Below are positions 1 to 64,000 of a stretch of 64,000 nt of DNA, piece after piece. Each line of letters begins with the position of its first letter. Positions within the stretch are counted from its first letter, which is position 1. Source of the DNA: a virus; the IMG/VR virus record IMGVR_UViG_3300042695_002264, positions 96,001 to 160,000 of that record; one strand, written 5' to 3'. Position numbers and translations under genes: made by a program. The notes under the pieces were generated by a model. The model was given only the letters and a program-made list of their open reading frames with translations, was not told where the DNA came from and made no database searches.

Positions 1-897
1 TACATTACATGCAGACCCATTCAGTTTGCAAAAAACATCAGAAAAATATTCAGCACTGCAAGATGTTAAATATGAAGACATGCTTAGCCTATTAATAAAA
101 CTATCTTCACTTTCCTCCATTGCCTTTGTATAGCTTTTTGGCATATTATCATCTAAATTTAAAATTCTATCTGAAAAATTAATTAAAATTGGCATAATTT
201 GATCGTATTTGTCGTAAACCAGCTCTGCTGTTTTTGCATAATCTTGGCCATTTACTTTAAGATCTAATTTTGGGTACTCATTGTATCCCCATTCAAACAC
301 ATATGAGATATCATTTGTATAAAATTCGCCAGAAAAATTATCTCTTACGATAAACTTATCAAAAGATTTTATATTTAAAAACACTGCCGTATTAAAAATT
401 AAATTAAATGCTTGATTAATATAAAATTTCTTTGCTAATTCTGGCTGATCTTTGAATTTTGGCCCAGAGCATTTAATTGAGAAAAATTTTGCTTTTTTTA
501 AAATTCCTCCTGACATCAATCGCGCAAAATCTTGATCTAAAAAATATGGAAAATTACAATAAAATATTTTTTGGCTATTTGATTTTTTTAATAAAAGATC
601 GTATATCTCTTTTCTCTCTGATATAGAATTACAAACAGGTGATTCGCATATAATATGTTTATTAAGCTCTATACCGCTTTTGAGATATTCAAATTGAGAT
701 TCTCTTGGTGTGGCAACATACCACATGTCTGAATTATTTAAAATTTCTTTTTTATTAGATTCATCAGTAGATGTATTTATTGATCCAATAATTTCATATC
801 TGCTGATAAGGCTGGCAACATTTTGGACTTGGGAGCCCCACTCGCCATTACCAATAATAGCAACTTTTATTTTAGACTTGGCTAATTGAGAATCCAT
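1..897 (-). CDS. Gfo/Idh/MocA-family NAD-dependent oxidoreductase (partial, runs off window start; not in ORF track)
   Basis: Hand translation from ATG at 897: MDSQLAKSKIKVAIIGNGEWG (Rossmann GxGxWG), then YVATP and KHIICESP (family motif KHVxxEKP, here ESP). Confidence 0.7.
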   Translation of the reverse strand, partial: MDSQLAKSKIKVAIIGNGEWGSQVQNVASLISRYEIIGSINTSTDESNKKEILNNSDMWYVATPRESQFEYLKSGIELNKHIICESPVCNSISERKEIYDLLLKKSNSQKIFYCNFPYFLDQDFARLMSGGILKKAKFFSIKCSGPKFKDQPELAKKFYINQAFNLIFNTAVFLNIKSFDKFIVRDNFSGEFYTNDISYVFEWGYNEYPKLDLKVNGQDYAKTAELVYDKYDQIMPILINFSDRILNLDDNMPKSYTKAMEESEDSFINRLSMSSYLTSCSAEYFSDVFCKLNGSACNV

Positions 898-906
898 ATG
901 TTTAAT

Positions 907-934
907 ATTATATGTGTCTTTTGTAACAAATCAA
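907..934 (-). promoter_or_regulatory. sigma70-like promoter TTGATT-16bp-TATAAT
   Basis: Read on minus strand; the -10 box ends 9 nt before the ATG at 897. Confidence 0.5.
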
Positions 935-3249
935 AATATATAACCACTCCACCATTTTTGATCATAATTTCTCAAATCTATCATAAATTGGTCCATTTGA
1001 TCATTTAGCATTCTTAATCTATCAAATTTACTTGGCTCTTTGTACCAACCAATATTTGGATCACTCCAGTCTATTATTGGTACATTATTTATGCCAGAAA
1101 CTGAAAGTGTTGGAAATTCCTCTATGGGACCTGAAACATAAAAATCATTGTTATTTTGACTTGTAATTGCAAAACTTCCACTTTCTGGATTCCCTAATAT
1201 TTTTTTTGCCAATTCTAGCATTTTTTTATAATCTTTTATATTTTTCCCATCGCTATCTTTTGCAAAATTTCCGCTAGTATCTTTTAAAAAATTTTCACCA
1301 GTCATTCCTAAAAATTGCATTGGCAAGTCAGTAGAAAAATAATTTTGATGATTGTTAAAATCATCCACCCAATAATCTCTTCCAATAACTCCTCCATGCA
1401 AATTTCCATCGTATGGTGATGTTTTTCTCTGCGCAGCGCAAGCATATGGGTTTGGAAAATAATATCTTCCAGGAGTTAAATCATTTAACATCTCACCAAG
1501 TAGGCATTCTTTAAATTCATTATCTCCAGATTTAAAATATAAATTATATGGAGTTTTTATAGATTTTTTTTCTATTCTATCAATCCATAAAAATGGATAA
1601 TATTTTTCAGATTCAGCTATGCCATCAAATAGGTTAAAATATTGGTCTACGTTCAATCTTCTTGAGCCATTGCCATTTAAAACAATATCGCCACTTTTCA
1701 ATATTGTTTTACAAAAAACATTTTTTCTCATAATGGTGAGAGGATTGGTATCTTCAAAGTATAACGCTGGCATGCCAAAACTATCAAATGATGTTATCGC
1801 TGGAGTTACCTCTGCTTTTAGAGGTTTTGGAATATCAACGTAAAGCCAATTATATTTAAATATATCTTTTCTTACGTTGTGATTGTAGTGTTTTACAGCG
1901 ACATTTCTGATAAGATATCCAGCGTCATCCGCCCCACCATTAGTTCTAAATCCAAAAAATATAGAATCTTTTGCTTGACCACTAACTGTTCCGCTCGCTA
2001 TTCCATCTTCTATATAAAATCCACTACTATTTGTTCGAGTGGCATATGCGAATTTTTCATCATTTTCAATATATATATAATCCTGACCTTCTATTTTGCC
2101 ACCTAAATTTTTTGGATCTAGTTGTGATCCTAATAAATATCCAGATGGAGGGTTATTTAAACCTCCGCGATTAAAAATTTGAGCAGTATAATAATCCACC
2201 TCCCCATCAATAAAAAGCCTGTCTTGTGCAAAATGATCCCAAAGTATAGATTTTTTTTCTATATCGTCTTGACCCAATTGCTGCTTTATACTTTCAGTAT
2301 ATTCTATAAATTTACCAGGAAGCCTTTGTGGAATACCATCGGAAGAATTAAAATCAAAAATTGAAGAAACGACCGAATATCTCATAAACCATGGGTCTAT
2401 GCATGCCACAAGAATACAAAATATAATACATCCACAATATGAGCATGTTGCAGTTTTGGATACTAGGTAGTTTTGCCAGCCTATCGTCGGCTCTGGACCT
2501 CGAACTATTGTCCCATTATAATCCGTCAAAAATTTTTCTGATGGAAATAATTCATTTTTTGCAGCTTTATCTGTAAGCCAATATTGGTCAAGGGCATAAA
2601 TAACTAAATTAAGGGCATGCTCTCCGTTTCCAATACAGCTATGGCCTTTATAAGAACAAACATAGCATGGCTCTCCGCATCCGCCAATCCAAAAACTTAT
2701 AGACAGTGGGGAGAGTATATACGGCCACCAACCATACTCTCTCCATTTTACAACTTCTCCAGTTAGTTCGTTAATATTTTCACTAAGTATGTCCTGATAA
2801 TAATCTTTGACTAATTTTGTATTTCGTCCAAGCGCTGTTTGATCAGGCTTTGTAACAATACTGTCGTTTTTAACTAAATTGTATCTCGAATATGTGCTAA
2901 GGCATTTTTGATCGACGGATGTAGGGCGCTGCCCTTCGCGTGTAAAATCGCTATAAACCCAATTTTGAAAATTTGTTACAAATCCAAATAGTGGGGGGTT
3001 ATTTGTAGAATATTTTTCTAAATCAACGTATTTTGGATTTTGCCAATGCCATGGCACGCCATATTCTTCTTTTATGCTACCAAATTTTGATGCAAGATAG
3101 CTTATAGAGCGTGTTGCTCCTATAAAGTATGTGCCAGATTGGCATGACAAGTCTTTATTTTCATTTTCTTCCGTGCCTTGGCCGGTGCGAATAATTCTTA
3201 AATTTGCTAAATTTGGATAATTGCACTGATTTAAATAATAATTTGACAT
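931..3249 (-). CDS. Hypothetical 772-aa Cys/aromatic-rich protein, possibly virion-associated
   Basis: Long ORF; TGTAAT late-type motif 20 nt upstream; no recognisable family. Confidence 0.45.
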   Translation of the reverse strand: MSNYYLNQCNYPNLANLRIIRTGQGTEENENKDLSCQSGTYFIGATRSISYLASKFGSIKEEYGVPWHWQNPKYVDLEKYSTNNPPLFGFVTNFQNWVYSDFTREGQRPTSVDQKCLSTYSRYNLVKNDSIVTKPDQTALGRNTKLVKDYYQDILSENINELTGEVVKWREYGWWPYILSPLSISFWIGGCGEPCYVCSYKGHSCIGNGEHALNLVIYALDQYWLTDKAAKNELFPSEKFLTDYNGTIVRGPEPTIGWQNYLVSKTATCSYCGCIIFCILVACIDPWFMRYSVVSSIFDFNSSDGIPQRLPGKFIEYTESIKQQLGQDDIEKKSILWDHFAQDRLFIDGEVDYYTAQIFNRGGLNNPPSGYLLGSQLDPKNLGGKIEGQDYIYIENDEKFAYATRTNSSGFYIEDGIASGTVSGQAKDSIFFGFRTNGGADDAGYLIRNVAVKHYNHNVRKDIFKYNWLYVDIPKPLKAEVTPAITSFDSFGMPALYFEDTNPLTIMRKNVFCKTILKSGDIVLNGNGSRRLNVDQYFNLFDGIAESEKYYPFLWIDRIEKKSIKTPYNLYFKSGDNEFKECLLGEMLNDLTPGRYYFPNPYACAAQRKTSPYDGNLHGGVIGRDYWVDDFNNHQNYFSTDLPMQFLGMTGENFLKDTSGNFAKDSDGKNIKDYKKMLELAKKILGNPESGSFAITSQNNNDFYVSGPIEEFPTLSVSGINNVPIIDWSDPNIGWYKEPSKFDRLRMLNDQMDQFMIDLRNYDQKWWSGYIF

Positions 3250-3277
3250 AGTCTAGTATATAGACTTTATTACATAT

Positions 3278-4324
3278 TTATATGTCAGATTCTATCATTT
3301 CTTTGATCAAGTCATCAAATGATATTTGCGGTACCCATCCAAGTTCAGATTTTGCCATATTGGAATCGCCAAGCAATAAGTCTACTTCAGCTGGTCTATA
3401 AAAAGCAGGACTAATTTTTACAAGCGTATTTGATTTTATGTTATTTTCTTGAGTAACAAAATTATCAATAACAAGCTTCTCATCTATGCCGTCACCCTCC
3501 CAATGATAGTATTTAATACCAGCATAGACAAATGCTTTTTCAATAAATTCTTTAACTGTATGTGTTTTTCCAGAAGATAGTATATATTCTTTTGGTTCAT
3601 TTTGATTTAGCATTATCCAAATGCCTTTTATAAAATCTTTAGCATGGCTCCAATCTCTTTTTGCGTAAATGTTTCCAAGCTCGAGCGGCTCAAAGACTTC
3701 TCCAGAAGTTATAGCTTTTTTAATTTTACCGATATGTTTTGTTATTTTTCTAGTAACGAATTCTTCACCGCGCCTTGGGCTTTCATGATTATATAATAAT
3801 CCTTGTATCGCAAAAAGGTTATAACTTTCACGGTATACTTTTACAATATGTCTAGCGGCTGCTTTTGCGGCGCCGTATGGGCTTCTTGGCTTTAGGGGGT
3901 GTTTTTCATCTTGTGGGCTGTAATCAACATTGCCTAATTCTTCTGAGGATCCGGCATTATAAAATCTACATTTTGGGGCATGCTTTCTAATCGCCTCTAA
4001 GCATCTTATTACGCCTATTGAATCGATATCAAATGTTTGTTCTGGAATTTGCCATGATGCGCCAACAAAGCTTTGAGCAGCTAAATTTATAAAATAATCT
4101 GGCACAATATCTCTGACAATATTATCTATTGATTGAGAATCTGCAAGGTCTCCAGTTATTAGTTTGAATTTGTTATTGTTTAATAAATGTTTTATATTTT
4201 TATAATTATTTGTTGACGCTCTACGAACCATGCCATAAATTTCATAATCGGTATTTTCCAGCAAATATTCTGCCATATAAGACCCATCTTGTCCAGTCAC
4301 CCCAGTAATTAAAACTTTTTTCAT
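3278..4324 (-). CDS. gmd: GDP-mannose 4,6-dehydratase
   Basis: LITGVTGQDGSY, NLAAQSFV, PRSPYGAAK, NHESPRRGEEFVTRKI, RDWSHAKD, RPAEVDLLLGD. Confidence 0.97.
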   Translation of the reverse strand: MKKVLITGVTGQDGSYMAEYLLENTDYEIYGMVRRASTNNYKNIKHLLNNNKFKLITGDLADSQSIDNIVRDIVPDYFINLAAQSFVGASWQIPEQTFDIDSIGVIRCLEAIRKHAPKCRFYNAGSSEELGNVDYSPQDEKHPLKPRSPYGAAKAAARHIVKVYRESYNLFAIQGLLYNHESPRRGEEFVTRKITKHIGKIKKAITSGEVFEPLELGNIYAKRDWSHAKDFIKGIWIMLNQNEPKEYILSSGKTHTVKEFIEKAFVYAGIKYYHWEGDGIDEKLVIDNFVTQENNIKSNTLVKISPAFYRPAEVDLLLGDSNMAKSELGWVPQISFDDLIKEMIESDI

Positions 4325-4339
4325 TGTTTGTTTATATTG

Positions 4340-4990
4340 CTATTTAAGCGCATCAAATATAGATGAAAATGCGTGAAGATCCCAAAGATTTTGTAATTTC
4401 TCTACGACATCTGTATTATTGTTAATTTCGCGCCTAATATTTAAAATCATGTAATCAGTATCATGATGAATATTATAAATATCAAAATTATTTAATATAG
4501 ATATTTTACTTAAAGAGACTAATGAGTATATGTATTTTGCTTTTTTGAATTGCTCAATGTTACTTAAAATAAAATGTGGCGTAAATATACCAACATGCAA
4601 ATCAATGTTTTTTGAAAAAAGTTCTTGAATTGAAAAAATAGATTTTAAGCATACATTTGATAAATCTGGAATAATAACTGAATCGATTTTTCCAGAAGCT
4701 AATAGTTTGGAAACATTTTTTTTATTAAAAATATTCTCACCATATTCTTCAAATGCCGATGCTTGAATATCTGCCTTGATCAAGCTGTTGCTTGATACTA
4801 ATGCACTGTTGTTATATTTTATTTTATTTGAATATAATTTTTTAAATAAATTAAAAATATCAGCTTGATTTAAAATATTATTGCCTGTATTGTCGCCAAA
4901 GTTAAAATAACAATACGCACAAATATTTTTATCTAAAATATTATTTTTAACGATATTTTGAGAATCGCAAAGATTACAAGCTTTACTCAT
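4340..4990 (-). CDS. Degenerate SAM-methyltransferase-like protein with N-terminal CxxC...CxxC
   Basis: CNLC/CAYC; C-terminal YIYSLVSLSKI...FDIYNI resembles YYYSLKAMKYL...LSIFDV of ORF 11089-12303; no glycine-rich SAM motif. Confidence 0.35.
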   Translation of the reverse strand: MSKACNLCDSQNIVKNNILDKNICAYCYFNFGDNTGNNILNQADIFNLFKKLYSNKIKYNNSALVSSNSLIKADIQASAFEEYGENIFNKKNVSKLLASGKIDSVIIPDLSNVCLKSIFSIQELFSKNIDLHVGIFTPHFILSNIEQFKKAKYIYSLVSLSKISILNNFDIYNIHHDTDYMILNIRREINNNTDVVEKLQNLWDLHAFSSIFDALK

Positions 4991-5020
4991 ATATATAATT
5001 TTAAGTATATTATATATATG

Positions 5021-5329
5021 TTATTTTGCGCAAATTTTCCAGTAAATATCTTCTGCCTCTGACATTGATTTATTTAAAATTTCTTGATAATCTTCAACAT
5101 CTGCCACTTCTTTTTTTCCAGTAATTAAATTTAATAAATCTACATTACTGTCATTTAATACTTCATTAATTTGCTTTAGCTGGTTCTGCATTATTTCATT
5201 AACGCTTTCTTTCCATGCTTTTATAAAAGCTTTTTCAAATTTTTCTCTGTCCTGCTCTAAATAAGAATCTGACTCTATAATTTTGTTCCATAAAAAGGAT
5301 ACTATTGATAGTAGTAAATTTTCTTTCAT
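5021..5329 (-). CDS. Hypothetical helical protein (start reassigned to MKENLL)
   Basis: ORF; start at 5329 avoids overlap with dut. Confidence 0.5.
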   Translation of the reverse strand: MKENLLLSIVSFLWNKIIESDSYLEQDREKFEKAFIKAWKESVNEIMQNQLKQINEVLNDSNVDLLNLITGKKEVADVEDYQEILNKSMSEAEDIYWKICAK

Positions 5330-5378
5330 TCCATTGAAAATTTTTTCTTTGTAATTGTCTTCAAATATATTTGATGTA

Positions 5379-5798
5379 TTATTTTCCACTAGAACCAAAC
5401 CCCCTTTCACCGCGATCAGACTCATCTAGTGAATCTACAAGTATCGGATCCCAGTTATAACATTTTTCAATAATTAATTGGGCAATTTTATCGCCAATAT
5501 TGATTGTGTAATCATTTTCTCCAGAATTGTATAGAATAACTTTTATTTCGCCTCTATAGCCTGAATCAACAACCCCAGCGAAAACATCGAGTCCGTACTT
5601 ATATGCCAGTCCAGATCTGGGGGCTACTCTGGCATAATGCCCATCTGGAATTGAAATGGAAATCCCACAGCTTACAGCTTTCCAACTACGACCTTTTATT
5701 ACATCTGGCTCAGATGAGTATAAATCAAGCCCAGCGTCAGATGGCGTGTTTCTAGTTGGTAATTTAGAATTTTTTGTTAAAAGTTTGACTTGTATCAT
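5379..5798 (-). CDS. dut: dUTPase (trimeric)
   Basis: AGLDL, PRSGLA, GVVDSGYRGEI, IAQL, RGERGFGSSG; start at MIQVK. Confidence 0.97.
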   Translation of the reverse strand: MIQVKLLTKNSKLPTRNTPSDAGLDLYSSEPDVIKGRSWKAVSCGISISIPDGHYARVAPRSGLAYKYGLDVFAGVVDSGYRGEIKVILYNSGENDYTINIGDKIAQLIIEKCYNWDPILVDSLDESDRGERGFGSSGK

Positions 5799-5804
5799 TA
5801 AACT

Positions 5805-5832
5805 ATTATAGTTCAATATATTACAAAGACAA
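5805..5832 (-). promoter_or_regulatory. sigma70-like promoter TTGTCT-16bp-TATAAT, 6 nt before the dut ATG
   Basis: Read on minus strand; the spacer also contains TGTAAT. Confidence 0.55.
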
Positions 5833-5834
5833 TA

Positions 5835-6239
5835 TTATATTTTTATAAGTTCTATGCCGAATTCTTTTGCTAGTTCTGTAGAAAAATCGTCACGCTCATA
5901 AGCTTCGTTATAATAAACTTCTTTTATTCCATACATTGATATATTCTTTATACATTCAGAGCAGGGGCGTAGTGTGACTGCCATTAATTTAGCTTCATGT
6001 GGCTTAATGTAGCGCAAAGCAGCGGTTTCTGCGTGAGATACTCGACGACGCCTTTCGTCTCTATCGCTCCAATTAATCTCAACGCCTGGAGGCGCTCCAT
6101 TGTAACCTATTGCAGCTACAGTATTATCATAGCGCAGAATACAGGCACCGACCTTCCTATAAGGATCTTCAGATCTAAGTGCGGCAGCTTTTGCAAGCTC
6201 CATGGCATATTCTGGCCAAGTTAATCGTTTATGCATCAT
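5835..6239 (-). CDS. dCMP deaminase (ComEB family)
   Basis: RSEDPYRKVGACI, GYNG, HAE, PCSEC zinc motifs; ATGA overlap with the RNR stop. Confidence 0.92.
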   Translation of the reverse strand: MMHKRLTWPEYAMELAKAAALRSEDPYRKVGACILRYDNTVAAIGYNGAPPGVEINWSDRDERRRRVSHAETAALRYIKPHEAKLMAVTLRPCSECIKNISMYGIKEVYYNEAYERDDFSTELAKEFGIELIKI

Positions 6240-8560
6240 ATTTGACAAGCACCACCAGCACAGGCTTGGGCTCCAAGAGTAGCGGCCTCTACGTAGGTTT
6301 GGTCTTTTTCTATTACACTAGACCAATCGACTTCTCGATGTTCTCTTTGTATGTCGCACCATGTTTTCCACAATGTAACATGTTTTAAACAATGCGCTGT
6401 CCTGCGATCATCGCCATTAAAATATCTTTGAGAAAACTGCTTCGCTCTCCTTAACCAGTCTTTTTTCGCAAACCAATTGTCATATTCTACTTTTTTTCCA
6501 TAGTATGAAATAATTTTTTCATTATGCTCTTTAAGAGTATACCCATTCTTATGTGGAAATACTGGCTCAATCATGCTTTCTGGAACTTGCTCTCCAATGC
6601 CAAGAAATGCATCGCATGCTTTCCATAAATTACCATCAAAAGCAGCTAGTCCATCTACAGTTAATCCAGAAGCAAACACTGAAGCATTTCCATATTGCTC
6701 AACAATCTCTTCTGGGGTTAAAACAGTGCTGAATGGAGCCTGTGGGTAGTCAAGATCGCCAGAGGATGGCAGCAATGATATGCCAGAAAAATATTCTTGA
6801 TTATTAAAAATAAACTTTTCGACATCCTTCCATTCATTTGGTTGAACAACTACTGTGCATGACACATTATGCCTAACATATGGTTTTACGCATAGTTCTT
6901 GATTTGTGCCATGTTCTACCCAGTTTCTTTGAGTAGACTTGATTTGATCTAAAAACTGAACTGCTGATGTGGCATTTTTTAAAATAGCGCCTCTTGGCAC
7001 TTCGCACAAAAACGAAACAACCTCATCGGTTCCGTTGGCTGACCAAACGCTTGTTTCTACAGCAAGTGGGTTTTGTGACTTATAATGCTGTGCTGGAAAT
7101 TCATTGCGATTGGCTTGAACTCTGCGAATATATCGTTTTGCATGGTGTGGGTGTATTCCAGAGGCGGTTCCAAGCACACAACTGGTTGATCCGGCTGGCT
7201 TTACGCATGTTGTTCTTGCAGATTGATTAATACCAATCATTGCGGAAATTTTTTTATTTGTTTTTTTAATTTCCTCCGCGCCTTTTCTTTGAATTTTTGA
7301 ATCTAAAAGAATTTCAGGATTATCCATGAATCCAGTTATCGAACAGCCAAGAAGGGCCTCTCTTTCAACTATTTTTTTAGTAGTATCTGTTAAATAGTTA
7401 AAACGAGTATACCCTGCCTGCATTGTTCCCAAAATGGCAGATGCTCGGCATGCTTCATAAAACTCATCTTCGCTTGTGCAAAATTTTCCATTAATTTCCG
7501 TTAGATTACAGACTTGTATGCCGCTCTTGCCATTAAAGTTTGGAATCATTCCAATTTCAGCACATGGGTTATATACAACGTCTGTTCCATGTAGCCAAAT
7601 AAATCCAGGCTCACCAAATTGACGCGTTGACTCCATGAGGCTATGAAACTCTTCTGAAGTTGTTTTGCCTTTAATAAGGACAGCAGAATTATTAGACCTT
7701 GCTCTTTGAGGATTTTCTATAAACCAATTGCCAGTTTTAGCAGCAGCCATTTCGCCATCATTTAGTGAAAATTGACAGATAGTAGCAGATCTGCGAACGC
7801 CCCCAGATAAAACTGCATCGCTGGCATGCATAATAATATCATATGCATCTATTGGGCGCAGCTTCCCAGCAAATTCATCTGTTTTGAATTCTGCACTATT
7901 AATTCGTTTTTCAATCAATGTCCTAATTTTTTCTATTGCCTTTTCAAGGCCTTTATGTCCAGGTGCTTTAAATTGACCAGCTATTAAGGCGCCCTCTGGA
8001 CGAATAAGGCTATAATCAAAATTTACTTTGTGACCAGACATTTCTGGAAATTCGCTGTCTTTTTCAGCAAAATAGCTATTGACAATAACCCCAATCGCAT
8101 CGGCCCAGCCCTCAATGGAATCTTCTACTTTCCATTTTCTCCAAGCAGAACTATCTACGTGATGAAGTTTGGGCAATTTATCAATGTGTTCTTTTTGAAC
8201 AGAAAATCCAAGACCAACACCACAAAGTAATACATACATCGATTCTTGGAATGATCTTGCCCTATCAATATAGGTAGAAGAACAGTTATAGATTTTAAAT
8301 TCTTCTTTCTCAATCCATTTTCCGCCAAATTGTAAAGCCCTTTGTGAGCCAAGAACTCTTTTCTTTCTTACCATTCTTTTTGCAAATTCAAATTCCTCTT
8401 TAAATTCTGGATTTGATTCTAGAACATGAGCATACTTTCTAGCATGCATTCCAAATACGCGCTCTACAATTTCTGGCCATGTCTCTCTTCTTTGTTTTTC
8501 TGGAAGATAGTGTGAGTATTTTGCGTACAATGTGTATTCTGAAAGTGCTTTTAGGCTCAT
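6236..8560 (-). CDS. nrdJ: Class II adenosylcobalamin-dependent ribonucleotide reductase, monomeric RTPR type
   Basis: YNC, GVGLGFSV, GGVRRSA, NPCAEI, CNLTEIN, TTCVKPAGS, C-terminal CAGGAC; no NrdB gene adjacent. Confidence 0.9.
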   Translation of the reverse strand: MSLKALSEYTLYAKYSHYLPEKQRRETWPEIVERVFGMHARKYAHVLESNPEFKEEFEFAKRMVRKKRVLGSQRALQFGGKWIEKEEFKIYNCSSTYIDRARSFQESMYVLLCGVGLGFSVQKEHIDKLPKLHHVDSSAWRKWKVEDSIEGWADAIGVIVNSYFAEKDSEFPEMSGHKVNFDYSLIRPEGALIAGQFKAPGHKGLEKAIEKIRTLIEKRINSAEFKTDEFAGKLRPIDAYDIIMHASDAVLSGGVRRSATICQFSLNDGEMAAAKTGNWFIENPQRARSNNSAVLIKGKTTSEEFHSLMESTRQFGEPGFIWLHGTDVVYNPCAEIGMIPNFNGKSGIQVCNLTEINGKFCTSEDEFYEACRASAILGTMQAGYTRFNYLTDTTKKIVEREALLGCSITGFMDNPEILLDSKIQRKGAEEIKKTNKKISAMIGINQSARTTCVKPAGSTSCVLGTASGIHPHHAKRYIRRVQANRNEFPAQHYKSQNPLAVETSVWSANGTDEVVSFLCEVPRGAILKNATSAVQFLDQIKSTQRNWVEHGTNQELCVKPYVRHNVSCTVVVQPNEWKDVEKFIFNNQEYFSGISLLPSSGDLDYPQAPFSTVLTPEEIVEQYGNASVFASGLTVDGLAAFDGNLWKACDAFLGIGEQVPESMIEPVFPHKNGYTLKEHNEKIISYYGKKVEYDNWFAKKDWLRRAKQFSQRYFNGDDRRTAHCLKHVTLWKTWCDIQREHREVDWSSVIEKDQTYVEAATLGAQACAGGACQI

Positions 8561-8691
8561 AGTATTAAAAATGATTTAAATTTTTTTGACGCGCTTGCGT
8601 CAGTTTTTTATATTACGCTAATTTGTTTGGAATGAAAATTTTTTTTACGTGATGGCGTAAAAAAAATGAAAACAAAAAAAAGTGGTGTATG

Positions 8692-9525
8692 TTATTTTAT
8701 AGACATATCAAATATCATCTCTTCTATAGATAATATTTTACCATTCCATAACTGGCTATTCATTGATTGATCTATCGTAGATAATGTTTTATTAACAGTA
8801 ATGTCACAAAGGCTAGGAGTAATATCAATATTTTTTTTAAAATACTTTTTAAATAATTCGAGTAAATGATATTTGCTAGCTGTATCTTGCGGAACTATAT
8901 GCTGAACATTATTGACTTGTATATTATTTGATATTATATTTTCACATATTTTGGCAAATTGAAGTGTTGTAATTCCATTCCAAAAATGATTAATATATCC
9001 TTCAATTGGGATATCGGTATTTTGGTTGAGAAACCAAGAAAGTAAATTTTTTGATGTATTTAGTTCCTCACCAATGATTGAGCATCTAAGATTGTAGACT
9101 TTCTCATTTTTGATTTCTCCAAGACTTTTAGTTTTTCCGTACACATCAACTGCATCATGCGATGATAGCTCTGAATAGTTGCCAGATTTTCCAGAAAATA
9201 CCCCATCGGTAGTTATGTTAATAATTCTTTTTGCAAGATCTGATTGCAATATCTTCATGGGAAGTAGCGTGTTGATATTGACTGCTTCAGACAAAAGATC
9301 TGGAGTTTTTTCCTTTGTTCTTAATATACCAGCACAATTAATTAAATAATCATAAGGCAAAAAGAAACTAAAGAGTTCATCGTAATGAATATAGAATATA
9401 TTATCCTCTCGACAAATTCTCCTATTTCTAGTAAAAGCATATATTGTCCAGTTTTTATTTTTGGATAGATATTTTACAACCGTATGCCCCAGCATTCCTC
9501 CAGAACCAACTACCGCAATTTTCAT
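8692..9525 (-). CDS. RmlD-like NDP-4-keto-6-deoxysugar reductase
   Basis: GSGGMLG, INCAG, TTDGVFSG, YGKTKSLGE, LRCSIIG. Confidence 0.85.
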   Translation of the reverse strand: MKIAVVGSGGMLGHTVVKYLSKNKNWTIYAFTRNRRICREDNIFYIHYDELFSFFLPYDYLINCAGILRTKEKTPDLLSEAVNINTLLPMKILQSDLAKRIINITTDGVFSGKSGNYSELSSHDAVDVYGKTKSLGEIKNEKVYNLRCSIIGEELNTSKNLLSWFLNQNTDIPIEGYINHFWNGITTLQFAKICENIISNNIQVNNVQHIVPQDTASKYHLLELFKKYFKKNIDITPSLCDITVNKTLSTIDQSMNSQLWNGKILSIEEMIFDMSIK

Positions 9526-10448
9526 AAATAAAAATTATTATCAGATAGTAGATTTTCTAAAGCTAGCTTATCCATTACATAATCTCTACTTGAAAATTCT
9601 TTATTAATAAAATTAACAGGCTTTTCAGAAGTTTTCGTTGGGCTAATTGCAAAATAATTGTCATGGCTTGTAGTTCTGAAAGCCTCCTCTTCGCTTATCA
9701 TTACTTCGTGTATTTTTTCGCCAACTCTTGGTTTTGTAATAGAATATTGCAATCCAAATTTTTCTTTATAAATATCAAAAAGATCTTTTATTTTGAAAGA
9801 TTTAATATTAGGAATTATTGTTGCCTGTGAAAAATTTTGCATGCTATATAGAATTAAGTCTATTGCATCTTCTATGGATAGCATAAATCTGGTCATTTCT
9901 TCTGAATATAAATTTAATTCATATTTATTTTCTAGCGCGTTTTTAATTAATGGTATAATAGATCCAGTTGAATTTGTTACATTTCCGTATCTGCATGATA
10001 CTAAAGGTACATGCGAGTTATTTACAATAAAAGATTGTTCAGCAACGAATTTGCAGGCGCCATATATAGTTGTTGCCGCGCATGCCTTGTCGCTTGAAAC
10101 AAAACATGCTGATTCAAAATTATTATCTTCAGCGGCAATTCTCGAATTTACTGCACCATTTATAATAGTATCTATTGCTTCAGTAGTGTTCTCGTCGCAA
10201 GCCGATATTTGCTTTAAGCTGGCTGTAAAAATGCCTACATTGCAATCTTTTGACTCTCTAATTAATCTATTTAAATTTCTAATATCTCCAACAACGCATT
10301 TTATTTTTGGATATTTTTTCTTTAATAAATAGTGCTTGGCCTCGTCTCTAGAAAAGCAAACAATTTCATTATCTTTATAAAGTCTTTCAATTAAATTTTT
10401 TCCAAGATATCCAGCGCCTCCAGTAATAAAAATTCGCTTGTTTTTCAT
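9522..10448 (-). CDS. CapD/FnlA/PseB-family UDP-GlcNAc 4,6-dehydratase
   Basis: ITGGAGYLG, SRDEAKH, GDIR, ASLKQI, SSDKA, YGACK, RYGNV..STGSIIP, MTRF, GEKIHE. Confidence 0.9.
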   Translation of the reverse strand: MKNKRIFITGGAGYLGKNLIERLYKDNEIVCFSRDEAKHYLLKKKYPKIKCVVGDIRNLNRLIRESKDCNVGIFTASLKQISACDENTTEAIDTIINGAVNSRIAAEDNNFESACFVSSDKACAATTIYGACKFVAEQSFIVNNSHVPLVSCRYGNVTNSTGSIIPLIKNALENKYELNLYSEEMTRFMLSIEDAIDLILYSMQNFSQATIIPNIKSFKIKDLFDIYKEKFGLQYSITKPRVGEKIHEVMISEEEAFRTTSHDNYFAISPTKTSEKPVNFINKEFSSRDYVMDKLALENLLSDNNFYL

Positions 10449-10451
10449 ATA

Positions 10452-11096
10452 TCATTTATGATGTATTGTAAATGTTTTATCTAAAAAATTTGTGCCAACG
10501 AGTTCACCAAATTCTTTATTGTATGGTCTTGTTTCGGCTAGTTTCCTAACTTGATTGCGGCATTCTTCTTGAGGCCAAGAGCATAAATTAGGAACAATGG
10601 CCCATTTATCAGCTAATAATTTTCTATTATTGTCGCTTGGGGGCCAAGAGCTTGGAATATTTAAAAATGGTATTTCTAAATCATAATAATACGCAATATT
10701 TGCTTCATTTAATCTAAATAAAAAATCCATATCTTCTTGACCGCCGCCGACAAATCTTTCATCAAAAAACCCTACCCTTCTTATAGTTTCTTTATGTATG
10801 CCAAAAAAACCAAGAGCATATAGGCCAACCAGCCCATAGCCAGATCTAAGTAATTGAATTATTTTATAAAAACTTTTGGATGATTCTGGTCTAGCCTTAT
10901 CCGATAAGAATATGCAATATTCTGATTTAGAGCTTAAAATAGATTGATTCATCATCTCGGAATAACTTTTGGGGTTATTTGGAGTAAATAAATCAAAATT
11001 TATATCAGGGGTTGAGCGTATTAATTCGTCCGCCAAATGTTGCCTATTGGAGTTAATTGTGCAAGAAAATAAAGTCTCGTTAAAAAAATTATTCAT
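10452..11096 (-). CDS. GT-A (GT2-like) glycosyltransferase
   Basis: VGFFDERFVGGGQEDMDFLFRL motif. Confidence 0.7.
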   Translation of the reverse strand: MNNFFNETLFSCTINSNRQHLADELIRSTPDINFDLFTPNNPKSYSEMMNQSILSSKSEYCIFLSDKARPESSKSFYKIIQLLRSGYGLVGLYALGFFGIHKETIRRVGFFDERFVGGGQEDMDFLFRLNEANIAYYYDLEIPFLNIPSSWPPSDNNRKLLADKWAIVPNLCSWPQEECRNQVRKLAETRPYNKEFGELVGTNFLDKTFTIHHK

Positions 11097-12303
11097 AAAC
11101 TTTTATTTCTGGTAATGGAATGATCCATTTGCCATTAAAATTTTTATTTCTTTTTATTATTTCATCAATAAAAGTATACGCAAAGCATAGGATATAGTCT
11201 GGCGGATCTGTATTTAAAATTTCAGAATTTACTATTGGTATATGATTATTTGGAGTAAAACATCCAACTTTTAAAGGCGCATCATCAATAATTAGTGGTA
11301 TCTCAGACTTATTTATATTATAAAATGCCATAAGTGTATTTGCTTGGCCAGAAGCTCCATATCCATAAATTTTTTTATTTTCACTTTTGAGTCTAGATAT
11401 CAAAGATTTAAGTTCAGCGCCAAGAGACTTTACATTATCAGAATAATCAAGATATGTATTGATATCATAAAGTTTTAAATCAATCTCCTCTTTTTCTAAA
11501 GATGATACGCTATCTTTAATTTCGTATGCTCCATTATGGCAAATATAATAGCGTACAGATCCGCCGTGTATGTCAATATGTTTAACATCGAATATTGATA
11601 AATCAAACTGATCCATTAAATATTTCATAGCTTTAAGGCTATAATAATACATATGCTCATGATATATGAAAGGAAATTGAAAATTTTTAATAATATTTCC
11701 AAGCCAATGTACCTCTATAATCGCTACCCCTTCGCTAGATAATAATTTTTTAATTCCAAAAGTAACATCTTTAATATTTTCGATATGGGCAAAGCAGTTG
11801 CTGGCGCTTATAATATCTGCCGTTCCATGTTCAGAACTTATTTTATCTGCAAGGCTACTATTAAAGCATGTGTTATACAGTATAGTACCATCTGGTTGAA
11901 AGTTTTTTGCAACATTGCTTGGGTCTACGCCAATAATTTTTTCATACTGTGTGCCTATCAGATTGCCAAGCATAGAAAAATCATTGCAACCAATTTCAAC
12001 TATATTTTTATTATTTTTTGCTGACTTATATTCATTTGCCATTTCACCAAAATGAATTTTAAGAGTATTTATTGATCCTGTTTTGTAGAAATAATCGCTA
12101 AATAAAACTTCTGGAGAAATTACTTCATTCACTTGGACTAAAGAGCTTTCTGGGCAAAAAGAGACTGTTAGCGGATATTTAGATTCTGTTTTACATGACC
12201 CTTCATCTTTTAAAAATCCACCAGCCAATGCCGTATCGAAAGAAAAAAATGTTATTAAATTTTTTGATTCAGAAATTCTGCAATGATTATATTTTTTATA
12301 CAT
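11089..12303 (-). CDS. NDP-hexose C-methyltransferase (TylC3/EryBIII/NovU-like)
   Basis: YPL..FC...LVQ, EIGCND, GVDP, NCFAHI, IYHEHMYYYS, HGGSVR, GYGASG, DD.PLK.G.FTP. Confidence 0.88.
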   Translation of the reverse strand: MYKKYNHCRISESKNLITFFSFDTALAGGFLKDEGSCKTESKYPLTVSFCPESSLVQVNEVISPEVLFSDYFYKTGSINTLKIHFGEMANEYKSAKNNKNIVEIGCNDFSMLGNLIGTQYEKIIGVDPSNVAKNFQPDGTILYNTCFNSSLADKISSEHGTADIISASNCFAHIENIKDVTFGIKKLLSSEGVAIIEVHWLGNIIKNFQFPFIYHEHMYYYSLKAMKYLMDQFDLSIFDVKHIDIHGGSVRYYICHNGAYEIKDSVSSLEKEEIDLKLYDINTYLDYSDNVKSLGAELKSLISRLKSENKKIYGYGASGQANTLMAFYNINKSEIPLIIDDAPLKVGCFTPNNHIPIVNSEILNTDPPDYILCFAYTFIDEIIKRNKNFNGKWIIPLPEIKVYE

Positions 12304-13096
12304 AGGATCCTAGTGATATTTTTTGTCTAAATTGTTGAATTGAAATTCCTGCTTTTAACTGAAAGTTTTCTAAATTATTTTCATTTTTAAGTTCTTGTGG
12401 AAGCCTCTTCATTGAAGCAGAAGATGTGTGAAAAACAAAGGATTTATTTGAGCAAATATGTTTAAAGTTAAATCCGTGCAATTTCCATAGGTTGTAGGCA
12501 AACATATCATCGCGTCCGTACCCGCTACGAAAAGTCATATCCCATTCTCCAGAATATCCACCAATAGAGAGATAATCTTTGGATTTTACGCATATTGGGT
12601 GACAATATGATATGATCATTTTGTCTTGATTGTAAAGATTGTTACTCCATTTGCCAATGAATACGTTGTAGGTTTCAATAGAAATTTCTGATTTTAAATC
12701 TGTATCCACAACAACGCATGGGTTATTGCTGTAAAAATTTTCCACAAGCATACATGAAGATGATGCTGGGTAATTTTTTTCTATAATTTGAATCAGATCA
12801 TCTGCAAAATCTAGACAAAAAAGCATATCATCATTGGTGTTTAAAAAATATTCAGAATTCTCTATAAATGGCTTTAAATAATCTATTGCCAATACGCCTC
12901 TGTTTTCTGGAACAGCAACGAATGGTATTTTCAAATTTAAAAGAAAATCTATCGACTCTATATCGGCCTCATTTAAAACAACAGCAATCCCGTCTTTGCT
13001 AAAATCAAGGCTTTGCATTATTGAAAAAATACAACCCTTTAAAAGATTTGGGTTATTCCAAGAGCATAATCCAACTAATAATCTTTTTTTATGCAT
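12296..13096 (-). CDS. GT2-like glycosyltransferase (start reassigned to MHKKRL)
   Basis: ENRG, NTNDDM (DxD-like), IGGY...GYGRDD, VFH. Confidence 0.7.
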   Translation of the reverse strand: MHKKRLLVGLCSWNNPNLLKGCIFSIMQSLDFSKDGIAVVLNEADIESIDFLLNLKIPFVAVPENRGVLAIDYLKPFIENSEYFLNTNDDMLFCLDFADDLIQIIEKNYPASSSCMLVENFYSNNPCVVVDTDLKSEISIETYNVFIGKWSNNLYNQDKMIISYCHPICVKSKDYLSIGGYSGEWDMTFRSGYGRDDMFAYNLWKLHGFNFKHICSNKSFVFHTSSASMKRLPQELKNENNLENFQLKAGISIQQFRQKISLGSYV

Positions 13097-13847
13097 ATGT
13101 ATCATTGTATATTGTTGGCGGCAATTGGCCAGATTTTTTATAAAAATCTTTATTAATTTCAACACAATTTTTTAAAGGATTCCAATTGTAAGAGCATGCG
13201 CCAAAATGTGCCTCTTGGTATTCTATTTTATTCTTGCTTCTCTCATTATTAAGCCAAGTCATATGTTTTACATGAATATTATTTTTAGGAATAATTATGC
13301 TAGAAAGCTGCTTATAATCTACAGGCGCTCCATCTTTATTGCTATATAAAATATCATTATCCCAATAAAATTTATCAATAGTATAATTTTGATATGTTTT
13401 TTTGAATAATCTCGGCGGACAAAAACCATCTATCCAAGATTTTTCATCAAATATATAATTTTTAAAATTAATTTTGGCCCAAGCAACCCAGCTAAAATCA
13501 TCTCCATTTATAAAGTTTAGTAAACTTTCTATTTCTTTTTCTGTATAAAACTCATCTATATCTAAAATAAGAAACGTATCAGTGTTTGTATTTTGTTTTA
13601 AAAATTCCAATGGAACATTTCTAGCATTATGTTCGTTTACAATATTTTCATTATTATGAAATATATGACTATCTGGAATAAACTTGCTAAGCTCGTCTAG
13701 GCACGGTTTATTGTTTTGTTTTTGAAAATTTTCGAATTGAAAGCTGGCACATGCAGTTGGTATATTAAAATTCTTCCAAGGAGATAGGCATGGCTGCACA
13801 TACTCTTCAAGGGCGTAAGCTGACAGTATAATGGCTAAATTTCTCAT
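13089..13847 (-). CDS. GT-A glycosyltransferase-like protein
   Basis: EHNARN, ILDIDEFY, PRLF, KHMTW. Confidence 0.65.
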   Translation of the reverse strand: MRNLAIILSAYALEEYVQPCLSPWKNFNIPTACASFQFENFQKQNNKPCLDELSKFIPDSHIFHNNENIVNEHNARNVPLEFLKQNTNTDTFLILDIDEFYTEKEIESLLNFINGDDFSWVAWAKINFKNYIFDEKSWIDGFCPPRLFKKTYQNYTIDKFYWDNDILYSNKDGAPVDYKQLSSIIIPKNNIHVKHMTWLNNERSKNKIEYQEAHFGACSYNWNPLKNCVEINKDFYKKSGQLPPTIYNDTYA

Positions 13848-14635
13848 ATATCTAATCCATGTTTGAAGTATTCGTCTTTAAAATCAGACTCTTGAGTGTT
13901 TAATACAACATCTCTTCCACTATAGCCTGACCATTCGTTTTGCCAAAAATTTTTATTAATCTCTCCTCGCCTGCTTAAATCTTGATATCCGTAGTGGATA
14001 ACAAATGGTATTTGTAATGTTTTTAGAATTTCTATTGGAGATTTATGTTTAAAGTCTGGATGATGTGTAATATTTATAGATTTGCACAAATTGCCCAGTT
14101 CGTCTATTAGCTCGCAACCATCGCTTTTATCTTTATCAAATTTACCATCAGATCTTCTTGCAAAATTAACAATGCCTCTATGCATACCCTTTTTTCTATG
14201 GATATACCATTTTGTGCCTATATCTCTATAGTGATTTTTATCCTTATAAAGGTTAATAACGGGAATCATAAAAGCATATCCATCTAAAATTATATCTTTA
14301 TTGACCTTGATAAAGTTTTTCCAAATATTTGGATCATTAATTCTTTCATCTCCGTCAAGTTGAACACATATATCATTTGAGCAATTTTGAAGGGCAATAT
14401 TCTTTAGCTTTCCATCTTTAGCAAATGTTGTAGAATTTGCATCATAACTCATAAATACTTTAACTTTGCTATTGTTGTTTGCAATATTTTGTAATATGTC
14501 TTGTGTATTGTCTTCATTATCAGGTATTGTGGCAATACAAATCTCGTCAGCTAATTGAGAAAAATTTTCTATAGCAGAATTTATATCAAACTTATTCTTT
14601 TCTATATTGAACGCTGTTGTATAAATTGATATCAT
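13844..14635 (-). CDS. GT2 glycosyltransferase
   Basis: ISIYT..FN, LADEI, KNIALQNCSND, QLDGDE, IHYGY. Confidence 0.75.
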   Translation of the reverse strand: MISIYTTAFNIEKNKFDINSAIENFSQLADEICIATIPDNEDNTQDILQNIANNNSKVKVFMSYDANSTTFAKDGKLKNIALQNCSNDICVQLDGDERINDPNIWKNFIKVNKDIILDGYAFMIPVINLYKDKNHYRDIGTKWYIHRKKGMHRGIVNFARRSDGKFDKDKSDGCELIDELGNLCKSINITHHPDFKHKSPIEILKTLQIPFVIHYGYQDLSRRGEINKNFWQNEWSGYSGRDVVLNTQESDFKDEYFKHGLDI

Positions 14636-14637
14636 AA

Positions 14638-15426
14638 TTAATCCCAATACTTAAAAACATGCGCTTTCCATCCTTCAGGGACTATATTATCACATTTTTT
14701 TGTAGATAAAATTTCTTTCCATTGATCTTCTGAAAATGGATAGTATGTATGTTTCATCCTGACATCTCCCGATACTATGCTAACAACCTTTGTATCAGTT
14801 CTATGCCTCCATACTGTTCCATCTTTTTCTTGGCGTACGCTCCATTTGCCACAATCTGCAAAAATAGGATAATTTTTACCATTATGGCTTATATAAATAG
14901 ATTTATATTTTAAATTATTTTCTTTTATATAATTTTGGATACACTCCTCGGTCCATTTGATTTCACTCCATGGGCCTGGACCACCAATACTCTTTGGTAT
15001 TTTATTGTAGAATGATGGACTTATAAACTGAGCCCTTTCTGAATAGTTGCCATGTCCTTGGTTACCAGCAAGATCTATATAAGCGTACCTATCGTTTTCA
15101 ATAAGTTTTACCATTGATTCAATAAAATTATCATCAATTACTGCTAATTGAAGCTGGTCTACTTGTATATAGAATGCATAATCGGCAAAGGATTGAGCAA
15201 ATAGCTGTATTGTTCCTGCGCCGCAACCATTATTTCGGCTATTAACTATAAGATCATCTATTAACCCATCCTGCTTGAACTTCTCTGAATATCTCTCGGA
15301 AGATCCATTATCTAAATATGTAATTTTATAATCAAACTTAGAATTTGATCTTATACTATTTAATAAGTTTTTGGCTTCATCTGGCCTATTATAGTCAAGT
15401 ATAAGATACTCAATAACATATTTCAT
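14638..15426 (-). CDS. GT2-like glycosyltransferase
   Basis: LDYNRP, LDNGSS, NNGCGAG, YIQVDQ. Confidence 0.7.
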   Translation of the reverse strand: MKYVIEYLILDYNRPDEAKNLLNSIRSNSKFDYKITYLDNGSSERYSEKFKQDGLIDDLIVNSRNNGCGAGTIQLFAQSFADYAFYIQVDQLQLAVIDDNFIESMVKLIENDRYAYIDLAGNQGHGNYSERAQFISPSFYNKIPKSIGGPGPWSEIKWTEECIQNYIKENNLKYKSIYISHNGKNYPIFADCGKWSVRQEKDGTVWRHRTDTKVVSIVSGDVRMKHTYYPFSEDQWKEILSTKKCDNIVPEGWKAHVFKYWD

Positions 15427-15812
15427 GTAGTTATTTTTAATCCAGTTTTCTTTTCTAACTTCTTAATTCTTTCTTTTCGTTCTTTTTGAACTACTTCTGG
15501 ATGTTTTGCGCCATGCCTCTTTGCGGAATAGTCTTTATAATATTTTTTTCTAATAGGATCATTAAACCCGCCACGCTTTTCGCTTAATTCCCTAGAATAG
15601 TCCTGAATATCTCCTATGGTGCCTCTCATTTTTCCAGTCTTCTCTATAAAAGAGTTTTCAGAAGAAATATTTGTATCTATAGAGGCATTTGGAGAGTAGT
15701 AAATTCTTCTTAATTTTTTTCCATTGTGATAATATTCATGAACGTCATTCATGCCCTGAACTATATCATGAACTTCGCCACTATCATCATCAATGTAAGA
15801 ATATATTGGCAT
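15423..15812 (-). CDS. FmdB-like protein lacking the zinc-ribbon cysteines
   Basis: MPIYSYIDDDSGEVHDIVQGM matches the MPxYxYxCxxCG pattern with Cys replaced. Confidence 0.5.
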   Translation of the reverse strand: MPIYSYIDDDSGEVHDIVQGMNDVHEYYHNGKKLRRIYYSPNASIDTNISSENSFIEKTGKMRGTIGDIQDYSRELSEKRGGFNDPIRKKYYKDYSAKRHGAKHPEVVQKERKERIKKLEKKTGLKITT

Positions 15813-16033
15813 TATTTATAGTCTTTGCTATTTCTTATAATTTCACACTTTGGGGTAACTCTTCTCCAAGAGCCATCTGGCATAATTTTATAAGATCTAT
15901 CAGAGTGTTTAATAAGATTTCCAGAGTTTTCTTTTAAGAAATCATTTCTAGTATGTTCAGCAAGTTTCTGCTTTAACTCCTCTTTATGCTTATTGTATTT
16001 TTGAATTTCTTTATTTTTACTTTTTGATCCCAT
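15812..16033 (-). CDS. Hypothetical small basic protein
   Basis: ORF tightly packed in operon. Confidence 0.5.
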   Translation of the reverse strand: MGSKSKNKEIQKYNKHKEELKQKLAEHTRNDFLKENSGNLIKHSDRSYKIMPDGSWRRVTPKCEIIRNSKDYK

Positions 16034-16034
16034 A

Positions 16035-17111
16035 TTATTTTATACTTTCTAGTATTTGACTGGTAGTTTTTTCCCAAGTAAATTCTTCTTGGAGTTTTAG
16101 CCCATTTTCATTTACAGGATTAGATTTTACCTTTTCGATTGCTGCATCACATGCGTCAATAAATTCACTTGATGAAAAATCAAAAATATTACCTTGATTA
16201 AATGGCTGACCCTCTCTAAAGAAAATATTATCATATGCTGGAATTTTACCATTTGGAGTTACGCAAACAGAATTTTCTTCGTTCATCCAATCTTTATATC
16301 CATGAGCTTTTAGCCCAACGCAATGCTTTCCAAGAGCAACAGAAGTGAATTCTGGTAACCCCCATGTTTCACCACCAGACATAGCAATTATAATGTGATT
16401 TGCATTTAAAAATTTATTATAATCCGCGTTGTTGGGCATCCATGGCAGAAAATTGATATTAAAATAACTTTTACCCTCTAATGCCTGAGATATCATTGCG
16501 CTTTGATCTTCTGGCTTCAAGAAATTATTAAAAATGGCACAATTTAAATAAACATCATGCCTATTTCCATATTTTTTTGCCCATGCATTTAAAATTTTGA
16601 GGTGATGCTTTCTTTTTTCTAGTTTTCCAGCCAGACCAAAGCATATTCGATTGTCAGGATAGTTAATATTTTCAATTTTAAATGTATTTGAATCAAAACC
16701 AAGGGGTATGGCCTTACAATTAATATCAAAATTAGAAAAAAGATTTGCGTAATGCTTTGATGGGACAAATACCATTTCTTGATTTTTCAAAATATTAAGC
16801 TCACGCGCAGTTGGGCTATCCAACTCATAAAAAGTATAGAGATATTGTTTTTCTGAAACACTTTCTAGACTTCCGGTAATATGCCATAATTTTAGAACAG
16901 GATTCTTTTTAGAATGGGTTTCTTCTGATTTAATAGAGTTTGAAACAATCCAATTCACAAAATCATTTTCTGATTCAAGCATCGAATGATCAGGTTGACC
17001 TATATGAAATATAGATGGGTTTATTTGCTTTTTAAAAATCTCTCTAGCAATATTATTTGAACATTGACCCAAGCTAGTCTGATTGAATGGAAAATTTATA
17101 GCGAATTTCAT
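16035..17111 (-). CDS. GT4 (GT-B) glycosyltransferase
   Basis: VFVPS, IPLGFD, GKLEKRK, SGGETWGLPEF. Confidence 0.85.
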   Translation of the reverse strand: MKFAINFPFNQTSLGQCSNNIAREIFKKQINPSIFHIGQPDHSMLESENDFVNWIVSNSIKSEETHSKKNPVLKLWHITGSLESVSEKQYLYTFYELDSPTARELNILKNQEMVFVPSKHYANLFSNFDINCKAIPLGFDSNTFKIENINYPDNRICFGLAGKLEKRKHHLKILNAWAKKYGNRHDVYLNCAIFNNFLKPEDQSAMISQALEGKSYFNINFLPWMPNNADYNKFLNANHIIIAMSGGETWGLPEFTSVALGKHCVGLKAHGYKDWMNEENSVCVTPNGKIPAYDNIFFREGQPFNQGNIFDFSSSEFIDACDAAIEKVKSNPVNENGLKLQEEFTWEKTTSQILESIK

Positions 17112-17116
17112 AAACG

Positions 17117-17144
17117 ATAATATTTAAATGATTTGAAAAATCTA
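17117..17144 (-). promoter_or_regulatory. sigma70-like promoter TAGATT-16bp-TATTAT, 5 nt before ATG
   Basis: Same geometry as the promoters at 18576, 18189 and 5805. Confidence 0.45.
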
Positions 17145-17174
17145 AAAAATAAAAGCCCAATTTTAGGTTGGGCT
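17145..17174 (-). terminator. Intrinsic terminator after the SSB-like gene
   Basis: AGCCCAA-cctaaaa-TTGGGCT followed by a T-rich tract on the minus strand. Confidence 0.7.
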
Positions 17175-17200
17175 CTTATTTGATTTATAGATAGTTAGAA

Positions 17201-17491
17201 TTAAAACGGAATATCGTCTTGATTATCTACCTCTTGAGAACTCTCTGACTGTTGTGGCTTTTTAGCCTTCGATTCAGGTTTAAGATCCTCCGATAGGTCG
17301 GAGAGTGTCAATCGGTAATCAGGCTGGTTTGGCTTTGTCTTATTATTTTTAAAAATAAAAGCAGTATATTCGCCAGAACCAATCTTTACCTTTCCCGAAA
17401 GGAATTGTTTTCCATTTTTTTCTTTTTTCCAGAAGGCACCAACATCTGTTAGATCTGATGCATTATTACTTTTTTGCTTTGTATCGCTCAT
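17201..17491 (-). CDS. Small ssDNA-binding-like protein (DUF736-like) with SSB acidic tail
   Basis: VGAFWKK...FLSG...PDYR; C-terminus DDIPF as in bacterial SSB. Confidence 0.65.
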   Translation of the reverse strand: MSDTKQKSNNASDLTDVGAFWKKEKNGKQFLSGKVKIGSGEYTAFIFKNNKTKPNQPDYRLTLSDLSEDLKPESKAKKPQQSESSQEVDNQDDIPF

Positions 17492-17496
17492 AGTTT

Positions 17497-18096
17497 TTAT
17501 ACTATATCTAGATTTGATGTAGATTTCAATTTATTTTTCAAAAATGAAATAAATTTGTCATGCCAGTTTACAACTGTCTGTGTAGAAACCCCAAAATGAT
17601 CAGCTATTTCTTTGAAGGTTTTTACTTTATTGCCTTCAGTAAAATATCTCATTTTTATTACTTCCTTTGCTGTTTCGTCTGATGACATGCTGATTATATT
17701 TTTAATATGTGATAGTATATCATTATCTTTTGCCTGATATGAGGCCTCTTCATTAGAGTACTGATCAGCCAAATATTTTAAAACATCGCTGTCCATTGTT
17801 GATTCTTTTTTGTACTGATTGCATGCATTGAGACATGCATAAGTTACAATATTACCAAGCCAAGTTGAAAACTTCGCGCCAAATGATGGATCGAATGTTT
17901 TAGCTGCTTGATAAATAAGCGAATCTTTTTGCTCCTCAACGTCTTTTGCAATAGTTGAAGTGTTATTATGAAAATACTTGTTATATATTTTGTAACATAT
18001 TCCAGAATGCCTATCAATAAGGATTGACAGTGCGTCCTGACTTGCTTGATTCCTTACCATGTCGGCCAGATCGTTATCTTGTAGTTTATTAATCAT
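17497..18096 (-). CDS. RNA polymerase sigma70-family sigma factor
   Basis: Region 2 AAKTFDPSFGAKFSTW; region 4 HTH VIKMRY...TFKEIADHFGVSTQTV. Confidence 0.85.
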   Translation of the reverse strand: MINKLQDNDLADMVRNQASQDALSILIDRHSGICYKIYNKYFHNNTSTIAKDVEEQKDSLIYQAAKTFDPSFGAKFSTWLGNIVTYACLNACNQYKKESTMDSDVLKYLADQYSNEEASYQAKDNDILSHIKNIISMSSDETAKEVIKMRYFTEGNKVKTFKEIADHFGVSTQTVVNWHDKFISFLKNKLKSTSNLDIV

Positions 18097-18109
18097 AATG
18101 AATTTTATA

Positions 18110-18143
18110 AAAACGCCTAGCGTTTTTGCGGCCTTTGGCCGCA
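18110..18143. promoter_or_regulatory. Tandem GC-rich hairpins in the divergent intergenic region / sigma gene leader
   Basis: AAAACGC-cta-GCGTTTT directly followed by TGCGGCC-ttt-GGCCGCA. Confidence 0.5.
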
Positions 18144-18188
18144 TTTATTTTTTTGTTCTAACATAAATTAATATTTAACATGTTTTGT

Positions 18189-18216
18189 TTGAAAAAGCAA
18201 TATATTTTTTTATTAT
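18189..18216 (+). promoter_or_regulatory. sigma70-like promoter TTGAAA-16bp-TATTAT, 5 nt before ATG 18222
   Basis: Direct reading. Confidence 0.5.
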
Positions 18217-18221
18217 CTGTC

Positions 18222-18602
18222 ATGGATATCTACTCAATACTCCTTATTTCAATAACAATATCAATGATTCTTTACTATGTGTATGAGACGAATGTTTTGT
18301 GGGAATATTTAAATAAAATTTCTGATTTATTAAATTTTAATGGATCTAATAAGATTTTTTGCGGCATACTTTTGGTTAAGGCATATCCTAGCAGTGAAGA
18401 GCCAAACTATTTACAGTTTATTAATAAAATATATAATACTTTTACAACAAGACTACTATCGTGCCCAATATGTTTAGGATTTTGGATATGTCTAATCGCT
18501 GGTGTATTATCTGATATTATTTTAGTGCCAACCTTTGCTTTTATTTCTCTAACAATGTATTACTTTATAAAAATTTTGACAAAACTATCTGCAAAAATAT
18601 AA
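18222..18602 (+). CDS. Membrane protein, DUF1360-like
   Basis: Hydrophobic segments; LLSCPICLGFW motif. Confidence 0.5.
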   Translation: MDIYSILLISITISMILYYVYETNVLWEYLNKISDLLNFNGSNKIFCGILLVKAYPSSEEPNYLQFINKIYNTFTTRLLSCPICLGFWICLIAGVLSDIILVPTFAFISLTMYYFIKILTKLSAKI

Positions 18603-18603
18603 T
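18576..18603 (+). promoter_or_regulatory. Consensus sigma70 promoter TTGACA-16bp-TATAAT, 5 nt before ATG 18609
   Basis: Both hexamers are exact consensus. Confidence 0.8.
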
Positions 18604-18608
18604 CCCTT

Positions 18609-19100
18609 ATGAAAAGCATATCGTACTATAAACCAAATAGTCAAAACAAAGGTTCTGCTGCTCAATTTCAATTTGGAGCCAAAGAAAATGACTATGGCCT
18701 TTACCTTGGCATTGTTAAGCAATTCGGGTGGAATAGCCAATCGAAGCGCGGATCATTTTCTGAAAACTCAAAAAATCCACTAAAAAATAAAAAAATCAAG
18801 TTCAACAATACAGAGGCATCTGCAATGTGTAGGGTGATAGAATCATCTTCTGAAAAATGGTCAACGGTGCATAAAAGTGAAACTAAAACCACCTCAATAT
18901 CATTCTCTCACTATATCAAGGATGGCATAAAGTTGGGGTATGGCCTTTCTATAAGCGAAAAGGATGGAGAGGCATTCATGATTGGATTCAATAATGATGA
19001 AGGTTATTTACTTAAAGAATTTTTAAAATCATATATTTTATTTACTTTCGATAAAAATAATGTTAATGATAGTGAAAATAAAAAACAATCAAATTTTTAA
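18609..19100 (+). CDS. Putative Whirly/PC4-fold single-stranded nucleic acid-binding protein
   Basis: Two beta4-alpha-like repeats ending KFNNTEASAM and GFNNDEGYLL; N-terminal YYK...KGSAA recalls Whirly YKGKAAL. Confidence 0.45.
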   Translation: MKSISYYKPNSQNKGSAAQFQFGAKENDYGLYLGIVKQFGWNSQSKRGSFSENSKNPLKNKKIKFNNTEASAMCRVIESSSEKWSTVHKSETKTTSISFSHYIKDGIKLGYGLSISEKDGEAFMIGFNNDEGYLLKEFLKSYILFTFDKNNVNDSENKKQSNF

Positions 19101-21053
19101 ATGAGAAAAAAGCGAGTACTTTTCCTTACAGACTATGCAGGTGTAAATACTGGATTTGGTAAAAATATAAAATTACTTTTAACGTATTTATATAAAACAA
19201 AAAAATACGAATTATTTCATGCAGCTTGCGGTGTTGGTAGGGATAATCCAGAATTTCAAAAATTTCCTTGGAAAACTATAGGGGTAATACCAAATGATCA
19301 GTCTTTTATTAGCAGAATGCAACAAGATCAGCATTTTGCCAGAATGGCCAGCTATGGAGAGCCAGAAATAGCTAAAATTGTAGAAGAAACAAAACCAGAT
19401 GTTATTTTTGCTATACAAGACAGCTGGGGCGCATTATTCGTAGCAGATAAGCCATTTTTTAAAAAAATTCCGACAGTTTGCTGGATTACATTTGATAGCC
19501 TTCCTCTTCTTCCAGACACCGTTGAAAAAGCCAGCAAGATAGCCAACTATTGGACATGGTCAGATTTTGCAGAAAATGAATTTCATAAACTTGGATTTGA
19601 TCACGTAAAAACTCAATATCCATTAACTAATACGGATAACTTTTATCCGCTTTCAGAAAATGAAGTGCTTACTATAAAGCAGCAGCATGGTATTGAGAAA
19701 GATTGTAAAATATTTGGTTTTGTATTCAGAAATCAATTGAGAAAACTAGTTGGTACATTAATATCTGGATATTCAGAATTTTTAAAGCAAAATCCAGAGA
19801 TGTCTAAAAAAACAAAGCTTTTGCTGCATACGCATTTTGCAGAAGGGTGGGATATTATGAGATTTGCAAAGCAATATGGGGTTCCTGAAGAAAATATTTT
19901 ATGCACCTATATTTGCAAAGAAACTTATAAATACTTCATTCTCCCATACGCTGGGCAAGATATAGAAAATCCAACAACCAAAAGAAAAACATTAATAACC
20001 ACAAATGTCAGTATTGGCGTAACTGATTCGCAATTAAACGAAATATATAATATAATGGATGCCTACCTGCATCCTGCAACATCTGGCGCATGCGAAATAC
20101 CAATTGTTGAGGCTGCATTAGCTGAAAAAATAGTATCTACATGCGACTATTCATTTGGCTGGAATGTTGTAAATCATAATAAGGGGTGTATTCCTATGGA
20201 TTATTCACTTTACAATGAACCTCCAATGGGATCAAGTACTCAGTTTTTAAAATCTCAACCTTATCCATCATCCATATCAAAAATAATGAAAAAAATTTGC
20301 GAAATGAAGAAAGATCGCAAAAAAGAAATGGAAAGACATTCTAGAGAATGGGCATTAAAAAATTATTCAGTTTCTGTAAATGGTGAAAAAATAGAAAATT
20401 TTATAGATTCGCAAAAATTTATCGAAGATGAGCAGGCATGGGTAGACAAAGAAGTTAAAAATATCAATCCAAAAGCACAAATTCAAAATATTGATGATGA
20501 CTTGCAGTGGGTATTGCAGCTTTATAGTAAAATATTAGACACTAATCCTGACCTCAACGATGATGGTGTTAGACATTGGATGATGCAAATTGAAAGAGGA
20601 ATGCCAAGACAAAATATTGAATTATATTTTAGAGATGTTGCTAATAAAGAATTGCAAAAAGAAAATCCACAAACATTGGATGTTTTATTTGACAGTAGCG
20701 ATAAGTTGAATAAATTAAAAAGACTATTAATTGTACAGCCACAAAGTGCTGGAGATATTTTTATAGTAACATCATTACTTGAATCAATCAGGTCAAAATT
20801 TACTAAAGACAAATGGAAGATATATTTTGCATGCGAGCCTAAATTTTTTGAAATCTTAGCTGGTAATGAAAACATAGATAAAATTATCCCATACAATCAA
20901 ATTATGGATAATCAAATAATTATGGAAGGTCATGGAGATCACAATGGTTATGTTGATATTTGCTTAAATCCATACTTTTCAACACAGAAGTTATTAAATT
21001 ATACTCATAACAGTTATAGCATTTCTCAATTCGATCACGAGTTTAAAAAATAA
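19101..21053 (+). CDS. Multidomain glycosyltransferase: GT4 + DUF4214-like + N-terminal half of GT9
   Basis: TGFG, RNQLRK, LNEIYNIMD...EIPIVEA (GT4); LYSKILDTNPD..GVRHW (DUF4214-like); SAGDIFIVTSLLESIR...NENIDKII (GT9 N-lobe). Confidence 0.8.
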   Translation: MRKKRVLFLTDYAGVNTGFGKNIKLLLTYLYKTKKYELFHAACGVGRDNPEFQKFPWKTIGVIPNDQSFISRMQQDQHFARMASYGEPEIAKIVEETKPDVIFAIQDSWGALFVADKPFFKKIPTVCWITFDSLPLLPDTVEKASKIANYWTWSDFAENEFHKLGFDHVKTQYPLTNTDNFYPLSENEVLTIKQQHGIEKDCKIFGFVFRNQLRKLVGTLISGYSEFLKQNPEMSKKTKLLLHTHFAEGWDIMRFAKQYGVPEENILCTYICKETYKYFILPYAGQDIENPTTKRKTLITTNVSIGVTDSQLNEIYNIMDAYLHPATSGACEIPIVEAALAEKIVSTCDYSFGWNVVNHNKGCIPMDYSLYNEPPMGSSTQFLKSQPYPSSISKIMKKICEMKKDRKKEMERHSREWALKNYSVSVNGEKIENFIDSQKFIEDEQAWVDKEVKNINPKAQIQNIDDDLQWVLQLYSKILDTNPDLNDDGVRHWMMQIERGMPRQNIELYFRDVANKELQKENPQTLDVLFDSSDKLNKLKRLLIVQPQSAGDIFIVTSLLESIRSKFTKDKWKIYFACEPKFFEILAGNENIDKIIPYNQIMDNQIIMEGHGDHNGYVDICLNPYFSTQKLLNYTHNSYSISQFDHEFKK

Positions 21054-21054
21054 T

Positions 21055-22278
21055 ATGTCACATCTATTAGAAACTTACAGCTTGCAAACTGGAGCAAAGG
21101 CATCAAAGCCTTTTATAATTAAAAACTTTTTCCCAGTACCAAAAAAGTACATAACCATTCACAATTCTAGCGGAATGGGCGCAAAAAATTATGATCATTT
21201 TCAAGATGTAATTGATGAGATTTTAGTGAAGTTAAAAGACAATGGTATTGAAATTGTACAAATTGGTGGAGCAGAAGATCTAGCCCTCAATGGATGCGTT
21301 CATTTACATGGCAGAACAAATTATCACCAAACCGCATATATCATTCAAAATTCACTCCTTCATATTGGAAATGACAGTTTTCCCGTCCATATCGCATCTG
21401 CGGCGGACAGGCCCATTATAGCTCTATATAGTATAACCACGCCAAGTATTGCTGGCCCATGCTTTAATTCAAAAGAAATAAATGACTATAAAGTTTTTTG
21501 CTTTTCTCCAGACTATAAAGGCAAAAAGCCATCCTTTAATCCCAACGAAAGTCCAAAAACAATAAATACAATAAATTTTGAAAATATTATTGAAGCAATT
21601 GAAAAGATATTAAATATCGATACTGGATATAATATAAAAACTATATTCAAAGGGGACAAATATCTTGCAAGAGTTATAGAATTTATTCCAGATACATTGC
21701 TTAGACCAGACTTTGCTGGCGGTAGTTTGATAAACATGAGAGTTGATCTGTGTAACGGCGATATTGATGAAAATTTAATATTTGCAAATTTAAAAAGTAG
21801 GAAGTTTAACATATTTTTAAAAAATTCTAAAAAAATTAAAAATTTGCATATATTGCCTATGTTAAAAGAAAATATTGCTAATATATTCATTGATGTTACT
21901 GATGAGGTGGTAGATATTGAATACATATCATCATTAGTAAATTATGGAATAAAACCAACAATATTATATACTGGAGAAGATGAAGATTATTTTAACGAAA
22001 TTAAAATAAATTTAATAAATTTTAATTTGAATTTTATAAAATACTCTCCACAAAAAATAAAAATAGAGGATATTGTAAAAAATAACAATATTGATAATAT
22101 TATATTCAAAACAAATCGCCTCATTTTAAGTTCTGGAAAATTATACCTTTCCATAGCATCTTACTTAAATGGTCAAAGCTCAAACAGTAATTTTGAAAAA
22201 TTAAACGAAATTAAAAACTACAAAGATCTTGACAAAGAATTAGAATTCTGTTATCTTTATATCAAAGAAGATAAATAA
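21055..22278 (+). CDS. GT9 (heptosyltransferase-like) C-terminal lobe plus unknown domain
   Basis: YITIH..S...KNY, IVQIGG, LHGRT, HIGNDSFPVHIASA, IALYS. Confidence 0.75.
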   Translation: MSHLLETYSLQTGAKASKPFIIKNFFPVPKKYITIHNSSGMGAKNYDHFQDVIDEILVKLKDNGIEIVQIGGAEDLALNGCVHLHGRTNYHQTAYIIQNSLLHIGNDSFPVHIASAADRPIIALYSITTPSIAGPCFNSKEINDYKVFCFSPDYKGKKPSFNPNESPKTINTINFENIIEAIEKILNIDTGYNIKTIFKGDKYLARVIEFIPDTLLRPDFAGGSLINMRVDLCNGDIDENLIFANLKSRKFNIFLKNSKKIKNLHILPMLKENIANIFIDVTDEVVDIEYISSLVNYGIKPTILYTGEDEDYFNEIKINLINFNLNFIKYSPQKIKIEDIVKNNNIDNIIFKTNRLILSSGKLYLSIASYLNGQSSNSNFEKLNEIKNYKDLDKELEFCYLYIKEDK

Positions 22279-22280
22279 TT

Positions 22281-23057
22281 ATGCCTAAAACATCTCAAAA
22301 AACAGAAACAGTCGTAGTCAATTCAGATAGCAATCCTACTGTAGATAGTGATTCGAAAATTTTTTCTAGAAATGAAAGTGGTCTTTTAAATAATACCAAA
22401 TATAAATACAGCGACGATGGAACAATTAACTGGAAATCCATGGTTAAACCAGAATTCTTAGTCCCAAACAAGGATAAATTTACAGCAACAACAGATTTTA
22501 ATTCTATTGACGTAACCCAGCTCGACGACAGTCAGCTTTTAATCCTTCTTGGCGGCATTAAAGATGTTGCTTGCATAAGGGGATTCTCTTCCGTTGATTA
22601 TGATGTTATTACTGCCAGACAGGACTATGTTGCAGTTAAATGTAATATATCTTGGATTGCTAATTATGAAACTGGAATGATACCTGTAAAATTTTCAGCC
22701 TTAGCTGACGCCCATTTCGAGAATACGAGTGGTTTTGGTAATAAGTTTTTAATGGCAATTGCAGAAAATAGAGCGTTTATTCGCGCAGTTCGTAATTTTC
22801 TTAGAATTAATATTGTTGGCCAAGACGAAATCGATCCAAAAAAGAAAAATGAAATTATTGAAGAATCCCAACCAACAAATCCAGCTAGTGTTTTAAACAA
22901 AGTTATGTCTGAGGTGGGCTTGAGTTTTGAAACAATAAAGGCAAAGCTTGTAACTGAAAATGATCAAGATGCGGCTGAATGGAATGCAATTTCAGATATT
23001 CCCAAAAAACGAATATTTGAAATTATAGAGAGAATTAAAAGAAAAAATAAAAACTGA
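22281..23057 (+). CDS. Putative single-strand annealing protein (Rad52/Sak/RecT-like fold)
   Basis: Beta-rich core followed by AIAENRAFIRAVRNFLRI helix and a small C-terminal helical domain. Confidence 0.45.
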   Translation: MPKTSQKTETVVVNSDSNPTVDSDSKIFSRNESGLLNNTKYKYSDDGTINWKSMVKPEFLVPNKDKFTATTDFNSIDVTQLDDSQLLILLGGIKDVACIRGFSSVDYDVITARQDYVAVKCNISWIANYETGMIPVKFSALADAHFENTSGFGNKFLMAIAENRAFIRAVRNFLRINIVGQDEIDPKKKNEIIEESQPTNPASVLNKVMSEVGLSFETIKAKLVTENDQDAAEWNAISDIPKKRIFEIIERIKRKNKN

Positions 23058-23061
23058 CAAG

Positions 23062-23625
23062 TTATTCGCCTTCACTTGGCAAATCTGGCGGCTTCGAAAA
23101 CGGTGAAGGCAAGAACATAAAGCCATCACATGATTGAAAAAGTATTAAATCATTTGTTACGTGTCTTTGAATTTTAAATAAAGTATCATTAAATTCAAAA
23201 ATAGAGCCGTCACCATCAAAGCTAGCAAGCGGATAGATACTCAGTATAGGGATCCTTAATGCAACTTGCCCAGACAATGTTTTTGATTGTTCGTCACTAT
23301 ATTCTTGCATAGATGGATAATTTTCCCACCATTGATTGTTATAATTAAAATTTGCAGCAAATGGATTTCCATTATTAAAAAAAACTTCCAACCAAACCTT
23401 CCATAACGAATCGCTTGTAACTGGGATAGCAACATCCTTATTGGATATATTTAGAGTACTATCTGCTGACAAACCAATAAAAATATTAGAATTTGTATTG
23501 ATATTGACAGTATTTAATGTTGAAGAGCATATTGGCGCAAATGGTCCAATTTCAGCCCTTTCTGGATATTTTGTGCTGATCCCTGGCGAACCAAATGGCT
23601 CATTTTTTAATATAAAGTTGCTCAT
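23062..23625 (-). CDS. Hypothetical protein, last gene of tail operon
   Basis: Position and beta-rich composition. Confidence 0.45.
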   Translation of the reverse strand: MSNFILKNEPFGSPGISTKYPERAEIGPFAPICSSTLNTVNINTNSNIFIGLSADSTLNISNKDVAIPVTSDSLWKVWLEVFFNNGNPFAANFNYNNQWWENYPSMQEYSDEQSKTLSGQVALRIPILSIYPLASFDGDGSIFEFNDTLFKIQRHVTNDLILFQSCDGFMFLPSPFSKPPDLPSEGE

Positions 23626-23631
23626 AATTAA

Positions 23632-24798
23632 TTATACAACATAGGAGTAATATTCCCTAAAAATATTTATATTAGAACCCAAGATCCCTGTTTTATAAAA
23701 ATTATTACCAGAAATAGAATAGAATGCTGAACCAGTAAAGCCTATATTTTGATTTGGTTGTTCTATCTGCTTGTATACTTCGATTTTTTTATTCTGCTCA
23801 AATATATTTGGGCTAACATTCATTTTTCCACTATACAATTCGCCTGTTAGCAAAGCATTTTGCCCATCAATTATAAGAGACCAAGATCCGGTAAATGTAT
23901 CTTGATAGCCATTTTGATTAATATTATTACCTTCATATCCACTAATAAAAATATACGCTTCTGATGTTTCTTTATCAGTATTTTTGAAAGTAAGATCAAA
24001 TATAAAAGATGATCTCAATAATGAATTAGCTTCTGATATGGAAGTTGACGGATTAATACTCAATAATAAATCTTGTGTTGGAGATTTTTTATACCTAGAT
24101 ATAAACAAATTTCTTCCTATAATTCCAGCATTTGTATGTAAAATTAATGGTATATAAGTATCAACAAATGGAAGTCTATCTTGTATTTGTTCGATATTAA
24201 AATTAAAAATTTGATTTTTATCTATTTTAATTCCAGTTTTCCAATCATTTACTCCAGATATTTGAAAATAAAGTGATTGAATATTATTATTAAAATTACT
24301 ATTTCTGCCTATTTCTCCAGAATATAAAATGAATGGGCCATTGTTATTTTTATTTCCAGATATTGTAACTTGCACATTTTCAGTGGAAAAGCCTGAATTT
24401 TCATATATAAAATCTATAATAGGTAATTCCCCATAAAAAAAGGTTTTAGGAAAAAAATCTTTACTATCCCAACTATATCCTGTTGTCCAATTAAATGAGA
24501 ACCCACTGGCTTTTCCAAAATTTCCAGTTTTTGAATAAATGTATTGATCGTTTAAAAATATATTAAAATAATTTTCAGAATAATTTCCTGAAATATTTAC
24601 AATACTTTGCGGCTGAAAAGAATAAATAAAATTATTTTCATCAAAAATTTTTCCACTAACAAAATTTATATTTAAATTTTGATTTGTATTGGTGACAATT
24701 TCAAAATTGCCACTCCAATCATTTTGTTCATTATTCCAAAAAAAATTAAATATACAATTTTTTTGCGGATATATATAGTTTGTAAATCCAGTAATCAT
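23632..24798 (-). CDS. Putative tail-tip structural protein, [S/T]G-rich
   Basis: Position; about 19 [S/T]G in 388 aa. Confidence 0.5.
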   Translation of the reverse strand: MITGFTNYIYPQKNCIFNFFWNNEQNDWSGNFEIVTNTNQNLNINFVSGKIFDENNFIYSFQPQSIVNISGNYSENYFNIFLNDQYIYSKTGNFGKASGFSFNWTTGYSWDSKDFFPKTFFYGELPIIDFIYENSGFSTENVQVTISGNKNNNGPFILYSGEIGRNSNFNNNIQSLYFQISGVNDWKTGIKIDKNQIFNFNIEQIQDRLPFVDTYIPLILHTNAGIIGRNLFISRYKKSPTQDLLLSINPSTSISEANSLLRSSFIFDLTFKNTDKETSEAYIFISGYEGNNINQNGYQDTFTGSWSLIIDGQNALLTGELYSGKMNVSPNIFEQNKKIEVYKQIEQPNQNIGFTGSAFYSISGNNFYKTGILGSNINIFREYYSYVV

Positions 24799-27068
24799 GA
24801 AAATGTATTAGATGTATTGTTTCTTTTTGAAGAAGTTATTATCCTAAAAGATTTTGGACGTATAGGTATTTCTTTATATGAGTAAGAAACTCTAAGACCC
24901 CTGCTATCTAAAGATGCGCTTAAAGACTCTAAACCAGGGACAATTGGCAGGAAAAAACCATCACATTCCGCAGACAGAGTAGATAGCCATTTTTGACCAT
25001 TTCCACCAATAGCCGCAGGAACTTCAAAAGAAGTAGATGGTTCATTTTCATTTGGCGTCACATCGGTTACGATAACACTGTGCGATAGCCCATAATCGCT
25101 ATTGACTGGACCAGAAAATCCCCAAGAATTTATAGCCTGAGCATATCCAGTTTGATTAGATGAGGAATATTCGCTTTTTATGGTTCTAATCGCTTTAAAG
25201 CTAGCAAGTGATGGCATAACTACCTTTATTGACTTTCCATTACAATCAATAGAGTAAGATTTTCCTCTGGCATGCTCTAATCCTGGAGATAATTCTGCTG
25301 AATTTTCGGAACCATTATTAATTACAACATCACGATTTGCATTAATTAAATTTGGAACAATATCTGCGCATTCATCAACTATATCAGGCTTGTCTTGAGG
25401 CGGAACAGGATCAAGTATTGCATTTGGGTCCTCATAATCATAAACTTCTGTTAAGTCATTTGGATTTTCAGATTCAGATGCTGAAGTAATAGTAATATTA
25501 TATCTTGGTCGCTTTACAAATATAATAACCTTTCCATCTTCTTCTATTTGCTTTCTTAATCTTTCCCCAGAAGATACGTAACCCCCAGACTCTTCATTGT
25601 TAGTAGTCGGTGCAACTAAAGTAACTGGAGTGCCTTCTTGGGGGAGGCTTTTTTGGTCATAAATTTGACATATTAAATCATGAGAAACTGTTTTAATACA
25701 ATCTTCAACTGCCTGAGCAAAATCTGCCGCCTCAACATCTCCAGAAACATGCTCGCTTACACTGCGCCAATAGCCCTTTCTAACAATATTATTTTGATCT
25801 TCAAATGTGCTATTGTATGGATTTTTGCCTCTCTGTGAAGGGGGTGGATTAAAAGAAGTTTGTATTTTTTTAAAATTAAACTCGTCTCCACCAGAGCCAT
25901 TAAAATCGTAAGATTCATCATAAGGATAATACAATTCTTGAGTATATTCCTTTGATTGAATATTATTATTCAAAGGATATGCCAAATAAAAATCACCATC
26001 TCCATCAATATTTAAATATTTAAATATTGCATCTCGAAAATTAGTATTTTTTGAATCAAAATTAAAGTTTGTTGATAAAAAATTTCTCCATTTTGGATCT
26101 GTAAGATTTAAAGACATTTCAATTTTAGATAATACATTATAGCCTAATTTTCTATAGTCTCCATTTGTTAATGCATTATAAACTGATAATGATGGGCAAA
26201 CTTTTTCTAAAACTTCATTATCGGTTGGAAAATTTGGGTGAAGAATTGGAGAAATTGAAACATGCTTATTATCTGTAATATTTAACGCAGCTTCTTGGGT
26301 TTGTTTAGTTGGCCATCTTTCAAAAAACCAAGATGATTGAGAAGATACCCCATCTCTAGTCGCTCCATAATCAAGAGACAAAATCCCACAACCTCCTTGA
26401 GGAACATTAATTCTTATAGAGCCATTTTTTATAGCAACTATTTCATCTTTTCTCCAGTCCCACCACCATCCAATTCCCACATCTGAATAAATACCACCTA
26501 AAACACTTCTGTATGTTCCTTCATAAGAGCACCTTAAATTTTCAGAAATTTTAGGCGCACCAATTATAGCTAATGCTTGATTTGCATTATATGTGACATT
26601 GCTAGAGTCACATGGGTTTGATGACCACTCTTCCTGCCCCAAACCTCCAGCCGAATAGCCAGCCTGTCTTTGCACAACTATATTTAAATTTTTAACTCCA
26701 AAACTAAAACTAACTCTTCCCCTATCATAGCTCGCATTTACTGCTGGAACACTTACGGTTTTTGCTATATTAATTGGCCTTCCGCCAAGCCCTCTTCTAA
26801 ATAAAACTATGCATTTTTGATCAAGAGTTATAGAATTATCTATATACTCATAAGTTGTTAAAAATTTTCCTTGTTCTTTATGCGTAGAATAAGAAATTAG
26901 CTGCCCAATAAATTCTATACCACCAATGCCGCCGATATTAGATCGATTAAATCCACGATCGCCCAATGTAGTAACTGATAATTTTGCTGGAGAATCGCTA
27001 ACAGAAGCGCTTAAAGATAGCGAAACTATATCTTTATTTGCTCCAATACTTCTTATTTGAATAGCCAT
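24795..27068 (-). CDS. Putative tail hub / central tail-tip protein
   Basis: Downstream of tape measure; GTYRSVL...D.G.GWWWD segment typical of hub proteins. Confidence 0.45.
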   Translation of the reverse strand: MAIQIRSIGANKDIVSLSLSASVSDSPAKLSVTTLGDRGFNRSNIGGIGGIEFIGQLISYSTHKEQGKFLTTYEYIDNSITLDQKCIVLFRRGLGGRPINIAKTVSVPAVNASYDRGRVSFSFGVKNLNIVVQRQAGYSAGGLGQEEWSSNPCDSSNVTYNANQALAIIGAPKISENLRCSYEGTYRSVLGGIYSDVGIGWWWDWRKDEIVAIKNGSIRINVPQGGCGILSLDYGATRDGVSSQSSWFFERWPTKQTQEAALNITDNKHVSISPILHPNFPTDNEVLEKVCPSLSVYNALTNGDYRKLGYNVLSKIEMSLNLTDPKWRNFLSTNFNFDSKNTNFRDAIFKYLNIDGDGDFYLAYPLNNNIQSKEYTQELYYPYDESYDFNGSGGDEFNFKKIQTSFNPPPSQRGKNPYNSTFEDQNNIVRKGYWRSVSEHVSGDVEAADFAQAVEDCIKTVSHDLICQIYDQKSLPQEGTPVTLVAPTTNNEESGGYVSSGERLRKQIEEDGKVIIFVKRPRYNITITSASESENPNDLTEVYDYEDPNAILDPVPPQDKPDIVDECADIVPNLINANRDVVINNGSENSAELSPGLEHARGKSYSIDCNGKSIKVVMPSLASFKAIRTIKSEYSSSNQTGYAQAINSWGFSGPVNSDYGLSHSVIVTDVTPNENEPSTSFEVPAAIGGNGQKWLSTLSAECDGFFLPIVPGLESLSASLDSRGLRVSYSYKEIPIRPKSFRIITSSKRNNTSNTFS

Positions 27069-27079
27069 AAATTGAAAAA

Positions 27080-28864
27080 TTACAGATTATAAATGATTAC
27101 ACCAGTATTGTAGGTTATTATATCAATTTCATCGCTTTTTTCTACTTCTTGATAATCAAATCCAAGATAAAGCCTTTGCCCGTTTAGCCAAATCATGGAT
27201 GTTTTTTTATTAAAATTAAATGGTACTAAAAAATAAGAACCAGAAGTGTTTTTAATATTATAAGTACCAAAGCCTAATGTATTTTTTTGAACTGTTAATA
27301 CATTATAGTTTCCACTTATATTTCTTAATATCGTATTGGTACCACTGTAATCAATTCCAGAATTTAAAAGTTGACCATTTAAAAAAACAAATGAATTATT
27401 AAAATTTAAACTTGATATATTATTGCCACTATTTATCTGCCCAGTCATTAACAGTTCAGATTTTGGCCAAAAATCAATAAGTGAATTATTTTGATTTATA
27501 AAACCATAATTTGAATTACTAAATATTTTATTTCCAGAAATAAAGTAATCTTCTGATGGTAAATAGTTAATATTTCCACTTTGAATAAGCTCATCATATC
27601 CAGAAGATCTCGTTTGCAATTGCCCATTATAGTATAATCCAGAAAAATCTTCGCCTATAATGCTATCATATCCATAAGAATTATCTGCATTAATATAATA
27701 AAGATTTGTGAAGTTTATTCCCGCATCAATTCCAGAATATCCATATATTGATAAAATATCATTAGGATCGATATTAAATGATAAAGATATAGCATTTTGA
27801 TAATTATAAATATATTCTGGCCGAGATACAAATGCGGAATTATTAGTAATTGAATATTCGATATAATAACCAGAATCATATTCAAATACATTTGTTCCAG
27901 TAAATACACTTGAGCAAAGTGAAAATAAATTTTGTCCACTAGAATATCCTAAAAAATAACCAGTAAAAACTTTTTGAGCGAATTGATTGAAAATCTCATT
28001 ATTAAAATCTAAAAATGATTCGTGTGTTGCAAAATATTCTCCACTACCAGTACTTAATACAATCTCATTCAGCACGCCACTTGATTGAGCAGAGCACTGT
28101 GTTATTTTTATAATATCGCCATTTAATATGCCAGTTTGTCCAGAGATAGCGCCAGTAATAGTATTTGAATTAATAGATGAAATAATGCCACTAACAAATT
28201 CATTTTCAAATATGGAAGAGCTTAAATAATCTGAATTGTAAATAAATATTTCAGCAACTTCAGCAGATAAAAATCTTCCAGATGGCAAGCTTTGACTTCC
28301 TCCAATATAATAATTATTTGATTTTTTAAAATTTTCATCAAGTGGAGCAAATATTTTTTGAAACGAATTAGATTCTGCATCAAATAAGCCCATTGAAATA
28401 GAATTCGATCCATTAATAGAAAAGCTTACAATTCCAGTTTTATTTGCTTTTAAGCTGTGGCATACAGTAATAGGCCCATAAATTTTATGAGCGTATTCAA
28501 AATATGGATAGCCAGCATAGTTTATTCCAAAATTGATTCCGGAATCATAATTATAATTTGCAAAAAAAACATTGTCAGATTTTGCATTCCCTAATTTATA
28601 CGCAAAAATAAAAGATAAAGAATCTCCACTAAAATAATTTAATTTGGCATAGCTTTGGCCATCAAAACTTGCAAATCCAGATTTCGTCCAAAAATTTCCA
28701 GAATTTACCAGCTGTAATTGTTCAGCGCGACTTGTCCAGCTTTCGCTTGGAATATTAATTAGCCCAGATATTCCAGTATTAGAAAAATCAAAATAACCAA
28801 CTATCTGCTCCGTAGATAGATTTTCATTTTTATCAAAAAAATATTTCATTGAATTTGCTGGCAT
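27080..28864 (-). CDS. Tail protein with LamG/ConA-like N-domain and xNGQxL..G.DY repeats
   Basis: GYFDF, FDGQSY, YYIGG...AEIFIYN; three NGQ repeats; about 31 [S/T]G; TAATG overlap start. Confidence 0.55.
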   Translation of the reverse strand: MPANSMKYFFDKNENLSTEQIVGYFDFSNTGISGLINIPSESWTSRAEQLQLVNSGNFWTKSGFASFDGQSYAKLNYFSGDSLSFIFAYKLGNAKSDNVFFANYNYDSGINFGINYAGYPYFEYAHKIYGPITVCHSLKANKTGIVSFSINGSNSISMGLFDAESNSFQKIFAPLDENFKKSNNYYIGGSQSLPSGRFLSAEVAEIFIYNSDYLSSSIFENEFVSGIISSINSNTITGAISGQTGILNGDIIKITQCSAQSSGVLNEIVLSTGSGEYFATHESFLDFNNEIFNQFAQKVFTGYFLGYSSGQNLFSLCSSVFTGTNVFEYDSGYYIEYSITNNSAFVSRPEYIYNYQNAISLSFNIDPNDILSIYGYSGIDAGINFTNLYYINADNSYGYDSIIGEDFSGLYYNGQLQTRSSGYDELIQSGNINYLPSEDYFISGNKIFSNSNYGFINQNNSLIDFWPKSELLMTGQINSGNNISSLNFNNSFVFLNGQLLNSGIDYSGTNTILRNISGNYNVLTVQKNTLGFGTYNIKNTSGSYFLVPFNFNKKTSMIWLNGQRLYLGFDYQEVEKSDEIDIITYNTGVIIYNL

Positions 28865-30396
28865 TAGTTTTCCTCCCAAGTAATTTGAAATGATATTCTC
28901 CCATCAGAAGTTTCATTTGTGAATGTTTTAGTTTTTATAATTGTCATCGCGTATCTGTTAGCAATTGATTCTATATATGCTTTGGCTTTAGCAGAATTTC
29001 CAACCTCTACTTCCATTTGACCGTCAAACGATACAGTGGTTTTAGATCTATGCGTGCCATAAGCTGCCCAATCACTACAAAGTGGTTGTACAAATTCATA
29101 TTGCTGCAATCCATATGTTTTAGTGACTGTATAGGAAATATTTTTTATGTAACAAGGCAAAGATGCATTTATTGGATTTATATCCCAAGATATTGAATAA
29201 GATAATGACCCATCTATCTGATTTTCAGATAGCGATTCTGAGCTTTGCTTGAAATGAGTAACATTAAAATCATTATTTAACCCAGTAATATTCTTACGAA
29301 ATTCTTGCATTGGATTAAAAGAATTTTGGAAAAAGTTATTTACTTGCGCAAGTCTTTCTGTTGGATTTCCAACCCTACATCTTATATTAGAATTTAAAGA
29401 TGCAGAATTTTCCGAATCACCTCCATAACCAATATTATAAGTAGCTGTCGAATCTATATATATAATTGGACTATTATCATTATTGAATGTAACTGAAAAT
29501 GAAATTTGCTTATTTGATAAATCTTCATCTACGCCAGAGTTTACATAAATACTATTTAGATCTCCAGAATTTGTACATCCGCTATAAATATCAAAAGTTA
29601 AATTCCACAAGTTCAGACTTTTATACCTATTTCTTATCAAATCCATTGATCCACTTATGCCAGCATTTAATGTTCCATTGATTGTTGCTGTGGAAAAATT
29701 AAATTTATCATACCCAATATCAACAGAATATCTTAATAATCCATTTCCCGTTTGTGACTGATCAATCGTATAATTTTCAATCCATTGACAGTTGCCATTC
29801 ATTCTATCCATTGTTTCGGATATAGAATTTAATATTGGAAAAGATTGTTGATTTATTTTTATAAAAGCTGTGCTTGGAATATTTTTTAGTCCAGTTCTGG
29901 AGTAAACAAAATTTGTAGCATTTTTAATTGCTGGCAAGTTTGAATTAATACCAACAGCAGAAACCCTATGTGTAAGAGATAGCGTTCCGTCATTATTTTC
30001 AACAAATTCAAAAGAATCTTCCGGCTCTTTAACAAAAAATTGCCCACTAAAAATATCAGAATCAAATGCTTCAATTTCTACTGTATAAGGCAAAATAAAA
30101 GCATAGTTTGACTCATCAAAGTTTACACCCCTAATTAAAGCATAATCTGATTTAAAAATATCAGAACCATTTTCCTTAATCTGAAATCTTTTAAAATTTT
30201 GTGAAAAATTATTTATTAATGCATTTTGCTTTCCAACCATTCCAGAATAATCAGTCCCGCACCCAACTATTTCACCTACAAGAGAAAATGATTTGTTTGA
30301 GCCCCACCACCCATCAAATTCTTGAGAATATGAAACAAATGGCGTATATGAAACCCCACTAAAAGCATTTTTATTATTATACCAAATTTCGTTCAT
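28864..30396 (-). CDS. Putative distal tail protein, paralog of 30398-31954
   Basis: Position; shared L.G.I...LIN...IR.(V/I)N.DE.N....YT..I pattern. Confidence 0.5.
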   Translation of the reverse strand: MNEIWYNNKNAFSGVSYTPFVSYSQEFDGWWGSNKSFSLVGEIVGCGTDYSGMVGKQNALINNFSQNFKRFQIKENGSDIFKSDYALIRGVNFDESNYAFILPYTVEIEAFDSDIFSGQFFVKEPEDSFEFVENNDGTLSLTHRVSAVGINSNLPAIKNATNFVYSRTGLKNIPSTAFIKINQQSFPILNSISETMDRMNGNCQWIENYTIDQSQTGNGLLRYSVDIGYDKFNFSTATINGTLNAGISGSMDLIRNRYKSLNLWNLTFDIYSGCTNSGDLNSIYVNSGVDEDLSNKQISFSVTFNNDNSPIIYIDSTATYNIGYGGDSENSASLNSNIRCRVGNPTERLAQVNNFFQNSFNPMQEFRKNITGLNNDFNVTHFKQSSESLSENQIDGSLSYSISWDINPINASLPCYIKNISYTVTKTYGLQQYEFVQPLCSDWAAYGTHRSKTTVSFDGQMEVEVGNSAKAKAYIESIANRYAMTIIKTKTFTNETSDGRISFQITWEEN

Positions 30397-30397
30397 A

Positions 30398-31954
30398 TTA
30401 TGCTATAGTCGTTACATTATAAGTTGCACTTCTGTCCATCGGACTTATAGATAAAGACTCATCTTGTTTTATTGCTGATGTTGAAATCCTCATATCCTCT
30501 GGAAACGAAACCAAATTTACATTTTTTCCATATTTTCTATTTTTATTTATAGTTACTTCATAAAATGTTTTTTGATCATGCTGCTGCCTAACAATGCTAT
30601 TATTTATATAATAATCAGTATAAATATTTACAGGATATTTTTCAGAAATTGACTCCTTCTCCTCTTCTATTCCGTTTGGATTATTATTTATAGTCTTGTT
30701 TGTATAAGATACGCTATACTGAACTGTTCCATTGTACTTGCTAGAAGTAAATGTTTCATTGCTTTTATTTAATATGCCGCTAGAACTACAGCGGTTTGTA
30801 TTTATTGATAAAAATCTAGAATATAAACTATTTATTTTTGACAATAATAATGATTCTTTTTGATTGTAGCCATAAATAGCATTATTATATTTTCTATCTG
30901 TATTTGGCACGCCATCACCTTGAATAGACAGATTAGCTGTGCAGTTAATTAGGTAAGTATCGCCAAGATCGACAGATGTTTCAATAGACCAATCATACCT
31001 ATTCTCTATAAATGGATTATCCGTATAGACTGTTTCTAATTCAATTGTACCATTAAATCTATCTACGTTATATCCTTGGGTTATTGGAAAATTATTAAGA
31101 GATCCAGTCACATAATTAACATAAAAATTCTGTGATCTTTGATAACAGTTAGGCTTTAATTCTGCTAGTTTATTTTTAACGGTTGTAAATTTAGGATCTT
31201 GATTGGCCTGTATCTGAACAGATTCAGTAACTTCAGTAATTCCATTTTCATCTCTACGAAGTGAATATGAAAAATCAGCGTTTGATGAATCTCCGCTTAT
31301 GTTTTTATCTAACCTTTCTGTAAAAGAAAAAATTTTATTTATTACATCAAAGCTTTCTTCGTAATATTTTTTTCCAGATAAAAAATTAGCATTCCCACTT
31401 ATAAGATTAAATGGCACTTCTTTTCCAATAATTCCAGACGCAATATTTTTTGCTAATAAATCCGCGCTACCATACGCAAGCGCATTTTCAAAACTAAAAC
31501 TCACACTATGTTCATAGCTATAATTATTGCTTGAATCAAGATCTAAAGAAAAATTTTCCGAAAAATCATTCATTAAATGAAGGGATAATCCTGTAAAATT
31601 TTGGAGACCAGTAAAATAATTACCAGTCATATTATATAAATTACCCGTAGATAAAATTAAAATATCAGCCGTATATTCACCACGCCTTACCCAGTTTCCT
31701 TCATCTACATTAATATTTCTTATATATCCAGATCCAAAATTTATCCCATTTAAAACAATATCATCGCTAACTTTTGCCAAATTTATAAGGGCATATATTC
31801 CACTTGATACCCCACTTACACCACTTGTGTTGTAAAAATCTGCAATTGTTCCACGTACAGTAAGATTTTTTTCAATACTATAAACAAAATTATCTCCTAA
31901 AAATTTAGGAGAATGTGAGTATGATAGTAATGCTGCATTATTAAAAGTTATCAT
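30398..31954 (-). CDS. Putative distal tail protein
   Basis: Immediately after tape measure; repeated beta-rich units. Confidence 0.5.
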   Translation of the reverse strand: MITFNNAALLSYSHSPKFLGDNFVYSIEKNLTVRGTIADFYNTSGVSGVSSGIYALINLAKVSDDIVLNGINFGSGYIRNINVDEGNWVRRGEYTADILILSTGNLYNMTGNYFTGLQNFTGLSLHLMNDFSENFSLDLDSSNNYSYEHSVSFSFENALAYGSADLLAKNIASGIIGKEVPFNLISGNANFLSGKKYYEESFDVINKIFSFTERLDKNISGDSSNADFSYSLRRDENGITEVTESVQIQANQDPKFTTVKNKLAELKPNCYQRSQNFYVNYVTGSLNNFPITQGYNVDRFNGTIELETVYTDNPFIENRYDWSIETSVDLGDTYLINCTANLSIQGDGVPNTDRKYNNAIYGYNQKESLLLSKINSLYSRFLSINTNRCSSSGILNKSNETFTSSKYNGTVQYSVSYTNKTINNNPNGIEEEKESISEKYPVNIYTDYYINNSIVRQQHDQKTFYEVTINKNRKYGKNVNLVSFPEDMRISTSAIKQDESLSISPMDRSATYNVTTIA

Positions 31955-34900
31955 TACTTAAGATTATTTTGCGCTTTTAATTGTTGCATTTTCGCACTGA
32001 ATTCATCTAATATTCTTTGTTTTTCTGCTGTTAACTTAAGATCTAAATCCTCTCGTGTTAAACCGCCCAAAGTAAAAGATACTGGGCCAGGATTTATATT
32101 TATAGACGGGACAACTGAAGGGGAATCAGTCAAGCTTATTGGTTTTTCAAAATTAGATGGCTGCGGCTTATCTTTGCCAGACTTTTCTGCAGTAGTTGTG
32201 AAATATTCCAACATAGCTTGTACTGAACTTTCTATTAATTTGAAATTTGCAGCAGCTTGTTCTGCTGAAGTTGTAAGATCAAAAGCCATAGCGTTAACAA
32301 TTGTTTCATATGCCTTAAAAGCTTCGCTTCGATCAGCAAATCCGCCAAGTTGCTGAAGTGCCTTTATAGCAGCCTCAACCTCTTTCGACGAACCTTCAAA
32401 CTTGCCACCTTCCGGTAAAAATCTATTTTTTAAATAATCAATACCTAATTTGCTTGTGCCAGTAGCCTCCCCAACAGCCTGTTGGTTTAACATTCTTGCC
32501 CTGTTTTGATAATCTACTGGAAGCCCAAGATCAAAAGCCCTTTGCGCTGCGTTATTACCAGCCTGCCTCCTCACATTCATTACATCTGATCCAAATCTTG
32601 TAAATATCTCTTCTGGAGTGGCGCCCAAAGACAAAGCCTCTTTTATTCTTTCTTGTGATCTTCTGGCAACAAACTCATTTTGTCCAATTTCACCACCAAA
32701 AAAATCACTCTCTAATTGGCTAATCGCAGATTTGTTTTTATTATAGCTTAATAAGCTATCTATATCTTGAGACAGTTGCTGCGCTATTTTTTTAGAAGCA
32801 TCCTTTATTGCTCCAGCCGCAAGGCTTCTAGTTTTTTCTGCTTGGCCTTTGATATTTATACCAACTTCATCGAAAACTTCTCCATATAATTCTGATAAAA
32901 CCTTTTTAAAACCAGAAGATTCTTCTATAGCTCTTGGGTCAATGTTTAATGTATCACTTATTAATTTTCCAAAATCTTTTTGTATTTGTTCTTTTCCGCC
33001 CAATTCTTTTAATCTAGTTTCTAAATCTGAATCTGTTAAGCCTTGAGTTATACCTGCATTTATTTGTTTTTTAAAAGCATCTCTAATATCTTTTGTCATT
33101 TCTCCAGAATATGTTTCTATTGGTGGCTGCTTGCCTACCAGCATGCCTGGGGCATTTGGGCCAGAGCCAGATCTTCCAACAAACTCAAAAGCCCTTGCTA
33201 TTATAGATCTTCTTTGTGTATTCAATAACTGCTCAACTGATACATCCGCTTGATTCCTGGCTGTTTGTTCTGCTTGTTTTTGTGTAATTTGACCAGAAAC
33301 TTCCGTTAATCCTTGCATTCCGCGCTCTTTAATTGCATTTGTAAATTTTTTAGCAGTTTCAGGATCAAAACTATTTAAATAATTTATATAATTTTGCTCT
33401 GCTTTTCTAAGCTCTGACTGTGGAGCATTTTCTTCTAATAATCTAGTATATGTTTCGTAAGATGTTGCTAGCCCTTGAGTTTTTTCGTTAACCTTGGCCA
33501 ATTCTTCGGTAGATTTTTCTGCTTTAGCCTGCAATTCTGGAAGATTTGTGTTTAATTGTTTTAATATATCTGTTAATCCTATTAGCCCGCCAGTAACCGC
33601 ACCAAGTGCCGCGCCGACTGCCGCTCCCTTTGGTCCAAATGCCATGCCAACCATTCCGCCAGTTCCAGCAAAAGATGCAATTTGGCCAGCGCCACTTACT
33701 GCAGATGCCCCAACCCTTCCGCCTTGTGTATTTTGCGGTATTGCGTTTGCAATTGTTTCTGCAATGATTGGCGCAGCAAATGCCGTTCCAATACCTGGTC
33801 TAAAGCCTTTTGCTGATGATATTCCCCGTTGAAGAATGCCTGCACCTGACCTTCTAGCTGCACGTTGAGCTTGCGCCCTTTGCTCAATATCAAGCATGGC
33901 AGCATTATATCCAGACGATCCTCTTTGTAGTGGGCCAGGCCCCATAGTTGACATTTTTTGAAGATTTGCTTTTTGTTGGGATATAGATTTCCTTTCAAGC
34001 TCAGCCCTTTGCTTATACGTTTCCTTTAATTCATTTACATCTTTTTTTCCTAATTGAGAAATACTAGCAAACAATGCGATTTGCGCGGCAACTGCCCCAA
34101 TAGATTTAGCAAAATCTGAAATACCGCCTTGGGCTTCACCTTCACTACCAACTGCAAAATTTGGAGTAAATCCGGTAGCATACATCCCCATACCTTTGCG
34201 CTCGCGCCCAATTGCATCTTTTAATCCATTAGGTTCGTCACGCGTGTTTGTTACTGCAACTGGATTTCCACTCTTATCAAAGTGCGCGCGAATTTGTGAA
34301 ACTGGAACTCCACGATTTGTAGATGAAAAATTTGGTATAAAACCAGAAGCTTTTGATCTTGATAATTGTCCAGGTTTAATTTTTAATTTATTACTGATAA
34401 AAGCTTTTCTAGCAACATCATTTATTAAATTTTGTTGATTCCCAATTTTTGCTTCGTAGTCTCCAGGAATATTATTAAATAATTTTCTTAATTTGTCATT
34501 TGGGTTAACAAAGTCAATAATAGCACTTGATCCACCAGACCTTCCGGCCTGTGTAACAGCAGAATCTGTAGCCTGCGTCACGGCACTTTCAAATATATTA
34601 CCAGCAATACTTCTAAAAGATCCATAATTTGCAAGCTGTTGTACTGATTTTATTCTAGCATTTGGAGAATAATTGCCGAAAATGCTTATAAATCGATTTG
34701 TAAAATCAATAACTTGATCTCCTAATAATTTTTCTAACTGAGCATCTTCTGGTTTAACTTTGGCATTGTAACCACTTGATTTAAATCCTACTTTATAAGT
34801 TTTTCCATTTGGTGTTTTTTTATCTGTAATAAGGCCCTTTTGATCTGTATTGAAAAATCCTGTCTCATCTTTTATCCCAGCTTTTTCGCCATATATTAAA

Positions 34901-36996
34901 CTTAAAGTACTAGTTTTGCCAAGATCAATAGTACTAGATGAACTTTTTCCCAGAGATGGTTTTTTTGCTGTGCCTAGTCTAGAATTAACAGCTTCAGCCG
35001 TAAATCTTTGACTTAATTGTGATCTAGAATATTGATTGCTTTGTATTGCCTCTTCTAATGAAATATTTGGTGGCAATTTTGTTTTTGCAAAATTTGGAAT
35101 AAAACCAGAAGATGAAATTTTACGAGCACCACTTGGCAACCCATACTTTGCTTTCATATCTTTGTTAAAGATAGCAGTTCCATCCCCACCAGCAAAATTT
35201 GGCACAACCCACTCTCCGGTATGTGCAGTTATTTTACCTTTCTTGCCTCCACCAAATGCAAAATTCGGAATAGTAACGGGCCTATCAGTTGCCGGATTTG
35301 CGCCACCAACTCTTGCATTAATATTCGCTTGCTCAATTGATTCTGGTAAATATCCAGCAGCAGCAGTTTTTGTCTTTGTAGCTACAAACTGCCTTCCTCC
35401 TATTGTTTGTACCCCAACAGATCCAGCAAGTGATTTAGATATCGATGCAGCAACAGAATTTTGCCTTTGCAAAGCTGCTGTCTGTTGTTGTATAACTGCC
35501 AAATATTCTTTGGCCGCAGTTGAAACAGAAACCTGCCCCTTTAAAATAGAATTATACAAACCGCTATTGTTTTGTAAAAATTTTGCTATATTTTGCTGAA
35601 CCACCACCTGCTCTTTTCCTGCCTGATTTGTTCCCAAAATACTTTTAAAAGCCTCTGCTCCATACTTTGTAAACTCAGCTAATAACTTAACGATTATTGC
35701 CGTTGCTAAAGCGAGCCCAGGCCCAGCAATAAATTTACCAAGACCATCAATTACCCCTCTACCAATCTGACCACCAACGCTTTGCGAATCTGCATTTCCC
35801 ACAGACTCTGTTAATAAATTTGTTAAGTTTAAAACATTTCTAGCAGCATCTCCAAATAACCCCTCTCCAAGAGTTCCAGCAACTTTTTGAACATTTGCCA
35901 ATGTTTTTGTTCCCAACGCAGATAACGTTTGATTTAACTGTTCATTTCTTTGAATGGCCTGATCGGTACTCGATAATGATGTTTTAAGCGCACGGTCGTA
36001 AATTGAATACTCCTTACCTAAATCACCTAAAGCAGCTTTTAAGATGTTAATCTGGAAAACGCCGCCAACCTGCTCTGCTACATAATTTTTTTGAGTAGCT
36101 CCAAGCGTATCATAAACTAATGCAAGCTCTTTTAAAAGTTGAATTTGTGTTTTTACCTGACCGCTTTCATCAGTTGCGCTAATTCCAAGACCGCCCAAAA
36201 CCTCTTGAACTTTTTCTCGACCAAGTCTTGTAAAAATTGTTTTCAGTGAGTTTCCTATAACCGCACCTCCACGAGCAGTAATTTGCTGCGCAGTTGTCAC
36301 TAAAGCTATCAATTCGTCAAAAGAAATTCCAGCATCGTCAGCAGAAGATCCAACACGACTCAATGCATTAGCCAAATCTGCAGAGCTAACAGCAAATGCG
36401 GCATCAACATTAGCCAGCTTATTTACAATTTCTGTCGCTTCCAATGTCGCACTCTGAAAAGAGTTCATTGTAGCAGTAAGAGCCGCAACACTTGCTGCAG
36501 CATCCAGACCACTTAAACGAGTCAAGATTAGCGCTGCCTCAGTACGTTTTAATGTTTCTTCTACCCCAAGGCCCTGACGAGACAACTCTGTTGCTGCTTC
36601 TGCAACAACATCAAATGCTTGCGCTGTATTTCCAGCAATATCAAATAATGAGCTTCCAAAAGCCGCAAGATTTTTTTCTGACAAATTTAATATAACATTT
36701 ATGTCTTGTAATTTTTTCTCTGTATTTACAAAACTCTGAAATAAAGACACTACTGCATTTTGTAATGCAAAAATACTTCCAGCAGCTGCGCCGAATGCAA
36801 TAACACGAGCATTAGCAGCAGCCAAAGACTTATCAATTTCAGTTATTTGGCCGCTTAATTTTCCTAATGGTTGAGCGGCCCCCCTACCACCAGCCTGCAC
36901 ATCAATAACTAGTGGCTGCTTAGCAACTTGGTTTATCTGTTGCCTAAGCTTCGCTGTATTACCGCTAACATCTACGCTAATATTTGGGTTTGCCAT
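31954..36996 (-). CDS. Tail tape measure protein (TP901-like core) with GFxPNF repeats
   Basis: AATELSRQG, LANVDAAFAVSSADLANAL, GAVIGNSLKTIFTRL; coiled coil and glycine-zipper hydrophobic segments; 1680 aa. Confidence 0.9.
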   Translation of the reverse strand: MANPNISVDVSGNTAKLRQQINQVAKQPLVIDVQAGGRGAAQPLGKLSGQITEIDKSLAAANARVIAFGAAAGSIFALQNAVVSLFQSFVNTEKKLQDINVILNLSEKNLAAFGSSLFDIAGNTAQAFDVVAEAATELSRQGLGVEETLKRTEAALILTRLSGLDAAASVAALTATMNSFQSATLEATEIVNKLANVDAAFAVSSADLANALSRVGSSADDAGISFDELIALVTTAQQITARGGAVIGNSLKTIFTRLGREKVQEVLGGLGISATDESGQVKTQIQLLKELALVYDTLGATQKNYVAEQVGGVFQINILKAALGDLGKEYSIYDRALKTSLSSTDQAIQRNEQLNQTLSALGTKTLANVQKVAGTLGEGLFGDAARNVLNLTNLLTESVGNADSQSVGGQIGRGVIDGLGKFIAGPGLALATAIIVKLLAEFTKYGAEAFKSILGTNQAGKEQVVVQQNIAKFLQNNSGLYNSILKGQVSVSTAAKEYLAVIQQQTAALQRQNSVAASISKSLAGSVGVQTIGGRQFVATKTKTAAAGYLPESIEQANINARVGGANPATDRPVTIPNFAFGGGKKGKITAHTGEWVVPNFAGGDGTAIFNKDMKAKYGLPSGARKISSSGFIPNFAKTKLPPNISLEEAIQSNQYSRSQLSQRFTAEAVNSRLGTAKKPSLGKSSSSTIDLGKTSTLSLIYGEKAGIKDETGFFNTDQKGLITDKKTPNGKTYKVGFKSSGYNAKVKPEDAQLEKLLGDQVIDFTNRFISIFGNYSPNARIKSVQQLANYGSFRSIAGNIFESAVTQATDSAVTQAGRSGGSSAIIDFVNPNDKLRKLFNNIPGDYEAKIGNQQNLINDVARKAFISNKLKIKPGQLSRSKASGFIPNFSSTNRGVPVSQIRAHFDKSGNPVAVTNTRDEPNGLKDAIGRERKGMGMYATGFTPNFAVGSEGEAQGGISDFAKSIGAVAAQIALFASISQLGKKDVNELKETYKQRAELERKSISQQKANLQKMSTMGPGPLQRGSSGYNAAMLDIEQRAQAQRAARRSGAGILQRGISSAKGFRPGIGTAFAAPIIAETIANAIPQNTQGGRVGASAVSGAGQIASFAGTGGMVGMAFGPKGAAVGAALGAVTGGLIGLTDILKQLNTNLPELQAKAEKSTEELAKVNEKTQGLATSYETYTRLLEENAPQSELRKAEQNYINYLNSFDPETAKKFTNAIKERGMQGLTEVSGQITQKQAEQTARNQADVSVEQLLNTQRRSIIARAFEFVGRSGSGPNAPGMLVGKQPPIETYSGEMTKDIRDAFKKQINAGITQGLTDSDLETRLKELGGKEQIQKDFGKLISDTLNIDPRAIEESSGFKKVLSELYGEVFDEVGINIKGQAEKTRSLAAGAIKDASKKIAQQLSQDIDSLLSYNKNKSAISQLESDFFGGEIGQNEFVARRSQERIKEALSLGATPEEIFTRFGSDVMNVRRQAGNNAAQRAFDLGLPVDYQNRARMLNQQAVGEATGTSKLGIDYLKNRFLPEGGKFEGSSKEVEAAIKALQQLGGFADRSEAFKAYETIVNAMAFDLTTSAEQAAANFKLIESSVQAMLEYFTTTAEKSGKDKPQPSNFEKPISLTDSPSVVPSININPGPVSFTLGGLTREDLDLKLTAEKQRILDEFSAKMQQLKAQNNLK

Positions 36997-37029
36997 GCCT
37001 TGTAATCCTTTTTCCTTCTATAAATTACA
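36997..37029 (-). promoter_or_regulatory. TGTAAT motif plus AAGGAAAAAGGATTACAAGG leader
   Basis: Near-identical leader upstream of ORF 38833-39069. Confidence 0.55.
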
Positions 37030-37071
37030 TTTTTTTAATACAAAATCGCATAAGCAAAAATGTAATAATTT

Positions 37072-38085
37072 TTATTTTTTTATTAAATCATAGATCCCCA
37101 AATCACCCCTCTGATTTGTTTCTTGTATAATTTTATCCCCAGATACCTCGCCACCACCAATGGCCTTAACTTCATCCCTATTTCCAAATAAAAATGAAGA
37201 GCTATTATCTGAGCCAGATTTATTTTTTAATTTATTACGGGCATCTGACATTGTTTCTTTTTGCTTTTTAGACGCCTCAAACCAGTCAATTATTTTGTCT
37301 GGATCCTCATAAATGCTATCTGGAATATTGCCATCTGAATTTTTGATAATATTTTGATAATACTTTCCAAAAATAAGCAAATCAGACTGATGTTTTGTCA
37401 AATCTATAGCACATTTTCCAAACACATCTTTTGGGTTTGATCCTGAAATATAAATAATATTTTGAAAAAGTGACGAGATAGCCAGCTGTTTAATTTTCTT
37501 TTCTGCGAAATCTGTTAAAAATTTATAGTAATAAATAGTTAATTCATCAACAAGCAAATCGTCAGATAATTCAAAATCATCTATCTGTTCAAAAAACCTT
37601 TTATTAAAATATTGATCTTTAAATACAAAATTTTGCAAAAAATAATCTACGGTTTTCTTGCTAGACCAATCTTCAGCAGTCATTACAATATAAGCACTTC
37701 TTTCATCTTTTAACTTCTTAAGACGATTTTCTTGCTCTTTAATCTGTTCTGATATTCTAGACTTATCAGATTCGTAAATTAGCTTTGATTGAGTTTTTTT
37801 TAACCTATCTATGGAAATTTTAGTAGATTCAAGCGCACCCTCTTTTTCTTTTGTCCACCACCCATTATCATAAGCAGTTTGAATTTGCTCTTTTTCTGGA
37901 AAAATTCCATGATGTCTCGCCAGCTTTAAATTACCAGCATAATCATTTCTTATTCCAAGAAGTTCAAAATGATTTAAGTGCTTAAAATACGCTGGCTGTT
38001 TTTCACTAGAAATCAGCACATATTTGCTATAGCCATTAGATATATCTTCTAATACGGCCAATAATATATCAATTTGGCCATCCAT
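37072..38085 (-). CDS. Putative tail assembly chaperone
   Basis: Between tail tube and tape measure; helical and charged. Confidence 0.5.
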   Translation of the reverse strand: MDGQIDILLAVLEDISNGYSKYVLISSEKQPAYFKHLNHFELLGIRNDYAGNLKLARHHGIFPEKEQIQTAYDNGWWTKEKEGALESTKISIDRLKKTQSKLIYESDKSRISEQIKEQENRLKKLKDERSAYIVMTAEDWSSKKTVDYFLQNFVFKDQYFNKRFFEQIDDFELSDDLLVDELTIYYYKFLTDFAEKKIKQLAISSLFQNIIYISGSNPKDVFGKCAIDLTKHQSDLLIFGKYYQNIIKNSDGNIPDSIYEDPDKIIDWFEASKKQKETMSDARNKLKNKSGSDNSSSFLFGNRDEVKAIGGGEVSGDKIIQETNQRGDLGIYDLIKK

Positions 38086-38098
38086 GGATTATTATATT

Positions 38099-38830
38099 TT
38101 AACTAGATTCTTTTTGTGATGCAGAGTCAACCAAAACAAAATCTTGCCATTGATTAATTTTATTTAAAAACCATAAAGTTATTAAATAGTTAAATCTTTG
38201 ACCAATTTTTACCAAATAGACATCATTTTCATCATCTAAATTTAAACCATCATACCAGTCTAATTTTTGATCAAAACTTGTGCCTTCAAAAAATTTTTCG
38301 TTTTCATTTTTATATGCCAGCTCTGTCAACCACCATTGAATCGACATATTTCTAGCTTTTGCCTCTGCTGTGTTTTCAAAAATATAAATCTGTTCAAGTT
38401 CAAATGTTTGTATATCTTTTTTAACTTGATCAATTTCCTCTTGCAGCCGTGCTTGTTTTACCGTCTGCTCTTCGTTTAATTCTGAAATTTGTTCAAGTTT
38501 ATTTAATTCTATACTGTATTCAAAAAATTTTTTCCTGGCATCGGTATATTGCTGAGCCTCTGATTCTGAAATTGTTCCACCCAAATTTTCTAAAATAGTA
38601 TTCCATGCAGCTTTTGGTAAAAGCCCAGACTTCACAAAGCTTGCAAGTTGCTTTGCATATTCTATTTCGCCCATTTGCCTTAAAGAGCGCGAAGGTTTTA
38701 GGATATAAAATGTATTTTCTTCACCTTTTGGATTTTTAGCCTCAAAAGCATAAAGCCATTTTTTAGTATCAAAATCTGCTTTTATTTCGTTCTGATTTTG
38801 GTCGTTTTGGTTATCAATATTTTCACTCAT
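38099..38830 (-). CDS. Putative tail assembly chaperone
   Basis: Position; coiled coil; TAE..A motif shared with the neighbouring ORF (TAEAKA vs TAEDWS). Confidence 0.5.
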   Translation of the reverse strand: MSENIDNQNDQNQNEIKADFDTKKWLYAFEAKNPKGEENTFYILKPSRSLRQMGEIEYAKQLASFVKSGLLPKAAWNTILENLGGTISESEAQQYTDARKKFFEYSIELNKLEQISELNEEQTVKQARLQEEIDQVKKDIQTFELEQIYIFENTAEAKARNMSIQWWLTELAYKNENEKFFEGTSFDQKLDWYDGLNLDDENDVYLVKIGQRFNYLITLWFLNKINQWQDFVLVDSASQKESS

Positions 38831-38832
38831 AT

Positions 38833-39069
38833 TTACTTATTATTATCCTTATTAATTAAAACAAAATCAAAATTTTCTATCTCTTGTAGAATTTCTCTTA
38901 TGCAGTTATTTCCATTATCAAGAATTCTTTTTCTTATTTTTTGAAATTCTTCCTCAGACATTCGACCGTCAGCAACAATGTCTTCTAGACAGTATATAAA
39001 GAATAAAAAGAGACGAGTAACAGATTTTTTAATAAAACCTTTAATAAATTCTTTAATATCAAATTTCAC
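38833..39069 (-). CDS. Small hypothetical protein (GTG start), possible regulator
   Basis: ORF with basic FQKIRKRILDNGNN segment. Confidence 0.55.
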   Translation of the reverse strand: MKFDIKEFIKGFIKKSVTRLFLFFIYCLEDIVADGRMSEEEFQKIRKRILDNGNNCIREILQEIENFDFVLINKDNNK

Positions 39070-39103
39070 CTTTATAAACCTTTTTCCTTAATAGGTATTA
39101 CAC
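39068..39103 (-). promoter_or_regulatory. GTGTAAT motif plus AAGGAAAAAGGTTTATAAAGG leader
   Basis: Near-identical to the tape measure leader. Confidence 0.55.
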
Positions 39104-39105
39104 TT

Positions 39106-39140
39106 AAAAAACAAAAAGGGCAGGATTTCTCCTGCCCTTT
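39106..39140 (-). terminator. Intrinsic terminator after tail tube gene
   Basis: AAAGGGCAGG-agaaat-CCTGCCCTTT then TTGTTTTT. Confidence 0.85.
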
Positions 39141-39159
39141 ATTTGTTAAGTTTTATTGA

Positions 39160-40272
39160 TTAGCTTAATGCTGCCACTGGATAACTTCCAGATAAGAAAA
39201 TACCGCGAACAGTATCTTCTGGTCCGCCAATTGGAACTTCGAAATCGGCACTTAATGTTGCATTTCCACCAATTGTTGTAGCAAGGGCTTGGCTTACCAA
39301 TTTGGCGCCCTTTAGCGTAGCGCTCATAGCTACATCTCCTTGCCCAGAACAGTTGATTTTTTTCAATTTCAATGTTAAATCGTATGTTCCAGTTTGGCAC
39401 AATAAATCAGAAACGCTACCATTAGTTAAATCTCCAATTTCTGTTTCAACAGAAAGAGTTGCTGTAACAGGGAAATCAATTTCTCTTGCAAAAGAGAATC
39501 TACTGCCCAATTTATTGATTGGCGTACGTGTTAAGTCAAAGCTCATAGAAGCGCTTTGAATTTTTAAGTCGCTTGCGGCAAAACCAACAACGCCAGTTAA
39601 ATCAAGAGTTGCATCGCCTGGAAGTAGTGCCGTTGGTTGTGCTCCGTATGCATTTGTTTTATGTTGTGGCAAAACAAAGTACTGACCCGCAATAGACAAT
39701 CCATTTTCAGGATTTACTGCAGGAACATCATTTGTTCCAGTAACATTTCCATAAATTTTTGTATTTAATGCCTCTAAGGCAACTGTTGCTGTAGGTATAT
39801 CTCCAACGGCAACATCAAGCGTATAAGAAGTGATGAATGTATTTCCAATACCAACAACGCCGCTAACACTTCCAGCAAAACTAGAAGCATCACTTCCTTC
39901 AGATGTTACTAAAAGATATAAATTTTTTTCATCTGTATTCTTTTGAAGAATATCTTTAATGCAAGATACTCCAGCTTGGTTACCAGTTGTTACCGTTAGC
40001 CCCAAAAATTTTTCATTAAGGCCATCTGTAACATAATAAGAAACGTTAGAAGTAACGGTTGGTGCTTCTGCATCAAGACGATCAATGAACGCCAAGTTAC
40101 CAAATTGGTTGATGTCTGTTAAATTGCGTGTAAAATCTGAGTCAAAAGACTGTACACGGGTTAACTGTTTGATGTCGCTAGCGCCAGTTTGCATGATTCT
40201 AGCACCATTTGAGCCAGTTGTTTGGCTGGCAAAAACTCCTAGTGATTGATAAATAATTCGATTTCTGCTCAT
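39160..40272 (-). CDS. Major tail (tube) protein
   Basis: Position; own terminator; RVQS...R.DINQFG and repeated IQS...R.PINKLG tube-fold units. Confidence 0.7.
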   Translation of the reverse strand: MSRNRIIYQSLGVFASQTTGSNGARIMQTGASDIKQLTRVQSFDSDFTRNLTDINQFGNLAFIDRLDAEAPTVTSNVSYYVTDGLNEKFLGLTVTTGNQAGVSCIKDILQKNTDEKNLYLLVTSEGSDASSFAGSVSGVVGIGNTFITSYTLDVAVGDIPTATVALEALNTKIYGNVTGTNDVPAVNPENGLSIAGQYFVLPQHKTNAYGAQPTALLPGDATLDLTGVVGFAASDLKIQSASMSFDLTRTPINKLGSRFSFAREIDFPVTATLSVETEIGDLTNGSVSDLLCQTGTYDLTLKLKKINCSGQGDVAMSATLKGAKLVSQALATTIGGNATLSADFEVPIGGPEDTVRGIFLSGSYPVAALS

Positions 40273-40349
40273 ATTTTTATATTAATTTAAATTAAAGTAT
40301 TACTCTTATATAATTACATTTAAAAAGCATGAAAGGCACATTTTTTTTG

Positions 40350-41225
40350 TTATAATCTTGGCTGCCTCACATACTTCACTGTAAAATCAGCAAATCCACC
40401 ATAGGCGTTATTTCCTAAAAGTTTATTAACAGAAGGTGCAAATCTGGATATTTTAACAGATTCAACTAGCGCCATTAGAGAGCCAGTCTGGCAATATTGT
40501 GAGTATAAATTATTAAAATTATAATTTAATCCATTTTTATAATCACCATAAATATTAAAAGGCATATCTTTAGGATGTAGTACTGGAAAATATTTTCTTG
40601 CCATATCTGTGGCTATAGAAACGCCAGCATCTAGCAAATATGGCGAATCAGCCAAAAATATACATCTAATATCCAAAACAGTTTCATCTAATCCGCCAAA
40701 TGCGAATGGTAAATTTTCTGTATATTGACTTTTTACAAAAATAGCTGGATATGTAACTTGGTCATGTTGAAGTGGCGTATTCGCAATATTTCCATAATTG
40801 TCCGTTGGCCTTACTGGATATTTTGCCTCAAATATAAGCTCTTCGTCTTGAGATTCGTTATAATAAACATTATATTCTTTATAAGCATATGATAGTTTTA
40901 AGTTATTAAGATTTGAGGGGGCAGATCCATTAAATATTGTCCTGCCCATATCATAATCAATATAAAGCCCACTCGAACCTTTATTTATAATAACATTGCC
41001 AGCACTTACTCCAGATGGAATATTTGCCCCTATAACTGAGCTATCTGCAACAAATTGTCTATATGGACTAGAATAAATTTTTTTATCTGGAAAATTTGGA
41101 TCTTCAGTTTGATACAATTGCCCGCTATTAACATTTACAAACCCATTACCTTTATAAAGCATTTCATGATCTATAAAGAGCGTGAAGCTTGGTGCTATTC
41201 GATTTAAAAACTGTGGAGACATCAT
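40350..41225 (-). CDS. Putative tail completion/terminator protein
   Basis: Upstream of tube; YPAIFV...PFAFGG. Confidence 0.5.
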   Translation of the reverse strand: MMSPQFLNRIAPSFTLFIDHEMLYKGNGFVNVNSGQLYQTEDPNFPDKKIYSSPYRQFVADSSVIGANIPSGVSAGNVIINKGSSGLYIDYDMGRTIFNGSAPSNLNNLKLSYAYKEYNVYYNESQDEELIFEAKYPVRPTDNYGNIANTPLQHDQVTYPAIFVKSQYTENLPFAFGGLDETVLDIRCIFLADSPYLLDAGVSIATDMARKYFPVLHPKDMPFNIYGDYKNGLNYNFNNLYSQYCQTGSLMALVESVKISRFAPSVNKLLGNNAYGGFADFTVKYVRQPRL

Positions 41226-41229
41226 GCGA

Positions 41230-41820
41230 TTATAATTCCTTTAAATTTTTAATAAATTTTGTCCAAATTGGAGACCAGTATTTTGTTGTTCTATATATTG
41301 ATCCTCTTACAGGACTTTTTGCTTGTATACCGCCGCCAGAACGTCCAAGCTTTTTAGATATAAAGTTTGAAAATCCAGAAATTCCGCGCTCAATAGATAT
41401 TATCCATGACTTTCCAGACTCCCATGGCATTCCAGCATTAGAGACATATTCATTATTTTTAATTTGATCTACTTGAAACTCAAGCACAAAACCATTATTG
41501 CCATTTTGACGCTCGCCACTTTTGCGTAAAATTCTTATCTTTTGCTCTATAAAATTTACCCACTGATCTACCGGATTATCACCATTATCAAAACCTATAA
41601 AAGAAAATAGATTTCCATATCCACCCAAAGTACCAGACGAATTTGAAGACGATGAACCTCCTGCAATTTCTGCAGAAACTGGATGCGCTTTAAAATCATT
41701 TATAAGTTCAATTTTTGCGTTCGCTAGTTTTGTTTCCGCAACTGCACGCATTTGTTTTTGAACATTTGACGTTTTTAAAACTGCTAAATTTAAAAGTTTT
41801 GGATCGACAAGTTTTGGCAT
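41230..41820 (-). CDS. Putative neck/tail completion protein
   Basis: Position; basic. Confidence 0.45.
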   Translation of the reverse strand: MPKLVDPKLLNLAVLKTSNVQKQMRAVAETKLANAKIELINDFKAHPVSAEIAGGSSSSNSSGTLGGYGNLFSFIGFDNGDNPVDQWVNFIEQKIRILRKSGERQNGNNGFVLEFQVDQIKNNEYVSNAGMPWESGKSWIISIERGISGFSNFISKKLGRSGGGIQAKSPVRGSIYRTTKYWSPIWTKFIKNLKEL

Positions 41821-42263
41821 TATTGCATATCCCTTCTTTTTGCGTATATTGTATAAAAATTAATATCAAATAAACCATGTGGCTTTGGAACTCCAACTAT
41901 TTCACATGGCAAATCATCAACATAAAAAGATTGATATCCACTTAAAAAATCATATGCATCTTTTTTCATTTTTAGCCTACATAATTGCCCAGGTAGTGGA
42001 TTTTCAATTGGTAAATTTTCTTCTTTACGAGGGTCTAGCCACTGTATTCTCATTAAAAATGTTCCTGATACTGGTGTCGTATCATACTGCAAATTGGCAC
42101 CCTGCTTATAGCCCCTATACGCTGAAATATAATCATCATTACTTATAATATCAATACGCTCTGGCATTTTATATATAATAACATTTCTTCCAAATGTATC
42201 ATGCAAATTATTAAATTGCGAAGACATTTCTGCTTTTTCTGCAGCTGATAAAAAAGATGGCAT
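41820..42263 (-). CDS. Putative head closure (stopper) protein
   Basis: Position and size; HDTFGR.V.IY. Confidence 0.5.
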   Translation of the reverse strand: MPSFLSAAEKAEMSSQFNNLHDTFGRNVIIYKMPERIDIISNDDYISAYRGYKQGANLQYDTTPVSGTFLMRIQWLDPRKEENLPIENPLPGQLCRLKMKKDAYDFLSGYQSFYVDDLPCEIVGVPKPHGLFDINFYTIYAKRRDMQ

Positions 42264-42266
42264 AAA

Positions 42267-42815
42267 TTATAAACCAGGTTCGCTTCTTGGATAATACACG
42301 CTACGATTTGCTTCCGCCCAATAACCGCCATCGACAACATCAGTTCCATCAACCGATTGTGGTTTGGATTTTGATTTCAAGTATTGTTTTACCAAGTTAT
42401 TGGCATTATCTTGAGCATCCTTACGAAAACCTTGGTAAGTTCTGGCAAGCTCTGATCTATTAACTCTTGTTATTGTGGAATCGCCCTCTTTTAATGTAGT
42501 CCATGCGCCAATATTATATGCACCAGAAAGGGCCATTTTAGCCTCTCTACCATAAAAAAATGTATCAAAATTAGCCTTATAAATTGATTGCTCTTGATTT
42601 CCCAATTGAGGCTCTATGCCAATACCAGTAACCTTTCCGGCATTAGAAAAATAAGGCGTTACTTGATAACATCCATCAATTTGATTATTCAAATAGCCAA
42701 GATTTGCAGGGTCTAAAAACCAACCAACCAAATATGTGCTAGAATAATCGTCTCTGTCGCCCAAATCAGAAGAGACATTATTTACAAAATCATTTAACCA
42801 TTTAGGGTATTGCAT
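42267..42815 (-). CDS. Putative head-tail adaptor (start reassigned to MQYPKW)
   Basis: Position; LKEGDSTITR hairpin; TGTAAT motif just upstream. Confidence 0.5.
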   Translation of the reverse strand: MQYPKWLNDFVNNVSSDLGDRDDYSSTYLVGWFLDPANLGYLNNQIDGCYQVTPYFSNAGKVTGIGIEPQLGNQEQSIYKANFDTFFYGREAKMALSGAYNIGAWTTLKEGDSTITRVNRSELARTYQGFRKDAQDNANNLVKQYLKSKSKPQSVDGTDVVDGGYWAEANRSVYYPRSEPGL

Positions 42816-42857
42816 GTTATTAATTACACGCAATCAGTGCTTAATTAATCTACAAAA

Positions 42858-43223
42858 TTAAGCGCCCTCTCTGAGTATTTTATGAACGTTTTTTGGTACC
42901 GATGATGGTACAGAGGCTGTATTTACCTGTCCGGATTTGAACGATGCCACATGTCTCAAAAATTCATTTACCAATCTTTCTTTTAAGATATGTGATTCAA
43001 CGTCTGGTCTAAGCCCAACATCTCTAGCATGATTTTGAAGATCAACTGGCAACATGTCATTTAATTTTGCAGTATATACCTCTAAATCCATAGTTCCATA
43101 TTTTGACAAACCATCAGATCCCCAAATTTGCTCTAGAGCAGTTGGCTTATTAGCAGCAATTTTTCCATCAATTTCAATATTTTGATTTAATGCTTCTTTA
43201 GATGTGTGTTTCTTTCTTGGCAT
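42858..43223 (-). CDS. Hypothetical protein downstream of capsid gene
   Basis: ORF; short helical (Rho-N/SAP-like) DLQNHARDVGL...LKERL segment. Confidence 0.5.
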   Translation of the reverse strand: MPRKKHTSKEALNQNIEIDGKIAANKPTALEQIWGSDGLSKYGTMDLEVYTAKLNDMLPVDLQNHARDVGLRPDVESHILKERLVNEFLRHVASFKSGQVNTASVPSSVPKNVHKILREGA

Positions 43224-43287
43224 AATATTATTTATTTAATTTATTATAATAATAGCCTAGGCACAATTCTAAATTAATATTTAATAT

Positions 43288-43320
43288 AAAAAAAGAAAAA
43301 GCCCTGATTTCTCAGGGCTT
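43288..43320 (-). terminator. Intrinsic terminator after major capsid gene
   Basis: AAGCCCTGA-gaaa-TCAGGGCTT then TTTCTTTTTTT. Confidence 0.85.
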
Positions 43321-43348
43321 AATCTTTGATTAACTTCTTGAACTTTGA

Positions 43349-44464
43349 TTAGACAATCAAGCCAACTACTGCGCGGCTGTCGAGACATACGCGACCTTCG
43401 CGTAGTTTCATGTACCAGCCCATCTTGTTTGCGCGAGCTTGGAACTGATCATCAACAAGCGTTTGAACTTGACCACCGTTGTCGTCGTATGTTTCAACTG
43501 GACGTAGGAAAGCTCCACGAGCCATGTCGAAACCGACTAGGAGTTCGTCTGTTGCGTTTGCGAATTGTGCTCCACTTGTTCCGTCAGCTTTTGTGAATGA
43601 TTTGCTTCCAGCGAAGAAGTCGAAGAGTTCATTGTATCTCTTACCTTCACCAAGTTCTAGCAATTCGTGAATTGTTACTCCGAAGATTTCAGATGTTCCA
43701 GCACTACGATAGATTTGGCTACGAACTTCATCAGGAAGAGCAACGTTACCAGCAGTTGTTCCAGCACCGCTACGGGTGTTAACTGGATTGTAAGCAAAGG
43801 CGCGAATTTGTCCTTTGATTTCTGGGCTTACATATAGATCTGTAAGTCCAGCTGCTGATGCTGTTGATGTACCACCAAGATAGTCAGCATTGAAGCGGCT
43901 AATTAGTGTCCAGAGAGCGCTAAGATCATCAGGAATGAATGTTCCAGCTGTTGATGCGCGGAAAGCATGATTTCTTCCACTTGTTGATGCGTCTGCAAGA
44001 ACTTTCATGATAACAGCCCATGCGTTGCGCTCTTGTTTTACTAAGAGTTGGTTAGCTGCGAATTCGATGTAGCGAGCTACAACGTTTAGGCGTGCTCTGC
44101 GAGCATAACGCTTGTCAAAGCTGATTGCGCTGTCGAGATCATATGTACGAAGTTTGATTTCGCTTGCTCCAGCAACTTCATTGGTTGGAAGACCGCCACC
44201 AACAGTTTGTGACCAGATGGAAATGTCGCCATATCCTTGACCAAAAAGCGTGTCGATTGGGAATGAAGGAGAATCATCTTCGTTGTATGCTTCATCACGA
44301 TAAATTTGAGCAGCTGATCCAGCATGCATCAAAACTTCTTCAACAACTGGGCTTAAGAAGGCTGCGAAAGCTTCTTGAGCTTCAGCGGCTTCGACTTTAT
44401 TGTTGGATGCCATAGCCTTGATTAGGGCTACTTGCTCTGGTGTATTTTTGAATTCGATTTTCAT
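43349..44464 (-). CDS. Major capsid protein (HK97 fold inferred)
   Basis: Size 371 aa; position after protease and decoration; biased codon usage; IFGVTIHEL; strong terminator. Confidence 0.8.
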   Translation of the reverse strand: MKIEFKNTPEQVALIKAMASNNKVEAAEAQEAFAAFLSPVVEEVLMHAGSAAQIYRDEAYNEDDSPSFPIDTLFGQGYGDISIWSQTVGGGLPTNEVAGASEIKLRTYDLDSAISFDKRYARRARLNVVARYIEFAANQLLVKQERNAWAVIMKVLADASTSGRNHAFRASTAGTFIPDDLSALWTLISRFNADYLGGTSTASAAGLTDLYVSPEIKGQIRAFAYNPVNTRSGAGTTAGNVALPDEVRSQIYRSAGTSEIFGVTIHELLELGEGKRYNELFDFFAGSKSFTKADGTSGAQFANATDELLVGFDMARGAFLRPVETYDDNGGQVQTLVDDQFQARANKMGWYMKLREGRVCLDSRAVVGLIV

Positions 44465-44492
44465 ATTTTTAATTATTTATTCTCCTTTTAAA

Positions 44493-45032
44493 TTAGTTAA
44501 GATTGAACTCTAGAGGAGCATATCCTTGGTCATTTACTGGTCCTAGGAAGCGTCCGATTGCGTTTGCGGCCGTTGCTGCAACAACCTTAAGTGATCCGTC
44601 GCCAGCATCAGCGATTGCTGCGCCAGAGCCAAATGCTGGTGTTCCAACAATACCACTATAAAGAACAAAGCCCTTTGTTGCAACTGGAGCGGCTTGTCCG
44701 CTTACTGTTACATCCATTTCGGCTGCCTTACGTGGATCATAAATTAATGGGTACCCATTTTCGTCAACTGTGCGAACATCTTTGAGAAGCATTCCGAGAA
44801 CGCTTGCTTTTGCTGTGCCAGATGGGGCTGCGGTTACGAGCCAAGGAACATTGAATGTTGCTGAAAGTGTACCATCAACAGATGATAGATTTTCAAGCGT
44901 TAGCTCGTCTTTTAGGTTTAGACCAGAACCAACAGCGGTAACAAATGTACCTTTGTTGGCTGTTGCTCCGTTATATGAGAAGAACGGAACAATGTCGTAT
45001 TGATTGATTGCACGTAGAGGTTTGATATTCAT
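44493..45032 (-). CDS. Capsid decoration/cement protein
   Basis: Gly/Ala-rich 179 aa between scaffold and capsid; LGMLL...V.TKG pattern. Confidence 0.65.
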   Translation of the reverse strand: MNIKPLRAINQYDIVPFFSYNGATANKGTFVTAVGSGLNLKDELTLENLSSVDGTLSATFNVPWLVTAAPSGTAKASVLGMLLKDVRTVDENGYPLIYDPRKAAEMDVTVSGQAAPVATKGFVLYSGIVGTPAFGSGAAIADAGDGSLKVVAATAANAIGRFLGPVNDQGYAPLEFNLN

Positions 45033-45089
45033 AGTGTTTTATTTTTTCTTAGTATATATTACAGTTAAATTTTATTTTTTTCCTAAATT

Positions 45090-45791
45090 TTATCTATTTA
45101 ATTTAATTTTGATGTTATCTCCGCTAAATGCAGCAGCCATACGATCTTTTAAAGACTCTACTGCACCCGCAGCATTGGCTACATCATTTTTTACAGAAGC
45201 TTCGGAAACAGCCTCGGCAACAACTTCTTCTGCCTTAGCTTCTTCTTTTACTTCTTCGGTTACAACAGTTGTTTCTTCAGCGACAGTTTCTTCGCTTGCT
45301 TTGGCCATTTTCATTTTTTCTTCTTCGTTTTTCATCATCTTTTCGGCCATTTGTTTTTTATAAGCTTTGCTCTTAGCAGAAGCTAATGTGGAAAATTTCT
45401 TGAACCATTTTTGAAAATCTTCTTCGCTAGCAATAGCTTTTAGATCTTCAGCAATAATTTCACGATCTTCATCTGCAAGATCATATTCTGAATCGATTGT
45501 TGCCATGCGAGCTTGAAATACTTCTTCAGCTTCTTTAGCGGCGATTTGATTTTTAAGTTCATTTAGAGCTGTTTCTGAATCTTCTTTTGATTTCTTAAGC
45601 TCATCTAGTTGTGCTTGCAATTGGGCAATTTGTTCGCCAAGATTTGTTGCAAGAACTTGCTTTTCATCGGCTTCTTTTTTCCATACTTCAGAATTTTCTG
45701 CAATTTTTTCAGCGATAAAGTCAGTTATTGCTGAAGCTGAAAGTTCTTTCATAGAATCTTCATTAATGTCTTTGATGTCTGTTATTTTCAT
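45090..45791 (-). CDS. Nested in-frame scaffold protein (MKITDIK..., 233 aa)
   Basis: Internal ATG with AT-rich leader; TGTAAT motif at 45820-45825. Confidence 0.55.
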   Translation of the reverse strand: MKITDIKDINEDSMKELSASAITDFIAEKIAENSEVWKKEADEKQVLATNLGEQIAQLQAQLDELKKSKEDSETALNELKNQIAAKEAEEVFQARMATIDSEYDLADEDREIIAEDLKAIASEEDFQKWFKKFSTLASAKSKAYKKQMAEKMMKNEEEKMKMAKASEETVAEETTVVTEEVKEEAKAEEVVAEAVSEASVKNDVANAAGAVESLKDRMAAAFSGDNIKIKLNR

Positions 45792-46682
45792 AATTAAATT
45801 AATTGATGCTTCCTGAGTTATTACATTTTCTAATTGAATTTTATCACATTTTTTTTCATCCTCTTCAGATCCAACCTTTACAAGTTTTAAATCTACAGAG
45901 TCTTCTCCAGAATTGTCTGTTGTAATAATGCCTTTAACTTCTGCTGCTGGAGTTTCAGTCAATCCAATGCCAAGGCTTAAAATAGTATCGCCTTGCAAGT
46001 TTAAATATACTGGATTGCCTTCTTCGTCAGCACCATTACCGCCAAATGTTTTCAATCTGGCTTTTAATTCATTAACGGCTTCGCCATCTACAATTTCACA
46101 CTCTTTAAGATATTTAGATCCTTTAGCAATATTAAATTCTTTAAATGCAACTTCCCACGAGGCAGAAATTGAACCAAATTTATCTGAAGTAGCATCTCCA
46201 GATTCTGATACAACATCGGCAAAGTCAGGATTGACTGCCCTCCAAACAATCCCAGACAAAACAACATTAAATACCTTACCTTCTGAAGCAAGTTCGCGCG
46301 CAGTTGCTTCAGCTATTGGCTGATCATCAGGAAAAGAAGAAAATCCATAATCAGTAATACATCCAACTACATTTTTTCTTTCATGCTCGATATTTATATA
46401 CTTTCCTTTGAAACTTTTAGCAATTGCAATGCCTTTCTCGCCAGAAATCATATGTCCATTTTTATTGCCAAGATTTGGGGTATAGGCATTAAAAGCTACC
46501 CCAAGAATATCGTAACTAGATTCAAAATCAAAATCTTTTGGAAGAAGATTTTTTAACTTATCCGCACTTGCTTTGGCAATATATTGTAAATCTTCCTTAT
46601 CCATAGATACTGCTTTGATTTGAATGCTATCAAAGCGAATATGGAATGGATACTCTTCTAATTTTTTACTTTTTTTTGCCAT
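45090..46682 (-). CDS. Prohead protease fused to scaffold (start reassigned to MAKKSK)
   Basis: NKNGH, INIEHER (His), ISASWE (Ser); acidic coiled-coil C-terminal half. Confidence 0.75.
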   Translation of the reverse strand: MAKKSKKLEEYPFHIRFDSIQIKAVSMDKEDLQYIAKASADKLKNLLPKDFDFESSYDILGVAFNAYTPNLGNKNGHMISGEKGIAIAKSFKGKYINIEHERKNVVGCITDYGFSSFPDDQPIAEATARELASEGKVFNVVLSGIVWRAVNPDFADVVSESGDATSDKFGSISASWEVAFKEFNIAKGSKYLKECEIVDGEAVNELKARLKTFGGNGADEEGNPVYLNLQGDTILSLGIGLTETPAAEVKGIITTDNSGEDSVDLKLVKVGSEEDEKKCDKIQLENVITQEASINLIMKITDIKDINEDSMKELSASAITDFIAEKIAENSEVWKKEADEKQVLATNLGEQIAQLQAQLDELKKSKEDSETALNELKNQIAAKEAEEVFQARMATIDSEYDLADEDREIIAEDLKAIASEEDFQKWFKKFSTLASAKSKAYKKQMAEKMMKNEEEKMKMAKASEETVAEETTVVTEEVKEEAKAEEVVAEAVSEASVKNDVANAAGAVESLKDRMAAAFSGDNIKIKLNR

Positions 46683-46683
46683 A

Positions 46684-46986
46684 TTAATTTTGTTGTGTAA
46701 TTGCACACCAGTATCGACTGCTTCCGCTAGATATTGCACGGACCTCTCCCATTGGAGACGTAGAAAAAACTGGAGCGGCATAGCCAGATCCACTCAATAC
46801 AATATCGTAAAATGGAACGCCTTGATCGATAAAAAATGGGCTCCTATATTGTAATCTGATAGTTCCAGAAGCATTTCCAAAAGCGCTAAATAAGTTTTCA
46901 CGACTCCGACCAATTTCTGCCCATTGACCAGTAAATGGAGCCTGCTGTCCTGTTAAAAGATGTATTGTGTTTAAGAAATCGCTCAT
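46684..46986 (-). CDS. Small beta-rich virion protein (putative)
   Basis: ORF preceded by GTGTAAT. Confidence 0.5.
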   Translation of the reverse strand: MSDFLNTIHLLTGQQAPFTGQWAEIGRSRENLFSAFGNASGTIRLQYRSPFFIDQGVPFYDIVLSGSGYAAPVFSTSPMGEVRAISSGSSRYWCAITQQN

Positions 46987-47057
46987 AATATTATTTATTT
47001 ATTACACATTTTAAAAAGAAATTCCAAATTTGGACTAAATAAAAATTTTTATAATTA

Positions 47058-47711
47058 TTACCATGTAATCCAATGCGACCAAATTCCACTTCTATTATTG
47101 TATGATGCGACTGCAGTTCCAGTTCCCCAAATTAAATCATTTAGACTACTACCACAATTAGTTCCATCAAATCCAGCACCAATAGACCCACTAGAATTCG
47201 ACCAAGCGCATGCAAGCTGAGAGGTATTATAAATACCATGTCCACCAGGGCTACCAAGCATCACCCTTCTTGGGGAATATCCAGATGTAGCAGTGTCAAT
47301 CGGGCCAGTAGGGTTATAAAGTATGGGGGTAGTCCAATACACAGCAGCTCTTATATCAAGAGCGTCTCTTTGAACTAAAAGCCCGCCCATTGGAATATTC
47401 AAACCAAGCATATTTGTTGTTGCGATAGATCTATATACAGATCTAAAAACACAAACCCAGCCTCTAGATTCATAATAATCTGGCTCAAATTCTAAAAGCA
47501 CAGCAGAAGACATACTTCCAGATCTAAAAAAGTATCTACCACTTCTATATCTTAACTGCATAGCCTCAGATGGGCTAGAAAGAGGCTTGCCGGGCGTGAT
47601 CCCCTTATTGAATTTATCCATTATTATAAATGGCTTCATAGAGCCACCTAATGCACCATTATGCAATCCATTATTTAACGAGCCGCTTAGCTTTGCCAAT
47701 AGACTGCTCAT
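47058..47711 (-). CDS. Putative fibrinogen-like/lectin virion protein
   Basis: S..EA....SGRYFF...GWVCVF pattern; C-terminal Cys pair. Confidence 0.4.
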   Translation of the reverse strand: MSSLLAKLSGSLNNGLHNGALGGSMKPFIIMDKFNKGITPGKPLSSPSEAMQLRYRSGRYFFRSGSMSSAVLLEFEPDYYESRGWVCVFRSVYRSIATTNMLGLNIPMGGLLVQRDALDIRAAVYWTTPILYNPTGPIDTATSGYSPRRVMLGSPGGHGIYNTSQLACAWSNSSGSIGAGFDGTNCGSSLNDLIWGTGTAVASYNNRSGIWSHWITW

Positions 47712-47716
47712 ATAGT

Positions 47717-48172
47717 TTAATAATTTTCAGCAATAACAGTAACTGTAATCTGGCCATTAAGACCCAAATTATTCATATATCTTGCAACTAACTGGGCTCC
47801 TGATTCAACAGGATAATATCTTTTGCCAGCACTGTCTATTGGATATGCCGGAGATCCACTAGCAGAAAGAACATCTATTGGCGGTGTTGCTCCAGAGCCT
47901 GCCATTGGCGGAATACTAAGGGTTGTAAATGGATGTATTGCTGTTGGCTCATTTCTATTTGCGCCAGAAATAGCAAACTGCATCGGTATTGTCAATGCAG
48001 CAGGAGCGACGGCACCAGTTACTGTAGCGATAACGTTTATTGATTTAACCAAACTGTCATCATTACCAGCTGTAAAAATAGTTTTATAAATTCCACTTTC
48101 TCCAAAAGCAGTAAATGTCTGTCCAGCGTTTATTATTTCTTTAGTTAAAAAAAGTGATGTTTGTTTTGCCAT
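47717..48172 (-). CDS. Putative small virion structural protein
   Basis: TIFTAG..DS.VKSI; beta-sandwich-like. Confidence 0.45.
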   Translation of the reverse strand: MAKQTSLFLTKEIINAGQTFTAFGESGIYKTIFTAGNDDSLVKSINVIATVTGAVAPAALTIPMQFAISGANRNEPTAIHPFTTLSIPPMAGSGATPPIDVLSASGSPAYPIDSAGKRYYPVESGAQLVARYMNNLGLNGQITVTVIAENY

Positions 48173-48189
48173 ATTATATAATCCTTACA

Positions 48190-49629
48190 TTAAATATATC
48201 TTAAAATAACTAAATTTCTAATAGTTTCATTTTCTGCTTGTTGCGCTGCTTCTTGCTCTGGGGTTATTGTAACTAATCTACCACTATTAATATTCAATGT
48301 TTTTGTATTATTGCTGTAATATAATCTACCCTCTTGGTACGGAATATTCGTGTCAGAGTTCGGAATAAAATCAATTGTATTAAAATTTCCACTCGTATAT
48401 TTGACTGTTATGGTTTGTGATGGGTAACCATCTTTGCTAATCTCTATTCCGCTTACGCCATCTATATTCACTGCACCATATGAATTATTTAAACTTGTAA
48501 TTCCAGAATTTCCTGCCTCAATAAGTCCTGTCAAAAATCCAGAAAGATTATCTAAATATCCTGATATAATTTGAATACCAGTATTCAATGTAGAAGTTGC
48601 TTGTCCAGAAAAAATATCAAAAATATCTTTTGTTACTACATTTTTAACATAATTTGCTGAAGCAATTGCGCGACCCCCAAGAACAATATGTAAATTTGTA
48701 AGATTATTTAGCCCCCTATAGATATCTATTCCAACAATTTGTCTTGGTAAAATATATTTATCTTGACCTATTAAATTAAAAGACGCAAATGTGCCAGTCG
48801 GCATTGTAAAATTTGTTATTGTTGTTCGCGTATTAGATTTTGGATCACGATAATAAAATCTACCACTAAGCGGCTGCTGAATTGTTAATGGATCGCCATT
48901 TCCAATCGTACTAGATCCAGTTGATGCCGAATAAACACCCCATCTTGTAGCTATAAATTCATTTGGCAAATAATATTCCAGAACGGTTTCTCCAGTTATA
49001 GATCCATATTCCAAGAAAAAAGAAATGGCAGAATCTCCACTACTCATTATTACGCCATCGCTTACATTGGCTTCATTTATATCGTTATATCTCCCTCTTA
49101 AAGAAACTATTAAGTCTTCTGCCCCAGACAATCCAGAATATATATTCCATCCAATAATCGTATCACCGCTAATTGTAGTTTCTGGAATTACTCCAAAATT
49201 AAAAAACTCACCAGAATTTATCCAAAACGAAGTAACTGTTGTTTTGCTATTTGGATCGGTCAAACTTCTAGTATAAAAATCTCCAGTAAGTGGGCCAAAT
49301 AATAGTTGACTTGGATTTGACGGATTTACATGCGTTGGTCCAAGACCACTTCTTCCTAAAGAAACGCTCCATCCAGTAACAATATATGATGATGCTGTAT
49401 ATTCCTCATATAATGACATTCCAGTATATGGAAAAGATGCAAAATAACTTGGGGGCTGTAGGCCTATTTCGTATGGCAATACAATAAATGGATTTGCTCC
49501 AGGCACAGCCAATGGCCTTCCATCAATAAGTAAAGTTTCTTTCCAATCATCAACTGTCACATGGCTGCCGCTCATAAAAATAGAGGCAACATTCAGATGT
49601 GAACTAGATGTTTTAATTCTATTTTTCAT
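48190..49629 (-). CDS. Putative fibre protein with tandemly duplicated ~135-aa domain
   Basis: PLTGDFYTR..IIGWNIYSGL vs PLSGRFYYR..IVGIDIYRGL; one shaft repeat; about 23 [S/T]G. Confidence 0.55.
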   Translation of the reverse strand: MKNRIKTSSSHLNVASIFMSGSHVTVDDWKETLLIDGRPLAVPGANPFIVLPYEIGLQPPSYFASFPYTGMSLYEEYTASSYIVTGWSVSLGRSGLGPTHVNPSNPSQLLFGPLTGDFYTRSLTDPNSKTTVTSFWINSGEFFNFGVIPETTISGDTIIGWNIYSGLSGAEDLIVSLRGRYNDINEANVSDGVIMSSGDSAISFFLEYGSITGETVLEYYLPNEFIATRWGVYSASTGSSTIGNGDPLTIQQPLSGRFYYRDPKSNTRTTITNFTMPTGTFASFNLIGQDKYILPRQIVGIDIYRGLNNLTNLHIVLGGRAIASANYVKNVVTKDIFDIFSGQATSTLNTGIQIISGYLDNLSGFLTGLIEAGNSGITSLNNSYGAVNIDGVSGIEISKDGYPSQTITVKYTSGNFNTIDFIPNSDTNIPYQEGRLYYSNNTKTLNINSGRLVTITPEQEAAQQAENETIRNLVILRYI

Positions 49630-51065
49630 TATTCAATATATGGAGAAACGCTAAAATTTGTGAAATTTAAGTTTGCAGTGAAAATAACATCATGAACGCC
49701 ATCCAGACCATCCCCAGGATCATTTCCAGAATATCCACTTGCCCATACATACAATCTTTCATCGTTTCCTCCGCTCAAAAAAATGTTATATTTATTTGTG
49801 CCACCAAAAAGATCTGATTCGTCTTTTATATCAATTTGTAAATTTGTTGCACGTTGAGCCATGAAATATTTTTTACCATATATTCCAAAATTTTTTGCAT
49901 CAAAACTTGCATCAAAATCTGTAATATCATACCTAACGGCCATATAATTTATCTCGCCAAATAAAATTGTTCCCGTTTGAAGAAAAATTCCAGAATATGA
50001 AGTTTTTGGAACTTTCAAGGTTTTCATAATTTCCTTTCCAGATAAGAAAGCTTTCATATGCATATTTGTAGTAAATGTATTATCTACAGACCCACCAAAA
50101 GCAACAGCATATGGGTGTTTAAATGTTTGATTGTTAAAAATTCCATTTATTAATGAAGACCCTGTTACATTAACAAAATTACTTCCAGTATTATTTACAA
50201 AAGTCGAAAAACTATTTTGTAAATATCTAGAATCAACTGAATTAAAAGTATTTATGCCAGTATTTCCCTGCAACCTATTGCGATCTCCATCAATTAAACA
50301 TGATGTATTTTGATTAATTATATTCTCGTTGCCAATATAATTAATATTTAAATTATTACCTGCAAAAAACTGATTAACGCCCCAGCCTCTACCCGTATAT
50401 CCAACAAAAATACTGTTTAATCCAGTAACGGTGTTTAGATTAATATCTGAAGTTCCAATCAAAGAAACTGGATTTCCTTGAAGTCCATTTATTGAATTTA
50501 CCCCAGAAAATGCTGCTTGACCTGCATCAATAAAAATTGATTGGCCTGTAACAGTAACTTGAGCGCCATTTCTGCCAATTAAAGATATGTTACCAGTGGC
50601 ATTGTTTAATTTTCCTATACCAGAATTACGAATTGTTAATAAAGTTTTATTAGAATTATATACTGTTTCTATACTATTTGCCCCAGTAATAGAAATCCCA
50701 CTAATGGCCAATGTGGATAAATTAATTGGCCAAACATCAACATTTCCATATCCAGAAATATTCTGAAAGCTAAATCCTCCTCCAGCACCGCCAGAAGATC
50801 CAATATAAATTGTGTTTCCGCTTACTCTCGTATAAATTCCGCTTACTCCAGTGACAGAAACATTTCCAGCCAATCCGCCCAAAGATTGAACAAAATTTCC
50901 ATTTTCGCCATTTAGTGCGAAAAATAACGTATTTCCAATAGGAACAGATTTTAATCCAGAAACTCCACTTAAATTGCTATAATTTGGATATAAAGGATCT
51001 CCGTATGTTTTAACTAAGCCAGAAATATCTGGGTGAAGTTGTGAAGCGCGAATTAATGTTCTCAT
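49629..51065 (-). CDS. Putative head fibre protein with beta-shaft repeats
   Basis: Repeats VxSLxGxxGxVxxxGxxGI...TIxI; about 25 [S/T]G. Confidence 0.6.
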
Positions 51066-52957
51066 TTTTTAGCGTGATAAAGAATTGCAGCTTCGTCTTG
51101 TCCAATTTCGTGATGTGCAGCAATATCAAAAATTTCTTTTGAAATATTATTTTTTGTCACATCTTGAACTGGATTTTCAATATATTGATTGGCTTTATTT
51201 TTCCATTCAGATTTTTCTTCTGAAGAAATAATTATATTAGCTATATCAGAAGATATTTTTTTCTGTGATTGGTTTAATTTTTTAATTTTATATTTCTTCT
51301 TTAGCGTTTCAGAAATTAAATTTTCTAATTCATCTTTTTCTTTTAATACAGAGGCGATAAGAGTAGTACTAAATTTGTAAGACGCAACAGATCTCTGACC
51401 AGCTGGAGTAATTTTTTGCGTTGTTTGTTTTGTCGATATACCCGATGGCCTTCCAGATTGTTCTACGCCCTGCTTTGGATTTAATAATGGTGCATAAAAT
51501 CCTTGCTCTTTTTCTGAAATCATTTCCTTTTGAGACTCTTCAAGCTCGTAAGGCTCTGGCAATACATTAGTATTAATTGCAGATATTGCATCTTTTGGGG
51601 AAATTGCTCCAAGCTCAAGAAGTCTAGTATATACCCTAGAAAGCACAGCCGAATCATTTCTAAAATTATGTGTTTTCCATTTTGGAACAGGAACAGACTT
51701 AAAATTCATAGTTTTTGCTATATCACGAATTTGTGGCTCTAAAAATTTATTCATGAATTCGTGTCTTGCAAATTCAAGTCTTTTAAAGAAAGCATCCATT
51801 TTGGCGCTAGCATTTGCATATTTATCATCGCCAAAAATAATATTATTTAAGCCAAGTCGAATATCTCTATCTACAATTTCGTATTTTTTTGGATCAAGAA
51901 TATCGCCAATTTGTGGAATTACGAATTGTGCTTTTGTTGTATAATCCGCTATTAAAACTCTTCCAACGCTACCATTTTCAAAAATTTTACGAAGCACTTC
52001 CTGGCTTTTTTGGCTTGGTGGCCCAAGCTGTTCATCGCCTTGAGTAATTAATAATACAGCTTGTTGAATTGTTCTAGAAATAGCCATATCAACCTTTTTA
52101 AGCTCAAGCTTCCAGTTTATATCCTCTAATACAGGGAATCCCATCGGAACAGCCAATGGCTCATAATCCTGCTTTTTATAAAAAATACTAACAAGACGCT
52201 CAGAGTCCAAAGAAATTTCCAAAGACTGATTTCCATTTTTTATATTTCTAAGCTCTGGTATTGTAGATGCTATTTTCTTATCTTCTTCATTGCTTGGTCT
52301 TAATAGGGCACCAATCTCAAAAGAATTTAGTCTTTTTCTATATATTGGCGCAGTAAAGCTAGAAGAAGCTAATACTTGTATATCATATGGATTTAATATA
52401 ATATATTTAAGTGGCACCTTCAATGCAGCTTCCGCAATATTCATTTGTTGAAGTTTTCGCAAACTTTCTCTTGGAAATTCTCCAAATAGTTTATATACAA
52501 AAACATTTCCACTACGAAAATATTCTCGAAAAAACATATCGGTTAACTGCCACAAATTAATTTTTTCAGCCCAAATATTAAAAAAGTTTCTTGACTCTTT
52601 GTTTCCGCCAGAAAATGTAATTTCTGAGATTGCAAATTCTGTCATTAAGTCAATTGTGTTTCTAAAAATTGGCACATTCCAATATGCCTTTTGACACAAT
52701 AAAATAGTATCTTGCAATGAGATATTTGTAGCATATCTACTGCTATTTTTTTCATATAAAAATGGAGCAACGCCAGCTTCAAGATTAGCAAATCTTTGAA
52801 TTCTGGTTATGCTACCAGCAGAATTTGACCTTGAGCCTCTCTCTGGAGTCGTATCGCAAGAGCCAATTAGCTTATCATAATCATCCAAGCTAGCTGTTAA
52901 TGGCTCCGAAATCTCCCTTTTGCTCTTTTTAGACCTTGTACCTTTTTTAGATATCAT
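51062..52957 (-). CDS. Portal protein
   Basis: Directly after terminase; [26 protein letters not shown]. Confidence 0.8.
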
Positions 52958-53013
52958 ATGCAGTTATTTATTACAGTAATGTATTCTGAAATTCATTTTA
53001 TTTAAAAATTAAA

Positions 53014-54918
53014 TTAAATTAGAGTTGGTATAAACTGTTCTCTTTTAATTTGAACATGGGTTTTGATTAATTCAAAATAACACTTTACGCCCCAGTTTCC
53101 TAATAATAGGGTGCTATAGTTATCTTTTCTAGGTTTATTATTTGCCGTTGAAGTTCTGGCCGATCTTGGAAGGTCAAAGCTTTGATGACCTCTGGAGGTT
53201 GATGTTACCTCAATATTTGCACACTGTTCTTTTGTTGAAATAATAATATCATCCTGAAGTTCAATAAATTCTCTTATTGATAATTTTCTATTATCTTCTT
53301 TAGAGTCGCCCTCTATAACGCCAGATCCATGAGGAAATACTAATTTTAATGGAATTCTTAAATTAAACATATAAGACATATATTCTGGATGATTGCTCGC
53401 GCGAGAAGCAAACCATATTTTTTTATGATCAATGCATGACTGCAAATAAGAATTAGATCTCATAATCCAATCCGTGCTTGGCGTTTGTCTAATGCACATG
53501 CATCCCATGTCTGGACTATATTGTTTTTTTGCTTTAATAAGCATATCCACTTGATCCTGACCATCTTTAGTAGAATCCCATTCTGTTATATATGTTATTT
53601 TCTTATTTGCACCTTTAAACAATTCGCTTTCATTGCATGCATCAATTATTGTATCTATGTTTGAAGAGTCTGCTATAATTAAAACCGTATTAAAATGCGT
53701 TAATACATAATAGATATATTTTATGTGGTCCTGTAAATCTGCGCCAATTCTTTGATAGCCATGTACCAAAACCCCTTCTTCTTTTTCTTCATCAATCTCT
53801 ATAACCGACATTGCAAAAAAGTCTGATGATGCACTTTTTGAATAATTTGGGTCAATTGATAATATATATTTTTTTAAAGGATCACCAGTAACTTTAGAAT
53901 GTGGATATTCACCATCTGGAATGGTACATTCATTCATTTTACGCATGGAAAAATATCCATCGCCACCATCACGAAATTGTGCGCCATATTCGCGTTGAAA
54001 TGAATCTTCTGATATACTTGCTCTTTGTGACTGAATAAACTCTCGGTTTAATATGGTTGCTGGTATAGCTTCCCATCCCATTTGTGATATAAAATAAGTT
54101 GGCCTTTCCTCTTCCTTATTATTCATCGTCAAAATATCTGGACGTTCTACAAAATCATTCCAGTCAGAGTACATTTTATATAAATGCTGAAATTGATAAG
54201 ATGCAGATGACAAGCAAATCATTTGCGCGGCATTTTCAAAAATCATTTTATTATTAGGATGTAATGTGCCAGCTTTAATTAGCTCGTCCTCTAATTTTCT
54301 AACTTTAATTCTAAACGCAGCATCTCTTGGTGAAGACAGGAATGGTGCTAATACATCATTAATCATCTGTGGAGATAATAGCAAAACCTCATCAAGGATA
54401 AGAACGTCACAGCGCATACCTCGCGTATCTTCAGAAAGTGGAATGGCGCATATATATCCACCATTAACGTCCCATTGAAATTTATCGTTTCTTAAATATG
54501 GTTTTTTGTCAAAGCATGATCTTGCAAGCTGAGCTTCTTCTGTGTTTAATAGCCTTACAATTTCTTCAAAAATTCTACGGCTTGTTCTAAAATTCGCTGA
54601 AGCAATAACAATTCTAGTACCAGGCTCAAATATGCATTTTAATATACAATACCAACCAGCTAAAGTAGATTTCCCACCACCACGACTAAAAATAAGCATG
54701 CAATTATTCTTTTCAAACATTGCATTTATATGCATAACCTGCATAGGCTCCATATTAATACCAAGAATTAATTGTGATGTAAATCCAATATTATGGCGCA
54801 AAAATTTTGCTAAAGTTATTTTAGCCGTTCTATCATCAAGCTCTCCATGAAGATTTAGCAGTTCTTTATTTACATCTGCTATATCTTTTACTGGTTGATT
54901 TCCTGCCCAAATTGCCAT
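53014..54918 (-). CDS. terL: Terminase large subunit
   Basis: Walker A SRGGGKS, RG.R..VLILDE Walker B, LSSA, FQREYGAQF, nuclease SIDP...DFFA...KDNYS. Confidence 0.92.
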   Translation of the reverse strand: MAIWAGNQPVKDIADVNKELLNLHGELDDRTAKITLAKFLRHNIGFTSQLILGINMEPMQVMHINAMFEKNNCMLIFSRGGGKSTLAGWYCILKCIFEPGTRIVIASANFRTSRRIFEEIVRLLNTEEAQLARSCFDKKPYLRNDKFQWDVNGGYICAIPLSEDTRGMRCDVLILDEVLLLSPQMINDVLAPFLSSPRDAAFRIKVRKLEDELIKAGTLHPNNKMIFENAAQMICLSSASYQFQHLYKMYSDWNDFVERPDILTMNNKEEERPTYFISQMGWEAIPATILNREFIQSQRASISEDSFQREYGAQFRDGGDGYFSMRKMNECTIPDGEYPHSKVTGDPLKKYILSIDPNYSKSASSDFFAMSVIEIDEEKEEGVLVHGYQRIGADLQDHIKYIYYVLTHFNTVLIIADSSNIDTIIDACNESELFKGANKKITYITEWDSTKDGQDQVDMLIKAKKQYSPDMGCMCIRQTPSTDWIMRSNSYLQSCIDHKKIWFASRASNHPEYMSYMFNLRIPLKLVFPHGSGVIEGDSKEDNRKLSIREFIELQDDIIISTKEQCANIEVTSTSRGHQSFDLPRSARTSTANNKPRKDNYSTLLLGNWGVKCYFELIKTHVQIKREQFIPTLI

Positions 54919-54919
54919 A

Positions 54920-55840
54920 CTATATTATTTCTTTTTCAATGCAATATTGCAAATCTATTTTTTTAACTTCATCACCAAGGCCTAAAATTTTTAAAATTAA
55001 ATCAGTCATATGCTTTCTGCCATCACAATATACAATTTGAAAACATTCATATTTTTTATATAAATCTCTAACCCGATGAAATATATACTCTGGGCTTGTT
55101 GCAAACCACCGTTTTTTATTATAGGCCAAAGAGCTATATGATGCTTCGACCATTATAATAATATATCCATTATTATTTTGCGCTCTTAACAGTTCCCTTT
55201 CAAACCTTTCAAGGTTGGCACCAAAAGTTCCAAAAAAATCACTGAAACTTTTACGCTCAATAACAATTCTTGAAGCTGGAGATAATGCATAGTCGCCATA
55301 ATCAAGCGCAACATTTACTTTTCTCAAATCTTTTGCAAATTTTAAAGGTCTTTTTTCGCGGGTGTCAATTACTATTTGCTTTGCAGGTTTTGAATTAGTA
55401 GCTCGTATATCTAAATTATAATAATCATATTTAGACTCTTTATTGCTTTTGATACATATTTCATTATAGTTAGCCGAGCATAATTTTTCTATAAACCTAA
55501 TTGATGGTAAACAGCTTACTGTTTGTACAAAAAATTCTGGTGGTGCATTTTTTAAATTTTTAATATCACAGTATTTTTTAATTTTTCCAGATATATAATC
55601 TAAAGCTTTTTCTTTACCAACTTTAGCAAGCCAAGATTTCATAGAAATTTTATCTTCAAAATCTGAAAGAAAATACTGCTCTACTGATTTGAAATGTATT
55701 TTTTTCTTGTTTGATAGGTCATGTCTGGGATAAAATTGTTCGAAATATCTTTTTTGAGATATCTTGTGTTGCTTTAAATGTTTTGAAAGCTCTATCACGC
55801 CACTAAATTTTTTAGTGCAAAATTCACATTTAAGTTCCAT
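54920..55840 (-). CDS. ERCC4 (XPF/Mus81)-domain nuclease with N-terminal C2H2 zinc finger
   Basis: CEFC...HLKQH; IDTRE, GDY, IERKS..DF..T, RFERE, MVE. Confidence 0.85.
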   Translation of the reverse strand: MELKCEFCTKKFSGVIELSKHLKQHKISQKRYFEQFYPRHDLSNKKKIHFKSVEQYFLSDFEDKISMKSWLAKVGKEKALDYISGKIKKYCDIKNLKNAPPEFFVQTVSCLPSIRFIEKLCSANYNEICIKSNKESKYDYYNLDIRATNSKPAKQIVIDTREKRPLKFAKDLRKVNVALDYGDYALSPASRIVIERKSFSDFFGTFGANLERFERELLRAQNNNGYIIIMVEASYSSLAYNKKRWFATSPEYIFHRVRDLYKKYECFQIVYCDGRKHMTDLILKILGLGDEVKKIDLQYCIEKEII

Positions 55841-55841
55841 A

Positions 55842-56954
55842 TTAACCCACCAATTCTTCTATTGTTGCTCCGCGAAGAAGAGCTTTTATTTCACTCATTG
55901 AATTAATACGACCAGCCTCCTCTTTTATTTTCATTTTTTCTAGATCAGCTAGGTGTATTGTTTTTTTTCTAAACTCTTCATCTTTCCAAGCTTGTACTAA
56001 ATTTATAAGCTTTTCAAATCCATCGCTTTTTTCTTCTAAGCGTTTATTTCTTTTTGTTGTTAAATCGTTATATAATTTTGTTTTAATATTTTCGCATGAA
56101 TTAAGCTCAGTCTGCAGTACATTTATAGCCTCGTTCATTTTCATAGAAATTTCTCCTGCGGCCATGGTTGCGCGCAGAGATTCTATTCGCCTTTGAATTT
56201 CAGCCGCTCTTACAATTTGATTGCACAAAGTAATAAATTGATCCAAATCTTCCTGTGTTAAATCTGGCTTATCATGAGTATATCGAATAAAAGCATCTTC
56301 AAAAAGATCTCGATCTCCTTGAATTTTATAAGTATTAATTTGATATATGAAGCGAAATATATTTAAATATTTTTTAAGCTGCTGCATTTCAAAAAGCTGT
56401 TGTTTTTTTAATACCTCTTCGTTATATCCATAATTTAAATATTTATTTACGCGTTCAATTGTTTGTTTTAAAGTTTTTGGTGGTTTATATTCAGAATCTA
56501 TTAACTCTTCTGGATTATAATTAATATTAACAATTTCTAGTTCGTCTTTTGGCTGCGGTATATTATCTCTTTTAATAGTATCTTTAATTTCTTCAATTTT
56601 TGCATTAATTGTTCTATACTCTTGACTTAAATTGGTAAGAGCATCATTATTAAAAAGTTCTTTTGCTATCTCTAGCGCGCTTTTAACTCTAAAATTATTT
56701 TGTATATAAATAACCTGCTCTTCTGTTAAATCAATAAATCCTTTTAAAATAACCGTTCTTGTTTTAAATTTCAGCCCACTCTCTTTGCAGAAGGCTTTAA
56801 TTGCCCTAGCTTCTTTTGTTTTTCCATCCAGAGCATCATTTTCAAAAACACTCTTGACAATGTTTGAAAGTTCAGGCTCCAAATCTACAGAAAAAAAATC
56901 AAGCACTTTCTTTTTGTGCTCTTCAGAAAGTTCAAAATTTACTGAATCAGACAT
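55842..56954 (-). CDS. Hypothetical protein; terminase small subunit candidate by position
   Basis: HTH-like SALEIAKELF segment plus C-terminal coiled coil. Confidence 0.35.
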   Translation of the reverse strand: MSDSVNFELSEEHKKKVLDFFSVDLEPELSNIVKSVFENDALDGKTKEARAIKAFCKESGLKFKTRTVILKGFIDLTEEQVIYIQNNFRVKSALEIAKELFNNDALTNLSQEYRTINAKIEEIKDTIKRDNIPQPKDELEIVNINYNPEELIDSEYKPPKTLKQTIERVNKYLNYGYNEEVLKKQQLFEMQQLKKYLNIFRFIYQINTYKIQGDRDLFEDAFIRYTHDKPDLTQEDLDQFITLCNQIVRAAEIQRRIESLRATMAAGEISMKMNEAINVLQTELNSCENIKTKLYNDLTTKRNKRLEEKSDGFEKLINLVQAWKDEEFRKKTIHLADLEKMKIKEEAGRINSMSEIKALLRGATIEELVG

Positions 56955-56955
56955 A

Positions 56956-57639
56956 TTACATTATCATTTCTTTGACAATTTTCTTTGCTTTTATTACAAT
57001 CTGCGCTCTTATTTTTTTAACAAATTTATATCCAGTTTTTGTAGATCCATTTTTATAACCAAGCATTGTTATAACTTCTGTTTCTGGATATCCATCTACA
57101 AATAAATATGTATAAACCTTTTGCTGAACTGGCGTTAAAGATTTTAACATTTCGCTATGAACTTTTGGAACAAACGATTCAAAATCAAAACCGCTGGAAT
57201 CTGATGCGCGAGCATCAAACTCATTGCCCTCACCAAAAATTCTTTCATCATTTACGCTAACTGGCAACTTAACATCATAAGCATGTTTCTTTGTTTTCTC
57301 CCATTTTGCATAATCAGCACATTTAGAAGATTGAACATTATATAATTTACAATTATTTCCGCCAGCATTATGTGGACAATTTAAGCATGGTCGGGCATAG
57401 TTAGAGTAATTATTTCTAACAAGATTTATAATCTGATTTGTAATAACAGTATTTAGCCACGGAAGTAGCGCCATCTCTGGATTCCACTTTTCCCATTTTT
57501 TAAAAATATGCAGTCTTAACTTTTGCTCTACATCATTAAAATCCATCCATGCAATGGATGTTAATTTCCACTGAGAACGTCTTTTAGCTATCTCTTGATT
57601 TATTATATCCAAGCAGGACTCGAAAGATGGGCGTTCCAT
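56956..57639 (-). CDS. Phage sigma factor (ECF-like) with Cys-rich linker
   Basis: DVEQKLRLHIFKKW...WLNTVITNQIINLVR (region 2); CLNC...C...C; LTPVQQKVY...EVITMLG (region 4). Confidence 0.7.
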   Translation of the reverse strand: MERPSFESCLDIINQEIAKRRSQWKLTSIAWMDFNDVEQKLRLHIFKKWEKWNPEMALLPWLNTVITNQIINLVRNNYSNYARPCLNCPHNAGGNNCKLYNVQSSKCADYAKWEKTKKHAYDVKLPVSVNDERIFGEGNEFDARASDSSGFDFESFVPKVHSEMLKSLTPVQQKVYTYLFVDGYPETEVITMLGYKNGSTKTGYKFVKKIRAQIVIKAKKIVKEMIM

Positions 57640-57641
57640 AC

Positions 57642-58115
57642 TTATTCTTCGTTATCTATCATATCAATATTATTTTGATAATTTCGACCTGACATCTTAG
57701 CTTCAGAAACAAAACTTTCAGGTAGTGTTTTTGCTATTTTTTTTCTTCCACGCTTTTGCTTCGCTGATTGCTTTATAGATGTAGATTGTTTTTTCTGGCT
57801 TGGCTCATCTGATACTAAATCGCCAAGCCTAATTCCGTTGCTTTGATTATTTTTTTCTATATTTACATCAAGGCCACGCATTGAACTATAATCACCAATA
57901 ATTTCAGGATCAAATACTTCATCCACATGATCAACGCTATCCTTTTTATTTACAGCGATTGGATTTGTTATATTAACTTGAAATTGATTTGATTTAATAA
58001 TACTTGTTTGCGGTGCCACAATAGAAAATGAAGACCCACAATGAGAACAAAATTTTGGTTTTTGAAATTGGTAAAGGTTTTTACCGCCACACTTTGGACA
58101 AAAATAACTTAACAT
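57642..58115 (-). CDS. Zinc-ribbon protein
   Basis: CPKCG...KFCSHCG. Confidence 0.65.
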   Translation of the reverse strand: MLSYFCPKCGGKNLYQFQKPKFCSHCGSSFSIVAPQTSIIKSNQFQVNITNPIAVNKKDSVDHVDEVFDPEIIGDYSSMRGLDVNIEKNNQSNGIRLGDLVSDEPSQKKQSTSIKQSAKQKRGRKKIAKTLPESFVSEAKMSGRNYQNNIDMIDNEE

Positions 58116-58182
58116 AATTAAAATAAATTTATTATGTATTATTCTACAAAATAATAGAATAAAAATCTAATTTTAATTTATT

Positions 58183-59034
58183 TTATAATTTTTGGCTTGG
58201 GCACCAGCTATCTTGATAAACTTGAGAAATGTTTGTGCTATGAGCTTTAGTTTTCTTTTCTTTTTCTTTTTCAGCTAATTTGATTGCATCTTCTTTTTTG
58301 CGCTCTGTTATTTTTTTAACCACAAATTTGCAAAGCTCAGATCTTAAAATATCATCCTCTGTAAATTGAAAATGATGGATTCCCATCCTTTTTGATTCTT
58401 CGCATGAGAATAATTCAACAATTTTATCAAAAGCACCCTGTTTATTAAATGGAAGATCTGACTGCGATGAATCTGCACATATAATCATTTTTGTAAATTT
58501 TCCAATTCTTGTAAGTAATGTGGCAAACTCTGATAATGTGGCGTTTTGCATTTCGTCCATAAGCACTACCCTTGCTGCAAAACTCAGTCCACGACAAAAG
58601 TTAATAGGCTGATTTGTAATTCTATTATCTGTTTTTAATCTTTTTATCTGATCAATTGGCAAAAGTTCTTCTAGCTTGTCAGCAAATGGCATCATATAGA
58701 CATCATATTTAGATTGCAGATCGCCAGGCAAATATCCAAGCTTTGAATCGGCACTTTCTACAGCCGCTCTAACACATATAATATCAGAGACCTTTTTATC
58801 ATTTAACATTTGAAGTGCGGCCCTAACAGCAATTAATGTTTTGGATGAGCCAGCTGGTCCACTTACAAAAACAATTCTGGCTTCTTTATTATTAATTAAA
58901 TTAAAAAATTCTTTTTGCTTGCTAGTCCACTCCAACTCTCTTACTTTTAATTCAAAATCAATTTTGTCTCTTTGATATATTTTTGGACTTTTATCCTCAA
59001 TACGTACCTTTTTACTTCTTTTTTGATGTGACAT
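58183..59034 (-). CDS. phoH: PhoH-family ATPase
   Basis: GPAGSSKT, R.AVE...LGYLPGD, RGLSF, DEMQN, LTRIG, QSDL, DILRS. Confidence 0.93.
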   Translation of the reverse strand: MSHQKRSKKVRIEDKSPKIYQRDKIDFELKVRELEWTSKQKEFFNLINNKEARIVFVSGPAGSSKTLIAVRAALQMLNDKKVSDIICVRAAVESADSKLGYLPGDLQSKYDVYMMPFADKLEELLPIDQIKRLKTDNRITNQPINFCRGLSFAARVVLMDEMQNATLSEFATLLTRIGKFTKMIICADSSQSDLPFNKQGAFDKIVELFSCEESKRMGIHHFQFTEDDILRSELCKFVVKKITERKKEDAIKLAEKEKEKKTKAHSTNISQVYQDSWCPSQKL

Positions 59035-59155
59035 ACGCTTAATAGCAATTACATTGTTTTAATTACAAATAATATCATTTTTCATTTAATTGAATAATTA
59101 ATATTTAAATTTATAATATAGGTGTATCGCGCTATAAGATCTGTAATATTTACCA
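59035..59155. promoter_or_regulatory. Divergent intergenic region with TGTAAT motifs facing both directions
   Basis: Minus strand at 59048 and 59062; plus strand at 59142. Confidence 0.55.
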
Positions 59156-60352
59156 ATGCCAACAAATTTTCAACAGTCAAAAGATGTTCTTCACCCATTA
59201 GCGTTTGAATTTATAAATAAATGTAAAAATTTAAATGCCCAGCTCGATGCATCCGAAATAAATGCAATTGATTTTTTAACAAGGCAACTTTTACAAAACA
59301 ATCTTTGGGATAAATTCAAAGCAATATACCCATTTGTTGGAAAAAGCTCACAAACACATTCTTTAAATTTAAAAAATTTACAGAGGCATACTATAGTGTG
59401 GTATAATCAAAATGATTTAAAACACGATAAATTTGGAGTTACAAATAGCAATATTGGATATGGCAACACTATGGTTGCCCCAAGCTGGTTTAGTGATAAT
59501 GATATACATATATCAGTATATAACTCGACGTATTGGCAAAACACAAATGATACCGCTCCAATAATAGGATCTTCACCCGCAAGTGACCCGACTAAGGGAT
59601 GGATGCATACAATTTACTTAAGGTCATTAGCTCCTATTTTAAATTCACAAATAAATACATTATGGGACAGGGCACCAATCTTCACCTATTCCTGTGGTTA
59701 TTCATCCAATTCATCAGTGAGATTTGCAGGAACAGATGGTTCAGAGTTTCAACATGTAGAAACGTATGGTTTTATTGTTGGTGTAAATGGCATAAAATGC
59801 TATGTGAATGGAAATTTATATGGAAGACAGGGGGTAATTAACGATGTCTCAACGCAACCAATAAATCAAGTATCAACCAGAACTGTAAATGGAAATACCG
59901 CTCAAATACCAAACATATCTCAATTTCCATTCTTGTTATTCACAAATGGCAGATTCACGTCTACTAATGGACAAGCAAGGGCAAATATAAGATTTGCAAG
60001 TATTGGATATGAATTAACAGATCAAGAGAATAAAGTTTTATATAATATTATTCAAGAGTTCCAAAAAATACTTGGAAGAAGTGTTGAGCCAATAATATTA
60101 AAAACATTCCAGCAAAATCTTATAGACCAATATTTAACATTAAATATTAAAATAAATAAAATTTTTATACAACCAACAAAGCCATATCGTGAATATTTAA
60201 ATATTGAAATGCCACCAAAACAACAAAAGAAAATAAATGCGCTTTCAGCAAGCGTAGATATTTCAAGAATCGAAGTTTTCGGCCCAGTGCGGGTATTTTG
60301 CGCAGATACTTCAAAAACAACCGTATCAATACAGTCTTTAGTAGAATTATAA
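59156..60352 (+). CDS. Putative virion lectin-like protein
   Basis: AID.L...L...LWDKFKAIYPFVG...NL and FASIG..LT...LYNIIQ.FQ..LGR phage domain. Confidence 0.55.
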   Translation: MPTNFQQSKDVLHPLAFEFINKCKNLNAQLDASEINAIDFLTRQLLQNNLWDKFKAIYPFVGKSSQTHSLNLKNLQRHTIVWYNQNDLKHDKFGVTNSNIGYGNTMVAPSWFSDNDIHISVYNSTYWQNTNDTAPIIGSSPASDPTKGWMHTIYLRSLAPILNSQINTLWDRAPIFTYSCGYSSNSSVRFAGTDGSEFQHVETYGFIVGVNGIKCYVNGNLYGRQGVINDVSTQPINQVSTRTVNGNTAQIPNISQFPFLLFTNGRFTSTNGQARANIRFASIGYELTDQENKVLYNIIQEFQKILGRSVEPIILKTFQQNLIDQYLTLNIKINKIFIQPTKPYREYLNIEMPPKQQKKINALSASVDISRIEVFGPVRVFCADTSKTTVSIQSLVEL

Positions 60353-61471
60353 ATGAATATTTTAGTCAAACAATTTCAAGAATTTTATAAAGAACCACAA
60401 ACCAAAGTGTGTGGAAAATGGAATATTTCTATTTTAGATAGAAACGGTAACGAATCTTTTCCATTTGGAAAAGAAATGAAAAAAAATCTGATATTAAATC
60501 AAGGCTTAGATCTGTTAATTGCTGGCAAATATTATGGCGAATATTCAATTTTTAACTGGAATACAATACCATCATTTTTAATTGGTGGCGCTGTATATGG
60601 AAACGGATTGCTGCCAGCAAATGAATCTGACATATCATTAACAAATGAAATTGCAGAAACTTCTATAATTAATGATGATTCTTGTAGCATTACAGATAAT
60701 TATACGAACGGAACGCGCACGTACAGAAAGGTATATGACTTTCCAACAATAGAGATTGGAGATCCGAATACTCAAATTAGTGAAGTTGGCCTATTTTCAA
60801 ACTGGCGAAATAATAAAACTCTTTTTTCAAAATTTCTTTTACCAAGAGTTTTGCGGCTAGATTATGGGCAATGGATTAGATTATTTTATGATTTTACAAT
60901 TGGTTCGGATATGATTGTAACCCCAAATAATATTAATTTATCGTCAGGCAGTTTTAACGCGTCTGGTTTAATGAAATTATGCGGAAGATTTGATGATATA
61001 TTTGGCAGTTTTGATGCGAATGGGAACCCTGTAATTGTTTTCGGAGATTCTCCTCGTGCTTCTTTTATACCATTTTATGAAAATTTTTGCGCCGAGATAT
61101 CCACATGTCAAACAGAATGTTTTGGAACCGCATATTTGTTAGCGCCAGGGATAAGCAACTTTAACGATACAAACACAAAAATCATATCCGAATGGATTGG
61201 CAATAGATTAGAAAAAAATTTAAATACAATAAATCCATCAGAATATATAGATGGAAATTTTTATAGAGATATTGAATATATATTTGATTATAATAATCCA
61301 ATTTATAATGAATTAACTGAAGGAATATTATTTACAGTCCTTCGTGGTTCTGATACTAGCCCAAGACAAAACACAATTGATGGGTGGTTGTGGAAATTTA
61401 ATAATGGTCAAATTAAACAATCATCAAAAAAAATTGTAATAGGATTAAGACAATCTATAAATAGAATATAA
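60353..61471 (+). CDS. Tail-collar/fibre-base-like protein (DUF3751-like)
   Basis: NLILNQGLD, GNG..P...D..L..EI, ISEVGLF...LFSKF. Confidence 0.5.
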   Translation: MNILVKQFQEFYKEPQTKVCGKWNISILDRNGNESFPFGKEMKKNLILNQGLDLLIAGKYYGEYSIFNWNTIPSFLIGGAVYGNGLLPANESDISLTNEIAETSIINDDSCSITDNYTNGTRTYRKVYDFPTIEIGDPNTQISEVGLFSNWRNNKTLFSKFLLPRVLRLDYGQWIRLFYDFTIGSDMIVTPNNINLSSGSFNASGLMKLCGRFDDIFGSFDANGNPVIVFGDSPRASFIPFYENFCAEISTCQTECFGTAYLLAPGISNFNDTNTKIISEWIGNRLEKNLNTINPSEYIDGNFYRDIEYIFDYNNPIYNELTEGILFTVLRGSDTSPRQNTIDGWLWKFNNGQIKQSSKKIVIGLRQSINRI

Positions 61472-63508
61472 ATGAATACCGCGAATATAAATACATATTT
61501 TGGTGCAAAGTGGAATATCGAAGTATGTAAGTCTGGTGAAAATGGTATAGAATCTTATTTTCCATTAGGTGAAAAACTTAAAAATAATATGATTCTAGAT
61601 CATTGGCTAGAATCACTTATTTATTTATATTCTCCTTCTGGTGGGGCAGTAAAGGCATATTGCGATAATGGGCTATCATTGGCAGGAATAACAAGAGGAG
61701 CAATGCATATAGGTGCAGGTTCCATCCCGCCAAACTATCAACAAACTGGATTACAAATTCCATTAAAATCAACTTCATATATAAGGCCATTTTTTAATCA
61801 ATGCACGGGCATTTATTATCCAGAATCAGGCATGGCCGTTATTAGTAAAAATTACGACTTTGGTATTGAAAATAATATAGTAACTTATTCAGAAGCTGGA
61901 TTTCGGCCTGGCATTGCTGATGCGTTACCTACCGGAAAAAGAAATTGGCTATGGTCAAGATTTGTATTTACTAAAGAGACTGGAGTTTCTGGATATATAT
62001 ATGCAAACAGCGGAAGTATGGGAATTACTGGAATGGATCTTAGCGGTGTATTTGTAGATAATAATCAGTATGATTTAAGAAAACCAACGGATCCACTTTA
62101 TAATGGACTTAGTGGATTGCCATCATTTGAATTGGGATGGAGATATAACTGGCCAGAAAATTCTGGTATGTTTTTAATTGATCAAAGCGGCAGCACTACA
62201 GGTTTTGTTTATAACCCTAAAAATATTACAGAGCTAGTAACTGGATTTATAAGTGGATATTTAAGTGGCGGAAATTTTTATCCATTTACATTATCATCTT
62301 ATCCAGCAGAATCAAGTGGACTTAGTGGAATTTATTTGCAAGATGGGATAACAAATACTTTATATTTTTCATCTGGTGGATTTAATGAATTTTCTGGATT
62401 CACTGGAAAATATTTTAATACGAGTAGTGGATTTCAATACACTGGATTCGATCAAGGCTATTCTTTATACGGTAGTGGTTTTTATCCAACTAGCGGGATA
62501 TTAACTGGTAGCATGACAGGAATTATTGGCTCAAGAAACGTACTAAAACTTGACGGGTATATTACAGGAACTATTGGATTTAAAAATATTACAAACCCAA
62601 TAACTTTAAGCACAGGAGAATTTTTAAAATTAAGATATGATGTTTATATGCAGATACCTGCAATAGTTAACCCAATTTTAGTTACCGGCGACGATATAAC
62701 TCATGGAGAATTTAACGGAAGCGGTCAATTAAAACTAATAGGCAAACAAACAAGCATGTTTGGCACAATCGATGGGGATGGAAAAGTTACCCCAGGTATT
62801 GGAATTTGGTGGCCACTTCATAGAACAAACTATTCAAAATATAGCCGAAGCCAATGGGATAATCTGGCGGAACCAAATGCTCACTTATCTGCATTAATGG
62901 TAGCAAGTGGAGTTAGCGGTGGTGGGGTAAATTTTAATGACTCTTTTCCAGAAACAAACACAACCTCTCCAATTGTTAGCGCGCAGCTTGATGATGAAAT
63001 ACGTTTTTGTGATACTCTTGAGCCAAAAATTGGAGACTGTGGAACCGGACTAAATAAACGATCTTATTTTGAAAAACGATACTATTCAAGCAAAGGATTA
63101 ATGCAAAGCCCTTCATGGCCACTATACTCACATTCTGGTGTGCGCGTGTACAATTATATAGCGCATAACCGTCCATCTGCAATATGGCCAAAAAGCATAG
63201 ATATTCAAATGATTTTTCCTGGACCTTATCCAAATCAAGATACTGGAATTAATGGTTTTTCTATATGTGGCGCATCAGAAGGAACGGTTTGCGGTGGAAG
63301 AACCATTGCGGATGGTCAAGGAAACGCATATAGACCCGAGCAATACATTAAGCCTACTTTATACGAAAATACAGGGGCGTATCTTGATTGCGGATTAACA
63401 CTTCCATACTCTGCGTGGTATTATAAATTCAACAATCCACAAATGAAATATGAAGATCAAATAATTAATTTATATTTAACATTTTCTTTGGATAGAATAA
63501 CTGTATGA
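61472..63508 (+). CDS. Paralog of 60353-61471 with ~200-aa [S/T]G-rich insertion
   Basis: KWNI...FP.G...KN.IL, YDF, SEAG, SRF, FN.SG.LKL.G, W.+KFNN.Q.K shared with the paralog. Confidence 0.6.
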   Translation: MNTANINTYFGAKWNIEVCKSGENGIESYFPLGEKLKNNMILDHWLESLIYLYSPSGGAVKAYCDNGLSLAGITRGAMHIGAGSIPPNYQQTGLQIPLKSTSYIRPFFNQCTGIYYPESGMAVISKNYDFGIENNIVTYSEAGFRPGIADALPTGKRNWLWSRFVFTKETGVSGYIYANSGSMGITGMDLSGVFVDNNQYDLRKPTDPLYNGLSGLPSFELGWRYNWPENSGMFLIDQSGSTTGFVYNPKNITELVTGFISGYLSGGNFYPFTLSSYPAESSGLSGIYLQDGITNTLYFSSGGFNEFSGFTGKYFNTSSGFQYTGFDQGYSLYGSGFYPTSGILTGSMTGIIGSRNVLKLDGYITGTIGFKNITNPITLSTGEFLKLRYDVYMQIPAIVNPILVTGDDITHGEFNGSGQLKLIGKQTSMFGTIDGDGKVTPGIGIWWPLHRTNYSKYSRSQWDNLAEPNAHLSALMVASGVSGGGVNFNDSFPETNTTSPIVSAQLDDEIRFCDTLEPKIGDCGTGLNKRSYFEKRYYSSKGLMQSPSWPLYSHSGVRVYNYIAHNRPSAIWPKSIDIQMIFPGPYPNQDTGINGFSICGASEGTVCGGRTIADGQGNAYRPEQYIKPTLYENTGAYLDCGLTLPYSAWYYKFNNPQMKYEDQIINLYLTFSLDRITV

Positions 63509-64000
63509 TTATAGCCAATCAAAGATCTTCTGAAAAGCATAAATTCATACTTGTAGCCAATCAGTATTTTTCGCTAATTAATAAGCCACGAAACCTTCCA
63601 ACTTACCAAATAGGGGCAATAACAGAATTGATAAACGCACTGTACGAATCAAATTTATGGGAAAAATTTGTTGCAGTATATCCATTCGTTGGCGATGGTA
63701 GTTCTGAAAAAAACAGTTTAAATTTAATAGATCCATATAAATATAAAATTAGCTGGAGCGGATCTATTATATTTAATAAATTTGGTATTAATGGAAATGG
63801 TGGGATAGGATTGACAGGAATTAAATTGGTTGATTTAAGCGATTTTACAAACGTTCATTTAAGCGCGTATACGCGCACAGCAATAACCAATACTATTGGG
63901 CGAGGAAGACTTATTGGGGCAAATACACAAAATAGACTTGTTGCCATAAGAGACGTTGGCGCGCTAGAAATAAATTATAATAAAGAAAATGGTATAGTTG
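63505..64000 (+). CDS. Paralog of 59156-60352 (partial, runs off window end; not in ORF track)
   Basis: ATGA overlap; hand translation gives NLWEKFVAVYPFVG...NSLNL...NVHLSAY. Confidence 0.7.
   Translation, partial: MIIANQRSSEKHKFILVANQYFSLINKPRNLPTYQIGAITELINALYESNLWEKFVAVYPFVGDGSSEKNSLNLIDPYKYKISWSGSIIFNKFGINGNGGIGLTGIKLVDLSDFTNVHLSAYTRTAITNTIGRGRLIGANTQNRLVAIRDVGALEINYNKENGIV

Follow-up and report, generated by a model that had tools for sequence, protein, structure and literature searches.

Fibre-type proteins encoded by a 170.5-kb uncultured phage genome carry a real and conserved signature: Gly is preceded by Ser or Thr ([S/T]G) well beyond what composition predicts, and this bias is independent of the glycosyltransferase (GT) core that the phage also encodes. 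The context hydrophobic-[Ser/Thr]-Gly-hydrophobic probably marks, at the level of the fold, one class of trimeric beta-fibre modules in this lineage. The original prediction, made from a 64,000-nt stretch of the genome (the window, to which our coordinates refer), had read the dipeptide as the acceptor for virion glycosylation. Its premises held, in that the bias is real, directional and specific for hydroxyl residues and the sugar cluster exists, with soluble enzymes, but no GT tracks the motif.

[S/T]G bias in the window

Each protein was compared with 2000 composition-preserving shuffles. The bias persists after this correction: six named proteins hold 14-39 [S/T]G against 5-14 expected (z 3.8-7.9). 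Two of these are tail-tip/fibre proteins encoded on the minus strand, ORF 23632 (23632..24798; 388 aa; 19 [S/T]G against 4.7 expected, z 7.3; 3 G[S/T]), which matches no Pfam or PHROG family, and ORF 27080 (27080..28879; 599 aa; 31 against 10.2, z 7.6; local-shuffle z 6.8-7.6). ORF 30398 (30398..31954, minus; 518 aa) is moderately enriched (14 against 6.0, z 3.8) and lies immediately downstream of the gene for the tape measure protein (31954..36996, minus; 1680 aa), the anchor of the tail module, which matches PHROG tape-measure families (E 1.8e-43) and is itself unbiased (z 0.6). Directly after the portal gene comes ORF 49629 (49629..51065, minus; 478 aa; 25 against 11.2, z 5.0; 7 G[S/T]), and the second gene after portal is ORF 48190 (48190..49629, minus; 479 aa; 23 against 9.6, z 5.1; 4 G[S/T]). 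On the plus strand, the fibre protein ORF 61472 (61472..63508; 678 aa) has 39 sites against 14.0 expected (z 7.9), 25 of them within residues 170-381. BLAST finds an N-terminal region common to it and the tail fibre protein ORF 60353 (60353..61471, plus; 372 aa; phrog_4176 tail fibre, E 1.4e-9), which is unbiased (z -1.2).

Every SG/TG hand count in the original prediction was reproduced exactly on recounting, including those for the comparison proteins (capsid, 3 in 371 aa; portal, 4 in 631; terminase, 2 in 634; RNR, 9 in 774). These four and the tape measure protein gave z of -1.1 to +1.1 in composition shuffles; the bias is limited to proteins of fibre and tail-tip type. The claimed direction and hydrophobic setting were also found: [S/T]G exceeds G[S/T] with binomial p of 4e-5 to 1e-3 in the five named proteins other than ORF 30398, and hydrophobic residues occupy 52% of positions at -1 and 56% at +2, against a background of 35%. 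When shuffles were restricted to blocks of 10 or 20 residues z was still 4.1-7.6. Motif spacing is irregular. Since Ser codons of the AGY and the TCN family alike, and Thr codons too, are in use at the motif, selection acts at the protein level.

Genome-wide extent and residue specificity

The bias extends outside the window, with 12 fibre-type proteins in the genome at z of at least 3.8 and a maximum of 12.9 (83 sites in 1261 aa). The genes for them follow those for the tape measure and portal proteins or belong to fibre clusters, and some of the proteins carry BppL_N-type receptor-binding-protein motifs and PKD domains. The capsid, the portal and the tail tube candidates are unbiased, as is a Ser-rich tail protein, ORF 24795 (z -1.3). 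Among the 12 biased proteins SG occurs 259 times against 88 expected (z 20.6) and TG 176 times against 62 (z 16.1); 435 of 855 Gly (51%) follow Ser or Thr, and the 435 [S/T]G stand against 120 G[S/T]. No other X-Gly dipeptide is above expectation, and several are depleted (Asn-Gly, z -3.0; Pro-Gly, -4.6; Lys-Gly, -4.4; Asp-Gly, -1.4), while Phe and Ile are enriched directly after the motif Gly. The bias is absent from T4 gp5, gp12, gp34 and gp37 (z -1.7 to +0.7) and from the TP901-1 fibres; since these include triple beta-helices, it is not general to trimeric fibres.

Two aspects of this specificity sit awkwardly with a structural reading. Asn-Gly, Pro-Gly, Lys-Gly and Asp-Gly are common turn formers in turn statistics, and generic turn rules thus do not account for a motif in which they are depleted. 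The enriched residues are also the only two open to O-modification.

Conservation among homologues

A search of 1.84 billion proteins gave 23 representative homologues of ORF 49629, at 36-95% identity, and all 23 are biased (z 4.0-6.1). Across the 24 sequences, 10 of the 25 motif Gly never vary. In homologues below 50% identity Gly is kept at 75% of motif positions against 51% elsewhere, and Ser/Thr is kept as Ser/Thr at 63% against 44%; exchanges at motif columns are mostly Ser-to-Thr. Searches of Pfam, PHROG and PDB profiles matched the biased proteins to no named family or solved structure. Only 4 of 35 biased proteins from other clades have homology to those of this phage that phmmer can detect, an observation that counts against the structural reading. 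Either the motif survives the loss of other similarity or it is re-created in unrelated fibres, and re-creation would suit something that reads it.

Structure models of ORF 49629

The N-terminal 230 residues of ORF 49629 were modelled as an intertwined homotrimer with a score of 0.78 (best of three controls, 0.00). In the calibration of the method, 20 of 30 proteins with a solved structure of two identical chains attained this mark, as against 1 of 23 with a single-chain structure; this holds only roughly here, given the custom alignment and the use of three copies. The models have 925-1057 contacts, on at least 74% of which the three runs agree, with partner pLDDT of at least 71, and the contacts of lowest error are inter-chain strand pairings, e.g. 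of residues 161-165 with 176-180. This region therefore models as three copies with extensive inter-chain strand contacts.

The monomer model is poor at most motif sites (pLDDT 59). On it none of the 25 sites falls inside a predicted strand, and closeness of the motif to strand ends is not significant (52% against 45%, p 0.29). Foldseek gave the monomer model weak similarity to tailspike beta-helices (TM at most 0.2), and a PDB profile search for a solved fibre fold found no match.

The glycan gene cluster

The nucleotide-sugar and GT genes of the original prediction form a real cluster by Pfam matches. A GDP-mannose 4,6-dehydratase (3278..4324, minus; PF16363, 378.6 bits) is 68% identical in the relatives G001 and G002, and no homologue was found in G014. 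An RmlD-like reductase (ORF 8692; PF04321, 40.7 bits) and a Polysacc_synt_2 4,6-dehydratase-type enzyme (ORF 9522; PF02719, 173.8 bits) occupy 8692..10448 (minus). A variable block (10452..14647, minus), most of whose genes have no homologue in G001 or G002, holds a weakly GT2-like ORF 10452, an NDP-sugar C-methyltransferase (ORF 11089; PF08484, 141.6 bits), the unassigned ORF 12296 and the weakly GT2-like ORFs 13089 and 13844 (weak PF10111 and PF00535). The variable part also contains a GT2 glycosyltransferase (14638..15426, minus; PF00535, 29.1 bits, cut-off 23.3).

The conserved GT core consists of four genes. ORF 16035 (16035..17111, minus; 358 aa) is weakly GT4-like (PF13692, E 0.098), with homologues in G001, G002, G013 and G014. 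ORF 19101 (19101..21053, plus; 650 aa) combines a GT4-like domain, DUF4214 and a C-terminal GT9 N-lobe (weak PF00534 and PF13946), and in the ESM Atlas it neighbours viral GT4/DUF4214 clusters. ORF 21055 (21055..22278, plus; 407 aa) is a GT9 heptosyltransferase-like C-lobe (residues 1-189; PF01075, 52.7 bits, cut-off 22) followed by a second alpha/beta domain. ORF 22281 (22281..23057, plus; 258 aa) has no Pfam match, is conserved in 78 of 80 related loci and always lies downstream of the GT9 C-lobe gene. The GT block (8692-23057) abuts the tail genes, the first of which starts at 23062. 'About eight' GTs, as the original prediction put it, is a generous count: the GT2 ORF 14638 and the GT9 ORF 21055 are above Pfam cut-offs, and up to six others are weak matches.

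No membrane segment was found in any enzyme of the cluster, and the whole genome was found to have no phosphoglycosyl transferase, flippase or Wzy/ligase and no lipid-carrier or export genes, which fits cytoplasmic protein glycosylation. It also has no ThyA-family enzyme, which would hint at DNA hypermodification, and, as regards an ADP-heptose donor made by the phage itself, the heptose-nucleotide genes SIS_2 (GmhA-type) and CTP_transf_like (HldE-type) are both absent.

A GT9 enzyme split over two genes

Profile comparison placed ORF 21055 with WaaF (1psw, E 2.6e-11), and its AF2 model (pLDDT 91.5) has VIA-align Z of 17.7 to WaaF, 16.8 to WaaC and 15.6 to TibC. Residues 1-189 superpose on TibC (4rap_A) with rmsd 3.0 over 174 residues, indicating the GT-B heptosyltransferase fold. 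The donor-binding N-D-S...H motif is present, with D107 and H112 invariant and G105, N106 and S108 near-invariant; no Cys is invariant or near-invariant among 57 homologues, as a four-Cys iron finger would require. The N-lobe with the catalytic G-D motif is not on this polypeptide. It is the C-terminus of the upstream gene, ORF 19101, whose C-terminal profile matches residues 7-64 of the GT9 structure 3tov (E 0.0024) with S-x-G-D invariant. The split GT9/GT4 pair is a conserved candidate enzyme complex.

The bias is independent of the GT core

The original prediction proposed to test whether the bias co-occurs with the GT cluster in relatives. The test fails in one direction, since the core occurs without the bias. 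G014, a complete relative of 211 kb, carries the GT core in full and no [S/T]G-biased protein (top z 3.0). Among 66 related loci in which the GT trio lies next to a large convergent ORF, that ORF is biased in 30 and unbiased in 36. In other clades the GT block has 31 distinct large ORFs with the bias next to it. Ser/Thr precedes 51% of their Gly, the flanks are again hydrophobic, and Asn-Gly and Pro-Gly are depleted as they are here; for 63 unbiased ORFs in the same position the share of Gly is 17%. The block does adjoin biased fibre genes in G000, G001, G002 and L066-L068. The variable GT2-type genes are not common to the relatives that carry the bias and, as the core is present without it, no GT tracks the motif. 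The idea of sugar attachment is thereby deprived of its main genomic support.

Explanations for the motif

We favour the fibre-module signature on the strength of the enrichment, its specificity, its positional conservation, the two classes of fibre, the independence from the GT core and the trimer model. The fibre blocks would be modules of beta-strands able to fold only when three identical chains intertwine. Where a short strand ends, Gly would let the chain turn back, the hydroxyl residue before the Gly might cap or stack at the corner, and of the flanking hydrophobic residues one would close a strand and the other open the next; we infer both the motif's place at a turn or corner and what its hydroxyl group does. 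In proteins of this build the motif would take up about half of the Gly, and in fibres of another build the 15-17% expected from composition. The two-class distribution of Gly argues that the bias goes with the kind of fibre module and not with the GTs of the phage. The adenovirus fibre shaft triple beta-spiral and the T4 gp5/gp12 triple beta-helix are intertwined homotrimers with conserved Gly at turns and hydrophobic flanks, and the inter-chain strand pairing of our trimer model resembles them. The T4 proteins differ in being unbiased; the irregular motif spacing is a further difference, and the phage proteins have no sequence match or confident structural match to these folds. If the structural reading is true, these proteins belong to a class of phage fibre module that is undescribed and easy to recognise, with half of its Gly in one four-residue context, and the signature is a simple sequence test for fibre and receptor-binding proteins of uncultured large phages.

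Dense cytoplasmic O-glycosylation of fibre turns by soluble phage GTs, perhaps alongside a structural role and in the manner of TibC/AAH, is a much less likely account, though the strongest of the alternatives. It would explain why enrichment before Gly is limited to hydroxyl residues, why Ser-to-Thr exchange predominates at motif columns and why the motif occurs in fibres mutually lacking detectable homology; the phage does have a sugar cluster, with dehydratase, reductase, C-methyltransferase and GT2 genes for soluble enzymes, the genome lacks lipid-linked and ThyA-type alternatives, and the GT block adjoins biased fibres. It is opposed by the core's occurrence without bias, in G014 and beside unbiased giant fibres at 36 of 66 loci, by variable GTs that biased relatives do not share, by Gly being better conserved than Ser/Thr at sites fixed in position, by the unbiased capsid, portal, tail tube candidates and ORF 24795, and by the lack of heptose-nucleotide genes. 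A more specific form, in which the hydrophobic-[S/T]-G-hydrophobic turn truly signals an acceptor and a soluble phage GT set coats trimeric-fibre turns with methylated deoxy-sugars, is slightly more doubtful still. The reader would then be a variable GT, or the split GT9/GT4 complex with clade-specific substrates. Glycosylation, if true, would supply the first predictive acceptor motif and make the role of very common phage GT clusters directly testable; as an acceptor the motif would be the first sequon for tailed-phage virion glycosylation, common to several uncultured large-phage lineages. That another trans-acting factor reads the motif, such as a fibre-specific assembly chaperone or an enzyme for a different Ser/Thr modification, seems to us improbable: the persistence or recurrence of the motif without detectable homology, its identical share of Gly (51%) across clades and the small conserved family-less genes beside fibre genes (e.g. 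ORFs 22281 and 23062) would fit, but no candidate was identified, ORF 22281 is also found in genomes without bias, and such a reader is needless if the fold itself fixes the motif. An origin as a by-product of composition, internal repeats or a DNA-level signal was tested and not supported, and we regard it as very improbable. Some biased proteins do have repeated modules and segments in common, which inflates z-scores, and A-ending codons are avoided before GGA; against this, the bias withstands block shuffling, is strongly directional, draws on AGY and TCN codons for Ser alike, persists in homologues of as little as 36% identity and occurs in proteins without evident internal repeats (e.g. 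ORF 49629).

Comparison with known glycosylation systems

In animal proteoglycan xylosylation the acceptor is Ser-Gly with acidic flanks and the xylosyltransferase belongs to the secretory pathway. The phage motif shares the Ser-Gly dipeptide and differs in its hydrophobic flanks and equal use of Thr; no xylosyltransferase of this type was found in the phage. In mycobacteriophages, glycans are attached at the C-terminal ends of the capsid and tail-tube subunits (Freeman et al. 2023, as cited in PMC12619734); there too the phage's own GTs lie beside structural genes and virion proteins are the proposed target, and no sequon of this kind is known to be reported for them. Here, in contrast, the capsid and tail proteins are unbiased and the motif is found only in fibre-type proteins.

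TibC and AAH are soluble cytoplasmic GT-B enzymes, related to LPS heptosyltransferases, that modify many Ser in turns of a beta-helical adhesin (TibA, AIDA-I), and TibC has an iron finger of four conserved Cys (PMC4358343). The likeness lies in the enzyme gene adjoining the gene of its substrate (in the phage a putative one), in the fold of the GT9 C-lobe and in one mapped TibA site being Ser-Gly (Ser-313, in a Q-N-S-G-G-A-V turn; PMC4358343). For an acceptor arrangement of this type, the adjacent fibres are biased at 30 of 66 loci and unbiased at 36, and the motif lies outside strand interiors on a poor model. The phage enzyme differs in being nearer WaaF and WaaC, in having no conserved four-Cys iron finger and in a core that occurs without the motif in relatives; BAHT enzymes act on Ser only, whereas Thr is enriched as much as Ser in the phage. 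The phage enzyme differs also in being split: 80 of 80 related loci preserve the two-gene GT9 layout, with ORF 19101, and in either reading of the motif the lineage has a GT9 that is permanently divided between two genes and joined to a GT4 domain.

Phage and window layout

The IMG/VR record of 170,518 bp, whose bases 96001-160000 form the window, is rated complete. Neither its DNA nor its capsid protein had a match in cultured phages, and its terminase matched them only distantly (20-24% identity). A sugar and glycosyltransferase region (window 1-23057), a head module, a tail module with a tape measure of 1680 aa, and plus-strand fibre genes starting at 60353 lie within the window, where ORFs are named by their start positions.

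Strength of the [ST]G bias

The original prediction held that Ser or Thr directly before Gly ([ST]G) is the O-glycosylation sequon of fibre and tail-tip proteins, served by the phage's own glycosyltransferases. The hand counts behind it were all reproduced exactly, and the enrichment persisted after correction for composition, with z values of 3.8-7.9 for the six named proteins in 2000 whole-protein shuffles; the same procedure gave z between -1.1 and +1.1 for capsid, portal, terminase, RNR and tape measure. Values were still 4.1-7.6 when shuffling was confined to 10- or 20-residue blocks, so local composition is not the cause. The claimed directionality is also real (435 [ST]G versus 120 G[ST] in the biased set, the reverse dipeptide not being enriched). 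The motif is encoded by both Ser codon families and by Thr codons, a diversity on account of which a DNA-level cause was rejected. Twelve proteins are biased genome-wide, two of them, beyond the window, at z 11.9 and 12.9. A 757-aa tail-module protein (24795-27068) with 88 Ser and 59 Gly has 6 [ST]G where 9.8 are expected (z -1.3), and is a useful internal negative control.

Ser or Thr precedes 51% of Gly residues in the biased set versus 14.5% in the rest of the proteome. SG and TG are 2.9-fold and 2.8-fold over expectation in this set, and every other residue before Gly, including Asn, Asp, Pro, Lys and Glu, is at or below it. Phe and Ile are over-represented following the motif Gly. The hydrophobic context proposed originally was borne out, with hydrophobic residues at -1 in 52% of sites and at +2 in 56%, against a background of 35%. 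Spacing between sites is irregular.

Motif-rich proteins

The [ST]G proteins matched nothing in Pfam, PHROGs, the PDB (profile search) or the cultured-phage collection, and for an 836-aa member HMMER found only 23 representative homologues among 1.84 billion proteins. Their genes follow the tape measure gene or the portal gene, or sit in fibre clusters; the N-terminus of ORF 61472 is shared with a PHROG tail-fibre protein, and BppL_N-type receptor-binding-protein motifs and PKD domains occur in members beyond the window. These features mark the biased proteins as fibre or adhesin type. Repeated modules are common to some of them. Among known phages used as controls, bias is lacking in T4 gp5, gp10, gp12, wac and gp34-37 (z -1.7 to +0.7) and in Dit, Tal, BppU, BppL and NPS of TP901-1 (z -0.5 to +1.4), so it is not general to phage fibres.

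A second fibre cluster lies beyond the window (L062:1276-16982; genome 61276-76982). Four of its proteins have BppL_N-like T-T-G-D-Q-T-I-S-G-I-K-T-F junction motifs, some carrying two; one protein has PKD domains, and five Laminin_G_3 lectin-like domains occur in an adjoining protein of 1058 aa.

Conservation and structure models

The bias is kept in all 23 homologues of ORF 49629 (36-95% identity). Among the distant ones Gly is retained at 75% of motif positions versus 51% elsewhere, and Ser/Thr as Ser/Thr at 63% versus 44%; exchange between Ser and Thr predominates in the motif columns, with Asn or Asp now and then.

The AF2 monomer model of ORF 49629 is poor (pLDDT 59, below 50 in the motif-rich N-terminal half), and shows beta-hairpins and short-strand repeats with weak Foldseek similarity to tailspike beta-helices. 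No motif falls within its strand interiors, and the placement of motifs at most one residue from a strand end (52% versus 45%) is not significant in this poor model (p 0.29). An ESM Atlas model of ORF 61472 was unusable (pLDDT 0.23) and had no feature matches. From three copies of ORF 49629 residues 1-230 an intertwined trimer was predicted, scoring 0.78 against 0.00 for the best of three controls; the runs had at least 74% of contacts in common and pLDDT of at least 71. Proteins with solved structures calibrate the mark used: 20 of 30 that pair one chain with itself reached it, and 1 of 23 that are single chains. This calibration is only roughly valid here because an alignment of our own and three copies were used. 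The model supports, but does not show, trimer formation by this region. In copy 3, 12 of the 15 motif Ser/Thr within residues 29-225 are listed as touching, as are most other residues there, and the interface list does not set motif residues apart.

Sugar and glycosyltransferase genes

The predicted glycan cluster contains real sugar enzymes, with secure assignments for a GDP-mannose 4,6-dehydratase, a Polysacc_synt_2 dehydratase, an RmlD-like reductase and an NDP-sugar C-methyltransferase; its GT2 and GT9 members are also secure, while six further glycosyltransferase assignments are weak. The sugar and glycosyltransferase enzymes have no membrane segments. Genes of the Bac_transf, Wzy_C, Polysacc_synt and ThyA families are absent from the genome, as are both heptose-nucleotide synthesis families tested, SIS_2 (GmhA-type) and CTP_transf_like (HldE-type).

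The GT9 enzyme is split over two adjacent plus-strand genes (19101-22278). ORF 19101 comprises a GT4-like domain and DUF4214 and closes with the GT9 N-lobe, bearing an invariant S-x-G-D. ORF 21055 (to 22278) opens with the C-lobe, followed by a second alpha/beta domain (model pLDDT 91.5); the C-lobe model resembles WaaF (Z 17.7), WaaC (16.8) and TibC (15.6). The split recurs at every one of the 80 related loci, with intergenic gaps of differing length, which indicates that it is a true heterodimeric design and not a frameshift error. Cultured phages yielded neither a whole GT9-like protein nor a GT4/DUF4214 protein, and so offered no independent test case.

A gene for a sigma-70-like protein (17497-18144; weak matches to regions 2 and 4), conserved in relatives, separates the glycan cluster from the GT4/GT9 operon. 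The first gene of the plus-strand operon (18180-18602) encodes a small protein with strong membrane segments and only a weak DUF1360 match; relatives have a gene of similar size in the same place.

Bias and glycosyltransferases among relatives

Contigs of this lineage number in the hundreds. ORFs 19101, 21055 and 22281 are present in 80, 80 and 78 of the 80 related loci, and in close and middle-distance relatives this trio adjoins biased fibres. The proposed co-occurrence of bias with the glycosyltransferase cluster nevertheless fails in one direction. Where a locus has a large convergent ORF, a biased one is present in 30 cases and absent in 36. A complete 211-kb relative (G014) shares capsid, terminase, portal and tape measure with this phage and has homologues of ORFs 15423, 16035, 19101, 21055 and 22281, thus the core, yet has no biased ORF (highest z 3.0), nine ORFs of 934-6589 aa being unbiased. 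In a complete genome of 184 kb the core occurs together with giant fibres that lack the bias and three small ORFs that have it. Variable GT2 genes elsewhere in the cluster are not common to biased relatives. From the 30/36 division, G014 and these unshared genes we conclude that no glycosyltransferase follows the motif.

In G014 the 6589-aa ORF and eight ORFs of 934-3810 aa occupy one region (G014:C1:185387-205156; loci L263-L264). A GDP-mannose dehydratase lies within 10 kb of 8 of 30 biased loci versus 1 of 36 unbiased loci; it was rejected as a bias-linked gene, since its unrelated neighbours RNR and ORF 16035 differ likewise, which attributes the difference to synteny. The reading of a clade with 42-45% terminase identity as bias-free was dropped when longer fragments gave biased ORFs in two of four; its fragments, at most 36% complete and with no GT9 gene, are uninformative on co-occurrence.

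Interpretation of the motif

The bias goes with the type of fibre module and not with the enzyme set. We consider it to be probably a fold-level signature, because Gly is best kept, motif positions are fixed and an intertwined trimer was predicted for the only region modelled as three copies. Biased ORFs of other clades have 51% of their Gly after Ser/Thr, hydrophobic flanks, and Asn-Gly and Pro-Gly reduced to 0.6-fold and 0.4-fold; the share of Gly after Ser/Thr is 17% in unbiased ORFs at the same genomic position. Only 4 of 35 biased ORFs there have detectable homology to this phage's biased proteins.

Ordinary turn preferences do not explain that the motif persists after every other similarity has been lost, nor that it strictly prefers a hydroxyl residue. 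Both points would fit a site that is recognized, either as an O-glycosylation acceptor or by another factor. In the TibC precedent, a WaaC-like enzyme acts on a Ser-Gly turn within a beta-helix (PMC4358343), which shows that a structural turn and an acceptor site can coincide. Against O-glycosylation, however, the bias tracks fibre module type and no glycosyltransferase follows the motif; we regard that reading as unlikely, and recognition by another factor as highly improbable.

In a distant relative, the major capsid gene and the connector genes flank a gene for a 1986-aa protein with 146 [ST]G and z 11.7 (G011:C1:11625-17585; loci L158-L159). This protein may represent the motif class on the head, as a fibre or decoration protein.

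Codon choice at the motif

Across 23632-63508, the motif avoids A-ending Ser/Thr codons in front of GGA. For Ser the motif counts are TCA 17/196 versus TCT 93/247, and for Thr ACA 52/255 versus ACT 102/207, which may reflect avoidance of intragenic Shine-Dalgarno-like AGGA.

Follow-up and report, generated by a model that had tools for sequence, protein, structure and literature searches.

The question raised by this locus is what the short repeats of a phage tape measure protein delimit, and whether a segment of about 250 aa between two of them is a nuclease delivered by the tail, as supposed in the initial annotation. Tape measure proteins exit the tail at infection and may bear enzymatic domains (PMC1796659, PMC5099701). 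The window, that is, the whole analyzed stretch of 64,000 nt to which all coordinates refer, is a part of IMGVR_UViG_3300042695_002264, an uncultured 170-kb phage. The general features of its tape measure gene are as follows.

31954–36996, minus strand: tape measure protein gene (P0001), 1680 aa, TP901-type, from the ORF list and translation
36061–36627, minus strand: TP901-type PhageMin_Tail core, aa 124–312 (Pfam PF10145, E 1e-25)
35659–35754, minus strand: hydrophobic segment ahead of the module array, aa 415–446 (Kyte-Doolittle scan)
34045–34122, minus strand: hydrophobic segment directly past the array, aa 959–984 (Kyte-Doolittle scan)

The PF10145 score of 91.3 bits, compared to the gathering cut-off of 33.2, assigns the protein to the TP901 family, in agreement with the TP901-like core described previously, and eleven PHROG tape-measure families also match it (E from 1.8e-43 to 3e-07). 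The gene shares its orientation with a portal gene and with large structural genes that have no annotation, placing it in a structural module. Hydrophobic segments are observed at aa 57–90, 415–446, 959–984, 1068–1087, and 1116–1142 (Kyte-Doolittle, 19-aa window), with the second and the third of them bracketing the module array (aa 546–948). Similarity to cultured phages is limited to the TP901 core, with approximately 30% identity to SPbeta YomI-type proteins at aa 137–462; aa 540–960 have no match in 50,697 GenBank phage records. The module-array family is represented in no cultured phage, and no family members are found in 185,579 prokaryote genomes. The family comprises at least 465 proteins and is purely metagenomic, with marine or freshwater as the indicated setting and the label Bacteroidota on some records.

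All six motif strings listed in the initial annotation, from AAGYLPES through ATGFTPNFA, are located in the translated protein, and the array has the following composition, in the order of the protein.

35338–35361, minus strand: degenerate first motif AAGYLPES, aa 546–553; relatives have the canonical AAGYIPNFA
35113–35337, minus strand: short first module, aa 554–628, with two reduced motif copies inside
aa 575–580, minus strand: reduced motif copy TIPNFA, within the short first module
aa 597–602, minus strand: reduced motif copy VVPNFA, within the short first module
35086–35112, minus strand: motif copy SSGFIPNFA, aa 629–637, left border of the exchanged cassette
34345–35088, minus strand: module A (the "nuclease-like" segment), aa 637–884, from a cluster of 124 homologous modules
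34324–34350, minus strand: motif copy ASGFIPNFS, aa 883–891, right border of the exchanged cassette
34180–34323, minus strand: module B, short and terminal, aa 892–939, with a conserved NTRDEP stretch
34153–34179, minus strand: last motif copy ATGFTPNFA, aa 940–948

The motif has the form [AS]xG[FY][IV]PNF[A] and is present in 2–12 copies per protein in more than 140 related metagenomic tape measure proteins. In 543 instances from 150 relatives, G, P, and N are conserved in 100%, F/Y in 99%, I/V in 98%, and A in 74% of cases. The fuller form of the border peptide is (K/R-rich)-A-[AS]-x-G-[FY]-[IV]-P-N-[FY]-A, with basic residues coming before the motif. A six-frame scan of the window with a relaxed pattern yields four long-frame matches in the tape measure protein and one elsewhere, in a 779-codon frame at 7535. 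As the long-frame matches are nearly confined to the tape measure protein, and the 543 instances are conserved, the recurrence of the motif in this protein is more than chance. The DNA of the three motif copies of the window shows nothing beyond the expectation from AT-rich codon use. In the structural model of module A described below, pLDDT is lower than 50 at residues 1–4 and 262–265, within both flanking motif copies, and since these ends of a folded module are modelled with low confidence, the model suggests, for this one module, that the border motif is a flexible linker.

Modules of the relatives form approximately 30 clusters, combined in architectures such as A-B, C-A-B, E-A-H-B, and V-A-J-O-B. 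The stretch matched by the largest number of collected relatives is the N-terminal one, aa 1–640, which includes the short first module; equivalents of the latter are modules of 60–85 aa from clusters C, D, F, G, and T. Cluster B (105 proteins, 51–76 aa) nearly always occupies the final slot. In the relatives P0140 and P0141, the slot next after module A contains a GNAT acetyltransferase (24.2 and 25.8 bits, respectively; cut-off 20.7), and because some slots carry this fold, enzymatic passengers do occur in the array. The recognizable wall hydrolases of the family (VanY, lysozyme, SLT) are localized outside the array, approximately 700–1000 aa downstream.

Exchange of modules is directly visible in close relatives. 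Identity between the window and the DNA of relative L001 is 88% up to position 35087 and 92% after it resumes at 34320, while between these points all similarity is lost, with three modules (E-A'-H) in L001 and the single module A in the window. Among 13 close relatives, 33 out of 45 internal similarity breaks lie at most 12 aa from a motif in both partners. These comparisons show that the border peptide marks module borders, and that recombination between related phages replaces entire cassettes exactly there. The initial annotation had proposed that the repeats delimit swappable cassettes and suggested searching the inter-PNF slots of homologous proteins for different domains; both the number and the kind of modules indeed vary between homologs.

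On the contrary, the segment that had been regarded as swappable cargo is a near-universal core. The border motif and the core of module A are present together in 144 of 147 long relatives, a universality that is partly biased, as the relatives were gathered with a query including module A; many of them were drawn in by aa 540–640 alone, yet module A is present in them. Judging by the collected sequences, module A alone is retained by essentially all family members. In an exhaustive search of 1.84 billion representatives it is confined to long tape-measure-type proteins; short proteins in which module A stands alone proved to be contig fragments or to come from long-read assemblies with frameshifts, rather than from split genes. 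Divergent forms exist besides the 124 clustered ones, and versions of module A have themselves been exchanged between phages, with divergence to approximately 20–30% identity.

Conservation within the module is concentrated in one region.

34396–34629, minus strand: conserved catalytic-type core of module A, aa 790–867, from column counts

The core residues are N790, G792, G799, F802, E803, D828, F840, E848, K850, and K864. The E...D...ExK order reported earlier corresponds to AGNIFESAV (aa 798–806), IIDF (aa 826–829), and GDYEAK (aa 845–850), at 34447–34605 of the window, and the residues named there are the ones conserved in 107 aligned homologous modules: E/D803 and E/D848 are acidic in 100%, D828 and K850 are present in 100%, all four being among roughly ten near-invariant positions, and K/Q864 is also conserved. 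In a larger set of 153 core instances, position 803 is acidic in 100%, position 828 is D in 150, E in two, and Q in one, and positions 848 and 850 are gapped in two. Weak when seen in one sequence, the pattern is strengthened by its invariance across the 107 modules. The rest of module A drifts to approximately 17% column identity, while the acid/Lys set stays, within approximately 60 residues. An enzyme-like core in module A is likely, as judged from this conservation.

The AlphaFold2 model of module A built with the alignment is confident (pLDDT 85.2, pTM 0.71), so the globular-looking segment of the initial annotation does model as a domain; pLDDT of the conserved core is 83–97, except for approximately 71 at aa 818–827. 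Prediction for aa 625–900 from a single sequence yields pLDDT of 39. The predicted topology is beta-beta-beta-alpha-alpha-(bridge)-alpha-beta-alpha, with strands of 10–17 residues and helices of 19–20 residues, E/D803 being in a helix, (D/E)848-x-K850 in a strand, and K/Q864 in the helix after it. Neither phmmer nor profile searches against PDB, Pfam, PHROGs, and NCBIfam identify relatives of the module; no nuclease rises above noise in the Foldseek PDB, VIA-wide, BFVD, and Atlas structure searches, the last two of which yielded no matches, and the ESM Atlas feature search returns only tape-measure-like clusters, with scores of at most 0.82. Matches of the trimmed core profile to hemopexin-fold plant lectins (4oei, 3v6n; E approximately 3e-4, two weak repeats each) were rejected as chance ones: the G-x-x-F-E...D stretch is beta in the hemopexin blades and a confident helix in module A, and the conserved Asp of hemopexin pairs with a non-conserved position. 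As the family and fold searches are matchless, the label "enzyme" is drawn from the conservation pattern.

The explanation that we tentatively prefer, at somewhat less than an even chance, is that the array consists of independently folding modules joined by the invariant peptide and swapped there, and that the enzyme module A is expelled with the tape measure protein. Module A would be an enzyme, most likely a metal-dependent hydrolase, whose site would have the arrangement known from PD-(D/E)xK enzymes but lie on a fold with no detectable relative. Three copies of it would travel with the tape measure protein and, upon infection, be expelled into the envelope of the host. As for the invariant peptide, it may serve as a recognition element, either for processing or for docking, and double as the recombination joint.

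Several alternatives have to be considered. Module A may be non-enzymatic, a structural plug, spacer or part of a membrane channel shaped for the tail lumen, which we regard as rather unlikely, though it is the best of the alternatives. The charged invariants could then make up an ion site in a trimer or connect its chains by salt bridges, the motif would be where the tail assembly chaperone, the tube or a host envelope protein docks, and cassette exchange would merely tune tail length or host fit. Repeats providing for length and flexibility are known in tape measure proteins (PMC5099701), the long strands and helices of the model are expected for an elongated shape, the confident model matches nothing (best Z of 3.2, compared to the typical 7–8), and the absence of the module outside tape measure proteins is unlike typical enzyme or toxin domains. 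However, a set of three acidic positions, the last followed by x-Lys, and one more Lys, preserved amid approximately 17% column identity, is seen more typically at catalytic or metal sites than in packing. Moreover, the core is doubled in some proteins (R modules), and a core-only R copy retains the site with the N-terminal sheet gone, while the acetyltransferase slots indicate that enzymatic passengers exist.

Somewhat less probable still, and unlikely overall, is the reading in which module A is a true PD-(D/E)xK nuclease, though with strong divergence and a rearranged topology, which the tape measure protein delivers to cut host nucleic acid or to handle the phage DNA end on entry. The invariant order, spacing, and secondary-structure setting fit the signature of the superfamily, both of the minimal Hjc/YraN-type members and of PDDEXK_1 (Cas4/AddB): a helix with G-x-x-[FW]-E, D located 25 aa further past a hydrophobic stretch, a strand with (D/E)-x-K after another 20 aa, and a polar residue, here K/Q, on the next helix. 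The sole local hhalign match to a genuine PDDEXK_1 family aligns N790/G792/F802/E803 with its N-x-G...F-E first-helix motif, and Bse634I is the only one among the 50 VIA matches listed to align more than 100 residues (106, in model residues 117–259, the C-terminal half). Still, the probability of the hhalign match is just 0.3–0.6%; the Hjc, VRR_NUC, and PDDEXK_1 models miss the tape measure gene in the six-frame search of the phage genome at E<=1, while PDDEXK_1 detects a real nuclease of this phage elsewhere; and Pfam and NCBIfam matches of the 107 members include no nuclease family. The model lacks the strand ahead of the D strand and the strand past the last helix of the canonical alpha-beta-beta-beta-alpha-beta core, and has a helix inside the spacer between D and (D/E)xK. 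The kinship with these nucleases, proposed from the residue order, finds no significant sequence, profile, or fold similarity, the comparison covering a few of the many member families.

A bolder reading seems doubtful to us, being less probable than the nuclease one: a self-processing injection polyprotein reprogrammable by recombination, in which the motif is cleaved, module A is a new hydrolase, either the motif-cutting protease or an enzyme that resembles nucleases but has a new fold, and GNAT-like effectors are released, so that accessory slots such as GNAT would enter the host alongside DNA. The rival reading in which the peptide is cleaved, e.g., after Asn, with module A as the protease or a cleavage cofactor and the modules, including GNAT, freed as separate proteins in tail maturation or after ejection, agrees with the viral-polyprotein pattern (an invariant linker at every border and one obligatory catalytic-type module co-occurring with it), with the low-confidence, basic-preceded linker at both ends of module A, with two in-frame stops in one related contig, located 9 and 21 codons ahead of a motif, which could be tolerated by pieces working on their own, and with the established C-terminal processing of the lambda and T5 tape measure proteins, but is the least probable of all, as no protease family or fold is detected, no Ser, Cys or His is conserved in the 107 aligned modules, reduced motif copies only 22–35 aa apart would yield tiny peptides upon cutting, and other seemingly split forms are assembly artefacts.

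The closest known systems share only parts of this organization. Motifs in mycobacteriophage tape measure proteins (TM4 Mt3 and others; Piuri and Hatfull, 2006, PMC1796659) are also domains acting at infection and not determining tail length, and, like the modules here, are mosaic among related phages. They are, however, peptidoglycan hydrolase or Rpf-like motifs with no repeated bounding linker, whereas the inserts studied here match no known family, occur in arrays with as many as approximately 12 slots, and have an identical invariant peptide at every border. The aromatic 11/18-residue repeats of TP901-1, p2, and other tape measure proteins (Mahony et al., 2016, PMC5099701) are likewise repeated aromatic elements of a TP901-type protein and supposedly make it easier for segments to be gained and lost, but they are short-period and helical, their side chains are dispensable, and alanines can take the place of an 11-aa repeat; the peptide described here has 7–9 residues with invariant G, P, and N, is spaced at 50–500 aa, and separates folded domains. 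The arrangement also resembles Rhs, CDI, and T6SS cargo in combining a constant delivery scaffold with variable modules that are swapped at a conserved peptide on their borders. Unlike polymorphic toxins, the modules share no known toxin family (the only Pfam match is GNAT), and what the window carries is the conserved module rather than a variable tip. We found nothing relevant in the literature on the motif, nor on tape measure proteins with nuclease or acetyltransferase domains, and the architecture is apparently undescribed. To our knowledge, embedded activities of tape measure proteins are limited to cell-wall hydrolases.

Of all phage proteins, those of the tape measure reach the host envelope first, and they are known to be sensed by defence systems. 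The family described here has a different design, that is, a fixed scaffold, an invariant joint peptide, an obligatory module of catalytic type whose fold is unmatched, and optional extras, the latter traded as cassettes between phages that are otherwise approximately 90% identical. Provided that the modules act in the host, the tail would have a built-in modular route for delivering effectors; should the peptide be a signal for docking or processing, it would offer a new handle on tail assembly.

The 1680-aa tape measure protein (P0001) of this uncultured phage, whose IMG/VR record is 170.5 kb long and includes the window as a part, contains a PhageMin_Tail domain and also matches several PHROG tape-measure families. 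Its array (aa 546–948) consists of modules between copies of a GFIPNF-type border peptide, and translation of the ORF places every copy listed in the initial annotation at its reported position. A six-frame scan with a relaxed motif pattern yielded long-ORF matches only in the tape measure gene and in one 779-codon frame at 7535.

Features of the tape measure gene and its product (–, minus strand; motifs and residue stretches from the ORF translation)
Window 31954–36996 (–), tape measure gene, ORF of 1680 aa
aa 124–312 (–), PhageMin_Tail domain PF10145 (Pfam, E 1e-25)
Window 35659–35754, aa 415–446 (–), hydrophobic segment before the array
aa 546–553 (–), motif AAGYLPES
aa 575–580 (–), motif TIPNFA
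aa 597–602 (–), motif VVPNFA
aa 629–637 (–), motif SSGFIPNFA, first canonical copy
aa 798–806 (–), AGNIFESAV
aa 826–829 (–), IIDF
aa 845–850 (–), GDYEAK
aa 883–891 (–), motif ASGFIPNFS
Window 34180–34323, aa 892–939 (–), module B, short terminal module
aa 940–948 (–), motif ATGFTPNFA
Window 34045–34122, aa 959–984 (–), hydrophobic segment after the array
Window 33571–33795, aa 1068–1087 and 1116–1142 (–), further hydrophobic segments

At least 465 long proteins were retrieved by a word-indexed search with aa 540–960; nearly all of the 120 listed have PF10145, and all are metagenomic. Exhaustive HMMER search of 1.84 billion representatives gave 40 clusters matching aa 625–900, which are long tape-measure-like proteins or short pieces of such proteins. 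The aa 540–960 region has no match in cultured phages (50,697 GenBank records), the motif region is absent from the 185,579 prokaryote species genomes searched, and our literature search found no description of it. In 150 collected relatives the peptide is present in 2–12 copies per protein, with the consensus (K/R-rich)-A-[AS]-x-G-[FY]-[IV]-P-N-[FY]-A, where G, P and N are 100% conserved in 543 instances.

Relatives' sequences were split at the motif and the pieces clustered into module types. Module A (204–342 aa) was identified in 124 proteins and the terminal module B (51–76 aa) in 105, accompanied by several short modules in leading position (C, D, F, G, T) and about 25 rarer clusters, in architectures including A-B, C-A-B, E-A-H-B, V-A-J-O-B and R-A-S-Z-B. 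Hence, as the initial annotation proposed, inter-motif slots of homologs hold differing modules in varying number (2–12 motif copies, about 30 clusters). Divergent forms of module A make up clusters I, X and Y and several singletons, and R modules are second copies holding the core (aa 790–867) only. Module B, almost as widespread as module A, has a conserved N-T-R-D-E-P-x-G stretch.

A relative's protein, P0008, is 95% identical to the window protein over aa 1–640 and 86% over aa 879–1680, and between these flanks has E-A'-H, with A' sharing just 31% identity with A. The P0008 contig, L001, matches the window colinearly at 88% DNA identity up to 35087, one base inside the 3' (downstream) end of the first canonical motif (last codon 35086–35088); no DNA similarity is seen between 35087 and 34320, where it restarts at 92% identity, four bases after the following motif copy ends. 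Of the 45 internal similarity breaks seen among 13 close relatives, 33 are at most 12 aa, mostly 1–4 aa, from a motif in both partners, these 33 being non-independent events because many share one border. Given the exact exchange and the motif-placed breaks, the proposal of swappable cassettes is right at the genetic level, except that module A itself is no variable passenger. Over 33 nt, DNA of the window's first canonical motif (35076–35106) shows 91% identity to L001:5533–5565, which belongs to a different motif copy of the relative (aa 845–855); so short a stretch of homology could seed the cassette exchange.

Out of 147 long relatives, 144 have both the motif and the module A core according to the core profile, two have neither, and one has the motif alone; this prevalence is biased because the query included module A, yet many relatives recruited by aa 540–640 alone still have it. 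At a mean column identity of 17% in 107 aligned modules, G792, G799, F802, E/D803, D828, F840, E/D848, K850 and K/Q864 are near-invariant. The residues initially picked from a single sequence are among them, and therefore are exactly those that selection preserves.

AlphaFold2 with the 107-module alignment produced a model of module A (aa 637–884) with pLDDT 85.2 and pTM 0.71 (83–97 across most of the core). It begins with three short helices and three long strands (aa 689–705, 708–717, 732–743), followed by two long helices, the second bearing G799-x-x-F-E803, a one-residue bridge adjoining D828, a short helix, the strand D-Y-E-A-K and a helix with K864. At either motif-bearing end the outermost residues have pLDDT values under 50, suggesting flexible linkers. 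Although the model confidence is high, its best Z is very low, which suggests an elongated shape that would fit a tail-lumen resident. A purely structural module A with a docking peptide seems rather unlikely.

The initial assignment to PD-(D/E)xK nucleases agrees with the residue pattern, but with nothing else. Foldseek comparison of the model with PDB and BFVD gave no match at E ≤ 0.001, an Atlas structure search gave TM ≤ 0.27, and the predicted strand order differs from the canonical alpha-beta-beta-beta-alpha-beta, so that the predicted model does not support the restriction-endonuclease fold, which the initial annotation had set as its own test. Pfam and NCBIfam scans of 107 members found no nuclease family. 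In a six-frame phage genome search (E ≤ 1), Hjc, VRR_NUC and PDDEXK_1 models left the tape measure gene unmatched, but PDDEXK_1 does detect the phage's genuine Cas4/AddB-like nuclease outside the window (335 aa; G000:C1:85499–86224, minus strand; L004:1237–2244). When this family was aligned and its profile compared with module A, the probability was 0.3–0.6%; the sole local match, N-x-G-A...F-E on the first helix, hints at a relationship without reaching significance. True membership is thus unlikely, and it is more likely that module A works via a similar acid/base-metal site. The phage's PDDEXK_1 protein has invariant cysteines C19, C267, C275 and C325 and at least 145 relatives at E ≤ 1e-5, with PF12705 in 120 of the 120 listed.

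In two long tape measure proteins (P0140:812–1186, P0141:797–1251) a GNAT domain (PF00583) exceeding the Pfam cut-off directly follows module A in one inter-motif slot; no published tape measure protein with an acetyltransferase domain turned up in our literature search. Module O shows sub-threshold likeness to the C-terminal region of MJ0951/TmcAL-type proteins, and family searches matched no family to the remaining modules. In some relatives, VanY, lysozyme and SLT domains are located far outside the array, around aa 1680–1990. A polyprotein, with the border peptide as cleavage site and the universal module as protease, is improbable.

The array lies between hydrophobic segments (aa 415–446 and 959–984), recalling the membrane-associated regions described for the TP901-1 tape measure protein (PMC5099701), and therefore would form a soluble loop on one membrane side after ejection. 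The last hydrophobic segments are glycine-rich and weakly match an Rz-like spanin PHROG. The entire structural module is very divergent. Twenty virion-module neighbours of the tape measure gene (window 23632–31954, 37072–46793) have no PHROG match, save a weak portal one (protein at 51062–52957), and ten of them, scanned against Pfam, gave none. A related tape measure frame (L003:904–7344, ENA contig k141_101497) runs in a single frame that is interrupted by TAG (codon 681) and TAA (codon 1147); the stops precede a canonical GFIPNF motif by 9 and 21 codons, with homologous sequence beyond each, and could reflect a split gene, readthrough or assembly error. Tape measure genes broken into 200–600-aa ORFs on two further contigs (L005, L006), apparently long-read and one labelled 4x, were rejected as split genes, since they appear to be frameshift artefacts.

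Tape measure proteins are already known to carry embedded enzymatic motifs (PMC1796659) and short aromatic repeats (PMC5099701); our literature search found no account of a repeated invariant border peptide that divides recombining folded modules and is tied to a single obligatory catalytic-type module. What is demonstrated here is the motif, the modules and their exact exchange as cassettes, together with the conserved site and the confident fold; the modular architecture is solid and testable. We tentatively favour module A as an enzyme, probably a metal-dependent hydrolase, that would be expelled along with the tape measure protein.
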